Under the pieces are notes generated by a model. The model saw nothing but the letters and a program-made list of their open reading frames with translations. It was not told the origin of the DNA and ran no database searches. Shown piece after piece: positions 1 through 58,092 of a DNA stretch of 58,092 bases; position 1 is the stretch's first letter, and the number at the start of each line of letters is the position of its first letter. Source of the stretch: Aplysia californica (lineage: Eukaryota). Location of the stretch: NCBI RefSeq assembly GCF_000002075.1, contig NW_004798057.1, forward strand, positions 103,712-161,803. The letters run 5' to 3'. Both the position numbers and the translations under genes were made by a program.

Positions 1-422
1 CACACACACACACACACACACACACATACGCACACACGCACGGACACATACACACACATATACGCATATACACAAAACATACACACTCACTCACAAAATA
101 ACGGTCAGTTCATTTAGAGCTGGGAAACTTGTTTGTTTGAGTTTGAGTAAAGAAAAGCACATCGATACAATAATGGTTAGGCCTACATGTTCGAGTATTT
201 TATTTAATGCTCGGAAAAGGGCGAAAAAAATCCCGGAGTTCCTGTGTGCAAGTTGCACACGAAAAAGATCCCTTTGTGGTTATAAAATCGATCAGAATCA
301 GAGTAAACTTACGATTTTGACAGAAAATAAAAAATATTTAATTTGGATTCTCACCCCGTGGTCTTAACAATTCAAAACGGCCAAAAATGTCAGATAGAAC
401 TTTGTAACTCTGAGGTAGCGGG

Positions 423-774
423 TATAATGTACTGGGTATAAGTTAAGAACCCACTAACACACATAGTACGACGGACACTTCGGACATTCTCTCACCCACC
501 GTGTGACTCGACTGAGTGTGTCCTGGGTACATGAGGTACATACAGTCAAACCCCGCTATACCGCCTACCTTGGGACGCGCATGAAATTGGATTGGCGGTA
601 CAACGGGGCAGCCGGTACAGCAACGAGGTTTGACTGTATAAGTATAAGTAAAGTAGAACCCACCAAAACACACTGTACAGCGTGGTTGTGACGATTCGGG
701 CATTCGCTCACCCATCCGCGAGACTGGGTGTGTCTTGGGTATACAGTATAAGTAAGGAACGCTCTAAATTGACC

Positions 775-824
<50 letters not shown>

Positions 825-965
825 GCGACTGTGACAATTCGACATTCTCCCACTGTCCAGGGTGACTGGGTGTGTACTGGGTATAAGTATAGTAGATATC
901 TAGACGTCTATATATAAAAAGTAAAGAACACCAACACACACCTGTGGCTGTGAGTGTGACAATTC
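423..965. repeat. Degenerate tandem repeat (3-4 units) interrupted by a MITE and (CA)n
   Basis: Recurrent TGGGTATAAG..AGAAC.CACCAACACACA..GACATTCTC..GACTGGGTGTGT. Confidence 0.6.
543..636. mobile_element. pogo/Tigger-type MITE
   Basis: TA-CAGTCAAACCCCG ... CGAGGTTTGACTG-TA. Confidence 0.75.
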
Positions 966-1577
966 GCTAAATGAGAATTACAAAGTTTTATCTGACACTT
1001 TTGGCCGTTTTGAGTTACAAAGACTATCAACAACTAGGTCAGAAAACAAGTGCTCTGTCTTCTCTATCCAAATCGTAAGAATATTCGGAGCCGTTATTAA
1101 GATATTCAAATACTGCAATTGCATTCGAAAAATAAAAGCTTGACAAAGTATTGTGAAGCTGAACAATTTTAATTTTAGTTAGTTAAGTAGAGGTTTTACA
1201 GCGCTTACAACTGCATAAGGTCATATGAGCGCCAGAAGATTAGAGGTGCTACAAGAGAGCAACAAACATAAAAAAGAAGAAGCGGAGATACGGACGATAG
1301 ATCATGTTTCAAAGGAAAGAAAAAGCAAACCACACCAGAGCACCCGCGAACCACCCACTAAACAATTCTGAAGTCAAATTTCCCAAAACTAGGCCTACTG
1401 AGCAGATCGAACTTTGTAATTGTTTCTGAGGTAGTGAATTACGACCAACGCACACTGTGCTGTGGCTGTATGTATGTGACAAAATTGTCACAATCTCCCA
1501 CTCCCCAGGCGTGGTCATCCACCCAGACACACCTCCCGCTATTTTCTTCACCTTTCCCTCGCTCCTTGGGTGGCCTG

Positions 1578-1780
1578 CCTGATGGGTTCATCGAGGTGTG
1601 CACGTGTGCGTGTGTGTGTGGGGGGGGGGGGTAAGGGGTAAGGGGAAAGGGTCTGATGCTGGTCCAGCAAGGTGTGCGTGTGTGTGTGTGTGTGTGTGCG
1701 CGTGCGTGTGTTTGGGGGGGGGGGGATAAGGAGAAAGGTCCTAACGGGTTCATCGAGGTGCATGTGCGTGTGTGCGTGTT

Positions 1781-1834
<54 letters not shown>

Positions 1835-1950
1835 GTGGAGGGGTAAGGGGAAAAGGCTTTTAATGGGTTCATCGAGGTGTGTATGCATGTGTGTGTGGGG
1901 GGAGGGGGGGACAGGAGGGGGGTGTGAGGGGTAGAGGGGAAAAGGGAATA
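1578..1950. repeat. Three ~140-160-bp tandem units with variable (TG)n and G tracts
   Basis: GGGTTCATCGAGGTG at about 1583, 1746 and 1865, each followed by (TG)n and a G-run. Confidence 0.75.
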
Positions 1951-2164
1951 ACTTAATAAGCAGCAAGATGAGGGTGGTGGAGAGAGGGTAGAAAGGGTGG
2001 GCGGGGGGAGATAAGGGGGGAGGGGGTAAAATACTGCATTTGGCCTTGGGTTTGGTTTAGACTGAGGGTAAACTGTATTCTTCCCAGGAAGTTGGTACGG
2101 TACGAGTTTTACGGCGCTCGCAACTGCATAAGGCCGGTCATATAACTGAGCGCGCCCAAGAAGT

Positions 2165-2298
2165 TGAGACTGTTTCAGTTTCAGAACGCTGTCAGGTCTG
2201 CTGGGGTACATGTAATAATACATGTATAGATTGTAAACCGTGTAGAGCTAACCGTTGAGTGGGAATTTGCGCTATACAAATGCTCTCATTATTATATT
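2165..2298 (+). mobile_element. SINE/L2-type 3' tail fragment
   Basis: GGTCTGCTGGGGTA...GCGCTATACAAATGC..ATTATTA; related to 43790-43908 and (inverted) 57950-58020. Confidence 0.5.
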
Positions 2299-5215
2299 AA
2301 AGATTTTTTTCAAAATACCTCTGAGGCCAACTACTAGAAATTGTAGTCTCTTCCATTTTTAATATCCGGGACAGCGGTTTTCCTTGTCATATTTTTCTTT
2401 TATTATGCATGTACATGTATGTGTGTGCGTGGGGGAGTGTGGGCGTAATGAAACACAATGTATGATAAATGTGTTGTTTATAATATATTACAAATATATT
2501 ACATGTAGTTTTGATGATATAAGGGTGTTAAACGATTAATAGAGAATCTATAAAACATTTCACCATTTTTTAATTAAATACCGAATTCAAGTGAGTAGTG
2601 ATTTTAGACTAAAGTAACGTCAAACAAGTGGCGGTGACACTGGGATCAGACAGATGGTCGCTGGGGTACATGTGTATGTCCTTGAGCTTGAGCAAGACTC
2701 GACAACCCTGGATCAACAAACAAGGCACTGCATGCACAAAGGATCCTGAGTGAGAGTGACAGGCAAGGTCGGACGCCGCCTCCCAAATGATCTCAACTGT
2801 GTCAACAGAGGTGTAAAAATACATGTACCATACCTGCATTTTTAAAAAGTATAATACATGTGATACGTTGGGGTTTGTTTTTTTTAACTTGTCTCCATAT
2901 ATAGGCTAATACAAAATTTTGAAATTTAGCGCCAAAATCAAACCAGTCAGGAAATGAGCAGGGGAGGCAACCATGAAAATAGTGAACACAGCTTACGCGT
3001 ATTGTAAAAGTTCCGTCCCTTTACCCAGGTTAAATTTTCCACTGGGGCTCCACGAGGGCAAGTTCATCATGTAGCCTACTTGTACACTTACTTTACAGGT
3101 ACCGTATGTTAAAATGTTTAAAATATTATAGTCCAAGCTGTTTAAGACGGTCATCCCTTGCTAAGGAGAAAAGTGGCTGTCTTACTTACTACTTAGGTGG
3201 ACTTTTTACATAGTGCCATTATTTTGTATCCAAAAAAACAAAAGTGCAAAGGTGGTGGGGAGGAGGAATGGGAAGCTGTGTGTACAAGTACAAGTACAGG
3301 TGAACGTCTCATTGTTGTAGTCTGTACACGACATCGCATTCTCATAAACAGCAACCAGAGAATGAGCCCGAACATCTGGGTTTCAATACTAAAGGTGGAA
3401 ATGATTAATTCACCCTTCTTCTTATGTGAGAGTGAGAGGTGTAATCTCATGAAATTGAAGATAAATTTCACTTTATTTTCTGTTGTCCATACTTTGCCCA
3501 TCAAAGGAAATTGTTAATTCCCCCCCAGCCCGAGTCGATCCAGTGACATAAATTTGCAATGTTTGACCCATGATAAGAAGAGAAGAGATATGTGCACAAC
3601 ATGTCCTTTTTTATTATTATTTATGGAAACTTTATTTAACAAATGTGTTTTATTTTTATATGATGTGATGTGAGCCAATGGCCTTAAACTTAAACACTGA
3701 ATAAACTTACTACTGAAGACCTCCATTTATAGGGGGTAGCAAGATTGTTTTAGCATAAAATTTCTTGAGTGAAAAATTACTAAATTTTAAAATAACTAAT
3801 TAAGCATAGGTGACAGTTCCTTGTCAATCATAGTTTTTTTTAATACTTCGATCTTAAAAGCAGGATAAATAGAAGAAATCCACTAACTTACAAACTGCAA
3901 TTCGCTACCTCCCGAATTACAAAGTTCTATCTGATATATTCAGTGATATTTTTGGTTGATAGAGCAGGTGCAACTGTATTTTTGTATACTACACCGTGGT
4001 CACAAACAAATGCGAAAGACCGTAGAGCCTCCTATAGTAATACGTAGTAGTGGGTCGCAAGACCGACTAAACATCAATTAATCATCTCGGACAAAAACTG
4101 ACAAGAAAAAAATAACATGGATCTCGGCCACAGAACAGTCAAGTTGCCCTTGTCTACTCTTACTCTTGTTTTTTTTTTAAGCGTTCACAGTTGTGACAAT
4201 CTAAACCAACCTGTGAAGTAAAAACAAACTCCATTGAAAGAGAACAGATTTTTTTTTCAAATTACTGTACCGTACTTATTACTCAAAAATTTATAAACAG
4301 TTAAACACAGGTTTGGAACTTTCTTCTTCTTTCACTTTGACCTGCTGTTTCTATTTCTATCTATCAAAATGTTTTAATGTTTTGACTCGATACAGCATTG
4401 CATCTATTTTGTCAAGAGGCAATTTTCCTTTGTAACAACCACATCACATTCTGGGAGAAAGGGGCGGAGGTGGAGAGGAAAAGAAGAGCGGCCTAGAGAC
4501 CTAGCTATTCTTGTATTGTTTGATTCTTTGTTCACGAGGAATGCAATGTCAAATGTATGTATATAGGGAATGAAATGAACAGCTTGAGTCAGGTGAGACT
4601 TCCGGAAAAATTTAGGGCCTTTTGCTTTTACTCTACTCTAAAAAAAACAAAATAGGCCTAAAATAATCACAACAGTTGGGTTTATAATAAATACATGTAG
4701 TATGTAGGCCCTACATGTGTAAATGATCAAAAATCTTTTTTTTTAACTCTCAAGTTAATACACAAGCATGAAGAATGCTGTTCCACACACGCAGAATACA
4801 AGTACATGTAGTTAAGGCCTACATGTATGTGCATCCTGGTCTAGTAAAGTTGCTTGTCAACAAGGCAATAAATACACCAGCATGCATGACTGCACTTAAA
4901 AGAGGTGCAAAAATGAGGGCAAATAATATAATATAATACAGATTTGATATTGACACGTCTTGGGCAATTCCTTTTCTGATGGGACAACAAGGCCTGATGA
5001 AAAGTGTCTAATTTTTTTATCTGTAACGAAATAGAAAACAGCTCATGTTATCATGAGACCCGCTTGTTGAAAAGACGAAAATAATCAAAAGCTGTATTCA
5101 TGTATAAGAGATAGGGCTTACAATGTATCCATGGCTCTAGGCCCTCCACATAGACCATGGAGGTTTGACTGACTCTATCGTGTGCCCCACAGTCGTTCCT
5201 CACTCCTTCTCTTAG

Positions 5216-5519
5216 CAGGGCTCCTGCCATGAAATCCAAACCAAATTCAAGGAGATTTCAAAAAGAATTTTTTTTAATTTATGGAGATTTCGTCAAGAAA
5301 TTCATGCAGTTTTTGACAGCGCTTTACTAAGAGCAATAATACAGGAAACAAAAATTCAATTAAAAGATTTTGTTCATGTTCAATCTGACGAAATTCAAGT
5401 AGTTTTCAATTCAAGGAGGTTCCTCAAAATCAAGGAGTTTTCAAGATTTTTTTTCCTTGAATGCGAATTCAAGGAGTTTTGAAGGACTCCTTGAACTCAA
5501 GGAGGCTGCAGGAACCCTG
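5216..5519 (+). mobile_element. hAT-like MITE (copy 1)
   Basis: CAGGGCTCCTGC ... GCAGGAACCCTG with many TTCAAGGAG internal repeats; related to 8825-9087. Confidence 0.7.
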
Positions 5520-6047
5520 CCTTAATCCTTGCTTGGTTTCCTGTGCGATGTCTGGGACTCGTGTTCTCCTTTCACTTTCAATATAGAGAAAATTAGTATG
5601 GTACATAATTTACAACTATGAAACTGGAAAGTCATTGAGCTCCGACTCAGTCTTGGTCAAAACAGGATTTCAGACGTCAACTTTATCATCATATTTATAA
5701 AAAAGATTTTTTTAATGCTACAGTACCTCTTTTTCACACAGCTACTTACGATATCGCATCCTACAGTTACAGAAAAACTTGTTCACAATTATTATAATAA
5801 ACGAACAAGGCTGCAGTTGTTGATTGTACATTGGTGTCTGCCACTCACATCTTTTTCATCTACACAAAGGCTTATTTTTAACACTTTGCCGTCATATCTC
5901 GCCGACTGGCAAGGAATGTCGAACTTCTGCTCGCGTCACAAAACGCCAATCGGAGATGTTTACCACCCAGTATCTTTGGATATCCCCCAAAATGCTTACG
6001 ATGGCAAGGGTTTAAACTATATGAGCCCTGTGATGGCAACGTGTTAA

Positions 6048-7158
6048 CCCAAATACTGTCAATGGAAAGCTGCCAGAATGTAAGGGTGTTTTTGCAAAAA
6101 GTATATTATCAGAAAATCTGATACAGCATTTTTATTTTCAATACAAAGTAAAGACAAGTATATATTTTAGAATGGTAATTGAACATACAACACTATTGTT
6201 CACTCATTTTCAACATTTGACAACTTTCCTTCTTTTGAGTGACCTTGACCTTAGAGACTGACCACTGTAAGTAAGACCCGTAAGGGTGGGTAATTTTAAA
6301 AAATGGTAAAAAATCAAAATAAAACAAATTACGAAAACTGAAAGAGCCAAGTTGTTCAGTATTCAAAGATCTTTCAAACCATGTATAACACTTGAAGAAA
6401 GTGGTTAATTTGAGTTTTATATGATTTTTTTTTTCTAGGTCTATAGTGAAATTTTCTTATTCTAACTCTGGATGCTCAGAGCAACCTAAATTTCTGACAA
6501 ATGCACATATTTATATTTATATTATTTGAAAGATCTTTGAGTACTAAAGAGGTAGGCTACCACAAGTGTGAACACAATTTTAGTTAGTAAACTACATGAA
6601 AAATGTTATCATGCTGATATCAAATTGGGTTTACCTTTAATCTCTCTATCAATCTCTGCCTCAGGCTCAACTTCTCTCAATTTATCATCTGCAACTGTTG
6701 CAACTTGATCTACTACTACTAGATCTAGAAGATCTACATTGCTTTCTTCATCACCCCCATCACTGTGGTCAGTGTTGTCATTGTCACTTATGTGTGGAAT
6801 ATCCGGGAAATCACCATCTGAATCATCGCTATCAGGTTCTTCAAATAAATCAAACAAGCCTCTCCTTGAAGAAGTGCCACTAGTGGAAGGCCCTGGATCA
6901 GGACTTGCCATTTTTCATAAATCACGGACTCCGATATTCACTGACTTCAGACACTTGCCTTTCCAAAATTCCTGCGTCAACCAGCTTTGCTTTGGCCAAA
7001 AATGAAATTAGAAATACTGTTTCTTGTTCAGGAAGAGTTACTTCCTGTGTCCTCTTCATAGCCGATTTATTCAGCATTTTTTCCCAGTGACAAATATATA
7101 TTATAACCGGTCACAACATTCTGGTGGCATCCCAGTGACCGCACTGACAGTATTTGGG
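6048..7158 (-). mobile_element. Internally deleted piggyBac transposon with an acidic N-terminal transposase-like remnant (ORF 6911-6609)
   Basis: TTAA at 6044-6047 and 7159-7162; perfect 14-bp TIR CCCAAATACTGTCA; asymmetric subterminal CCAGAATG repeats. Confidence 0.85.
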
Positions 7159-7237
7159 TTAAGGACCACAGGCTGGGCAATAAAAATAAACTGAAGACCC
7201 GTCGAGTAAAACATAGTTTATTTATAACATGTCATTA

Positions 7238-7386
7238 TCAAGAGTCCTCCTCCTCATCGTCATCATCTTCAATATCATCGTCTTGTCCCTCCTCATCATC
7301 ATCATCCTCAGCACTATCCTCCATGTTCAGCCCTATGCTAGTCTCATCATCAGCCTTGTCGTCTGTGGGTTTTTCCTCGACTTTGG
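7238..7386 (-). CDS. MRTO4: MRTO4 terminal coding exon (acidic tail)
   Basis: Polypyrimidine tract plus CAG acceptor, in phase: [15 protein letters not shown]...[15 protein letters not shown] at 7222-7217. Confidence 0.82.
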
Positions 7387-7693
7387 CTGAGAAGAGAAAG
7401 CAGGAGATGTGGCATAAAATAACCCACTTCAAATCCACAATACAGACAAGTTGATGATGCCAATAAGGTCCTATTCACCTCACCCCCCGCCCCTCCAACT
7501 TAAGCACCAGGATGCCTTCAAAGCACTTTTTATGAAAAATGCATTAGCTTGTTGCAAACCAAGAAAGAGGAAATAGTATGAGAAGATTTTTTAGTACTTT
7601 CAGTTTTAGTAAGAGTTTTACGGCCCTTGCAGCACCACAAATCATTAAAGTAAAAGTGCTGGAGAGAGAGAGAGAGAGGGAGAGAGAGAGAGG

Positions 7694-7725
<32 letters not shown>

Positions 7726-10700
7726 GAAAGAGAGAAACAACACAACAGACGCAGCCGCAGATCACAAGACTCACGTTTGACCTTGACCCTGTCTGGCACG
7801 ATGTGCCGCGGCTGGTCGTCAAAGGTTTTCCACAGTCCTGAGTTGTTCCACACGCCCTCCATGGTGATGTGAAAGTCCGACATCTGATGGCCAAACAGTT
7901 TCTGTCGACAGAAAACAGGGAGTGGTTTTTAGTTTTTGTAAGAGTTTTACAGCATTTGCAACACATTATGGTCATATAAGTTCTGAAGAATAGAGGTATT
8001 TGTTACAAGAGATAAATAAACAGGTAAAAGGTTTAGTTTAGTTTAGTTTTAGAAAGAGTTTTACTGCACTTGCAACACAATAAGGTCATATATGAATGCA
8101 CAAGATTAGAGGTGTTACAAGAGAGTAACAAACACAAAAAAAGGAGGAGAGATCAGGACGATAGATCATGTTTGCTAGGAAAGAAGGAGCAAACCACACC
8201 AAAGCACCCGCCAACCACCCACAGGGAGTAATTACAATGCACAGCTCAAGAAGGGCACACTATCGTATCAACGTTATTAGAATGCCCAATGTTCCATACA
8301 ACAGCTGTGCATTTCTACTGTAACCCATCTAAAAACCCAATTCTCAATAAGACAGAGGTGACATTGTATTTCATACAATTTAAATACTATATTATACAAA
8401 ATGGTTGGGAGAGAGTTTTGTCATTGAAGCCATCTAATTATGCTCAATGAAATATAAAACAGAGGTGACATTTTATTGTAGTCATATAAAAAAAAAAAAA
8501 TACTCCATGAACATTCCATTCGATAATGGTAAGATTGATAGTTTCTTTGAAATGTCAATGTTGTGCAACACAGCAGTTGCAAGACAGTAGTCTGCCAGAA
8601 GATGCAAGTTCTCCCCCCCCCCCCCCCCTCATCCCCCACCAAGTAAAGGGATGGGGCTGAAATCACTCACCAGTATGCGGCATTGCTCGGGGCCAAGCGT
8701 CTGTCCTTTCTCACACACTGTGTGTTCCTTGAGCAGGTGGATCACGCCTGAAACACACAGACACAGCAGGAATGTAATTAATTACACACGCAAACAGCAC
8801 GCAAAATAGCACACAAAGACAGTCCAGGGTTCCTTCCATGAACTCCCCACCAAATTCAAGGAGGTTTCAAGGAGAAGTTTGTTTAATTCAAGGAGATTTG
8901 GTCAACAAGTTCATGCAGAAAGCCTATTTCCGATAGGCCTACACTTGTCCAAAAGGAATTGCAGTTTCGAATTTCCTTTAAAAAAATTGTTCCTATCATT
9001 CTGCGAAATTCAAAGAGATTTTCCTTGAATGCAAATTCAAGAAGTTTTCAAGGACTCACTGAATTCAAGGAGGCCGCAAGAACCCTGAGTAACTCACATC
9101 TCATCCGAAAAGGCGCTCAATGAAAACTGTACATAACCTGACCAGGTAACAACTTTGGGCAAACCAAAGACCTGATCTTGACTTGTTCAAGTAAAAACCC
9201 TCTATCTGCAGCTGGTCTGTTACATCTGTGGCCACAGCACAGAGACATATTCTCGTTCCCTCCCCCTCCTCCTCCTCCCCCACCCCCAAAACTTGCAGGG
9301 GAAGAGGAAATTGTCTATCCCCTATACTGATGGCAAAGACTTTCTCCCTGCCATGACGGGGATCAAGGACTGGTGATGGGTCTCATTTAAATATTGAGAA
9401 ATGCCTAAGCGTCTCAAACAGCTTCTCCCAATCCAGCCAACCGTACCTGCCCGTGGTGGTCCCTGTCCTCACTGACACGGCTCTGGCGAGTGGCGAGTTG
9501 TTGGCGCCAACAAACCAACCCCCCCGTTTCCTAGAGGGATTAAAACAACAGGATGAGAGCAGGTGTGGCCCCACAAGGCGCAGGAGGCAGAACCCACCGA
9601 TGCGTGGTAGACGCTATGCTCCTCACTAACACACCCCTACTCTCCCTTGAGTGGGTGTCTAATCTGCCTAACACCTCTACTTCTTTTATCAACACACCCT
9701 CCGTGGCTGAGAAGGTACCAGCCAGTTTGAGAGTGTCTGGGTGCAGGGGATGGACCGAGCGGAATGCCTGACTTGCTTTCTGACCGTGTACCTCTTAGTA
9801 AAGGCACAACGACCCAGGACGTGACGATCCAATGCCTTTTCCACTTGGCCGATACCTCATGAAAGATTAGAAAATTTTAGCCAGTAGCCTTTAGTGGCGG
9901 CTAATGGGCAACGTGAACCCTACCGGAATTACACCGTCACAGGGCAGTTAGGTCTTTCCAGTCTCTTGAAAACCCCTTGTTCCCTCCTATCCTCAACATG
10001 AATGGCCCCTTCTCAGGGTGGGCAGGCAGTCCACAGACACCCCAGTCCACAATGCCACAACCCTGCCATGACCACTATCTCCATATAAACAAACGAGGGA
10101 TTTACATTTCCCCGATCACACTACCTCAACAAATGAGACAGTGAATGAGTTAACTTGAATTATGCTCCCCCCAACCACTATCTTAACGAGTCAGTGAGTT
10201 ACACACTATTGCCCCCTCCCCCCCCCAAAAAAAAAACCTCTTAGATTTGGTTTACTAAGAGTTTTGCAGCACTTGCAACACAATTAGGTCATATAAGTGT
10301 CGAAGAACAGATGTGTTACAAAAGAGTATCGTACACGAAAAAGGAGGACAGATAAGTACGATAAGATGTTTGAAACGAAAGAAGGAGCAAACCACACCAG
10401 AGCCCCCGCCAACCAACCCAACAACCCACCCACTCCCCCAACCTCCCACCCCTCCAGTTTCACCTCTCTTGAGCTGTGTGGGCAGTCCCAGTTGTCGTAG
10501 CTGGGGTTCGATCGAGTGCGTGAACTCTGTGAGCGGGCCCTCCTCCAGCACCACCGTCTGGCTAGCCACTGTGCCTGAGCGGGCGTAGTCCGGGATGTAC
10601 AGCTCCTCAAAGTACCTGCAGGGGGAGTGGGGGGGAGAAGAGGGGGTGGGGGGGGGGGGGGGGGAGAAACAGTGCATGATTCTATGCAAATGAAAAAGGT

Positions 10701-13700
10701 ACATATGTATTATCTGTCCTAACTTTCTCACTTTGTTATACAGTCGAGTCCGCTTAAACCGGAGACCTTTAACCCTTTGAGCCCTGACCTCCTGAGGCTA
10801 CCGTGCCTCTGCCTGAGCTCCTGAGCGATATATTACTAATATCCATTTTTTTTAAAGAAAAAAACAAACAAACACAAATAGAATTTAAAAAAGCAAACAT
10901 CCATAAGACCATCAGAATCCATATCCCACTCAGGGTAGTCCTCATCATTACCAGCCTCTAATTCAGAAAGATTTTTTTTAAAATCAATAACATCCTGCGT
11001 GTTAAACACTGTTTTCCGTGTGCATTTTGTCCAAGGCTGGCCGGGTCGGAGATAAGGTCTCGCTCACCAATGTACCAGTACCAGTGGCTAGGCATATGGA
11101 CAGTTCCACGCACCATAAGGCACAAAGGGTTAATCCTAAAACAGCGGGAAACCAAAAGAAAATAAAACCCCTGATATTTTTTCCCTTCTTTTCAAGCAAC
11201 CTCTTTTTACTAAAAACCTGCCTACACGGGGAATTTATAACTTTTTCTTGCTAAATCCAACCAAAACTGGGCTCTCGGCTTGTTTCTCTCTCACACTGGA
11301 TTTCCTCTATGGATATGATTAAACATGATCATTCAAATCAAGCTGTTTAGTTTTAGTAGGAGTTTTATGGCACTTGCAACACAATAAGATCAAATAAGTG
11401 CCGCAGAGCAGATGTGTTACAAGGAGGAGGATGAGAGATAAGGACGACAGATGTTTGATAGGAAAGAAGGAGCTAACCACACCAGAGCATCCACCAGCCA
11501 ACCACCCACCGACAGATGTTTGATAGGAAAGAAGGAGCAAACCACACCAGACGTCCACAGCACCCACTAACCACGCTCTTGACAAAGACAAACAGTTACA
11601 GTACAAAAAGCAGCAGCAGCAAAAGATCACCCTTAGCCTTACACTTACTTTAAGACTTCCTTCTCTGTGGCGTTGGTGAACAGGAGACCCATCTGGCCCT
11701 GCAGGTGCTGTGTCAGTTTGTGCAGGTTCTCTCTGTACTCCTCCTCCGCTGTACGACCCAGGGCCAGCATCATCACTTTGTTCTTGCCGAAAAAAAATCT
11801 AAGAGAAAAAAAAAAAGATGTTTTAGTTTAGTTTCAGTAGAGGTTTTACGGCGCTTGCAACTGCATAAGGTTATATGAGCGCCAGAAGTTTAGAGGTGTT
11901 AAAAGAGAGTAACAAACATAAAAAAAGAAGAAGGGGGAGATAAGGACGATAGATGTTTGATAGGAAAGGAGTAAACCACACCAGAGCACCCACCAACCAC
12001 CCACAAAAAAAGAGATGTGTGAGCATTAACCTCACTGGGACAAGACATAAATTTCTCATATATGGAAATAGATACATCATGATTATAGGGGTAGCTTTTA
12101 CAATTTAAAGTTTGAAATAATAAAAGGCATGTTATACTTAAAGAATATGGCATGAATAGAAAATGGACAGTGTCGATTTTTGGCCAATATCTCCATTTGT
12201 GGATTGCGAGAAGTAACCCATTTTTGTCAGCACACTTCACATATACAGTGATTAAAAACAACAACAAAAACCCGACAAAATATAAGGAAGTATTGATTTT
12301 TACAAAAGTCATGCTTTGACAGAGAAGTGGAAATCACACATGGTCAAAACAAGATTAAAACAGATGATAGATGATACAGACAAAGCAGAGTTCCATTACA
12401 ATGAAATGTTGGATGAATGTTTTAATTACATACAGTGTGTGCCTAACAAGAAAACACAATTTCCCTGAACTTTTCCTTTGTGTTCTACATTAAGCAATGT
12501 GTGCGCAGAGTGTTTATAGAGTGTGTGTACAGATGATGCATCATATGTGCGCAGTGAATATATACAGAGAGTGTGTCTGTGTGTGTTTTGTGTGTGTGTG
12601 TGTATTTTGTGCGCGTGTACTGTGTGTGTTTTTGTGTGTTCGTGTTTCTTTGTGCATGCACATGTGAGTGTGTGTTTGTGTGTGTGTGTGTGTGTATGTT
12701 TGTGTGTGCGTGTGTGTGTGTGTGCAGAACATGTACAACATAAGCACTGATGCAGATTGAGTGCAGTGTGGACATACTGAGAGTACAGTGTGCAGTGTGT
12801 GTAAACAGTGTGTTCGCAGTATGTGTAAAATGTGTGTCCCATGTGTGCAGTGGCTGCTTGGCATGTACAGTGTACGTGTGTACAATGCGCACAACTTGTG
12901 AGTATGTGTGCTATGTGTGCGTGCAGTGTGTGTTGAGGGTGCTTTTTGCTCAGAGTGTGTGTGTGTATACAAAGAACACGAAGTGTGAATGTGTGTGCAA
13001 ATGTGTGCTGCATGTGTGCAATGAGTGCAGCAGGTGCACAGAGTGCGTGTTGTGAGTGCGCTGTGTTTGTGTGGGTGAGTGCGTAATATGAACAAAGAGT
13101 GAGCTGTGTGTGTGTGTGTACATCTGCCAGGACACTGGGCCTACCTGCTGTGATTCCATTCTTGTCTGATCTCTTTGAGCTGCACATTACGCATGTTGTG
13201 AACTGAAAATGTGAAGATTCTAGCATACTGGTCCGCTGTTTCTCGTATCTGTCGACACCAAGACCACAAAAAAAGCTTTGACTTGAGATACAGAAAACAA
13301 AATCCAACTAGCATCAGCTACTAAAAAGAGTAAGGGATGGGGAAAAAATGAAATGGTCAGAAACAACAAAGGCACTGCAAGTTTTACTTTGTTTTAGTAA
13401 ATAAAGAGTTTTAAGGCACTTGCAACATATGATAATTAGGTCATGTAAGTGCCAAAGACTAAAAGTGCTACAAGCGAGTAACGAACACAAATAAAGAAAG
13501 ATAAAAATAACGGGTATTTGATAGGAAAGAAGGAGCAAACTACACAAAATAAAAGCACCCAGCAACCATCCGCAAAAGACAATTAAAAGTGGTGTTGTCC
13601 AAAAACCTGCACAAGAGAGAAACAAATATAATCATTATTGAATAATTTTCTGAGAGACACAACTGACAGCGGAACAAACCAACCTACACCAGAGCCAACG

Positions 13701-24400: not shown

Positions 24401-27400
24401 CATCCATATTTTCCCGACCTTTACAATCAGTAACTTTTTTATTTATGAACCGCTTATTAAAATTCTAGAAGCATAATTCTTAGAATTTAAAATTCTTTCT
24501 TAGGTACCTAATAAGAAAGGGCTAAAGCGAAAAATTAAATTTTCTTTGGCATTGCTAAGAGATGAAATCTATTGATGAGACCTAAGTTCTCTCAGCCAGC
24601 GTTCCCGGTAGGATCACTCGGGTCAGAGGATGCCGAGCAGACAATACTGCAAACATGTTTTCACCATGAATACAGTGGGGGAAGGGGAGTGTTAATCGAT
24701 AATGAAAATAAAGCTGTGTTTCATTTATAGCATGCAGAAACTTTCTAGAAATAAGTATGGAGACACGAATAACATCCTCTCATAAGTTAAGTTATTACGA
24801 GTGGCTATGCCTGTTCATTTAACCTTTTAGATGCTGTTGTTGTGAAGAACAATCTGGGGTTCGTAAGGAAAAAAATGTTGGTCTATTTCCTAATCTTTTG
24901 CTCAAAAGTTTTTCTTTTTACCAGCATAGTAGTTTTCAGACCCGTCAAATAGATTTTTTTATCAGGGAATATCGTTTTTTGTAAAATCATGATATTTTGA
25001 AAGATTTAAAAAAAAATGGAAGTCTTGTTTCCTGGTTATCCTCTCGAGTTCCTCATGTCTAAATGGGTCGGTTTGTTCCAATTTTTTAACGAAGATCTGA
25101 AATTACCAGCATAATACATTTTGAATGAGATGGATGTACGTGTCTGTTGAACCAACGCAGAAGGTTCTAGTAGTCCACAAACTCAAGCAGACTAGCACAC
25201 ACACTTTGGCTGTGTATATAGGGGACCTAGGGATGCTCAACCTGCTTGACTAACTTCATTTCTGTGTCACAACTACTATCAGAAACACAGGGGTACTGTA
25301 ATAATTGCACACATGCACACGAAGTTGGCAGTTGCAGACCTGCCACTCATCCCGATTTAGTCGGGATATCCCGATTTTTTGCCCCAAATCTCAAGCAATT
25401 TTCCCGATTTCGATGGTGTGTATCCCGATTTTTGTCCCAGTCTGCTGTTGCGTAGGATTTTTATTAAAACGTACTCTGCCTTCTCCTTTATCGCGGGAAG
25501 CACCCGTTGAACTTTTTGTCAGTAGGAACTCGAAGCACTATTTCCCGAAATATCGATGCCGCATTTAGTAGTTGACTCGCCCCAAGTTGTGTGTGATCTT
25601 TGCCCGCACTCAGAATTCTCCGATGATAGCCTGGTAACTGTTACAATTTGGGACATACAAATAATCGATAATATTTGTAGTTCCGCTGCTACTTTCAAAA
25701 CAAGCCTTGTCCGAGGTCTGGTAACTGCGTGTTCACACCAAACACTCGGACGAGCGACTGTCTTTCTAACCCTTACAGAACTACATGTAACTGTGCTGAC
25801 AAGACCAACATTCGGCCGATGTCGTTACTTTAGTCTGAACGCATTATGAGGGATAAGAGATTTGTTGGTACAATTGGTTGGTCGGCCGCTGTTGTTATCC
25901 AAGAGTACTAGACTAGAAGCGGAACGACTGTCGCTCATCTGATAGTTTTGTGTGAACGCGCAGTTAGTCGGAACCGTTAATAAAATTGTTTCAATCGCGC
26001 ATTCGCTTCATGTGACATGTCATCGCCATGTGAGTTCTGCGTGTCGGGGACCGTCCGTTGTCGGGGTCAACTTAAGTTCATGTATTTCGGGACTTATTGG
26101 TGGGGGGGGTATAGACACTTGGACTAGGAGTGCTTGACGTGATGCTTCAGGATTTACAAAAAATAATAACTCGCATGCGCGCGCACACACACACACACAC
26201 AAACACACACACAAACACGCGCGCTCGCGCGCGTGCGCACGCAAACAAACAAAGACACTCAGGGGGCATATAGGCCAAGTATTTTATGGACATCCGTGGA
26301 AAAATATTAAGTCAGCTTTAGCAGTCACCTTGGTGATTTGCTGTTGATCCCGATTTTTTTCACCAAATCCTGATTTTTTCTCCCTGAGATTCTGATTTTG
26401 AGGTTTCATAGAGTGGCAGGTCTGCAGTTGGCAGTTGGCATGTGTTCTGTGGAGTTATTTGCTCCTTTTTTCCTATCATCCCTGTCTCCCCTTCTTGTTC
26501 CTGTGTTTGTTTCTCTCTTGTAACACCTGAGCCTGAGCCGTTTTTCACTCAACTACCATTACAGCCTGACAGTTTTGGGGTATATTGAATCGTCTGCAAA
26601 AGCTAAGAAAATTTTTTTAAAATGCCACGAAAGAAAGAAAGGAATGCTCTCGTAGAAAAAGAGAACTACATCGAATGTGCCTTAATAGTTTTTATTTTAT
26701 CAATGAATTCAATTTTTTGAAATGGCACGTATTTATTTGCGCCCGTGTTGTAATCTATCGTAATGCGGGGTTGGCTAAGTGTGTTACAGCTAAAAGAGTA
26801 TATTGCACATAATTATAACGTCTCCAAATTTTTCACGATTTGAAACAAGTAGGTCAACTGATGGCTCGTAGTGTCCCGTTGCTTGTAACGGAAAAACACT
26901 GGAGATGTCGATTGATAAAGTGTGTCCCGTAAATACAAGTGGTTGGGCCACAGAGTGGTTAACCTTGATGACCAATCACATGGGCATGAGCCATGCCATT
27001 TTCACTTATCCAATAGTGAATCTCAAGATCTATGTTGATTTCATTGCAGTCCCAAAATTTATAGCTTTCCACTTCTGACCAGAGTTCTCTGCTCATCTTT
27101 TGATACATCACTGTGATGTGACTGGGCCAATTAAAATCCTGTCTGTCCTTCAAATTTGGGGTATATATGGAGATGAAACACAAGTAGACAAGTATCATTT
27201 ATGGCGCAGTGTTCATGGAAGCAAGAGCACCAAGTTCACACTTTGATGTGATGCTGTCTGATGCAGCATTGTCACTCATTGTGTAGGCTCTGCCCGCCCA
27301 GCATGTGATGTGTTTAGGTGGGGGGCTCAAATGCAAGTGGGATGTTTGGGAAAAACACGCGTTGATGAGTTCACACCTTGCCATGATCCTGTGTGGGGCA

Positions 27401-29480
27401 ATCATTTGACATTTATACCACTCATAGAGACTTGCTTCGGTAATTTGATCAACATGGCTTCTTTTCTTCTTCAATTTCAAGGAGGGCAAGAAAAACTTGG
27501 TCCTCTTCGCTGTTTCAATATTTCCTAGATGATTGTCAACATTAAAGTGTTGGGAATGCAAAAGTTGTGGCAATTTTCACTTCTGAATGTTTTTTTTTTT
27601 AGTGTTTGCCTTATCTACCTCTTATAGCCATTATAATAAGAACTGCAAGGTTAGATACAAACTTTTCTAGTGTTAGTGCTGATCCAAGTTATGCCTAGTA
27701 GAGGGTTTGTGTAGTAAAGGCTAGTGGAAGGTTAGTGACAGTGGACATGACATTCTAGATCCGGGCTTTGTAGTTTCACTTTTAGAAACAATTTTTAAAA
27801 AGTGATTTTTGACTCATTTGCAAAAGAAAAAAAATGATAGTTTATCTAAAAAAATTTCTTTACATTGTGCTGTATATGTTTTATTGCCTTTTTGTATGGA
27901 AAGCTTAATTGTTGCGTAATGGTGAATGTCATATTGAGTTTTTAAATTGGTGCCTGAAACGACTGGCATTCTTTGGATGTTTAGCTGTGTTCTTTGCTAG
28001 AGAAACTTAAGTAAACCTAAAACACCTTTGATGTCATGAAATACATCGTGTACTGTGCTCATGTGTATGTGAACTAGCCTTGCAGATATAGGCAATGACT
28101 TATATTGAAGATCGTGCAACAGACAAACATTTGTCACCCTTGCGTCACTTTAAACAATCTGGAGGCTTATTGTGTGGTAAATGGAGGCAAATAGTACACA
28201 GGCGATACCTCTGGTCTGTTTTCAATACATACCGTCTCTTTATGTTTCTCTAACTTGGAAGTGAGTAAGATTTGATACTTCTGATAGTGGGACTTAATTA
28301 TTTATTATATGTTTTTGTTCTGTCTTCCAACAGGAGTTGTTGTCAAAACACTTGATCCAGAAGGCCCAGGATGACAGTTCCCACTCTGATAGCCATGTGT
28401 TCTACCTCAAAATGCAGGGAGACTACTACCGCTACCTGTCTGAGGTGTCAATTGGAGAAGATAGGAAAGGTACAATATTTTAATCTTTTCCTCTTGCTTG
28501 TCAGACTATGTTTTTGCTCTTTTCAGACTAGGTCTCTTGTATTCTGGCTTGAAACATGTTCACAATGCAACAGTACTTGTGTGAGTGAATGAAGTCTTTT
28601 GCTTCTTGGACAGAGTGAGAAAAAATATAGATGTAGTCCTAGAGTGTATCTAGTATGAGCATATTTAGTGAGTGAATAAATAATAATATATTTAATGGGG
28701 GTGTACACATGTTAGATATATGTGATCTGCAGGTATGTATTTGAAAAAACTAACGATTGTAAGACAAAACTAAATTTTAAGATTGTATGGAGTCATTGCT
28801 GTGTTATTGCCTGTATTTGTTGTTGGATGATATAGTCTGTGTTTCAGTTGATAAAAAGAGAACAGATTTTGACTGATGTTAATTCTTGTTCTAGTTTGGT
28901 AGCAAGAAGAAAATGATCATGTCATGTATTTGTGACACATACATGCATATTTCTACTTTCAGCCAATGTAACCAAATCAAATGAGGCCTACAGAAAAGCC
29001 ACAGAGATTGCGAAAGAGAAGATGCAACCAACACATCCTATTCGACTAGGGTTGGCCCTCAACTTCTCTGTGTTTTACTATGAAATCATGAATGAGCCAG
29101 ATGAGGCTTGCAAGTTGGCAAAATTAGTAAGTGTCCATTCTCGAAAATATTGTTGTGATTTCGTCGTCGTTTGTTGTAAGATTTTATAAGGGTTTGTTTT
29201 AGGACAGAATGTCTTTCCCCTGTTTCTGTATTGATTAGGCATGAAAAGACAGGTGATAAGTGCGACTTGGTCAGAATAGATATAAATCAGGACACTATAA
29301 GGATAGATTGAATATTTGATGGGTACCGAAACTAGACATGAGGTCATAAGAAAGAGTGCAGTGTTTCTGAAACTATGGCAGTTTTGGACTTGTCTAAAAT
29401 GTAATTATAATCAACCTTGTAATGAAAAGTGGGCATTCTCATACAGTGAAAAGATATGACTTCGATTAAAGAGGACATTC

Positions 29481-29511
<31 letters not shown>

Positions 29512-32392
29512 ACCCCGCGTGGCATCTTGCCTAGAGATCTGTTTCAATCAAATCTAGAATTCTGTTCCAAATTTTATTCTTGGTCAGATACTTCAAGTGT
29601 ATGTTACCTGGCTCATAAATTCCAGAAGATGCTTTGAGGTGGACTGTACCACTGTGAATGAACTTTGGTGAGCCCAGTAATCAGTGGTCCCTGATACGTG
29701 CGATCCTCATATGAGGTCATGTCATGAGATGACAGTGAGATTGAAGCAATTTCACTGTCTGGTCTTGACTATGGACCCAACTAACCAGAACTTGTTATTG
29801 CAAGAAGTATGTTCTCGAAGTGACAGCGGGCTACAAAAGTTGAAAGTCTGCAAATTATAACTGTTAGTTATCAGGCGGTTATCTGAGATTTCTGGGTGGT
29901 AACAAAGACGAAAGGAGATGAATATGAAATTCTCTGTTGAAATGGGATGAGCCAAGAGAATACTAAGAACAAAACTTGCAAAAAGTGAATTTATTGGTCT
30001 TAGATTTCGTTTTTTAGTATTTAGAGAAAATTGTTTTCCGGGTCTTTCCTGTGAAAATTTTGCGACTAATAAATACGCAGGGGATTCCTGGGTTTCTGCG
30101 ATTTTTTTTTTCAAATTCTTTAGGCGTTTTCGAGTATCGATGATTGTTATTTAAAATATGCCTGCATTCCCAGGGTCCCGTGGATTTCCCAGGATTCAAG
30201 GGGCTCTAGTCAACTTGTAATACCATTGTTTAGGATAGTTATATTTCTGGGGAGGCTGTCGCCAAACGCCAAATGGATTTTATGGCCGTAAATGGGTATT
30301 GCTGATATGTGGCCTGTGGATGAAAAGTTACTTAACAAGATTGTTTGCCTTACCACATTGTACAATTTGAAATAAGGCTATTTTTAAAATTTATTGTTGA
30401 CTTGCCATCATAGATATTAGAATACAAAGGAACTCGCCTTGTCTGTGTCTTGAACATCAATGTGCTTAGTTTTGATCTATGAAATCTCCTTTTTCACTGA
30501 GCTCCTTATAGTGCAAGTTTCCTTTTGCCGTGGAGCATACCCCTAGTAACATCCCCACCCCTCCCCCAGTTTTCTATATTTTCCACATACTGTCAGTCAG
30601 ATTTTCGGAGGGCCAATTATTTATTCTGTTCAATGTTTTATTGTGAGCAGATGTTGGGATTTGGGGTGCTATTTTTTTTGGAAACGTTGAATTCTAAATT
30701 TGAAAAAAGCATGATGATCATTCTGTGCTTCTTCGGTTTCAGAAAAGTTTAAAAAGCTCAGAGGTAATAAAACTATAACATTCATTCTGGGGACAAAGTA
30801 TTTTTATGTGCGTAGAAAATGTAGTAGTCTTGTGCTCTTAAAATACTTTTTGTGGAAAAAGGTTGACTTGTATGTTGTTTTCTATTTCAGGCTTTCGATG
30901 ATGCCATTGCCCAGTTAGATCAGTTGAACGAAGAATCCTACAAAGACAGCACATTGATAATGCAGCTGTTGCGAGATAATCTCACGGTAAGAACCGTTGT
31001 GTTGTGTTGATAGAGTTGAAGTGATAGCAAAGGTGTAGTGGTCCATGACATTCCTCACAGGATAATGGATGGTTTTGTCTTAAATCTTTTACATTTTTTC
31101 CCTTAAAGTCTCTGTTTACTATTGCTGAAAATAGGATGACGGGGAGAAATTTGTAGATGGATGATCCAGTTGCTTCTCTTTTGGCCCTGCTGGTAACCCC
31201 TTTTGTCTTTAAATATACTGTTCGAATAAATATGATTATTTTGTAACGAGATGCTGTTTTGTTTTCTACTGTGGTCCTCTTGGATGATCTACTGTTGCAG
31301 GATCTTGGTCCCACTGTTGGTTGCCTGTCAGGGGCAGTATTTTGGTTGCAAATGTAATTGTATTTATTCGAACTGTAAATTTAAAGTAATAAGTTTAGGA
31401 TTGGAATTTGGAAATGGCCTCTTCAAGTTTTTCAATGGCTAATACAGTATCTTCAATGTGGGTTGCATGCACTTAAAATGTTGACGGGTTTAGTGCCTTT
31501 CTAAGACTGTCCCTCCTTCGCTGAAATTAGAACACTGCCTATCCACATTAGGACATCCTTTTTCTCTAGGGTAAGCTCCAGGGGTATGAAATACTTACCT
31601 GGACTCCCCTAAAAATTGAGCAGGGCTGCCCACCATTCCAAATTTGGCGGAATCTTTATGATTTTTATTCAGTTTTACGAAAATACGACCGTAATGCCCC
31701 TGGGCCCTGAATCTGATTTTTTGAAAAATGTTGACTACTCCAGTAACCCACTGCTAATCTTCCTGGTGTTATGTGAGGAGAAAATTTTAGAGATAGAAAA
31801 ACTACCAGGCCTGGACAGTCTACTTTACTACATCTCGTGCAGTTGTCTTTAACAGTACATTGTGTTAACACCCTCTTTGCACTTAACTTTGCCCTTACAA
31901 CAGCATGGGACTGTAGAATTGCCAAAACCAGGAGTAAGGCAAACATAAGATTGACAAAGTGTTAGAAGATTCCTGCCTTTTTGTATCATCACGCCTTTGT
32001 ATACGTCACATGTATACTAAACTGGACTACAAACCTCTGTCCTTGACCCCCCATTGAAGATTTTTCCATGGCAACATGTATGTTTACTAATTTTCTATCT
32101 GTTGATTTCTAAAACACGTGTTGGTGAGTGGGCAGACTTGATTGATCCTGATGCTTCAACAATTGAAGGAAACTAGTCTTAAGATATCAATTTAATTTTT
32201 AAAAAAAAGAAAATTAAGTTAGATACAAATTTCCAAAAGCAGTGTGTTTTCATTTTACTTTTTATATAGTGTTTGAGAAAATGGTTTTTGTGAGACCTCT
32301 GATTCAGTTGTGTTTTCTTTTTTTCTTTTATTTTTCAGCTCTGGACATCTGATGCGCAGGCAGAAGTGGACCAAGAGGCCGAAAACCAGTGA
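21163..32392 (+). CDS. 14-3-3 protein (zeta/theta-type, non-epsilon), 5 coding exons, 259 aa
   Basis: Exons 21163-21492, 28334-28469, 28963-29126, 30891-30986, 32339-32392, all GT-AG, 780 nt. Signature motifs [73 protein letters not shown]. Confidence 0.97.
22203..24557. mobile_element. Non-autonomous TIR element with a 7-bp TSD (contains the piggyBac MITE)
   Basis: TIR TAGCAAGGCCA / TGGCATTGCTA; AGAGATG duplicated at 22196-22202 and 24558-24564; internal ~35-bp direct and inverted repeats at 23670-24180. Confidence 0.7.
22812..23526. mobile_element. piggyBac-type MITE
   Basis: TTAA-CACATTACACCCTAA ... TTAGGGTGTAATGTG-TTAA (15-bp perfect TIR). Confidence 0.85.
25335..26424. mobile_element. 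hAT-like non-autonomous element
   Basis: 14-bp TIR CAGACCTGCCACTC; CAGTTG direct repeat on both flanks; subterminal TCCCGATTT repeats. Confidence 0.78.
28334..28469 (+). CDS. 14-3-3 coding exon 2
   Basis: [45 protein letters not shown]. Confidence 0.93.
28963..29126 (+). CDS. 14-3-3 coding exon 3
   Basis: [55 protein letters not shown]. Confidence 0.95.
30891..30986 (+). CDS. 14-3-3 coding exon 4
   Basis: [32 protein letters not shown]. Confidence 0.95.
32339..32392 (+). CDS. 14-3-3 terminal coding exon
   Basis: Strong polypyrimidine tract plus CAG; [17 protein letters not shown]. Confidence 0.93.
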   Translation, partial: LWTSDAQAEVDQEAENQ

Positions 32393-35300
32393 TTTGTAGG
32401 GCCTCAACTAATTCTACACTTTTCTTCTAATTATGATAACAATTTATAAAGAGTAAAAAAAAATGTGGAAAAAAAAAAATGACAAGAGAAGCAAAAACAC
32501 AATGGTTCAATCATTTCTGAATGTGAAACAAACCTTCCTTCCATCATCCTCTGGTCCTAAGTTCCCAGTCCCCAGTCACCCCAGCCTATTTCTTGGGTTC
32601 AATAGTCTAGCCATTTTCTCATTGCCAGCATGCAACACTACATACATACATACATACAAACTCCATGTAAGCACATGATGCGTGTGTTGTTCAGTTTAGT
32701 TTGCTACATTGTTGAATGAAGCGTTGGGTAGTTTCAAGTTCCTCTCTCCCCACCCCCTCCCCGTCCTCCCCACACACACACCTCCAGCCAGTTGCTTTTG
32801 TTTGATCTATGCCCCCCCCCCCCATCCCCTCCCAAGTGACAAGTATTACATACAGGCCCAGAGTATGTTTAAAGGCTTTGATAGACTGAGAGAGCGAAAG
32901 AGTGAGAGAGACAGGAGTAGACTTCCTTGAAGGGCTCAGATTCTTTCTGGTGAATGCTAGTCTGTTTTTTTTTTTTTGGTTTGTTTTTTGTTTGTTGTGT
33001 TCTTGACAGATGATAACATGCTCAGCTGGTTCCCTGTATGTTGTCAGTGCACTTAGAACAGCAAATCAGTTGCATTTATTTATTATGTTTGATATAATTT
33101 GTATTAAACTAAGGGTCAGAAATAAGTCTTGTCGCCAAATTTATCTCAAGAGTTATTTATTTGTCAGTATTTGTATGTATGTGCATTTTCATAGTGGTTT
33201 TATCTTGTATTATTCCATGTTGGCCGTTAGGGTTTCTTTATGTGGAAGTACAACATTGACTGGTAGATCTTGTCCTGCTTTGGAAAACTGAATGGTAAAC
33301 TTGAGGCCCTGAAGAGTGGTCCAGTGAGGTGACTCGTGTTTCTGTCCCTTGGTTTGACGTGAGAGGAGGGCAGCTTTTGCATGCGTCTGTCCGTGGGCTT
33401 GTTAGACCTTGTCTTGTGTCTGGGAATGGAGCCAACTCCCTGTGCGTGAGCTAGTGATGAGGTACGTGGCAGTTGACGGGCAGAAAGTCTCCTGTCTCTG
33501 GCGTAATGGTATTGAGGGGAGCGGAGGGTGGGGGGAAAGGTTGGATCTCTTCTTCCTCGCGAAAAAATTGCTGTGGGCGCGCAAGTTCCAGCTGAAACAT
33601 CCGGCGGGAAAGACGCGGAGCCAGCTGAAATGGGGGGCTTGACTCGCCACTGGTGTACGGGGCAGTGTCTCCCAAGAGCTCTGGTGTGGGAGAGTGTGGC
33701 AACAATATGATCGTTTGATCCTACTCCTCCTCCCGCAGTGTGTGTCTGTCTGTGTAGCCATGTTTGTTGCAGTAGTAAACAGTAGAATTGACCTGAAAGT
33801 GCTGACTCTGTCACCCCCCCTTCTCCCCCCTGCTTCACCCGTCATGTGTTACCATCCTCATCACTAAGCCTTCATCTCATTACTATTATATTATTACCAT
33901 ATTTTCTATTCTATTCATGTGTATCATGTTGAAGTTTTACACACTAATAGCTGTCAGTGTATGGGAAAAAAATAACACTTTTTGTTTCTGTGATCACATG
34001 TGAGAGATTGCCTGAGTGGTAGGTTTTCCTTGTGGAAGGTTCTGCTCTTTTTGCCCGTGTATTATTTGGTTGCTATTTGTTCCTTTCAATAAACTGCACC
34101 CAGTGACTTATTTAGCGTGAATTATGTGAAGCTTGACAGAGTTTTGACTAGTTAACAGATTAGTAGTCTTGACTGATTTGTTTACTTTGTAAACCTTTTA
34201 GTTTTTTTTTTTCCTCCTCAATTTTTGATTGTTCACTGTCTAAATATTATTTGTTGTGCATTAAGTGTTTTTTCCATACTTTTATTTTTGTATTCCCCAT
34301 CCAGCCCCGATTTTTTAAATGCCATTCGTTCAGTGTTTTGGGCATTTTCTGTTTTCACTGGCGAGACTTTTACCATTTTCTTTCTCATCCTTCTTGCTCT
34401 ACAAATTTGACACGAAGATTTGGAACCTGTGAATTTTCTGTTTTATTTTTACCAGCTGTGTACACTGTAGTGTAGAGTGGTGATAGCTCTATGGGAACTG
34501 TTCCCTGACCACCAGTGGAACGTTCTGTGTGCTGATGGAAAGCATAATAATTGAATAATTTTTCTGAACCTCCTCTGGTCTCTGTTGGTGTGGGCCGCTT
34601 GGAAGACCACCTGACCTTGCTGTGGGCCACGGTCATATTATTGTTTTTTGACGATAATAGAAAGATTATTTTTGGTGACGGCCGCTAATCAATCTTTGGG
34701 CTGAGATGTACACAACGTCCTTATTCTGGTTCAGCTGGTCTCTAGAAGAGCTTGCCCAGAACGGTAAACGTTTACTTCATAGTACAGTAAGGAAAAGTCC
34801 TCTGTCAGTGGTGATATCAACCAGTGGAAACGTGGTTGCAGTGATTGTCTAGTTTCAGTTCTGTTGTTCACACCCGTGTTTCTCTGCCATGATTGGCCCT
34901 CTGTTGTTCTGTACCGCTCTAGACAGACAGCCCGTGGCAATAAGTTGCTGTTTCTTTTCAATTCACCATCTCTCCCTCCCACCCCCCNNNNNNNNNNNNN
35001 NNNNNNNNNNNNNNNNNNNNNNNNNNNNNNNNNNNNNNNNNNNNNNNNNNNNNNNNNNNNNNNNNNNNNNNNNNNNNNNNNNNNNNNCCCTCCTCCCAGT
35101 CAGTTTCTTTTGTGCTCGGCGAGCATAGCTTTTGGTAGTTGTAGTTGGGTGATAGACTTGACACTGCTTTCTCTTTGATGCTTCTAGGGCAGGTATTTTT
35201 ATGTCGAGTGTGTGGAGCTGCGTTTCGAAGAAGAACTGGGAGAATACAGCCACAGCTGGCCGTTGTTTGTTTCCCTGCAGCCAACCGTTGGGTTATAACA

Positions 35301-35640
35301 GAAAGACCTGGTGGAAATGGCTGTGCTGGTCCCAGGCCCAGTGCTCTCTATTGCTCCTCAGCATTCACTCCAGTGGTTCTGATATTATCTCTGCCTGACC
35401 CTGGAGCTGGGAGGTGTGCGGAGACAGCAGTGCCCGGCTCGTGTCTCCCCCCACCATCCTGTCTGCCTGTCATTTCTTCTCTCAGGCTTTTGGTCCAGAT
35501 TGTTTTACATGCCGTGGAAGCAGACAACTTTCAACATAGCTGTTCTCTTTTTTCAGTGTTGCTCATTGTGTGTATTTTTTCTGTACTGTATCTTTATATC
35601 ATTAAAACCTTTAAATGACAAAATCTTTGTCAGTGAAGTT
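32393..35640 (+). other. Probable long 3' UTR of 14-3-3 with tandem poly(A) signals
   Basis: U/GU-rich stretch with no recognisable transposon; AATAAA 34088-34093 and ATTAAA 35601-35606. Confidence 0.45.
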
Positions 35641-36385
35641 GGAATTCTCACCTGATGGAAAGATCATGAGCTTCTAGAACTTTGGATTTAGGCCACCTGG
35701 ACAAGCAAAAACAATAAAAAATTGCGTATGTGTATGACTTTTTCTTTCTGTTCTTTGGGATGGGGACATGCTATGCTGAGTCTATGGTAACCCTGTGGCC
35801 ATAGCTTGCTAGTGTAACTGTAACGCACGAGGTTGTGTCTGTGGTATAGTTGACAGTGCTGGGTGTGGGTGGTTTTTCCTCACGGCTGGACTACAGATGT
35901 ATGTCCGTCTCAGGAGTGAGTGAACTTGGAAGGATGTAATAGAGATAGACTCAAGGTCTAGTCCTCTGTAGGCCTGCTTACTGCCTGATCAACACATCGT
36001 AGGGTCTTCTTTGGTTTCCTCATTAAATTTGAGGTAAAAAAGAGTGTCCTTCACAACGATGTGGACACTTTTGTGGAAATCTATACAACTCTAGCCTGAA
36101 GATGTTTGGACGGGGTTTCTTGTTGTGGGTCCTCCTATCGTACTTTGCTCTCCCTTCGTTGTTTCTGTCCATAAGTTTTGCTTTTTACCTAACACTGTCA
36201 ATGTTATTGTGTTGATGTGCTTGTTTGTACTTGGGTCTGAACTACTACCAGTGGTAGGTGGTTGGAGGGTTCTCTGGTGTGGTTTGCTCCTTCTTTCCTA
36301 TGAAACATCTATCGCCCTGACCTTTCCTACTTCTTTTCTGTGTTCGTTACTCTCTGGTAACACTTCTAATCTTCGGCACTTATAT

Positions 36386-36857
36386 GTGAGGCATCGTGGT
36401 GAAATCGGGCGCTCGTCAAAATAATGAAAGTGAAAGTGAAAAAACCCAGCATTTTTCCGCCAGTTGGTAATTATTTTCGAATTTATTTTCTTTTTTCGAC
36501 ACCTTTTAATAATTTTATATCTATTATTCATAACACATTTTTGTTTGGATTTTACTGAAAAACGTTAAATAAAGAACTCCCCTCCAAAAATGTAAATTTT
36601 CATTTCCCGAGGACTCTCAAGCTATGGAAGTTACCAAACTTTGGCGCCATTTTCTCGATAATTTTACCTCTGAAAATAGGTGACCCTTTCTTCGCTTCAA
36701 TCTCATATTCAGATATCTCAACTTCTATTCAAGATAGTTGAGAATTTTTTCGCTAAATGGAAAAAAAACACACTCTAACTTTATGTTAAGATGATATAAT
36801 AAATAACTCTCAAGGCCCAAAAATTATCGACCGCCTGATTCCACCACGCTGCCTCAC
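36386..36857 (+). mobile_element. ~460-bp MITE (TA or ATAT TSD), copy 1, inserted into a short retroelement
   Basis: TIR GTGAGGCATCGTGGTGAAATCGGGCG / CGCCTGATTCCACCACGCTGCCTCAC. Confidence 0.8.
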
Positions 36858-37049
36858 ATATGACCTTATTGTGTTGCAAGTGCTGTAAAACTAATAAAAA
36901 ATTTTTTTTTTTGAGAACTACCGGTACTAGCCTACTGTTAGTAAATTAAAAGTACATCATGTGTACGTACAGAACAGATAGGGTACTTGAAATATTTTAA
37001 AATAATTTTTCAATACTGGATTTATTTATTAGTAATTGGCCATCCTGTC

Positions 37050-39792
37050 TGTTATTCTATCCTCGTGGTTTTATGCACCTCGTATAATTTAGCAAAATTT
37101 GATCATTTTTTGCATAATTTCTGATTATTTTCATTATCATTCTTTGTTAAAATTAAGAGAATCGTATAATTTCACATTTTTGGGCTCAATTGGCACAATT
37201 TCAAAATTGTTCTTGCATAAAACGATGGGGACAGGTTATTTAGCATAATAAAAAAAATGGTATATAATAAAGGTGTACTACTCCTACAAGTGCTGCAAAT
37301 GCCATCCATCTGACTCATGTGGCCAGATTGAAGTAAAAATGATCTAGGACAGATGAACAATGAAACATGAGGGTCTAGTACATGCATCTGGTTCATAATT
37401 TATCCCCGAGTCTCTGATCTCTCATCAAGTACGGTGACAAAATTCTTACTTATACACATACTTATATAGCAGGCATTTGGTCAGACATGCTTGGCTCAAA
37501 CACCTAAAACTAACTAAAGGCCAGGTTACGCGAGTCGAGTTTTACATGTAATGTAACAATAACAACGATGAATTGGACAAAAATTAGATGATGGTAAAAA
37601 ATTCATGGCGCAGCTTGTCTCTTGGTATCTTGAACTTGAACGGGTGAATCAATGTTCCTTTGGTTTTTCTTGAACCAGAATCAAGAAGAGAAGCCGGTGG
37701 TTGATGGGTGGTCTGTTGTGGTTTTGTTTGCTCCTTCTTTCCAACCAAACAAACATGATCAAGTGGAACCTGGTTTCAACAAACTCGGATTCAACGAAAG
37801 GAGTTCGATTCCCCGATTTTTTTATTCATAAAAATCAATAATAACTGATTCAATGAACACATAAAGATGAGCAGGCTCAGATTCAACAAAGTCGCTTGCT
37901 GGGTGAACAGCTCTATGCTATGCGACCAATCTGTTGCATCCTTCCAAACCAACACGCGCGTTGTTATCGGCATACGTGTGAGTGTGAGTCGTGACATGTC
38001 TCTCCCCGTCGTTTTATGCAATAAAAATTCTGAAATTATGCAAGCTGAGCCCAAAAACGTGAAGTTATGCGATTCTGTAAAAATTTCAACAAAGAAGGAT
38101 AAAAGAAAATAAGAATCAGAAATTATGCAAAAAATGATCAAATTTTGCTAAATTAATTATGCGGGCCGCATAAAACCAAGGGGAAAGGAAATTATATTGC
38201 AATTGTAGGCGGAACACTAGCAGACTGCCCGTGCAGGCCACTGACGATACCGATAAAAATTTCATTTAGATCTACACTTGTACCGGTATTAACTTTTTGA
38301 AAACTACCCTGGCTGGTCGTCAAAATAAATTTTATGGAATAGCATAGCTGTCCCCGCGGTTTTATGAAAAAAAATTTAAAAATTCTGAAATTATGCAAAC
38401 TGAGCCCAAAAATGTGAAATTGTGCAATTCTGTTAATTTTAACAAAGAATGAAAAAGGAAAATAATGAGAAATTATGCAAAAAAAGATCAAATTTTGCTA
38501 AAATATGCAGGGTGCATTAGATCTAAACCCCGGGGACAGGTTTATAAAGGGGTTTATAAAGGAAATTATAGTGCAGGCGGAACACTAGCAGACTGTCTGT
38601 GCGGGCGTAAAAATTGGGCTGCGGACCACCGCTGATAAAAAATTAATTTAGATCTATTAACTTGTTGAAAACTACCTTGGCTGGTCGACAAAATAAATTT
38701 TATGGAATAGCCAGATGAGCCTATCAATATCAGCCCAACAGTGACCGCAGGGTTGGCGGGCATATCTGCAAGGATTTTTTTGTAAGAGAACTCGTGCAAT
38801 ACCGTACAAAGGGGGAATGGGTAGCGGGCGTTTGTAATAGGTGATTGTCCTACTTTTATACACCTGTCCCCGTCGTTTTATGCAAGAAAAATTCTGAAAT
38901 TATGCAAACTGAGCCCAAAAATGTGAAATTATGCGATTCTGTTAATTTTTAAGGGGGTGTAGCTATGGTCTACACCCAAATGCTATAGTTTTTGGTCTAA
39001 ACCTTGCTTTTCTGCATCAAAGGGGGTGACATAGTAGGCCTACAAAAAAAGGTTACCAAGCAAAAACAAGATTTCAGCCATAATCATCTCGAGCCATACA
39101 AAATAAAGGATTAATTCAGCATTTTTAAAACCAATTTTATATTTTGTCAATCATCAACACTCGTCAAGATAGAAGCCTAATATTTGGCATGGCGATTACT
39201 GTTTGTGGGTAGAATAACCTTACAGGGCCAAATTTGAATTTTCTGTACGGACTTGTGAGCCTTACAGTCCTTGTTATGCACTACATTCAGGTCTCCAATA
39301 TTTTAAAATTTTGTAAAATAAAGGCCTAAAACTCAAAATGTGTTCCATAAACAGCAAAAATGCCCCTGTAAGGTTATAGAGAAATGTGTATAAAAGATTG
39401 TGTGCAAATGTGAAACACTTCTGACAGTAACTTTCTGAGATCTACTCAATATAGTGTTGCAACCTGGTCAGATAAACAATTCTGAGAAAACTGCAAAGAG
39501 AAATAATTTTTGGTGAAGATTTTCCTGTATTGCTACCTCTCTCAAATGCGTTTTCCAGCTATTTATAAGTTTGATAAAGGAATTAGGCTTCTAAAGATGG
39601 ATCCTTGATATTGATATCTATTAAGATACTCCAAAATCTGAAAACTGATATTTTTTTCAAAATTTGTACTGATCTGACCAGTGGATCCCCATAACAATTA
39701 ACAAAGAATGATGAAGGAAAATAAATCGGAAATTATGCAAAAAATGATCAAATTTGCACAATTATGCGGGGTGCATAAAACCACGGGGACAG
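37050..39792. mobile_element. Cluster of four ~180-bp MITEs (CTGTCCCCG...CGGGGACAG); the last is split by a ~740-bp insertion
   Basis: Copies at about 37055-37233 (inverted), 37998-38185, 38348-38539 and 38864-38950 + 39696-39792; all carry AAATTATGC repeats. Confidence 0.7.
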
Positions 39793-41129
39793 ATACACTA
39801 CAGGTGCTTGTTTAAACAGGTTTGGCTGTGTTTTAGTTTAGTTTTAGTAAGAGTTTTATGGCACTTGCAACACATTTAAGTCATAAGTGCCGAAGAATAG
39901 ATGTTTTACAAGGGAGTAGCTGTAACAAAACATACACAAAAAAGAAGGAGAGATAAGTTTTTAGTTTTAGTAGGAGTTTTACTGCACTTGCAACACAATA
40001 AGGTCAAAAAAGTGCCGAAGATTAGAGGTGTTTCAAGAGAGTTACAACAAAAAAAGAAGATGGGGAGATAGAGACGATAGATATTTGATAGGAAAGAAGG
40101 AGCAAGCCACACCAGAGCACCCGCCAACCGCCCACGGCTGTGTTTTCATTTATTATTATACTCTGCATGCTTGAATAGTTATAACTGATAATACTAAAAA
40201 TAATTGCTGGCATCTGTGGTGTGGCTGTTAGGTGGGTTACTGCTGCATACAGGAGACCCAAGTTTGATACCTAAGAGGAGAGAAATTTTTATCGAGTATA
40301 TTTGATCTTTCTGCTGGGATATAATATCCCTCTCAGCCCCAGTTGGCCCCAAGACTAATAAGAGTAAGAGTAAAGTGCAATAGTTAAGAGGCTGGGTTGG
40401 ATTTTAGTTTTAGTAGAGCAACTGAATAAGGTCATATGAGTGCCAAGGGGTGTATGTCAACAGGGAAACAGGTTTACTCTGCTCACCTCTCTCGCTTCAA
40501 CAGCACAAAGTCTGCTTTGACTATCAAGGCACCCCGGAAATAGCGGATCACAAGAGCGTGACAAACACACAAAAAAAATAGAGGAAAGTGATATAGTAAG
40601 GATTATGAAAGAAAAAGCAGCAGTTCCCGGTTGTAGTTCAGGCAGTTATGAGCATGACATTGTTGGGTCAGCCCATTTGCAATTCTACTGTGCATTAGAA
40701 TGAGAAATGTCCCCCCTTTGGGAATGGCCTAAAGACACTTCAGTCAGTGAGTGACACCGCCCCGAGGGGTGTGGGTTGGATTTAGAAGCTCGCCTCCTAA
40801 ACGATCTAAATTGTGTTGATAAGGGTGTAAAAATTAAACCTTTAATTACAAGATGACAAGAAGGGGACATAAAAACATGTAGATTTCTTATCCCACCAGT
40901 AAAGGAGTAAGGGGATAGGGGCCCATGGGCCAAAAATCGACACAAGGTTCAAATTCGTATATTTCCAGTAGATGCCATATATTCTTTAACAATAGCCTGT
41001 CTCTTAATCTTATTATTTCAAAGTTATAAATTGTTAAAACTTCACCTATAAGCGTGATGTACGGTATCTATTTCTTTGAGGCTTGAATCCAAGAAGTACA
41101 GTAACTCATTTTGTCAGCTCTCTTCATAA

Positions 41130-41165
<36 letters not shown>

Positions 41166-41508
41166 TTCTATAAGGTCTACTCCTTTTTTAAGTACAGTGT
41201 ACGAGTTTTACCATGCTTGCAACACAATAATCTCGTAAGTGTTAAAGATCAGAGGTGTTACAAAAGTAAAAAAGTAAAAGACACACAAAAAAGGAAAGAA
41301 GGAGCAAACCACACCAGAACACCCGCCAACCCCCACTATTTAGATCTAAAGATAAAAATTATTAATTTGAAAAGAACAACAATGATAAAAGTCAACGTCA
41401 TAAAAAAATATTTAATAACATCTGGGGACAGTCAGCCTTGTTGGCCAGAAATGTCCAGAACAGTGAACACAAAATATGAACAATATCATAATATATTACA
41501 TTTCATAT

Positions 41509-41961
41509 GTGAGGCAGTGTGGTGAAATCAGGCGCTCGTCAAAATAATGAAAGTGAAGAAACTGGTATTTTTCCGCAAGTTTGGGAATGTTTTTATTGAA
41601 TTTTTGTATTTTGGTTCTACACCTTTCATGCCCATTAAACTTAAAGAACACATTTCTGTGTGGAATTTTACTGAAAAACGTTGATTAAAGGCATAGAAGA
41701 TGTAATTTTTAAGTTTCCAAGCACTCTCAAGCATTAAAGGTTATAACTATACTTTGACGGCTATTTTCTCAGTAATTTAACCTCTGAAACCAGGCGACCC
41801 CCACCTCCTTCAATTGCAAATATCTCGACTTGAATCCAAGATAAATGGATATTTTTTTCATAAAAACCAAGGCAAATGGACAAGCTTTAAGATGCTACTA
41901 ACAACTCCACATGCCCAAAAATAGACGAGCGCCTGATTCCACCACGACATCACTGTGTCAC
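41509..41961 (+). mobile_element. ~460-bp MITE, copy 2
   Basis: Same termini and body as 36386-36857; ATAT on both flanks. Confidence 0.78.
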
Positions 41962-43913
41962 ATATAAAACGTCTGTACAACTAAATGAGATTACGTCTGG
42001 ACAGAAGCATCTTCCTAGGTATTTCTGCAGAAAAATGCAACAAAGAGATGAAAATCTTGAGTTTCGAATTGCATCAATGCATACAGTCGACTTTGGACGA
42101 GTTGATGTGATTTCGTCGGGGTGTGAAAAAAGATCAACTCATCCGAAGTTCGACTTAATTAACCGTTGAGATCTGTAAAGAAGAAGAGGAGCGCCTGGGA
42201 CCGGAGGAAAAGATAAATTTCACCGAAGATCAACACAAGTTGAGTCCATTGTATTATAAAATATAAAATTATAGTTTTGTACATGTACATGTGTGTGCGT
42301 GTGTGAGAGAGAGAAGGGGGGCGGGGGAGAAGGGGGGCGGGGAAGAATTGCATGAGAAAAGTCTCCCGGAATAGCCGATTCTGCTATCAACCAAGCAATT
42401 TACTGAGTTGCAATAGATGACAGGCAGTCGGAAGTGGTCGCTTGGAAAGCCACGTTGCTGAGTGCTCTTCCTTTTAATAAATATATAACTATCATCAAAC
42501 AGATTCCATTCCCTATTCCCGACATTTCAAATTGGGCTTTTAGTACAGTGAGTCCGTTTTTCTACCCCTCCCAAACACACACACCCATTCAATGTCTTTG
42601 TATTCAATATATTTCATAACCCCAGTCGGGGAATTCTTCATAAGAAAGTCGATAACACGTTATCGGCCACAGTGACCCCCATCCCCAAGGGAAGTCACCA
42701 AATAATATATCAAATAAATGAGATGATTGTGTACCTCCCTCCCTCCCTTTGCTCAGGGTCACATAAACGCACACTCCATTATAAACACATGCCATGGACC
42801 CCCCCCCCCCCCCCCCCCCCCAGCACTGTGCGTTTAGGCAGAGACTACTGTATGCATGTTATGAGTGTCAGATAGTATTATTATACATGTACAGTATCTT
42901 ATTAAATCTTCCCTACTGGAATGATTTCATATCCACTTCCTCTTCAAATGAAAAAAAAAAGTTTCTTATACTTAAAGACGGTATTGGTACCGCCCTATCT
43001 GTCATTAAACCAGACACATTTTAATTTTATGAACTTGCAAAAGTGTTTTAGTTTTAGTAGAGGTTTTAAGACGCTCGCAACTGCATAAGGTCATATGGGC
43101 GCCAAGGGGTGGATGTCAACAGAGAAGTCCTTACAGGGAATCAGACTTACTCTGCTCACCTCTCTAGCTTGCAACAGCACAAAGTCTGCTTCGACTATCA
43201 AGGCACCCCGGAAATAGAGGGTCACAAGAGAGTGACAAACATAAAAAAGAAGTAGAGGAAAATTGACAATAGTAAGGATTAGGAAAGAAAAAGCAGCAGT
43301 TCCCTGTTGTAGATCAGGCACAGTTATGAGTAGATGAATCAGCCCATTTACAATTCTACAGTGCATGATCGAGAATTGTCCCCCCTTTGGGAATGGCCTA
43401 AAGACACTTCAGTCAGTGGCACCACCCCAGGTGGGCTTGCTGTGCATGTAACAACAGTGCAAACACATGTTAAGTAGAAGTAGAAGGAGTCAGAAAATTA
43501 CATTTTATGACAAGGATTATCCATCAATAATTTCTCAACTAAAAGAAAAAGAAATATCACTTTGGAAAAAGTTCTCCTGACAATATGAAGCAACTCGGGG
43601 CAAAAGAAAAAGTGCCATTTTTCGAAAAACAAAAATGTTTCCATTGGTGAAGAGAGCTGACCAAGGCTTCAACTTCAAGTCTGAGGTTCACAAGCCACAG
43701 TCAACGGAACAGATTATCAATATCATGGACGTTTGTGAAAGGAATTGAGAGTCACAACGCTGAGCCGGTTACAAGCATGCTTCCCGGGAAGCTGAGAATG
43801 TTTCTGAGTCTTCTATGGTCTGCTGGGGTAATAATATAGCGCAAAGAGCTAGCTTTCGAGTGGGGACATGCGCTATACAAAAGCTATTTATTGTTTATTA
43901 TTATCATTAAGTA

Positions 43914-44105
43914 CAGTGCGGCCTCTTTATAACGACATCGTCAGGACCAGAAAAAAATGTCGTTATAGAGAGTTGTGGTTATAGAGAGGCATCCAAAAAT
44001 ATTCCTAATGACATAATATAACAAGGAAAAAATTGGGGCCTGGGCACCATGTCGCTATACAGAGGATGTCGTTATATCGAAGGTCGTTATAGAGAGGCTG
44101 CACCG
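43914..44105. mobile_element. pogo/Tigger-type MITE
   Basis: TA-CAGTGCGGCCTCTTTATAACGAC ... GTCGTTATAGAGAGGCTGCACCG. Confidence 0.72.
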
Positions 44106-44309
44106 TGCAAACACGGTGTAGCGCCTATTGTGCTCACATAGGCTGTGATAGACAAGCCCCTTGTGGCATTTGTCAGGCTGGTCTGAACTTCATCTTGTTT
44201 CCATCTCGCTCGCATCAACCAGAACTTCATACATCTATAGCGTTAGGGTAGACGAGCAATGCAACTTAATGCAAGGCACCCGTTGGACAATCAAAGATCA
44301 GCACCGTCT

Positions 44310-44770
44310 TGCATCCATCAAACTAGCTTAACTATCAGTACAAAGCATCTGTCAGACATAGGTAGATCAGCTCCGCAAGGCATCTGTCAGACTAGCCATA
44401 GACCGGAACCACATGCCACGCACCAGACTAGCAAACACAAGCACCGCCTTGCTTCCGTCAGACTAGTGTAGACCAACACCGCATGACATTGAAAACTTGG
44501 TCAGACACGGTTAGACAAACACCACACACGGCGGCAGTAAGGCTGGCGTACATCAGCACTGCACTGCGCCAGCAGAATAGCGTAGATCAGAACCACACTG
44601 CGTCAGACTGGCGTACATCAGCATTGCACTGCGTCAGCAGACTAGCGTAGATCAGCACTGCCCGGCGTCAGCGACTCAGACTGGGGTAAATCAGCACTGC
44701 GTGGCGTCTGTCAGACTTTGGTAGACTAGCTTAAAATCAGCACTGCACTGGGTCAGACTGGCATAGAGAC
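44310..44770. repeat. Degenerate ~31-37-bp minisatellite directly after the TAF5L stop codon
   Basis: Unit approximately GTCAGACTAGCGTAGATCAGCACTGCACTGC. Confidence 0.75.
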
Positions 44771-44780
44771 CACGACGGAC

Positions 44781-44898
44781 TCACGAGCTGGCGCCGGCCA
44801 CCAGGAGAACGTTGTAGGAGGAGAAGCTGAGGTAGGAGATGAGCGCCGACTTGGTGGGGAACGCGCCCAGCAGCTCCGGGGACGAGTGACCCTCTGCC
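44781..44898 (-). CDS. TAF5L: TAF5L terminal coding exon
   Basis: AEGHSSPELLGAFPTKSALISYLSFSSYNVLLVAGASS*. Confidence 0.9.
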
Positions 44899-47800
44899 CT
44901 GTGAGTGGACCAACGGTGGGGGACATTAGTACTTGGTTAAGTACGGTAATATATGTTTTTTATAGTAGAGGGTTTTATGGCGCTCGCAACTGCATAAGGT
45001 CATATGAGTGCCAAGGGGTGGGAGTCAACAGAGAAGTCTTTACAGGGAATCAGACTTAGACAGCTCACCTCTCTAGCTTCAACAGCACAAGGACTGCTTC
45101 GACTATCAAGGCACCCTGGAAAAAGCGGGTCACAAGAGAGCGATAAACATACAAAAGAAGTAGAAGACAATGACAATAGTAAGGATCAGGAAAGAAAAAG
45201 GAGCAGTTCTCTGTTTTAGATCAGGCACAGTTATGAGAGTGACAGGAATCAGCCCATTTACAATTCTACTATGCTTGAACGAGAAATGTCCCCCCCTTTG
45301 GGATTGGCCTAAAGACACTACAGTCAGTGGCACTGCCCCGGGGGGTAAGTACGGTAAGTGGATGACCGGTGGGAACATTAGCACATAGCAACAGAAACAC
45401 TTGAAACAGTGAGAGCATTAGTATACAGCAGGAACAACTGGGAACATCAGAACATAGGAACAGCAAAAACAATGGGAACATGAGTTCAGAACAACAGAAA
45501 CAGTGAGAATATTAGTACATAACAGGAAAAATTGGGAACATCAGTACTTTAGTATTAGTACATGATAGCCTACCAAGTGGACGAACACAGTGGGAACATG
45601 AGTACATAGCAAAATAAACAGTAGTGGGAACATCAGTAGGCCTACATGACAACAGTCAGGAAAAACTGGGAACAGAAACAGTGAGAGTATAGCAGTGGGA
45701 ACAACAGTACATAGCAAGTGGACGAATAGTGTGTACATCAGTACATAGCAAACAGAGCAGTCGACTCACTGCGGTGTGTACATGGCATTGTTGACGACCC
45801 ACAGACATGCATGCACATACACAGGGACACACACACACACACACAGGCAATTAGTGTGTTCACAGACAGACACATACACACGTTGTCAGCGTGTTCACAG
45901 ACAAACAGAGCACAGTCGACTCACTGAGGCGTGTCTGTGGCTTTGTTGACGTCCCACAGACGCACACAGCAGTCGGCGCCACCCGACGCCAGCACGGAGC
46001 TATTCTCGTCAAAGGCCAGGGCATAGACCGTGTCGCTGTGACCTCGCAGCTCCTTCATGACGCGGCCCGTGCGCAGGTCCCACACGCGCAGACGGCGGTC
46101 CTCACCTGAGAGTCAGTTTCAGTTTTAGTAAGTGTGTTTTACGGCACTTGCAACACAATAAGGTCATATAATATAAGTGCCGAATATTAGAGATGTTACA
46201 AGAGAGTAACAAACACTAAAAAAAAAAGGAGGAGAGATCAGGACGATAGATTATAATAATAGGACAGAAAGAGCAAACCACACCAGAGCACCCACCAACC
46301 ACCCGCTGAGAGTCAAATACATGCGCATGCAAAAAGAAAGACAGAAATAACAGAGGGGAGGATAAGAAACAGGGCCTACAAAAAGCACACTCCAACCCCC
46401 TCCCCTCTTTGAAAATATCCAAATTCGTCTTTAAAGCAAAAACTTTGTTTTCTTGGAAACAACATTCTGTTGTTCGGCTCTCCTGTCAAAACTGCGTCAT
46501 ATATTACTGTACTTTAAAAAAATGACGGCATCCACGCTACACTACCGCCTACACCACCCACCCACACTCACCTGCCGAGGCCAACAGCTTCCCGTCGGGG
46601 GAGAAGGCCAGAGCCAGCACCGAGCCCCGGTGACCTTGTAGCAGACGCACAGAGCGGGCCTCCGTGAGGCTCCAGAAGCGCACGGTCTTGTCTCCCGAGC
46701 CAGAGGCCAGGTAGCTGTTGTTGGGGTGGAACTCCACGCACTGGAAAACAAAAAACAAAATAAAAAACAGAAATAAAAAAATCCAACAAAACAGTAATAC
46801 AAAACAACACAATTAGCATCTCCTTTATCATTCTTTGTCCATCAAGGAAATTGTTAATCTCGCAATCCAAGAACGGAGATATCGGCTGAAAATCGACACA
46901 GAGGTCATTATTTATAGATTTTCAACTGACGCCATTTTCTTCAAGTCAACCGTGTCTTTCACTACTTTCAGTATTCCACACTTACAAATTGTACAAACTC
47001 CACCTATAAAATTGATGTATGAATTTCCATTAGGCTGGAATCCGAGAAGTAACTCATTTTGTCAGCACACCTCCCATATGGTCGCTTTTAAGCACAAGGG
47101 GGCTATCCCGAAAAATGCTATTTTGAGAAAATCGAAGGTAAAGTTTTTGACTCTTATTCAGCTTCTTTAAAAGACAAGGAGAGTTTTCTCTATAACCAAA
47201 CAAATATACACACCAAAGAAACCAAACTTCTCCTATAGGTAGGACAGTGCCCACTTTTGGTGTAGGTCATGATTTCTGGAAACCCCCAAAATCTGGGTTA
47301 GCCCACCTGTCCTTTTAAAAGCGACCATGTATTCGGCCAAGCCGAGGAGACTCACATCTACGTCCATGGTGTGCCCCACGTAGGAGCGCAGCGGGAACGT
47401 CCTCTCCGTGGTCCACAGTTTGGCCGTCGTGTCGTGGGAGCTGCTGGCAAACCACGTGTCTGTTGAGCTGGACACACATAAGGCAGGGGAGAAAAAATAA
47501 CTAATAGTAAAAGTAATTATAGTAATAATAGATAGCATATTATGTATACCGTAATTTCCTGTTGAACAGCAAAAACTCTGTGCGCTTTACTCCAGCAGAC
47601 CTGATAGCATTTTGAAACACTCTCAACTTCCTGGGAAGCTTACACAGTACAGTGCAAGCTGCTATTTATAGGCACAAAAATAGTAAGATACTGACAAGAT
47701 CTTTTGCTGTCTACCGATGGGTGGAAAAAGGGAAAGAAATTTTCACCTACAAGTGGCGCCCATTGCTTGTTCACTCTTATCTGTTCACGCGAAAAAAATT

Positions 47801-50800
47801 CTAGCTCATTTATTAATTTCCCTTCTATTCGCACGAAACTTTGCAACAAGCACAGTGGAGACCCACCTGACACTGACGTCCCAGACAGCTGAACTATGAC
47901 CTTTGTAGAGGCACACGTTGCTCTGGGTGGCCATGTCCCACAACCTCACTGCGGAGAACGTACACACACATAGACAAGGCAAGATTAAACACAATATTTT
48001 TAGGTACCAGAAACTAAATTTTCAAAGTAATTGTATGCCAAATTTATCAGTTCCATTTGAAAGGCCTATATCCACTGAGCATTTTGGTACCATTCTTTAA
48101 CTTCTCAGTCAATTTTTAAGAAAATGGTAGTTGTTTAAAATTTGATCAAATTTGTTAAAGTCAGTCACTGGCTGCAACCCCATGTTTGACAGACAATAAA
48201 AGAGTACCAAGAGCACTAAACATCTCCACATTAACTGAGTACAATCACTATAACAAATATATGGAGCCTAATTTTTTTCAAGACTGTGAGATCAGTACTT
48301 TATCGCCTCAAACACGATGATCTGTCGTTATTTCGACAAAAACACAGAGCGTTGACCCGGCCGGCGCCGCACCGGGCCCCGCGGCGAGCGAGTCGGCTCT
48401 ATACTGTAGTGTACCCCGCGTGCGGGGTCACATGCTTTCTGAGTCTCGCGGAAGGATTGATAAAAAATAATTCCAAGTTGATTACTTTATTTTAATAGGA
48501 AATAAGCTGATCTTTTATTAAATATATTTTATAAGCCGGTATTTTACATAAGTGATCTTTAAACATTTTAACAGTATTTTTAAAAGCTTTTTATTTAAAC
48601 GCCAAAGGCAAAACACATACCACTGGAAAGCCCGTTTTAAGCTCTACAGTTCTCCGCCAATGAAAAGACGGTATTTAATCATTCTTCGTTCCGCGAAGCA
48701 TTTGAATGAACCCGTGTCAATTTTTCAACCGGCCGACCACGCATTCCGACTGCGAGGGGCTTCGCTTTCGTCGGCGATTCTCCAGCTCCTACTAATCGGA
48801 CATATAAACAACTTACACCATTGTAACGAGGAAAAGCGGAACTTTTACAAGGTGTAAGGCATTTGGTGTTTTATAGCGAAAGAGCAAAGAAACAGCGATC
48901 GGAATTACCCCGATTTCACCGATACCACGCGGTCGGAAGGCCGCGAGTGCCCGCGAGGCCGTGTTTACGCTACCTAATATTTTTGTAGTTTTCTATTCGG
49001 TTATTTTTACGGCACTTGCAATACAATTAAATCATATATAAGCGTTGAGCATTAGAGATGTTACATTTACATATGAGTTACAAACACAAAAGAAGGAAAG
49101 ATGAGGACGTTAGATGTTAGTTAAGAAAGAAGGAGCAAGCCACAACAGAGAGAGCACCCACCTAACAAACACACCAATATATTTTAATTTTTTTTTTTTT
49201 TAGATAAACGGGGTAAACATAGCCATGAACATATAATATGGGGAAAAGGGTTACCGTACACATCTAGCTGTAGCTGTAAGTGTTTAATGGCTTCATCGAC
49301 ATAAACTGGATCACTGTCACACTACCTGAACTGAATGTTTATTTGACATTTGNNNNNNNNNNNNNNNNNNNNNNNNNNNNNNNNNNNNNNNNNNNNNNNN
49401 NNNNNNNNNNNNNNNNNNNNNNNNNNNNNNNNNNNNNNNNNNNNNNNNNNNNNNNNNNNNNNNNNNNNNNNNNNNNNNNNNNNNNNNNNNNNNNNNNNNN
49501 NNNNNNNNNNNNNNNNNNNNNNNNNNNNNNNGACCAGAGGAATCCTCGGAGCAGGACAACAGGTGACTATTGGAGTTGTACAGGAAGCGACTTCTGTACA
49601 CGGGGCCTCGGTGACCCACCAGCTTGGCCGTCTCTGTGCTCTGGCCACTTCTGAAACAAAATGCGAACTTACATCATGAAAAACAGTTCAGTTTAGTCTA
49701 GTTTTTCACTCAAGTAGACAGTAGAACATTGACAAGATAAGTAACATTTTGTGCTGTGAAAGTAAAAAAGCATGGGGCAGTGCATGGCGAAAAACACAGG
49801 GGAGAAAGTAAAGAAGTAGGACCTGCCAATGGTGTTCTTTAACTGTCTCAGGAAACACTTTTCAGCTGCCCAGTGAGAGATTTGTTCTATAGGGTAAGGG
49901 TGCAAGCGCTGTGCCAGAACCACAACCTAGAGGACAAGGTGTCCCAATTTCGGGACACACACGCACAAACATGCACACACACGCATATATGCATGCAAAT
50001 GTGCACACCCATTTACACACACACTCTTCCCTCCCACATCCTCTCTTCCACACACATCTGTGCACATAACCATGATAATATAATAGTATGCTAGCACTCA
50101 CAAACGGGCTCACAGTCATGTGTATAATAAAAATAAAAAGTAATCAAAAACAGCAATATAACTTAAAAGCACAGTGAGGCAACGTGGTGAAATCAGGCGC
50201 TCGTCAAAATAATGACAGTGAAGAAAATGGCATTTTTCCGCAGGTTCGGGAATTTTTATCGAATTTTTTTTTTTTTTCAGCTCAATACCTTCCATATCCA
50301 TCAAAGAACACATAAACTAAAGGCATAAATAGTGTAAATTCACTGTTCCCAGAATCTCAAACTAAGGACATAACTAAACTTTGGCGATCACTTTCTAGCT
50401 TGTTTTACCTCTGAGACCAGGGGACCCCCACCTATTTCAATCGCCAAAATCTCAACCTGTATAAAATTTAAGATAAATGGATATTTTTTCCATCGAAAGC
50501 AAGACAAATGAAAAAGCTTTACGGCGATACCAATAACTCAACATGCCCAAAAATAGACAAGCACCTGATTCCACTGCTTTGTGACACATATAATTACGGT
50601 TCCCCAGACCCATTAGAAACGCTGACCTTTTGTTCATCCTCTCCTTGATCTCGTCCTCGCTAAACAGGATGTGGTCCGCCCCTAAGACGATGCGACTGAC
50701 GTCCGTGTCTGCGGGCGCGCGGCGGAACACGTCGGGCTCGAGGTTCCAAATGGAGATGCTGGCGTCCTCGAAACACCCGCTCAGCTTCTTCTTGTCCGGG

Positions 50801-53800
50801 GAGATGGTGGAGGAACACAGGCTGAAAGCCACACAATCACACGACTCATACAGTAAACAGGATAATATTCGCGATGACCGCATTATTGATATATTTAAAT
50901 GTAAGTTTAGTATAGTTTTAGTAGAGGTTTTACGGCGCTCGCAACTGCATAAGGTCATTATGAGAGCCAGAAGATAGAGTTATAAGGACGATAGATGTTT
51001 TGATAGGAAAGAAGAAGCAAACCACCCCAGAGCACCCGCCAACCACCCACATTTAAATGTTAACATTCCCAACAATCAAGTGACTCACACAGTGAGAGGT
51101 AATGTTCCCCACGGTATTGTTTTAGTTACAGTTTTACGGCACTTGCAACACAATCAGGTCATATAAGTGCCAAAGATTAGAGTGAGGTGTTACCTGAGAG
51201 TAACAAACAAATTATTCCGAAGAATTCTTAAATAACTTAAAAACTAAAATTATTTTTAAAGTCCAGAAATAAAATAAGTACTATAAACCCAGTGAACAAG
51301 CTAAAACGTCTGCACTGTCAGACGAAAAAATTACATGTACACAGTGTGCTCCACCCCCCCCACTCACCCTTTAGTTCAGTTTTAGTTTTAGTAAGAGTTT
51401 TACGGCACTTGCAACACGATAAGGTCATATAAGTGCCGAAGATTAGAGGTGTTACAAGAGAGTAACAAACATAAAAAAGAAGGAGGAGAGATCAGGACGA
51501 TAGATGTTTGATAGGAAAGAAGGAGCAAACCACACCAGAGCACCCGCCAACCACCCACCCACTCACCCTTGGTAGGTGTTGAGAAACGTGAAGAAACAGA
51601 TAGAAGGCAGGCAGGGAGGTAATCCTCGCACAGCCGAGATGGCCGCGCTCAGCTCTTCCTCCAGACTCTGTTCCTGCTGCGGCTGCTCCCCCTGGCTAGC
51701 CTCCGTCTTCACGGTGACGTCTGTTGGCGTGTCGCCCACAGAGGTCGTCTCTGTGTCCATGTCGGAGAAAGGCTGCAGCTCTAGCTGCCCGCTGGACTCG
51801 GACTTGGTGACTGGAGGTATGGGGAGGGGATACAGGATGTTTGTCAAACTTCCCTGCCGTTATTTCTAAAAGTACACTATATATTTGTGTGTGTCGTATG
51901 CCTAGAGAAAGGTCCCAGATGTTGGAAATTTTTGTTTTTGTTTTAGTAAGGTTTTACGGTCCTCGCAACTGCCTAAGGTCATATGAGCGCCAAGGGGTGG
52001 ATGTCAACAGAGAAATCCAAATGGGGAATCAGGCTTACTCTGATCTCCTCTCTAGCCTCAACAGCACAAAGTCTGCTTCGACTATCAAGGAATCCCCGGA
52101 AATAGCAATTCACAAGAGTGACAAACATACATAAGAGGTAGAGGAAAATGATGATAGTAAGGATGAGGAGAGAAAAAGCAGCAGTTCATTGATAATCAGC
52201 CCATTTACAATTCTACTGTGCGTAAGAACATGTTAATATCCCCCCTCTGGGAATGGCCTACACACAACTTCGGTCAGTAGTACTGCCCTGGTGGGGAGAG
52301 GACACAGAAGATGTTTGTCAAACTGCCCTGCCGTTATTTCTATAAGAGCAATATATATGTGTGTTGCCTGCCTGGAGAAAGGACCCAGTTGTCACAATCT
52401 AGTAGCAAATTCAATGTTGAACACGCTGATTAAAAGAAAAAATTCAAATATCTTGAGTAGCTTTTAAAGATATGCCACATTTTGTAAACTAAAATGTTTC
52501 TAAAAATCTGTTAACAAATCAAATCTTAAATTTCTTTAAGAAAAACAAAAACAACCCCCCCCCCCCAACTCAAACAAACCCTGAAATAAAAAACTAATAC
52601 CAAAATCATTCCAAACAATTCTTCAATAACACAAATTTGAAATCTATTTATGTACCATAAGTACATCTGGGGTTCTTCAAATTACCCCCCCCCCCAAAAA
52701 AAAAATCCAACTAAACCCCAGAGGGCTCAAATTTTATTGAGAGTACAAAGCAGTTCTTGGAAAGAAAAGAGCCTGAAGCACCTACCATTAACTTTGACAC
52801 ATTGGTTGAAGACCTGCAACATGATCATGCTGTCATCAGTCTGAAAAAACAAAAAGAAAACAAAAAACATATCTTTGACATTTTTGATTTCTGTAATTGC
52901 TATTTTAAGTTTATGTAAGAGTTTTACAGGACCTGCAACACGATAAGGGCATAAATAAGCTCCAGAGATTAGATGTGTTACAAGAATGAATGGTAAACAA
53001 AACATATAATTATCAGACCCACTCCCCCCCCCCCTCCCAAAAGAAGATGGCTCTAAAAAAAACCATCCTCCTGCTCTGAAATTTTTTTTTTAAACAAACC
53101 AAATTTTTATTTTTATACAGACAATATAAACAATTTAAAACAAAAAATTAAAGTCAGAAAGTAAAGCAGCTTGTCAGTGTGGTCGTCTATCTGTACCCAT
53201 GTGTTGTAGTATGAGTGTAAGAAGGAGCCAACGAGCAGCAGTAGAAAGGCTGCAGAAAGAGTCAGGAGCCCAGAGGAGGGGGTGGGGGCAGAAAGTGGAG
53301 ATGAAAGCAGAAGACAGAACATTGCTAGAGAGCAGGAAAGGAGGTGAAAGGGGACAATTTTAGAGAAGAAGATTTTTCCCGTCACTACACGGATTCGGAC
53401 CCGCGACCTTTGAATGAGAGGCCAACACCTTAATCTCTAGGCCACGAGAGCCCCCATAGTATGTGTGTGTCAGTGATGTCATCTTTCTGTACCAATGTGT
53501 TGTAGCATGTGTTTGTCAGAGAACACCGTACCTTGAGAAAATGCATCAGATAGTCCATAGTGTCCGGCTCCACGCTCAGCAAGAACCTGTGCTCCCTGCA
53601 AGAGATTATAAAACGACAGTTAATTCAGTCAAGTTTGGTAAGAATTTTACAGCACTTACTGCATAAGGTCCTATTAGTGTGGGTTGTAAGCGTTTTTTTT
53701 ATGCCCCACTAAAAACAATTACTGCAATAGTTCCCTTTTGTTATAATTGTTTTGATTCTGAGAGAGAAAGAGAGAGAGAGACAGAGAAAGAGAGAGAGAG

Positions 53801-56800
53801 ACAGAGAGAAGGAGAGAGGTAAAGAGAGAGGGGGGGAGGGAATGAGAGATGGAGAGGGAAAGAGACAGAGAGAGAAAAAGAGAGAGAGAGAGAGCCAATG
53901 ACGGAGAGAGTTGCTCCAGTCTTACCTGTATTCTGTGACTTCTTTGTTGGACATCACCTCAGCCTTGGTCTCCAGCTTCTTCAACAGTTTCGTTAACGAC
54001 TGACTTTTCTCGTCGGTGAACATTTCTCCGTGTCTCTCGTGGAATTTCTGAGCTGAGAAAAAGAAACGGCAAAATGTTCATGCTCAACTCAATCCTGCCA
54101 TAGGCTTTGTTGTGAAAACAGACAAAAGGGCATAATAACTCATAACAAAATCAAAAAGTAAAAAAAAAATCAACCATCTCAAAAGCAACCACACATGACA
54201 AAAATATAAAATAAGCTGCAAAACACAGATTAAAGATTTGGGTTTATTTCAAGTAGTAGTCAATGTTTCTGCGCCCAATTGTCTGGATGGTCCACTGATC
54301 AGTTCTATCTTTGTCTTCTTCGTGTGACTCAACAGCTAAATCAAAATCTACATCCTCATCAATGATGGATTTCTTCTTTAGACCTGGCATTAAATCCTGT
54401 TTCATTCAAACCTCCCCTTTGGTATAATAACCATGTACCTTGTTACTACGGGAGAGACCAATAATATGTAGACATGAAAGCTTGACTCGTGAGGAAAAGG
54501 AGTTAAAGAAATACAGTAAAAACGCGGCATAATGCACAGGTACGGTTCAAAACGTAGCGTCGGCTGTAATGTTCACTTTAATGTTAATTAATAAGCTGCG
54601 TTCATGATTTAAGCTATACACCAAGGCGTGGGTCGTCCTGTGTGGTTTGCTCCTTCTTTCCAAACATCTGGGGTCCTTATCTCTTCTCCTTCTGTTTTAT
54701 GTTTGTTACTCTCTTGTAACACCTCTAATCTTCGGCACTTATATGACCTTATTGTGTTGCAAGTGCCGTAAAACTCTTACTAAAACTTAAACTAATACCC
54801 CTAGGCGTGATACAGACCTGGAACCTTCTGTCCGTTGCACAACATCTCGAGGTAGGTGTGCACAAACATCGGTAGCAGGAGTGGCTGGAGCTTTGGATGA
54901 TGGGGGCTGGCTGCTCCAAGAATGAAATGCTTGAATCTGAAGAGCAACAACACAGTTTGAGATTAATAAAAAATCTAAAGATATGGGATAAGCAGGCCAC
55001 AATTTACAACAAGCAGAAAGAAGAGAAGACAGAACAAAGGCGCACCTATAAATTCACTACTCTTTTAACTGTAAAAGATATGTGAACCCTTGTAAAAAGA
55101 AAAAGTGCAATTTCATTCAAATGTAACATTTCAAAAAATTTATTGTACATTTCAAGCAATCCTTACAGAAAGAAAAGACTTAGACTTTAGAATCCTATTA
55201 CGAAAACTCAAAATACTTTAGTCAGTATAAAAAACAGTATCTTTGAAATTGCAATGCGGCTGTCTGATCAAATCATGTGTGTTGCAAGCAATCCACTTTA
55301 GTCTGTTTGGTTACTTTTCACACAAGAGACAAAACACTAGTCTTTGTTGTGTTGTTCTTATCAACATTCATGAAAAGCCAGAAAATTCTAAGCCTTGACC
55401 ATAGAATTAAACTGCATTTTGGTGATGATGATGTCAAAAAGCGCACCTTTGATAGTGCTTTGAAAGGGTGTAAAAATGGAATATTATCAAAATTTGGACA
55501 TAAAGTGGATTGCACGCAACAGCGATAAGATAAAATTCTTGATGACTAGCCTTGTAAACTGCTGGTCACATGCTGTGGCATCCCCCGATATGCTGGTGAG
55601 GGCCAGAGTGTTCTCTACACTTGTCCGAGACTTGGCACGACGACGGACAGATAGCTCTGTTACTGTCTGTTCTCGACGGCCATCTTTTCTAGAGGGCATT
55701 TCAGATTCCTGAAAGTTAGAAGATTTTATGTAATCAGTGTAAACAAGACTCAATATATATATATTTTACCATGAAAAACAGTACACAAGCATAAAATTTA
55801 TAATATGGATAAGGCATGTTCATTGATACAAAATCTGAAAAGCAGTCAGATTGATTTTACCCCACTGCACAGGATATTAAATCTTGATCACTATTCTTAT
55901 AATGAAAAATGGTAGTCTGTAGAACAGATTTTAGAAGGTAGTCATAAATTTCTTATATTGACCCTATCGAGTCACATCTCGATCAATCTAACTTTTAACT
56001 ATCCAACCGTTCAAGTACATGGAGGCTCTTTACTCAGCCTCAACCAAGAGCAAGTTGAAAGTGGACAGCCACATCAGTCTCAGACATTCACTGCAAGCCG
56101 AAATTTAGACTAGATTCTAGGGCGCTCTTTGGAAATTGCTTTCCCGTTCCAACTGATAATTTGCCATGTAAACGTGAAGATTGTGTGTTTTTAAAAAAAT
56201 ATTATTTTTGCAAGGCCCCCCCTCCCCCCGATAGCGGGGCGGCTTGAAACCCCCAGGCCCACTGTTATAATGGCTAGTGCGCATTAACACACACATGAAC
56301 ATGGTGGGTCCATCAAAGTCCAATCCAGCCAAAATAAATTTTTAATACAAAACTTAGCCTGTATGACCACTTTTGTCCTTTGCAATTGTGGTCTATTTGG
56401 TTGTTTTTGGTTGTGGCAGGGGGTTAGGCCTAGCTATTGTATTGTTTGGCTGAAAGTGTGAGTCTCAGTTCAGTTGTATTGTTTGCAAGTTTATAAACTG
56501 TAGAGGTTAGATTTTAGAGGGGAGAGCTGTAGCAAGGCAGAGGAGGCCTGCTGAGATTTCGGATGGAGAAAAGGCTAGTTTGAGCCTCGGTTTGTTTCTC
56601 TGTGTAACGTGTGAGATTCCAACGCATCGGGGCTCCATCGTTGAGGAAAGGATCACCACCCAGAGAGAAACAGGTTTGGCTGAGCCCTGCTGTAGGCGCA
56701 GGCAGACAGAAGGTAAGTGTTAAACATTGGTTTATATTCAAGTAACAACAGCAATCACTTTTGTTTCTTTTGTAAACAAACGGGAAGGCAATTTCCAAAG

Positions 56801-57020
56801 AGCCCCGATTCGATACCCAAGTCAAAGAGAGTGGCAGTTGCAGTTTGTCTCTGATGATCTGATGTAAACAAAAATAAAGCAGAACTCAAACTAAAGGAAC
56901 GAAACGCCCTAGTTGTTCTTACTGCCAAAAACTAACAAGTAAACAACTTACATGGAACTGTCGACGTTTGAAATATCGGCTGATGGTGGAGCGAATGTGA
57001 TCATTTTTCGATCTCTTCAT
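44781..57020 (-). CDS. TAF5L: TAF5-like WD40 protein (SAGA/PCAF subunit), 14 coding exons, 602 aa
   Basis: Exons 57020-56952, 55708-55551, 54936-54818, 54052-53926, 53595-53532, 52840-52786, 51810-51567, 50821-50627, 49650-49535, 47948-47867, 47467-47356, 46740-46572, 46105-45925, 44898-44781; 1809 nt in one frame. N-terminus MKRSKNDHIRSTISRYFKRRQF resembles TAF5L (MKRVRTEQIQ..YLKRRQY), followed by the NTD2 domain (LLLPMFVHTYLEML), LPSICFFTFLNT and WD40 repeats. Confidence 0.93.
44955..45345 (-). mobile_element. Short non-LTR retroelement family B (~390 bp), same 3' tail as family A
   Basis: 12-bp TSD TAAGTACGGTAA; other copies at about 40400-40770, 43045-43432 and 51930-52292. Confidence 0.85.
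45370..45750. repeat. Degenerate minisatellite in the last TAF5L intron
   Basis: Unit approximately GGGAACATCAGTACATAGCAACAGAAACAGT. Confidence 0.7.
45925..46105 (-). CDS. TAF5L: TAF5L coding exon 13
   Basis: GEDRRLRVWDLRTGRVMKELRGHSDTVYALAFDENSSVLASGGADCCVRLWDV. Confidence 0.93.
46572..46740 (-). CDS. TAF5L: TAF5L coding exon 12
   Basis: CVEFHPNNSYLASGSGDKTVRFW...GHRGSVLALAFSPDGKLLASA. Confidence 0.94.
47356..47467 (-). CDS. TAF5L: TAF5L coding exon 11
   Basis: STDTWFASSSHDTTAKLWTTERTFPLRSYVGHTMDVD. Confidence 0.92.
47867..47948 (-). CDS. TAF5L: TAF5L coding exon 10
   Basis: VRLWDMATQSNVCLYKGHSSAVWDVSVS. Confidence 0.92.
49535..49650 (-). CDS. TAF5L: TAF5L coding exon 9
   Basis: SGQSTETAKLVGHRGPVYRSRFLYNSNSHLLSCSEDSS; the donor GT abuts an N gap. 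Confidence 0.88.
50174..50587 (+). mobile_element. ~460-bp MITE, copy 3
   Basis: Same family: GTGAGGCAACGTGGTGAAATCAGGCGCTCGTC... Confidence 0.75.
50627..50821 (-). CDS. TAF5L: TAF5L coding exon 8
   Basis: LCSSTISPDKKKLSGCFEDASISIWNL...DVSRIVLGADHIL...MNKR. Confidence 0.9.
51371..51556 (-). mobile_element. Short non-LTR retroelement family A (~190 bp), best-preserved copy
   Basis: Fixed 5' end GGGTGGTTGGCGGGTGCTCTGG, 3' hairpin, (CTAAAA)n tail and variable-length TSD. Other copies at about 1170, 2100, 7590, 7925, 8031, 10248, 11345, 11821, 13381, 36252, 37695, 39830, 39956, 41200, 46116, 48980, 50903, 51118, 52900, 53630 and 54625. Confidence 0.85.
51567..51810 (-). CDS. TAF5L: TAF5L coding exon 7
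   Basis: VTKSESSGQLE...AISAVRGLPPCLPSICFFTFLNTYQG. Confidence 0.88.
52786..52840 (-). CDS. TAF5L: TAF5L coding exon 6
   Basis: TDDSMIMLQVFNQCVKVN. Confidence 0.85.
53381..53455 (-). mobile_element. tRNA-derived SINE head (degenerate)
   Basis: GGGGCTCTCGTGGCCTAGAG...GGTCGCGGGTCCGAATCC: A- and B-box-like motifs. Confidence 0.5.
53532..53595 (-). CDS. TAF5L: TAF5L coding exon 5
   Basis: EHRFLLSVEPDTMDYLMHFLK. Confidence 0.85.
53926..54052 (-). CDS. TAF5L: TAF5L coding exon 4
   Basis: AQKFHERHGEMFTDEKSQSLTKLLKKLETKAEVMSNKEVTEYR. Confidence 0.86.
54818..54936 (-). CDS. TAF5L: TAF5L coding exon 3
   Basis: FKHFILGAASPHHPKLQPLLLPMFVHTYLEMLCNGQKVP. Confidence 0.88.
55551..55708 (-). CDS. TAF5L: TAF5L coding exon 2 (probable GC donor)
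   Basis: ESEMPSRKDGRREQTVTELSV...CDQQFTR; AAG|GCTAGT. Confidence 0.8.
56952..57020 (-). CDS. TAF5L: TAF5L coding exon 1
   Basis: MKRSKNDHIRSTISRYFKRRQFH|GTAAG. Confidence 0.88.
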
Positions 57021-57511
57021 GGTTGATGGATAAACAAGCTTCTTATAAAGAAACCATCACACTCTTCTCTGCAATGGTTACATTTACTTACAATCAAAGA
57101 AGACTTTCATTATAATTTGTAAATCAACTTGAAATTCAAGTTCTTTTCTCACTTTGTTGGCTACTGAATAATTTGGCATGAAGTCTCAAGGAAATTTAAT
57201 AATAGGCTAATAAACAACTGAGCAAGATTAGGCCTATTGTACTCAGCAACGAACGAAGGCCAGGGGGCATAATCCTGATAATATTGTAATTGCGGCACCT
57301 GAGCGTTTAAAAAGTTTAACTTGAAAGTACTTTTTACATTTAAAAAATTATAATATGAGTTAAAACAACGTAAGTTTGGATAGAATCATCAAAGTTTAAT
57401 ACGTTGCACTGTATTTAGATATTAAATTGAGCAATATCTCCAGGATTGATTTGGTTTGTTTTTCTTCTATTTCCCTGTCACTGAAATGCCTGTTTTATAA
57501 ACCCCACTACT

Positions 57512-57617
57512 GTCACGTGACTCTCCCGGACGACGAGTTGTTTTTCAATGGCGGACCATTGAATTTTAATTGCCACTGTTGTGAAAGGGAAAGAATGCAG
57601 TAGCTCGTCGCCATTTT
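57512..57617. promoter_or_regulatory. Probable bidirectional promoter
   Basis: Palindromic E-box GTCACGTGAC at 57512-57521; two oppositely oriented YY1-like motifs (AATGGCGG at about 57547, CGCCATTTT at about 57609). Confidence 0.55.
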
Positions 57618-57675
57618 GTCATCGTTTGTAATTATTGCTGTCTTTGTATGAGTGGAGTTTCAAGTTAAAGGCAGC

Positions 57676-57695
57676 ATGAGTCACATTTCGCAGGG
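57676..57695 (+). CDS. Putative first coding exon (MSHISQG) of a gene head-to-head with TAF5L, possibly URB2
   Basis: ATG AGT CAC ATT TCG CAG GG|GTAAGT, a perfect donor just downstream of the promoter motifs; the rest of the gene would lie outside the window. Confidence 0.4.
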
Positions 57696-58092
57696 GTAAG
57701 TTTATTATGAAGAGAATATATTTCTATGCTGCGGCACCTGGTGCGGACGTTGTTGATTGTTATCTTGAAATTGACCTGGCCGTTTTGAGATTTACTTGGG
57801 GGCGATAGATTAATACTGATGAGGCTTTTGCTTTTTTTGTAATGAACGCCTTATGCCATACCTGTATTATTTCTGTTTTCTTTTATTCTGTTTTACCAGC
57901 ATTTCAAATGCACAATGCCTAGTAGTGTTGTTTGGGGCTGTGTTAATAAATAATAATAATAATAATATATAACATTTATAGAGCGCATTTCCAAAAAAAG
58001 TAGCTCAATGCGCTTTACATTGGAATACCCATTTTTCAAAAACCTTTCTTACTACTTCCTTTCTTCTCACGCAATATACATTAATGCACACA

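What the first reader, a model, noticed from the sequence alone, without database searches (positions are those of the whole stretch)
1170..54795. Short retroelement family that follows host transcription direction and avoids one gene entirely
Seen: I counted about 26 copies of families A and B, about 23 of them on the minus strand. MRTO4 (minus) has a sense copy in each of introns 2-7. TAF5L (minus) has about 9 sense copies in introns plus 5 downstream, and only one antisense copy (about 54625-54795). The other two plus-strand copies (about 36252 and 37695) lie just downstream of the plus-strand 14-3-3 gene, so orientation flips where the two genes converge. I found no copy in the ~15 kb 14-3-3 transcription unit, although its intron 1 accepts many DNA transposons. 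Known: mammalian L1 and LTR elements in introns are usually biased antisense, the opposite of this pattern. Inference: transcription-coupled targeting, or selection for a sense-strand RNA function.
Basis: partly seen in the sequence, partly recalled or inferred. Interest (0 to 1): 0.85.

Follow-up and report, generated by a model that had tools for sequence, protein, structure and literature searches.

The report
Short retroposons aligned with gene direction
A very abundant family of short copy-and-paste DNA elements in this animal genome points the same way as the gene it sits in about five times out of six, the reverse of the mammalian pattern. The likeliest reason is that its opposite strand carries splice-site look-alikes that genes cannot tolerate.

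Summary
The orientation pattern is real and holds beyond this window. The scan had already reported it on other pieces of this genome (s1-680717, s1-725189 and others), and I reach the same result independently.

**In the window:** 25 insertion events of families A and B, 21 on the minus strand and 4 on the plus strand. Inside the three genes, 18 events are sense and 1 is antisense (this count includes relatives E and D).

**In an unselected test set:** 11 myosin genes (152 kb) gave 62 sense and 11 antisense hits, or 45:9 after merging neighbours (p = 7e-7). A DNA-transposon control family showed no such bias (3:7).

**Without annotation:** exact-match copies on the two largest contigs agree in orientation in 19 of 22 pairs under 5 kb apart. 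Agreement falls to chance beyond 20 kb. The domains are therefore gene-sized, not replication-sized.

**"Avoids one gene entirely" does not hold.** The 14-3-3 unit contains one sense fragment, and another gene has no copy in 18.5 kb.

**Cause, not settled.** I favour selection against antisense copies. The sense strand has one AG in 181 nt and ends in a branch-site-like TACTAA tail. The antisense strand opens with TTTTAG repeats and GTAAG. Antisense survivors have mostly lost that end. Sense tails sit just before exons five times more often than chance predicts. Transcription-coupled integration remains a live rival.

The parts
7241..13317 (-). MRTO4-like gene, mapped exons (about 13144-13317, 11648-11800, 10440-10600, 8680-8750, 7780-7905, 7241-7400)
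   Evidence: Pfam Ribosomal_L10 and RL10P_insert on minus-strand ORFs; ORF listing
21154..35732 (+). 14-3-3 transcription unit, from the first coding exon to the poly(A) site; the last exon and 3' UTR span 32338-35732
   Evidence: Pfam 14-3-3; stranded poly(A)+ reads, splice junction at 32338 and poly(A) tails after 35732
45924..54962 (-). TAF5L-like gene, mapped exons (WD40 exons 45924-46106, about 46552-46740, 47300-47480, 47830-47960; NTD2 exon about 54830-54930)
   Evidence: Pfam WD40 and TFIID_NTD2; ORF listing
1175..1358 (-). family A copy, full length
   Evidence: nhmmer E = 5e-47
2096..2161 (-). 3' end fragment shared by families A, B and D
   Evidence: nhmmer E = 2e-7
7598..7665 (-). 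family A 3' fragment, MRTO4 intron, sense
7928..8222 (-). family A full copy plus a tandem 3' part, MRTO4 intron, sense. TSD is ACTCCCT and the tail ends 23 nt before the acceptor AG
10245..10418 (-). family A copy, MRTO4 intron, sense, about 40 nt downstream of the donor site
11344..11576 (-). family A copy plus an adjacent 5' fragment, MRTO4 intron, sense
11824..12004 (-). family A copy, MRTO4 intron, sense. TSD TCTTTTTTT lies in the polypyrimidine tract and the tail ends 20 nt before the AG
13377..13572 (-). family A copy, MRTO4 intron, sense
26429..26528 (+). family A 5' fragment (profile positions 3-112) inside the large 14-3-3 intron, sense.
   Evidence: nhmmer E = 7e-11
36098..36230 (+). 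family E copy, 0.4 kb past the 14-3-3 poly(A) site
   Evidence: nhmmer E = 2e-6; poly(A) site
36255..36899 (+). one family A copy split by a MITE insertion at 36382-36848, past the 14-3-3 poly(A) site
   Evidence: reads from other copies skip 36381 to 36858
37696..37759 (+). family A 5' fragment, 2 kb past the 14-3-3 poly(A) site
39836..40135 (-). family A full copy plus a tandem 3' part, downstream of the TAF5L stop codon
40401..40659 (-). family B copy, downstream of TAF5L
   Evidence: nhmmer E = 8e-85
41198..41334 (-). family A copy, downstream of TAF5L
43036..43333 (-). family B copy, downstream of TAF5L
44943..45244 (-). family B copy, 0.7 kb downstream of the TAF5L stop codon
46114..46305 (-). 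family A copy, TAF5L intron, sense. TSD ACTCTCA is the end of the acceptor site and the tail ends 8 nt before the AG
46333..46403 (-). family E fragment, TAF5L intron, sense
49003..49168 (-). family A copy, TAF5L intron, sense
49703..49838 (-). family E copy, TAF5L intron, sense
50908..51050 (-). A/B-type copy with an internal deletion, TAF5L intron, sense
51115..51210 (-). family A 3' part, TAF5L intron, sense
51379..51558 (-). youngest family A copy (98% to the profile consensus), TAF5L intron, sense. The 12-nt TSD AAGGGTGAGTGG duplicates the donor site
51923..52201 (-). family B copy, TAF5L intron, sense
52904..53001 (-). family A 3' part, TAF5L intron, sense
53216..53455 (-). family D (tRNA-like head) 5' part, TAF5L intron, sense
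53630..53679 (-). family A 3' fragment, weak match, TAF5L intron, sense
   Evidence: nhmmer E = 7e-5
54628..54793 (+). the only antisense copy inside a gene in this window: family A, TAF5L intron, 93% to the consensus, tail intact

Best explanation
**What the elements are.** Families A (about 180 nt) and B (about 300 nt) are non-autonomous non-LTR retroposons. Their relatives are E (about 150 nt) and the tRNA-headed D (about 500 nt).
- A, B and D share a 3' stem-loop and an (ACTAAA)n-type tail. E has a diverged version.
- All insert with 6-15 nt target-site duplications.

**What is shown.** Their orientation follows the transcription direction of the host gene, about 83-85% sense in unselected genes and about 90% in the youngest copies. 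This holds genome-wide, in domains the size of genes.

**What I infer as the cause.** Insertion itself is roughly unoriented, and copies that land antisense in a transcribed region are removed by purifying selection.
- The sense strand is harmless to splicing. It is pyrimidine-rich, has a single AG in 181 nt, and ends in a branch-site-like TACTAA(A)C tail.
- The antisense strand looks like an exon. It is purine-rich with 25 AGs, opens with two TTTT(N)AG acceptor-like motifs, and carries a GTAAG donor core.
- Sense copies are therefore tolerated even inside the branch-point and polypyrimidine zone, where their tail probably serves as the branch site. Antisense copies persist mainly after losing the offending end.
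- A large population size would make even weak mis-splicing costs effective. This last point is an assumption and was not measured.
For: **The bias is real.**
- Window genes: 18 sense and 1 antisense.
- 11 myosin genes chosen only by Pfam hits: 62:11 hits, 45:9 clusters, p = 7e-7. Eight genes have more sense than antisense copies and one has the reverse.
- Neighbours of 29 young copies on 29 contigs: 40 same orientation, 11 opposite.
- Exact-25-mer copies on contigs C1 and C2: 19:3 under 5 kb, 31:11 at 5-20 kb, 53:57 at 20-100 kb.
- The whole genome is strand-neutral, 6809 forward and 6590 reverse.
- A MITE control family in the same sequences shows 3:7.

**Evidence for selection.**
- Strand asymmetry of splice signals in the A profile. 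In real copies, 56 of 70 open their antisense strand with TTTT(N)AG, and the first 140 nt hold a mean of 1.0 AG against about 8 expected.
- Genic antisense copies keep their 3' end in 4 of 10 cases against 41 of 50 sense copies (p = 0.011). In the myosin set alone it is 3/9 against 29/34 (p = 0.004). Every new copy starts with that end, so its absence is a later loss.
- Sense tails end within 61 nt upstream of exon starts 7 times against 1.43 expected (p = 0.0006). No antisense end does. In 8 of 10 cases the tail-to-AG distance is 8-23 nt.
- The target sites show only a weak motif, and their base composition equals the background. A skewed target cannot give a 5:1 ratio.

**Precedent.** Human Alu elements show a local sense excess 20-200 bp from exons, attributed to the cryptic acceptor on antisense Alu (PMC3088655).
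Against: - The bias is already 19:2 in the youngest class (at least 88% identity to the profile). It does not grow with age: the myosin set suggests the opposite (p = 0.04), and the neighbour set shows no trend.
- In this window three plus-strand events lie 0.4-2 kb past the mapped 14-3-3 poly(A) site, where RNA depth in unique sequence is zero. Five minus-strand events lie downstream of the TAF5L stop codon. Selection on splicing should be weak there. The sample is small, and the locus was chosen because of this pattern.
- Overall co-orientation of 78-86% among close neighbours is higher than uniform insertion followed by purging would give (about 62% by my rough estimate). It requires insertion to favour genes as well.
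- The 3'-end-loss test rests on 10 antisense copies, and one of them abuts an assembly gap.
- Enrichment before acceptors needs more than tolerance: either targeting or positive selection.
Confidence: 0.5

Rival explanations
1. The orientation is set at integration and coupled to transcription. First-strand nicking and priming succeed more often on the template strand of a transcribed gene, or intermediates on the other strand are aborted by a transcription-linked repair pathway. New copies are then born sense.
For: - The youngest copies are already 19:2 sense, and exact-match copies co-orient in 19 of 22 pairs under 5 kb.
- Orientation follows the upstream gene past the 14-3-3 poly(A) site and downstream of TAF5L, flipping between 37.8 and 39.8 kb where the two genes converge.
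- Exact-match D copies, which share the same 3' end, agree with the nearest A copy 9 times out of 11.
- Precedent: the orientation bias of human L1 arises partly at insertion through transcription-coupled nucleotide excision repair, although in the opposite direction (PMC5717806).
Against: - It does not predict the splice-signal asymmetry of the two strands, the loss of the 3' end in antisense survivors, or the crowding of sense tails before acceptors.
- In the myosin genes family D is 2 sense to 3 antisense, although n is small.
- The evidence from beyond the poly(A) site is one locus that was picked because of this pattern.
- The known repair mechanism acts against sense insertions, so a different mechanism would be needed here.
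Confidence: 0.3
2. Sense copies are kept by positive selection for what their RNA strand does in the pre-mRNA. They would donate a branch site and an AG-free pyrimidine tract to acceptors, or more generally help intron definition.
For: - Sense tails are enriched five-fold just upstream of exon starts.
- The distance from tail to AG is 8-23 nt, which puts the TACTAA motif where a branch point is needed.
- Three such cases are in this window, at 46114, 11824 and 7928.
Against: - Only about one sense copy in seven sits near an acceptor. Most lie deep in introns or past gene ends, where no such role is apparent.
- Use of the tails as branch points is untested.
- An earlier follow-up in this scan reported no aiming at those spots genome-wide (s1-716523, not checked here).
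Confidence: 0.1
3. Orientation tracks replication-fork direction, local base skew or a strand-asymmetric target motif, and only appears to follow genes.
For: - Contig C1 as a whole is skewed, 50 minus to 23 plus, and pairs 0.1-2 Mb apart are 56-58% co-oriented.
- Gene sense strands have more T than A (0.33 against 0.28) after masking the elements.
Against: - Co-orientation falls to 48% at 20-100 kb.
- The window flips twice within 58 kb, exactly at gene boundaries.
- Plus-strand and minus-strand genes both show the sense excess, 32:3 and 13:6.
- The target-site motif is weak and target composition equals the background.
Confidence: 0.04
4. The pattern is chance, local duplication, or copies seeding co-oriented copies nearby.
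For: - Tandem partial copies exist, for example 7928-8222 and 39836-40135.
- This window was chosen because of the pattern.
Against: - Unselected genes give 45:9 after merging neighbours.
- Each copy has its own target-site duplication.
- Copies in one locus are no more alike than copies from different loci, 0.195 against 0.168 mean distance.
Confidence: 0.02

Closest known systems
Orientation bias of intronic retroelements in mammals (L1 and LTR antisense excess; Alu sense excess 20-200 bp from exons; PMC3088655, PMC5717806)
   Same: Intronic retroelements are not randomly oriented relative to the host gene. For Alu near exons the excess is sense, and it is attributed to a cryptic acceptor on the antisense strand. 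That is the same logic I propose here.
   Different: - Here the sense excess is about 5:1 overall and about 9:1 in young copies. It holds throughout gene bodies and for several families.
- In mammals the overall bias is antisense or weak.
- Mammalian transposable elements are depleted near exons, whereas these are enriched about five-fold just before acceptors.
SINEs and LINE-promoter (LP) short retroposons of molluscs (Matetovici et al. 2016, PMC4758252; bivalve HCD SINEs, PMC11481361)
   Same: Short non-coding retroposons with target-site duplications, a stem-loop 3' region and a simple-repeat tail. Heads, bodies and tails are shuffled between families: D has a tRNA-like head on the same tail as A and B. 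They accumulate in genic regions.
   Different: - A, B and E have no detectable Pol III head.
- Their partner LINE and their promoter are unknown.
- Neither paper analyses orientation relative to genes: the words orientation and intron are absent or incidental in both.
Introner elements (transposons that create new spliceosomal introns); named from my own knowledge, not checked in a paper here
   Same: Mobile elements whose sequence fits the splicing code and whose target-site duplications can coincide with splice sites (51379 at a donor, 46114 at an acceptor).
   Different: - The copies here are parts of larger, pre-existing introns, not whole introns.
- They are retroposons rather than DNA transposons.
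- No intron gain was shown.

Membership tests
Non-LTR retroposon mobilised by target-primed reverse transcription (SINE in the broad sense) | Variable target-site duplications flanking each copy, and a defined 3' end with a simple-repeat tail | tested here: met
   TSDs of 6-15 nt found for 29 of 57 full-length copies. Sharp common 5' end GTGGGTGG. (ACTAAA)n tail
Non-LTR retroposon mobilised by target-primed reverse transcription (SINE in the broad sense) | Short, non-coding, high copy number | tested here: met
   Lengths of 150-500 nt. 66,597 genomic matches to a 25-mer of the A head with up to 3 mismatches, and 22,969 for a D 25-mer
Non-LTR retroposon mobilised by target-primed reverse transcription (SINE in the broad sense) | 3' region shared with an autonomous partner LINE | not tested
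   The partner LINE was not identified.
Classical Pol III SINE (tRNA-, 5S- or 7SL-derived head) | Head derived from a small Pol III RNA, with A and B boxes | tested here: not met
   Families A, B and E: no Rfam match at E up to 1 on a young A copy, no ARAGORN hit, and no Rfam hit in the window at the gathering threshold. Family D: a full-length match to the tRNA model at 23.2 bits, below the 29-bit threshold, with GGTTCGAATCC present. D fits this class; A, B and E do not
LP-SINE (short retroposon with a LINE-derived 5' end; PMC4758252) | 5' end homologous to a LINE 5' UTR or promoter | not tested
   No LINE sequence from this genome was in hand
Introner element | The element, with its target-site duplication, makes up a whole new intron | tested here: not met
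   All copies in the window lie within longer introns between conserved exons
Mammalian-type antisense orientation bias | Excess of antisense over sense copies inside genes | tested here: not met
   62 sense to 11 antisense in unselected genes

The most novel reading that the evidence does not exclude
These promoter-less elements are intron mimics.
- Their RNA begins with a GU donor-like GTGGGT and ends in a branch-site-like TACTAA tail.
- It would be produced from host pre-mRNA in which sense copies sit.
- Integration would be coupled to transcription or splicing of the target gene, so that copies are born sense.
- They would preferentially land in the branch-point zone, where they take over as the working branch site.

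This would be a retroposon that lives by the splicing code and remodels acceptor sites across the genome.
Probability: 0.12. Interest if true: 0.85.

Novelty: new variant of a known kind. Interest (0 to 1): 0.6.

Why it matters
Orientation bias of intronic transposable elements is a standard read-out of how mobile DNA and genes constrain each other, and the textbook pattern from mammals is antisense or weak. Here an abundant, recently active retroposon superfamily shows a strong bias in the opposite direction, together with crowding at splice acceptors, where mammalian elements are depleted.

If selection is the cause, this is an unusually clean natural case of an element whose sequence has become invisible to the spliceosome on one strand. 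It offers a way to measure how efficiently weak splicing costs are purged in a large population.

If integration is the cause, it would be a new form of transcription-coupled retrotransposition.

Either way it affects gene annotation in this genome: element orientation predicts gene strand, and element tails mark likely branch sites. In five full-text searches of open-access papers I found no description of it.

Tried and rejected
- **More own-genome DNA.** I did not try to obtain the same DNA through another tool. The independent gene sample is therefore limited to 152 kb of myosin genes.
- **Age trend.** In the myosin set young copies are more biased (19:2 against 16:10, p = 0.04). The neighbour set shows no trend (19:5 against 21:6), and the older family E is 27:2. 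I draw no conclusion from age.
- **Local hopping within a gene.** Rejected. Copies in one locus are not closer relatives of each other.
- **Skewed target motif.** Rejected as the cause.
- **Density in genes against the genome.** An exact 25-mer gives 2 matches observed against 2.2 expected in 152 kb, too few to tell depletion from enrichment.
- **Pattern search with mismatches.** Its listing drops rows unevenly by strand (one search compared). I used only the exact-match listing for co-orientation. The D listing came from the same mismatch mode and may be thinned in the same way.
- **Family D as a discriminator.** It was 2 sense to 3 antisense in the myosin genes (3:3 counting the sense copy in TAF5L) but 9:2 co-oriented with A on C1 and C2. 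Inconclusive.
- **Element reads in poly(A)+ RNA.** They fall on both strands, 174:72 over the body and 113:194 over the 3' part. They come from many loci, so I did not use them.
- **Spliced gene models.** Not joined. Exons were searched one by one by reference.
- **Organism.** I did not verify the name.
Full report
**What is there.**
The window is G000:C787:103712-161803, in a 927-Mb, 4332-contig animal genome.

- Family A is about 180 nt. It has a sharp 5' end GTGGGTGGTTGG, a pyrimidine-rich body, a stem-loop, and an (ACTAAA)n tail.
- Family B is about 300 nt. It has the same 3' 60 nt and an extra internal segment.
- Copies are flanked by individual target-site duplications of 6-15 nt, so they are independent retropositions.
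- ARAGORN and Rfam find no small-RNA head in A.

I found two relatives along the way.

- Family E is about 150 nt, with an A-like head and a (CAAA)n tail.
- Family D is about 500 nt. Its head matches the whole Rfam tRNA model at 23.2 bits, below the threshold, and it carries the same 3' stem-loop.

The A head is very abundant. An exact 25-mer occurs 6809 times forward and 6590 times reverse, and 66,597 times with up to 3 mismatches. The reversed control pattern gives 0-1 matches.

**Checking the observation.**
Profile searches give 30 A/B hits in the window, 25 on the minus strand and 5 on the plus strand. After merging tandem pieces and the copy at 36255-36899, which a MITE splits, that is 25 events: 21 minus and 4 plus.

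Gene strands were confirmed exon by exon with Pfam.

- 14-3-3 is on the plus strand.
- Ribosomal_L10 plus RL10P_insert (MRTO4-like) is on the minus strand.
- TFIID_NTD2 plus WD40 (TAF5L-like) is on the minus strand.

Six consecutive MRTO4 introns each hold a sense copy. TAF5L holds 8 sense A/B events, 2 E and 1 D, and one antisense A copy at 54628-54793. Inside the three genes the count is 18 sense to 1 antisense.

**Assembly gaps.**
The gaps do not affect this count.

- 34988-35087 is bridged by an RNA contig with nothing between the two sides.
- 49353-49531 lies in a TAF5L intron. Collinear minus-strand exons and minus-strand copies lie on both sides.
- The other two gaps touch no copy and no exon.
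- No gap was filled.

**The 14-3-3 gene.**
Stranded poly(A)+ reads place the last exon at 32338-35732, with poly(A) tails added after 35732. The unit from 21154 to 35732 holds one sense A fragment at 26429-26528, so it is not empty.

One copy in 14.6 kb is low for this window. It is not unusual against the unselected density of 0.31 per kb (Poisson p about 0.06), and one myosin gene has none in 18.5 kb. I therefore do not regard the avoidance as a feature.

**Is the bias more than this window?**
The window was picked for its pattern, so I built an unselected sample.

- Pfam Myosin_head hits in the genome's six-frame translation gave collinear exon series. These fix the strand and gene-body span of 11 genes. 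I fetched 152,401 bases of them.
- A/B hits there are 35 sense to 13 antisense. With family E added and D tail pieces removed, the count is 62:11.
- After merging same-strand neighbours closer than 100 nt it is 45:9 (p = 7e-7).
- Eight genes have more sense copies, one has more antisense copies, one is tied and one has none.
- Plus-strand genes show 32:3 and minus-strand genes 13:6.
- As a control, a TIR-bearing MITE family in the same sequences shows 3:7. Two further unrelated repeat families show 3:6 and 3:2.

**Annotation-free tests.**
- Around 29 young A copies on 29 contigs, other copies within 1.5 kb are co-oriented 40:11.
- Exact-25-mer copies listed for contigs C1 and C2 are co-oriented 19:3 under 5 kb, 31:11 at 5-20 kb and 53:57 at 20-100 kb.

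Orientation is therefore organised in gene-sized domains. This result, together with the two flips at gene boundaries inside 58 kb, argues against replication direction.

A weak long-range component remains. C1 is 50 minus to 23 plus overall, and pairs 0.1-2 Mb apart are 56-58% co-oriented. I cannot explain this.

**Cause: evidence for selection.**
- Target sites show only weak preferences: an A-rich start of the duplication and purines after it. Their composition equals the background, so a skewed target cannot give 5:1.
- Copies in one locus are not closer relatives of one another, so local re-insertion is not the cause.
- The two strands differ sharply in splice signals. The sense strand of the A profile is 64% pyrimidine, has one AG in 181 nt, and has TACTAA at position 166. 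The antisense strand has 25 AGs, TTTT(N)AG at positions 3 and 9, and GTAAG at position 14.
- In real copies, 56 of 70 start their antisense strand with TTTT(N)AG.
- Antisense copies inside genes retain their 3' end in 4 of 10 cases, against 41 of 50 sense copies (p = 0.011). In the myosin set alone it is 3/9 against 29/34 (p = 0.004). Reverse transcription starts at that end, so its absence is a later loss. This is what survivorship under selection would leave.
- Sense tails end within 61 nt upstream of known exon starts 7 times against 1.43 expected (p = 0.0006, permutation within loci). Four control configurations show nothing.
- In 8 of 10 cases, three of them in this window, the tail ends 8-23 nt before the acceptor AG. 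The natural branch point is then displaced, and the TACTAA tail sits where one is needed.

Mammalian elements are depleted in exactly that zone. The one mammalian sense excess, Alu at 20-200 bp from exons, is attributed to the cryptic acceptor of antisense Alu (PMC3088655).

**Cause: evidence for integration coupling.**
- The bias is already 19:2 in copies at least 88% identical to the profile, and it does not increase with age.
- In this window three plus-strand events (36098, 36255-36899, 37696) lie 0.4-2 kb past the 14-3-3 poly(A) site, in sequence with zero unique RNA depth. Five minus-strand events lie downstream of the TAF5L stop codon. The flip falls between 37.8 and 39.8 kb.
- Close-neighbour co-orientation of about 80% exceeds what uniform insertion followed by purging would give by my rough estimate.
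- A human precedent exists for orientation being set at insertion by transcription-coupled repair, though in the opposite direction (PMC5717806).

**Verdict.**
- I put selection against antisense copies at about 0.5.
- Integration coupling is at about 0.3.
- Positive selection for branch-site donation is at about 0.1.
- The remaining explanations together are below 0.1.

**Relation to earlier notes of this scan.**
After reaching these results I found that other windows of the same genome had given the same two findings. These are a sense bias of about nine in ten (s1-680717, s1-725189) and a three- to five-fold crowding before acceptors with a branch-site-like tail (s1-725172, s1-728371, s1-725186, s1-717340). 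One follow-up reported no aiming genome-wide (s1-716523). My counts agree with them.

- the mapped poly(A) site, with oriented copies beyond it;
- the decay of co-orientation with distance;
- the 3'-end loss in antisense survivors;
- the MITE control;
- the finding that the 14-3-3 gap is not special.

**Literature.**
Searches found no description of this bias in molluscs. The two mollusc SINE surveys do not analyse orientation.

Noticed in passing
window 34101-34302: Inside the 14-3-3 3' UTR, stranded poly(A)+ reads pile up on the opposite strand (depth 309 and 208 in two runs), and 573 and 379 molecules begin exactly at 34302. This could be an antisense transcript end or internal priming on the T-rich stretch.
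   Followed up: no
window 41504-41945, 50174-50574, 36382-36848: A MITE-like DNA transposon of about 440 nt with terminal inverted repeats (GGTGAAATCAGGCGCTCGTC ... GACGAGCGCCTGATTCCACC). One copy has inserted into a family A copy. The family shows no gene-strand bias (3:7) and served as a control.
   Followed up: partly
window 53216-53455 and 208-297; L019:965-1484; L047:5655-6179: Family D, a SINE of about 500 nt with a degenerate tRNA head (Rfam tRNA 23.2 bits, B box GGTTCGAATCC) and the same 3' stem-loop as A and B. About 23,000 genomic matches to a 25-mer with up to 3 mismatches.
   Followed up: partly
window 130-218, 36098-36230, 46333-46403, 49703-49838; many copies in L042 and L043: Family E, an older relative of A of about 150 nt with a (CAAA)n tail. 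It is 27 sense to 2 antisense in myosin genes and often lies in tandem runs, ten hits in one 6-kb stretch.
   Followed up: partly
G000 contig C1, whole length (5.9 Mb): Exact-match A copies are 50 minus to 23 plus on this contig, with a stretch of 16 minus out of 17 over 1.8 Mb followed by six plus in a row. This is a weak megabase-scale component on top of the gene-scale pattern. It could reflect clusters of co-oriented genes or replication polarity.
   Followed up: no
L037 and L038 (G000:C413:100166-118684): A myosin gene with three successive exons matching the same profile positions (about 120-152), apparently mutually exclusive alternative exons. It has no A, B, E or D copy in 18.5 kb.
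   Followed up: no
L033:703-848 and 2601-2778; L049:2898-3217: The antisense A and E copies in two myosin genes lie together and agree with each other in orientation. This might mark a nested or antisense transcription unit in those introns.
   Followed up: no
window 10419-10460: A 40-nt G-rich run (GGAGGGGTGGGAGGTTGGGGGAGTGGGTGGG) lies between the MRTO4 donor site and the head of the A copy. It looks like a repeated or extended element head.
   Followed up: no
window 6612-6914 (minus strand): A 101-codon open frame rich in acidic and serine residues lies just downstream of MRTO4 on the same strand. It may be an exon of a further gene, which would make the minus-strand copies at 1175 and 2096 genic as well.
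   Followed up: no

Follow-up and report, generated by a model that had tools for sequence, protein, structure and literature searches.

A tRNA-headless SINE pair lies close to exon edges in the introns of three Aplysia californica genes

Exon-flanking DNA is normally poor in retrotransposons. Are copies of one such element nevertheless concentrated at the splice junctions of Aplysia californica genes, and which process would place them there? This question is raised by a stretch of 58,092 nt (contig NW_004798057.1, hereafter the window), in which a first-pass annotation had located element tails just upstream of acceptors and element heads just downstream of donors. The three host genes are MRTO4 (7238..15830, minus strand, eight coding exons), 14-3-3 zeta (21163..32392, plus strand, five coding exons) and TAF5L (44781..57020, minus strand, 14 coding exons), which match named Aplysia proteins over 255/255 (shorter isoform), 259/259 and 602/602 aa, respectively. 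Gene models were fixed by coordinate and comprise 24 coding introns, 23 GT-AG and one GC-AG, with every frame open. As developed below, we assign a probability of about one half to the reading that copies lie nearer to exon edges than chance through an exon-flank insertion bias in transcribed genes, combined with a splicing filter.

The element is a pair of SINE families, short and long (~390 nt), with a common tail and different heads. It is devoid of a tRNA head and carries an I/Nimb-type 3′ hairpin, a (CTAAAA)n tail and target site duplications (TSDs). About 25 insertions are present in 58 kb, 17 of them intronic and eight extragenic, tandems being counted as one independent event. TSDs are clear in seven of the 17 intronic events (7-15 nt, one of ~100 nt) and in about four of the eight extragenic ones. 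An 11-pair consensus hairpin precedes the tandem-repeat tail in 17 tails, with two-sided changes at three pairs (changes shared by a subfamily being counted repeatedly), and folding z ranges from -3.9 to -0.6 across five SINE tails. Compared by eye and without a score, the SINE 3′ end and the bivalve I/Nimb LINE end of PMC11481361 (supplementary file 4, panel C) have two common blocks, of 8 and 12 nt and in the same order. In that study, BivaV-SINE1_RuDe is paired with the S.constricta_0 I/Nimb element in bivalves, and SINEs of this type also have a short tandem-repeat tail and variable TSDs; unlike them, the Aplysia element has no detected tRNA head. Judging from its sequence, the SINE is probably mobilised by a Nimb LINE through target-primed reverse transcription.

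A tRNA-derived SINE was rejected, as a tRNA-like head with A and B boxes was not found: the tRNA search returned none, no family of the curated Rfam set reached its gathering score, and the four Pol III B-box sites of the window all lie outside the element. A snoRNA-derived retroposon was discarded on the lack of a snoRNA-like body among the same curated families. One short and one long copy searched for similarity to known RNAs gave only two chance-level matches. The element is also reminiscent of the LP-SINEs of molluscs, which, in PMC4758252 (section 10), have a fixed 5′ end without small-RNA head, TSDs and a tandem-repeat tail with ACTAAA; by analogy, it would be transcribed by Pol II. LP-SINEs are recognised there by homology of their first ~70 nt to the Nimb-17_LMi 5′ UTR, and the Aplysia families named in the same text are the tRNA-headed CORE and Nin SINEs. 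Literature searches, mostly confined to papers outside subscription, returned no report of the present family, which may already be catalogued in Repbase or Dfam.

The first-pass annotation listed 12 intronic copies in introns of 0.3-1.7 kb (330-1716 nt as measured), and its distances were closely reproduced; its values are given below in parentheses as claimed. In MRTO4, all copies are on the minus strand. Intron 6 contains a short SINE tandem (7924..8222), in which a 3′ half (7924-8030) and a complete unit (8034-8222) share a single 7-9 nt TSD, with the tail 22 nt from the acceptor (24 claimed). The short SINE of intron 5 (10241..10436) has its head 27 or 43 nt from the donor, depending on where the G-rich head starts (44 claimed), and that of intron 4 (11345..11578), whose head is duplicated, lies 70 nt from the donor (75 claimed). 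In intron 3, the tail of a short SINE (11821..12004) is 22 nt from the acceptor (22 claimed) and its TSD of ~13-14 nt is the pyrimidine tract itself, as had been reported. A diverged short SINE in intron 2 (13381..13573) has its tail 132 nt from the acceptor (130 claimed). An old tail fragment in intron 7 (7596..7668), 106 nt from the donor and 209 nt from the acceptor, is absent from the earlier list, and so is the only copy of 14-3-3, an old tailless sense fragment in the middle of intron 1 (26427..26555, plus strand), 1778 nt from the acceptor.

TAF5L copies are likewise on the minus strand, with one exception. A long family copy of ~390 nt in intron 13 (44950..45342) has a 12-15 nt TSD and its tail 51 nt from the acceptor (56 claimed). 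In intron 12, a young short SINE (46116..46305) has its tail 10 nt from the acceptor (10 claimed), and the acceptor AG marks the exact end of its 10-nt TSD (46106-46115 and 46306-46315). Intron 7 contains a short SINE with an internal deletion (50903..51050), a 10-nt TSD and the tail 81 nt from the acceptor (80 claimed). The least diverged copy, a short SINE at 51372..51557, has its head 9 nt from the donor (10 claimed); its 13-nt TSD (51558-51570 and 51359-51371) contains the donor and the last four exon bases, and the tail-side cut was therefore inside the exon. In intron 6, a ~100-nt duplication (52293-52392 and 51821-51922) surrounds a long family copy (51927..52292) and ends 10 nt from the acceptor, the tail being at 116 nt (120 claimed). 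Tails of an old 3′ fragment in intron 5 (52900..53006) and of an old tail fragment in intron 4 (53624..53699) are 59 nt (60 claimed) and 28 nt (35 claimed) from their acceptors. Three TAF5L copies were absent from the list: an old short SINE in intron 9 (48984..49174), 360 nt from the donor across an N gap and 1035 nt from the acceptor; a mid-intron 3′ half copy in intron 7 (51113..51229), 143 nt from the nearest junction; and the sole antisense intronic copy, in intron 3 (54625..54795, plus strand), whose tail and the donor are 22 nt apart. All counts exclude what may be the remnant of a further tail, 36 nt from the intron 8 acceptor.

Across all 17 events, relative position within the host intron is skewed toward the ends (mean u 0.32 vs 0.5 expected, p~0.004; leave-one-out p 0.0008-0.010; MRTO4 alone 0.024, TAF5L alone 0.026). 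The distribution in this window is thus not uniform given intron length, and the claimed closeness to splice sites holds, although the list behind it was selective: its 12 copies give p=0.0002, whereas the five omitted ones, with the nearest junction at 106, 1778, 360, 143 and 22 nt, show no departure from uniformity when taken together (p=0.66). With thresholds chosen post hoc, seven of the 17 copies are within 35 nt of a junction vs 6.6% of the sequence of the 24 introns, and 15 are within 150 nt vs 28%. In five of the seven clear-TSD copies, the nearest cut is at most 13 nt from a junction (0.78 expected, P=0.0003, again a post hoc threshold). These figures come from one window and 17 events, in which the pattern had been noticed before testing.

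Acceptor-specific placement is ruled out: only 11 of the 17 copies are nearer to the acceptor than to the donor (p=0.33), and donors are approached as well. The proposed pairing of tails with acceptors and heads with donors, correct in its distances, is no separate pattern because copies are sense-oriented (16/17), and the antisense copy has its tail next to a donor. No fixed target motif was found across 12 junctions, ten of which start with A in the sense of the element, a weak bias without bearing on position. As to a constant distance from exon midpoints, as in a nucleosome-centred model, the values span 60-238 nt in 13 copies and exon length is unrelated to distance (rho -0.19, p=0.54), so that such a model is neither favoured nor disfavoured. 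Long TSDs were rejected as a general cause of the greater distances, with 51927 alone having one; the score of 13381 in the corresponding test equals the maximum of a noisy null, whose random draws could strike the true flank. A duplication near 50903 was rejected as its TSD. The eight coding junctions of 14-3-3 have no copy close by, and its introns contain a single fragment over 10.4 kb, as against 16 events over 18.1 kb for the other two genes (p=0.005). CpG depletion was not seen as a cause of this sparing (intron o/e 0.69 vs 0.41 and 0.57).

Regarding orientation, nine near-full copies have one to five AG on their sense strand vs 18-27 on the antisense strand, host introns having 5.2 per 100 nt. 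Since AG is almost absent from the sense strand and acceptors abound on the antisense strand, the orientation bias of intronic copies likely results from splicing selection. In the antisense copy, acceptors of the tail follow the donor at 26 and 38 nt, below the usual minimal animal intron, and YAG is still presented at 93-180 nt. Outside genes, six insertions occupy the 14-3-3/TAF5L interval (36254..43431), each oriented like the gene whose 3′ end precedes it: on the plus strand, one split by another repeat (36254-36897) and one at 37693-37761; on the minus strand, a tandem (39829-40135), two long family insertions (40401-40766 and 43044-43431) and one at 41190-41336. Two further copies (1170-1358 and 2089-2188, minus strand) lie 5-6 kb past the 3′ end of MRTO4, on its strand. 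All eight thus follow gene direction (p=0.008), for which cryptic-acceptor selection accounts poorly. Within introns, the situation resembles human Alu, whose sense bias near exons has been attributed to cryptic acceptors carried by the antisense strand (PMC3088655). According to the same source, the 100 nt next to mammalian exons are poor in SINEs, most strongly so at acceptors, whereas 11 of the 17 Aplysia copies fall within this distance, which covers 19% of the sequence.

The exon-flank reading rests directly on the anatomy of the element, its TSDs, the end-skew, an age trend given below, the sense orientation and the AG asymmetry of the strands. Insertion would favour exon-flanking DNA of transcribed genes, with a bias centred on exons and possibly common to other repeats. 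Exonic insertions would survive only where the TSD restores the splice site, as may be the case at 51372 and 46116. Splicing selection would likely remove antisense and exonic copies, the (TTTAG)n repeats and purine-rich body of the former forming a cryptic exon, and tolerate sense ones. Bivalve SINEs have been reported to accumulate in or near genes; the text available for that study counts whole features, does not mention "splice" and gives no junction distances (PMC11481361). If real, the pattern would reveal either a novel rule by which non-LTR elements target their integration or exon flanks that are generally accessible in mollusc gene bodies. The youngest copies, within ~25 nt of splice sites and sometimes duplicating the site, would offer numerous natural experiments on how branch points are replaced and introns grow. 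At this insertion density, the family should be abundant in the Aplysia genome. Duplication of a donor or acceptor by the TSD (51372, 46116) recalls introners; unlike them, the Aplysia copies create no new intron, all 17 being inside larger, existing introns whose native junctions are used by the named proteins, and an introner was rejected.

It is unlikely that there is no real bias, and that random insertion into once-short introns, later inflated by other insertions, combined with small numbers and post hoc noticing to give this picture. Simulation does produce end-skew for introns of at most half the present length (at half length, the position signal alone is lost, P=0.42, with P=0.09 for the clear-TSD subset), unrelated repeats are skewed equally, flanks are mostly unscreenable for repeats without a library, and a local duplication visible in TAF5L intron 7 is able to push a copy off the acceptor. 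Growth alone is however disfavoured because it predicts the oldest copies nearest to intron ends, whereas the youngest are nearest. Absolute distance increases with divergence from the consensus (rho 0.62, p=0.014, n=15) and from the nearest neighbour (rho 0.72, p=0.003, n=15), the trend being weaker for relative position (rho 0.50, p=0.058; 0.53, p=0.044). The seven younger copies have a mean u of 0.21 (p=0.003), the eight older ones 0.42 (p=0.21), and five of the seven youngest are at most 22 nt from a junction. Simulated random insertion followed by intron growth reproduced both features in at most 1/3000 runs at any of five growth rates. In addition, the skew survives masking of the repeats detectable in the window (mean-p 0.0025, the mask also removing TSD matches), and orientation is left unexplained. 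Should the signal reflect intron-growth geometry, the element would be a SINE of the ordinary kind, its orientation filtered as in Alu.

The first-pass annotation had also suggested integration tethered to spliceosomes or exon nucleosomes. Support for its insertion-bias part comes from the younger copies being closer and from the cuts next to junctions. It does not extend to an element-specific tether, because the end-skew of five unrelated repeats (mean u 0.25, p=0.026) does not differ from that of the SINE. Ends of these control repeats are alignment-supported, except for a tRNA-like copy delimited by eye; earlier, generous by-eye ends gave a mean u of 0.22. Their skew fits a shared insertion bias, but also a general growth artefact. 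We consider it quite improbable that splice sites of nascent transcripts attract a Nimb ribonucleoprotein, with nicking of the template strand, which would give closeness and sense orientation without selection. In its favour, two TSDs reach or cross a junction, the ~100-nt duplication ends near another, both families are exon-near despite different heads (with only two intronic long copies), extragenic copies follow the genes, no motif accounts for position, and seven of 17 copies vs none of five controls are within 30 nt of a junction (Fisher p=0.11). Besides the controls, strand AG asymmetry explaining orientation, a young antisense copy and the empty 14-3-3 junctions speak against it. Similarly doubtful is a splice-site-targeted, intron-born retroposon, in which I/Nimb machinery would home to splice junctions of transcribed genes and insert in sense a SINE invisible to the spliceosome (nearly AG-free, with a branch-like tail and a donor-like GT head), maybe itself released from excised introns, such release standing in for a promoter. 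HIV-1 integrase/LEDGF is a precedent for splicing-linked targeting of highly spliced genes; it differs as a retroviral integrase with a gene-level bias and equal exon and intron densities (PMC4647561, available text), the Aplysia element being non-LTR and its bias on the scale of tens of bases. Splice-junction targeting by a non-LTR element was not reported in searches extending mostly over non-subscription papers.

Selection against mid-intron sense copies, whose tail ACTAAA would act as a weak polyadenylation signal and do harm wherever no splice site close by shields it, is very unlikely. In PMC4758252 (section 10), the ACTAAA of LP-SINE tails is described as a functional poly(A) variant, and the farthest copy (26427) is tailless, but control repeats without such a tail are skewed too, and copies with a tail are retained at 729-1493 nt from the following acceptor.

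Least probable of all is positive selection for a portable branch point in the tail and an intronic enhancer in the head, as first proposed: the element is the only source of branch-like words at -12 to -50 in MRTO4 introns 3 and 6 and TAF5L intron 12, and of two of three in a fourth intron, but 13 of 17 copies are beyond this window, there is no acceptor excess, older copies are farther rather than nearer, the antisense tail sits by a donor, and these conserved housekeeping introns were already spliced before insertion. The G-rich head as an enhancer found no support in anything tested. A branch-point role is possible for the four copies whose tail covers -12 to -50, where it would explain survival rather than enrichment; the motif test is weak because seven of 20 introns without a tail in this window also lack a branch-like word there. 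Under the exon-flank reading, three to four copies would have displaced the native branch region, CTRA words of the tail serving as a stand-in, so that the tail would let copies survive near acceptors without being the cause of their placement. In the rebuilt empty sites of MRTO4 introns 3 and 6, the displaced native branch-like word is at -31 and -25, respectively.

Within their introns, copies of the short and long SINE families lie closer to splice junctions than a uniform distribution predicts. Counting tandem units within one TSD as one event gives 17 independent intronic insertion events, spread over 15 of the 24 introns in the window. Their relative position u, defined as the nearer distance divided by half of the element-free intron length and expected to average 0.5 under a uniform null, has a mean of 0.316 (p = 0.004; leave-one-out 0.0008-0.010), and the skew is found in each of the two main genes alone (p~0.025). 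The first-pass annotation had held that uniformity, once intron length is controlled, would speak against its reading; such uniformity was not seen in the window. All twelve tail-to-acceptor and head-to-donor distances reported there are correct to a few bases, allowing at 10420-10436 for the uncertain start of the G-rich head, but the list was incomplete, covering 12 of the 17 events; taken together, the five omitted do not depart from uniformity (p = 0.66). The end-skew is a real but modest signal from a single window, and the tests of skew, age and growth were chosen after the data had been seen, the same few copies underlying all of them.

Distances were taken to junctions of coding exons only, in three gene models fixed by coordinate. 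These junctions are sound, because the spliced models equal named Aplysia californica proteins: TAF5L (minus strand, 14 coding exons) over 602/602 aa, 14-3-3 (plus strand, 5 coding exons) over 259/259 aa and MRTO4 (minus strand, 8 coding exons) over 255/255 aa of isoform X2, which is without the first 26 residues. Frames are open, and each of the 24 introns is canonical at both ends: 23 are GT-AG and one, TAF5L intron 2 (54937-55550), is GC-AG. Of 11 exons tested, eight were supported by Pfam; two had no match, and the match of one was unrelated and below the cutoff. The first MRTO4 intron, which contains no copy and has a weak donor, is model only.

Intron growth geometry combined with chance is the alternative that survives best, although it is unlikely. 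Simulated random insertion into shorter ancestral introns yields an end-skew, and with introns half of today's length the observed mean becomes unremarkable (P = 0.42). However, growth predicts that the oldest copies lie nearest to the ends, and the age trend observed is the opposite. The more diverged a copy, the farther it tends to lie from a junction (rho 0.62 and 0.72 for absolute distance with each of two age proxies, n = 15); for u, the correlation is weaker (0.50, p = 0.058; 0.53, p = 0.044). Junction distances of the seven youngest copies are 9, 10, 22, 22, 22, 70 and 143 nt (p = 0.003), and the eight oldest are compatible with uniformity (p = 0.21). In simulations at five growth rates, both features appeared in at most 1/3000 runs. 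Among seven copies with clear TSDs, five have one cut ≤13 nt from a junction against 0.78 expected, the threshold being post hoc. In the young short SINE at 46116 (TAF5L intron 12), the acceptor AG is the end of the TSD, and at 51372, the least diverged short SINE, in TAF5L, the TSD takes in four exon bases and the donor. The latter is an exonic hit which probably survived because the duplication rebuilt the splice site.

Somewhat less likely again is a splice-site tether specific to Nimb. An insertion bias, which the tether of the integration machinery to spliceosomes or exon nucleosomes suggested in the first-pass annotation would call for, has support, but its specificity to the element was not borne out. 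Five unrelated repeats from the same introns served as controls, all of them either present at least twice in the window or identifiable by eye. After removal of element copies, their distance to a junction is 33-107 nt and their mean u 0.25 (p = 0.026), which does not set them apart from the element (Mann-Whitney p = 0.5). Seven of 17 element copies and none of the five controls fall within <30 nt, a non-significant difference (p = 0.11). In addition, 14-3-3 is nearly copy-free (p = 0.005), its eight junctions having attracted none. Since unrelated repeats are skewed alike and the 14-3-3 junctions are empty, a dedicated tether is disfavoured; an exon-flank bias or a growth effect of a general kind is compatible with these controls.

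Sixteen of the 17 intronic copies are in sense orientation (p = 0.0003), which is why tails face acceptors and heads face donors. This pairing, as originally described, is thus present but adds nothing to the orientation itself. The acceptor is closer than the donor in 11 of 17 events (p = 0.33), and the tail of the single antisense copy is 22 nt from the donor. In nine near-full copies, the sense strand contains 1-5 AGs and the antisense strand 18-27, some of them in TTTAG repeats; the figure for host introns is 5.2 per 100 nt. Antisense copies would import acceptors together with a purine-rich body, the same effect being described for antisense Alu copies in PMC3088655. In the surviving antisense copy, the acceptors in the tail are likely too near the donor for use, at 26 and 38 nt, although other YAGs stand at 93-180 nt. 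Sense copies can sit within the AG-exclusion zone.

Extragenic insertions are all oriented as the nearest upstream gene (8/8, p = 0.008), with a strand switch at about 38-39 kb, the site of the T/A skew switch. Selection against cryptic acceptors accounts less well for this orientation, and no other observation hints as strongly at transcription-coupled insertion; exons or genes absent from the annotation of this stretch could possibly bear on it. In the insertion at 39829-40135, an AATAAA (40135-40160, minus strand) immediately precedes the TSD, the expected place of a 3' cleavage site; none was seen at this position at the other extragenic copies.

The best explanation, with roughly an even chance (about 0.5) of being correct, is that insertion prefers exon-flanking DNA of transcribed genes, that exonic and antisense hits would be purged, and that the splicing-neutral sense strand may let copies persist even in the branch and pyrimidine zone. 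Selection against poly(A) signals in mid-intron is very improbable. Least credible is positive selection of the element as a portable splicing signal, as a branch-point role is impossible for 13 of the 17 copies. The tail fills the branch window in four introns, in three of which it holds the sole branch-like words, and rebuilt empty sites have displaced native branch-like words in two of three cases. In those four introns, the tail plausibly stands in as branch point, as first proposed, a weak case because seven of the 20 other introns contain no such word.

Mammalian SINEs are depleted <100 nt from exons, according to PMC3088655, in contrast to the window, where 11 of the 17 intronic copies lie within this distance. 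The literature searched, within the limits of that library, yielded no account of a non-LTR element inserting near splice junctions. The skew would be of more interest should a peak of young copies at junctions hold across the genome and be absent from other repeats.

Profile searches resolved two families of ~185 nt and ~390 nt (four copies of the latter), which have in common a middle block and their final ~65 nt. This common 3' end is a hairpin with some two-sided changes followed by (CTAAAA)n, and, on visual comparison, shares two blocks with the 3' end of a bivalve I/Nimb LINE shown in panel C of supplementary file 4 of PMC11481361. Of the 17 short units for which a head is listed, about 11 have the same start position, and TSDs of 7-15 nt surround the better-kept copies. 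One long copy is flanked at both ends by a ~100-nt duplication (51821-51922 and 52293-52392), far longer than the other TSDs. The element is a non-autonomous retroposon, presumably dependent on a Nimb LINE for target-primed reverse transcription, and on three tested features belongs to the I/Nimb-tailed SINEs. No tRNA, B box or Rfam family was found in it; tRNA-SINE, introner and known snoRNA retroposon were each rejected as its class. Elsewhere, two tRNA-like heads with B-box words (53368-53462 and 17400-17520, minus strand), for which ARAGORN made no tRNA call, are probably ordinary tRNA-SINE fragments.

In TAF5L intron 8, three tail-like CTRRA units (49651-49800, minus strand) end 36 nt before the acceptor and may be a decayed copy missed by the profile; they were not counted. 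TAF5L intron 7 contains an old ~55-nt duplication of acceptor-proximal sequence (50826-50880 and 51060-51110), which would have moved the 3'-half copy at 51113 away from the exon. TAF5L intron 13 consists mostly of degenerate ~34-nt tandem repeats at 45368-45925 and carries a duplicate of the upstream exon end and donor near 45763-45800. A MITE-like repeat of ~420-450 nt has three copies (36387-36850, 41505-41946 and 50174-50593), one of which splits the extragenic SINE at 36254, and a ~190-nt repeat, present five times and in both orientations, is clustered at 37056-39793, where the two convergent genes meet. Directly past the MRTO4 3' end, an acidic open frame of ~100 codons (6609-7005, minus strand) is possibly a transposon remnant or an unannotated exon.

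What the first reader, a model, noticed from the sequence alone, without database searches (positions are those of the whole stretch)
46106..46315. Insertion whose target-site duplication is the TAF5L 3' splice site
Seen: CTGAGAGTCA (sense TGACTCTCAG, the exon 13 acceptor) occurs at 46106-46115 and 46306-46315, flanking a family A copy. The original polypyrimidine tract stayed with the upstream duplicate. The exon-adjacent AG is now preceded only by the element tail (CTTACTAAAACTGAAACTGACTCTCAG), which contains branch-point-like TACTAAA and CTGAC. Inference: correct splicing now depends on element-supplied signals, while the upstream AG would add 200 nt and shift the frame, a possible NMD switch or recursive splice site.
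Basis: partly seen in the sequence, partly recalled or inferred. Interest (0 to 1): 0.8.

Follow-up and report, generated by a model that had tools for sequence, protein, structure and literature searches.

The report
Old SINE parked on a splice acceptor
A short jumping element landed exactly on the end of an intron of the sea-hare TAF5L gene and copied the splice acceptor to both its sides, so the working acceptor probably relies on signals in the element's tail; this could not be checked with RNA data.

Summary
CTGAGAGTCA occurs only twice in the window, at 46106-46115 and 46306-46315. The two copies sit exactly on the ends of a 190-base copy of a very abundant short retroposon, whose other copies carry their own 9-14 base target-site duplications. 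The host gene lies on the minus strand and is a single-copy TAF5/TAF5L-type gene. Only the exon-adjacent AG (46107-46106) restores the WD40 repeat across the junction.

The copy is old: 7.8% substitutions plus indels against the family majority, and no sibling above 89% identity. The gene has therefore lived with it for a long time.

The exon-adjacent acceptor has the poorest pyrimidine tract of nine acceptors in the gene. The 39 AG-free bases upstream of it are all element or duplication. They hold CTTAC at -23 and TACTAA at -19.

The upstream duplicate AG would add 200 bases and an element-internal T10-AG would add 110. Both shift the frame into early stops.

Dependence on element-borne signals is therefore likely, but it is inferred. 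The NMD-switch idea is untested, and recursive splicing at the upstream AG is rejected.

A documented precedent is the dog merle SINE in PMEL. This scan had already noted the same family crowding acceptors elsewhere in this genome.

The parts
46306..46315 (-). Upstream copy of the 10-base target-site duplication (sense TGACTCTCAG). Its AG (46307-46306) is a decoy acceptor that kept the old pyrimidine tract. Using it adds 200 bases and gives a stop after 22 codons.
46116..46305 (-). 190-base copy of the abundant short retroposon, in the same sense as the gene (head at 46305, tail at 46116). It differs from the family majority by 7.8% substitutions and 11 indel columns.
46106..46115 (-). Exon-adjacent copy of the duplication. 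AG 46107-46106 is the acceptor that restores the WD40 reading frame.
46116..46132 (-). Element tail CTTACTAAAACTGAAAC with branch-site-like motifs: CTTAC (A at 46129, 23 bases from the AG), TACTAA (A at 46125, 19 bases) and CTGAC spanning tail and duplication (A at 46113, 7 bases, probably too close).
   Evidence: the motif block CTTACTAAAACT is invariant in four aligned copies
46216..46227 (-). T10 run followed by AG inside the element. This is a private gain of this copy and the strongest pyrimidine tract in the intron. Using it adds 110 bases and gives a stop after 6 codons.
46142..46182 (-). Predicted hairpin CGGCACTT...AAGTGCCG near the element's 3' end. Its stem holds the only AG of the family's least-diverged copies.
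46331..46376 (-). Pyrimidine-rich tract that served the acceptor before the insertion. It lies inside a repeat unit of about 66 bases (46335-46400) that forms tandem arrays elsewhere in the genome.
46106..46571 (-). The whole intron: 466 bases, or 266 without the insertion, with donor GTGAGT at 46571.
45926..46105 (-). It encodes EDRRLRVWDL...TDTP, a complete WD40 repeat, and is single copy in the assembly.
46572..46740 (-).

Best explanation
A short non-autonomous retroposon (SINE-like, about 180 bases, tail CTTACTAAAAC-TAAAAC) inserted long ago by target-primed reverse transcription into the last 10 bases of an intron of the single-copy TAF5L-type gene. The staggered cuts duplicated TGACTCTCAG, so an AG now sits at both ends of the element. 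The exon-adjacent AG is the working acceptor. Its branch site is supplied by the element's tail (CTTAC or TACTAA, 23 and 19 bases upstream), and its pyrimidine tract is reduced to the CTCTC of the duplication. The insertion was tolerated for three reasons. In the sense orientation the element is almost free of AG. It ends in a branch-site-like motif. A 10-base duplication places that motif at the usual branch distance. The upstream duplicate AG and a later-gained T10-AG inside the element are decoys whose use would give frame-shifted, stop-containing RNA. Shown here: the insertion, the duplication, the age, the reading frame and the motif positions. Inferred: which AG and which branch site are used.
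For: Duplication and element ends. Family abundance: at least 4,815 candidates in the assembly. Age: 14 of 179 substitutions plus 11 indel columns against the family majority, and no other copy above 89% identity, so the differences are private. Gene identity: TFIID_NTD2 domain upstream and WD40 repeats; the upstream exon aligns best as a single stretch to human TAF5L residues 433-486. Need for the exon-adjacent AG: the junction gives LASAG-EDRRLRVW, with the same spacing as LASGSGDKTVRFW and LASGGADCCVRLW inside the two exons. Either alternative AG gives a stop within 6 or 22 codons. The exon has no second copy in the genome. Signals: the AG-free zone of 39 bases lies wholly in the element and duplication, and CTTAC and TACTAA sit at -23 and -19. 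AG poverty: a mean of 2.0 AG per copy in sense against 6.2 expected and 23 in antisense. Sense bias: 15 of 16 tails in the window lie on the minus strand, and 21 of 23 element hits near 29 unrelated WD40 exons are sense to the exon. Another gene shows the same family's tail 24 bases before an acceptor.
Against: No RNA evidence at all. On pyrimidine content the exon-adjacent acceptor is the weakest of nine in the gene: 50% in -20..-3, against 61-89% for the other seven working acceptors, 67% for the upstream duplicate AG and 100% for the internal T10-AG. A simple strength model would therefore favour the decoys. TACTAAA is one base off the yeast consensus, and nothing is known here about sea-hare branch sites. 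Presence of the insertion in other individuals or species was not tested.
Confidence: 0.7

Rival explanations
1. Regulated decoy use. A substantial, condition-dependent share of transcripts splices to the upstream duplicate AG or to the internal T10-AG. This gives stop-containing RNA that is degraded and so tunes the TAF5L level.
For: Both decoys have better pyrimidine tracts than the true acceptor, and both give early stops upstream of the last exon junction. The upstream AG kept the old tract 46376-46331.
Against: No RNA data. The T10-AG is a private, apparently random gain. The upstream AG is followed by C and by the G-rich element head, with GGG at 46304-46302 and 46293-46291; by general knowledge such G runs tend to mark intron rather than exon. 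Noise-level mis-splicing would look the same without being a switch.
Confidence: 0.12
2. The old branch site, upstream of 46315, is still used with the exon-adjacent AG. This would need a distant branch point more than 215 bases away, and the element would supply nothing.
For: Distant branch points exist in other animals (general knowledge). The element is AG-poor in sense, so few AGs intervene.
Against: The upstream duplicate AG, the T10-AG and the hairpin AG all lie between that branch site and the exon. Scanning from the old site would meet the upstream AG first.
Confidence: 0.1
3. The insertion is a recent, polymorphic or harmful allele of the sequenced animal, or an assembly artefact, and tells nothing about tolerated splicing.
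For: Only one assembly was examined, and no empty allele or second haplotype could be looked for in reads.
Against: 7.8% private substitutions and several private indels, with no sibling copy above 89% among the best 40 of at least 4,815 candidates. Clean duplication and exact family ends. Runs from several other samples hold 71-75% of the words of the surrounding 3.4 kb, though it is not known which words.
Confidence: 0.05
4. The exon is no longer used: the gene is decaying or ends earlier.
For: The weak acceptor.
Against: The exon and the terminal exon are open and keep WD40 signatures. The gene is single copy and the insertion is old.
Confidence: 0.03

Closest known systems
Dog merle allele: SINE (SINEC_Cf type) at the intron 10 / exon 11 boundary of PMEL (SILV)
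   Same: A SINE sits on the splice acceptor. Its 15-base target-site duplication contains the original acceptor. The element supplies part of the 3' splice-site signals, and a cryptic acceptor inside the element competes with the original one (PMC7349775).
   Different: Merle is a recent, phenotype-causing allele in the reverse orientation. Its poly(T) acts as the pyrimidine tract, and the tract's length decides which acceptor is used. Here the element is sense, old and apparently harmless, and what it brings is a branch-site-like tail, not a pyrimidine tract. Splicing outcomes are documented for merle and not for this locus.
Intronic SINE insertions near acceptors that cause exon skipping (for example the FAM161A SINE in dogs, PMC3976383, seen by title and abstract only; the canine HCRTR2 narcolepsy SINE that displaces the branch site is from my own memory and was not checked)
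   Same: A SINE lies between the old branch site or tract and the acceptor.
   Different: Those insertions break splicing. This one appears to be tolerated, presumably because the tail replaces the displaced branch site.
Alu exonization in primates (summarised in PMC7349775)
   Same: SINE-borne sequences serve as 3' splice-site signals. Cryptic AGs arise by small mutations, as the T10-AG did here.
   Different: Alu exonization creates new, mostly alternative exons from antisense copies. Here a constitutive host exon would depend on a sense copy.
Earlier notes of this scan on the same genome (s1-725172, s1-728371, s1-725186, s1-710833, s1-717340, s1-758152)
   Same: The same retroposon family of about 180 bases, sense-biased, AG-poor, with a branch-like tail close to exon starts.
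   Different: Those are family-level patterns with tails some tens of bases from acceptors. Here the distance is zero: only the duplication separates tail and exon, so no native branch site or tract is left.

Membership tests
SINE (short non-autonomous non-LTR retroposon) | Short, fixed length and very high copy number | tested here: met
   Copies of 161-191 bases. At least 4,815 first-look candidates in the assembly and several copies per 3-kb locus.
SINE (short non-autonomous non-LTR retroposon) | Variable-length target-site duplications that differ between copies | tested here: met
   Duplications of 9-14 bases could be read in about ten other copies.
SINE (short non-autonomous non-LTR retroposon) | 3' end in a short tandem repeat or A-rich tail | tested here: met
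   Tail (CTAAAA)n-like, CTTACTAAAACTAAAAC.
SINE (short non-autonomous non-LTR retroposon) | Head derived from tRNA, 5S or 7SL RNA with polymerase III boxes | tested here: inconclusive
   No Rfam family matched 46050-46400 at E up to 1, apart from one chance-level bacterial leader. No box search was done.
SINE (short non-autonomous non-LTR retroposon) | Tail shared with a partner LINE | not tested
   No LINE partner was sought.
TAF5L (SAGA subunit) as against TAF5 | NTD2 domain followed by a WD40 propeller | tested here: met
   PF04494 at 24.5 bits (cut-off 22) in 54804-54962, and WD40 in both exons flanking the intron.
TAF5L (SAGA subunit) as against TAF5 | Closer to TAF5L than to TAF5 | tested here: inconclusive
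   The upstream exon scores 125.9 bits to human TAF5L (7ktr_B 433-486) against 113-119 bits to TAF5 chains. This rests on one exon only; no full-length comparison was made.
Acceptor-duplicating SINE insertion (merle type) | Insertion at the intron/exon boundary with the acceptor AG inside the duplication | tested here: met
Acceptor-duplicating SINE insertion (merle type) | Competition between the original and cryptic acceptors seen in RNA | not testable with these tools
Recursive splice site | AG immediately followed by a 5' splice-site sequence (AG|GT...) at the intermediate site | tested here: not met
   The upstream AG is followed by CGGGTG. The exon itself starts GTGAGG after the true AG, but that is coding sequence (Gly-Glu-Asp).
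NMD-coupled alternative splicing | The alternative isoform carries a stop more than about 50 bases upstream of the last exon junction | tested here: met
   In silico only: stops after 6 or 22 codons, in an exon followed by a further intron.
NMD-coupled alternative splicing | The alternative isoform is made and responds to NMD | not testable with these tools
   No RNA data.

The most novel reading that the evidence does not exclude
This locus is a natural knock-in showing that the sea-hare retroposon tail is a working branch site. With only a 10-base duplication between tail and exon, a constitutive exon of an essential single-copy gene would be spliced entirely on element-borne signals. That would support the wider idea that this sense-biased, AG-poor family is tolerated, or even favoured, because it donates branch sites to host introns. 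The leftover decoy AGs at TAF5L would provide an NMD-coupled leak.
Probability: 0.15. Interest if true: 0.7.

Novelty: new member of a known kind. Interest (0 to 1): 0.45.

Why it matters
Insertions this close to an acceptor usually break splicing, and they are known mostly as disease or coat-colour alleles. An old, apparently fixed case in an essential single-copy gene is a ready-made test of how little native sequence a mollusc 3' splice site needs. It also tests whether a retroposon tail can replace the branch site. It gives the family-level pattern already noted in this genome (sense bias, AG poverty, tails near acceptors) its cleanest single test locus. One RT-PCR or a few junction and lariat reads would decide it.

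Tried and rejected
**RNA and DNA reads**
- Runs were found: raw polyA RNA runs X21-X23, DNA-like runs from other samples, and a second organism label.
No junctions, lariats or empty alleles were seen.
Exon queries start at 46737.

**Finding the organism's own full-length protein or transcripts**
- The word search with the 59-residue exon found nothing in its length band.
- The representative search returned only giant WD40 arrays.
- PDB searches with the exon or its first 25 residues were swamped by multi-repeat proteins.
Exons were searched one by one by reference. The two exons were joined only inside a local script, to read the frame.

**Other searches**
- Empty site or second haplotype in the assembly: none. 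Both flanks are unique apart from other repeats.
- Rfam for a small-RNA-derived head: nothing.
- Fold of the whole element: not more stable than shuffles, z -0.73; only local hairpins.
- Tail-to-exon crowding around 29 WD40 exons: 1 of 11 upstream sense tails lay within 100 bases of the domain match. That is too few to test enrichment, so I make no claim.

**Ideas rejected**
- Recursive splicing at the upstream AG (followed by CG).
- A chance 10-mer repeat.
- A recent insertion.

Full report
**What is in the sequence**

The 10-mer CTGAGAGTCA occurs exactly twice in the window, at 46106-46115 and 46306-46315. Dinucleotide shuffles give a mean of 0.08 matches. The 190 bases between the copies belong to a repeat family with about 28 hits in the window. 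A search of the window's own assembly (927,310,431 bases, 4,332 contigs) gave at least 4,815 first-look candidates, and the 40 scored ones are 85-89% identical to this copy.

Alignment of window copies and of copies from 11 other loci fixes the family's ends. In the element's sense the head is GTGGGTGGTTGG and the tail is ...GTAAAACTCTTACTAAAACTAAAAC. About ten other copies have their own, unrelated direct repeats of 9-14 bases at those ends. So the 10-mer pair is a genuine target-site duplication of a retroposon copy at 46116-46305. The element's sense strand is the window's minus strand. The only ambiguity is one base: the G that ends the upstream 10-mer could be the element's first G.

**The host gene**

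On the minus strand the exon 46740-46572 ends ...KLLASA plus one base. The intron starts with GTGAGT at 46571 and ends at 46106. The next exon, 46105-45926, reads EDRRLRVWDL...VRLWDVNKATDTP.

Both exons are WD40 repeats, and an upstream open frame (54804-54962) carries the TFIID_NTD2 domain above Pfam's cut-off. The upstream exon's best single-stretch match among solved structures is human TAF5L residues 433-486, at 125.9 bits. That is somewhat better than the TAF5 chains. 'TAF5L-type' is therefore reasonable, though the distinction from TAF5 rests on one exon.

The downstream exon is single copy in the assembly. I could not verify the exon number 13. The junction made by the exon-adjacent AG gives LASAG-EDRRLRVW. 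Its spacing is the same as LASGSGDKTVRFW and LASGGADCCVRLW inside the two exons, so this AG is the one that makes the proper protein.

**Age**

Against the majority of 24 other copies, this copy has 14 substitutions in 179 aligned positions (7.8%) and 11 indel columns. A second copy in the same gene (51379-51556) has 1.7%. The changes are private, because no genomic copy is closer than 89%.

The insertion is therefore old. As a rough inference it dates to the order of ten million years, since no mollusc substitution rate was available to me. The gene has coexisted with it for that time. The perfect duplication is not informative: about 1.6 changes would be expected in 20 bases.

**The three AGs**

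| Acceptor | Pyrimidines in -20..-3 | Longest pyrimidine run in -40..-3 | Effect if used |
|---|---|---|---|
| Exon-adjacent AG, 46107-46106 | 50% | 5 | correct protein |
| Upstream duplicate AG, 46307-46306 | 67% | 11 | adds 200 bases, stop after 22 codons |
| T10-AG inside the element, 46227-46216 | 100% | 20 | adds 110 bases, stop after 6 codons |

- The exon-adjacent AG has the lowest pyrimidine content of nine acceptors examined in this gene; the other seven working acceptors have 61-89%.
- The upstream duplicate AG kept the old tract at 46376-46331.
- The T10-AG arose from a private two-base gain in this copy.
- Upstream of the exon-adjacent AG there is no other AG for 39 bases, and all of that stretch is element tail plus duplication.
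- In that stretch CTTAC has its A at 46129, 23 bases from the AG. TACTAA has its last A at 46125, 19 bases from the AG.
- CTGAC spans the tail and the duplication. Its A is only 7 bases from the AG, which is probably too close.
- The block CTTACTAAAACT is invariant in four aligned copies.

If the proper protein is made, its branch site almost certainly lies in the element. The nearest non-element intron sequence is 200 bases away, behind the upstream AG, the T10-AG and one more AG in a hairpin stem.

**Why it may be tolerated**

In sense orientation the family has on average 2.0 AG per copy, against 6.2 expected from composition. In antisense it has about 23. The least-diverged copies have a single AG, inside the hairpin stem CGGCACTT/AAGTGCCG.

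The family is strongly sense-biased. Fifteen of 16 tails in the window are on the minus strand. Around 29 unrelated WD40 exons drawn from the whole assembly, 21 of 23 element hits run in the exon's direction. In one of those genes the tail ends 24 bases before an acceptor.

These results agree with earlier notes of this scan on other pieces of the same genome. I treated those notes as leads. I confirmed the sense bias and the AG poverty myself. I did not have the numbers to test whether tails crowd acceptors.

**What could not be done**

The decisive test was RNA junction reads. Suitable runs exist.

Attempts to reach the animal's own annotated protein or transcript contigs failed, because single-exon queries are too short or are swamped by WD40 arrays. 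The two exons were joined only inside a local script, to read the frame.

The small RNA-like runs hold 23-29% of the words of a 3.4-kb stretch. By my own count from the exon coordinates, exons make up about 22% of that stretch. This hints at spliced RNA but says nothing about this junction.

**Extra anatomy**

The rest of the intron is also repeat-derived. The stretch 46428-46531 matches a family of about 100 bases. The stretch 46335-46400, which holds the 'original' pyrimidine tract, matches a unit of about 66 bases that forms tandem arrays elsewhere. The acceptor region of this intron has therefore been rebuilt from mobile sequence more than once.

**Comparison with known cases**

The closest documented case is the dog merle allele. 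There a SINE sits at the PMEL intron 10 / exon 11 boundary, its 15-base duplication contains the original acceptor, its poly(T) acts as the pyrimidine tract, and an internal cryptic acceptor competes (PMC7349775). Other intronic SINEs near acceptors cause exon skipping (PMC3976383, title and abstract only).

This locus differs in four ways: the element is sense, it is old, it is apparently harmless, and it brings a branch-site-like tail rather than a pyrimidine tract. Recursive splicing at the upstream AG is excluded, because that AG is followed by CG.

**Verdict**

The structural interpretation is supported. Dependence on element-borne signals is likely but inferred. The regulatory ideas are untested or rejected. 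This is a new member of a known kind, and it is mainly of interest as a clean test locus for the family-wide pattern in this genome.

Noticed in passing
window 51359-51569: A second, younger copy of the same family (51379-51556, 1.7% from the majority) sits just after the donor of the exon ending near 51574. Its 13-base duplication AAGGGTGAGTGGG (51569-51557 and 51371-51359) contains the GTGAGT donor, so a duplicate donor lies about 200 bases downstream.
   Followed up: partly
window 46335-46400 and 46428-46531; L024 (G000:C250:751790-752656): The non-SINE part of the intron consists of two other repeats. One belongs to a family of about 100 bases that is often found as inverted pairs elsewhere. 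The other is a unit of about 66 bases that occurs as a tandem array with a period of about 67 in L024.
   Followed up: partly
window, 16 tail matches; L029-L058: Strong orientation bias of the family: 15 of 16 tails in the window are on the minus strand, and 21 of 23 hits around 29 unrelated WD40 exons are sense to the exon.
   Followed up: partly
L047 about 1383-1500 (G000:C1415:14837-17944): In another WD40 gene a diverged copy of the same family ends ...ctaaaactaaactgaaaa 24 bases before the acceptor (...cccccag|T). The native pyrimidine tract is kept between tail and AG.
   Followed up: no
window 44955-45000: A diverged family tail (...GCGCCATAAAACCCTCTACTATAAAAAAC) ends about 55 bases upstream of the acceptor of the last coding exon (AG at 44900-44899).
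   Followed up: no
window 49353-49531: An assembly gap cuts the 3' end and donor of the WD40 exon that starts at 49650 (...LLSCSEDSSG then N). I left it as it is.
   Followed up: no
window 21277-21399 (+): An open frame that reads like a 14-3-3 exon (…[20 protein letters not shown]…) on the plus strand, so the window holds at least one more gene in the opposite orientation. I recognised it by eye only.
   Followed up: no
window 46105-46100: The exon behind the acceptor starts GTGAGG, so the junction reads CAG|GTGAGG. This looks like a 5' splice site, but it is coding here (Gly-Glu-Asp).
   Followed up: no
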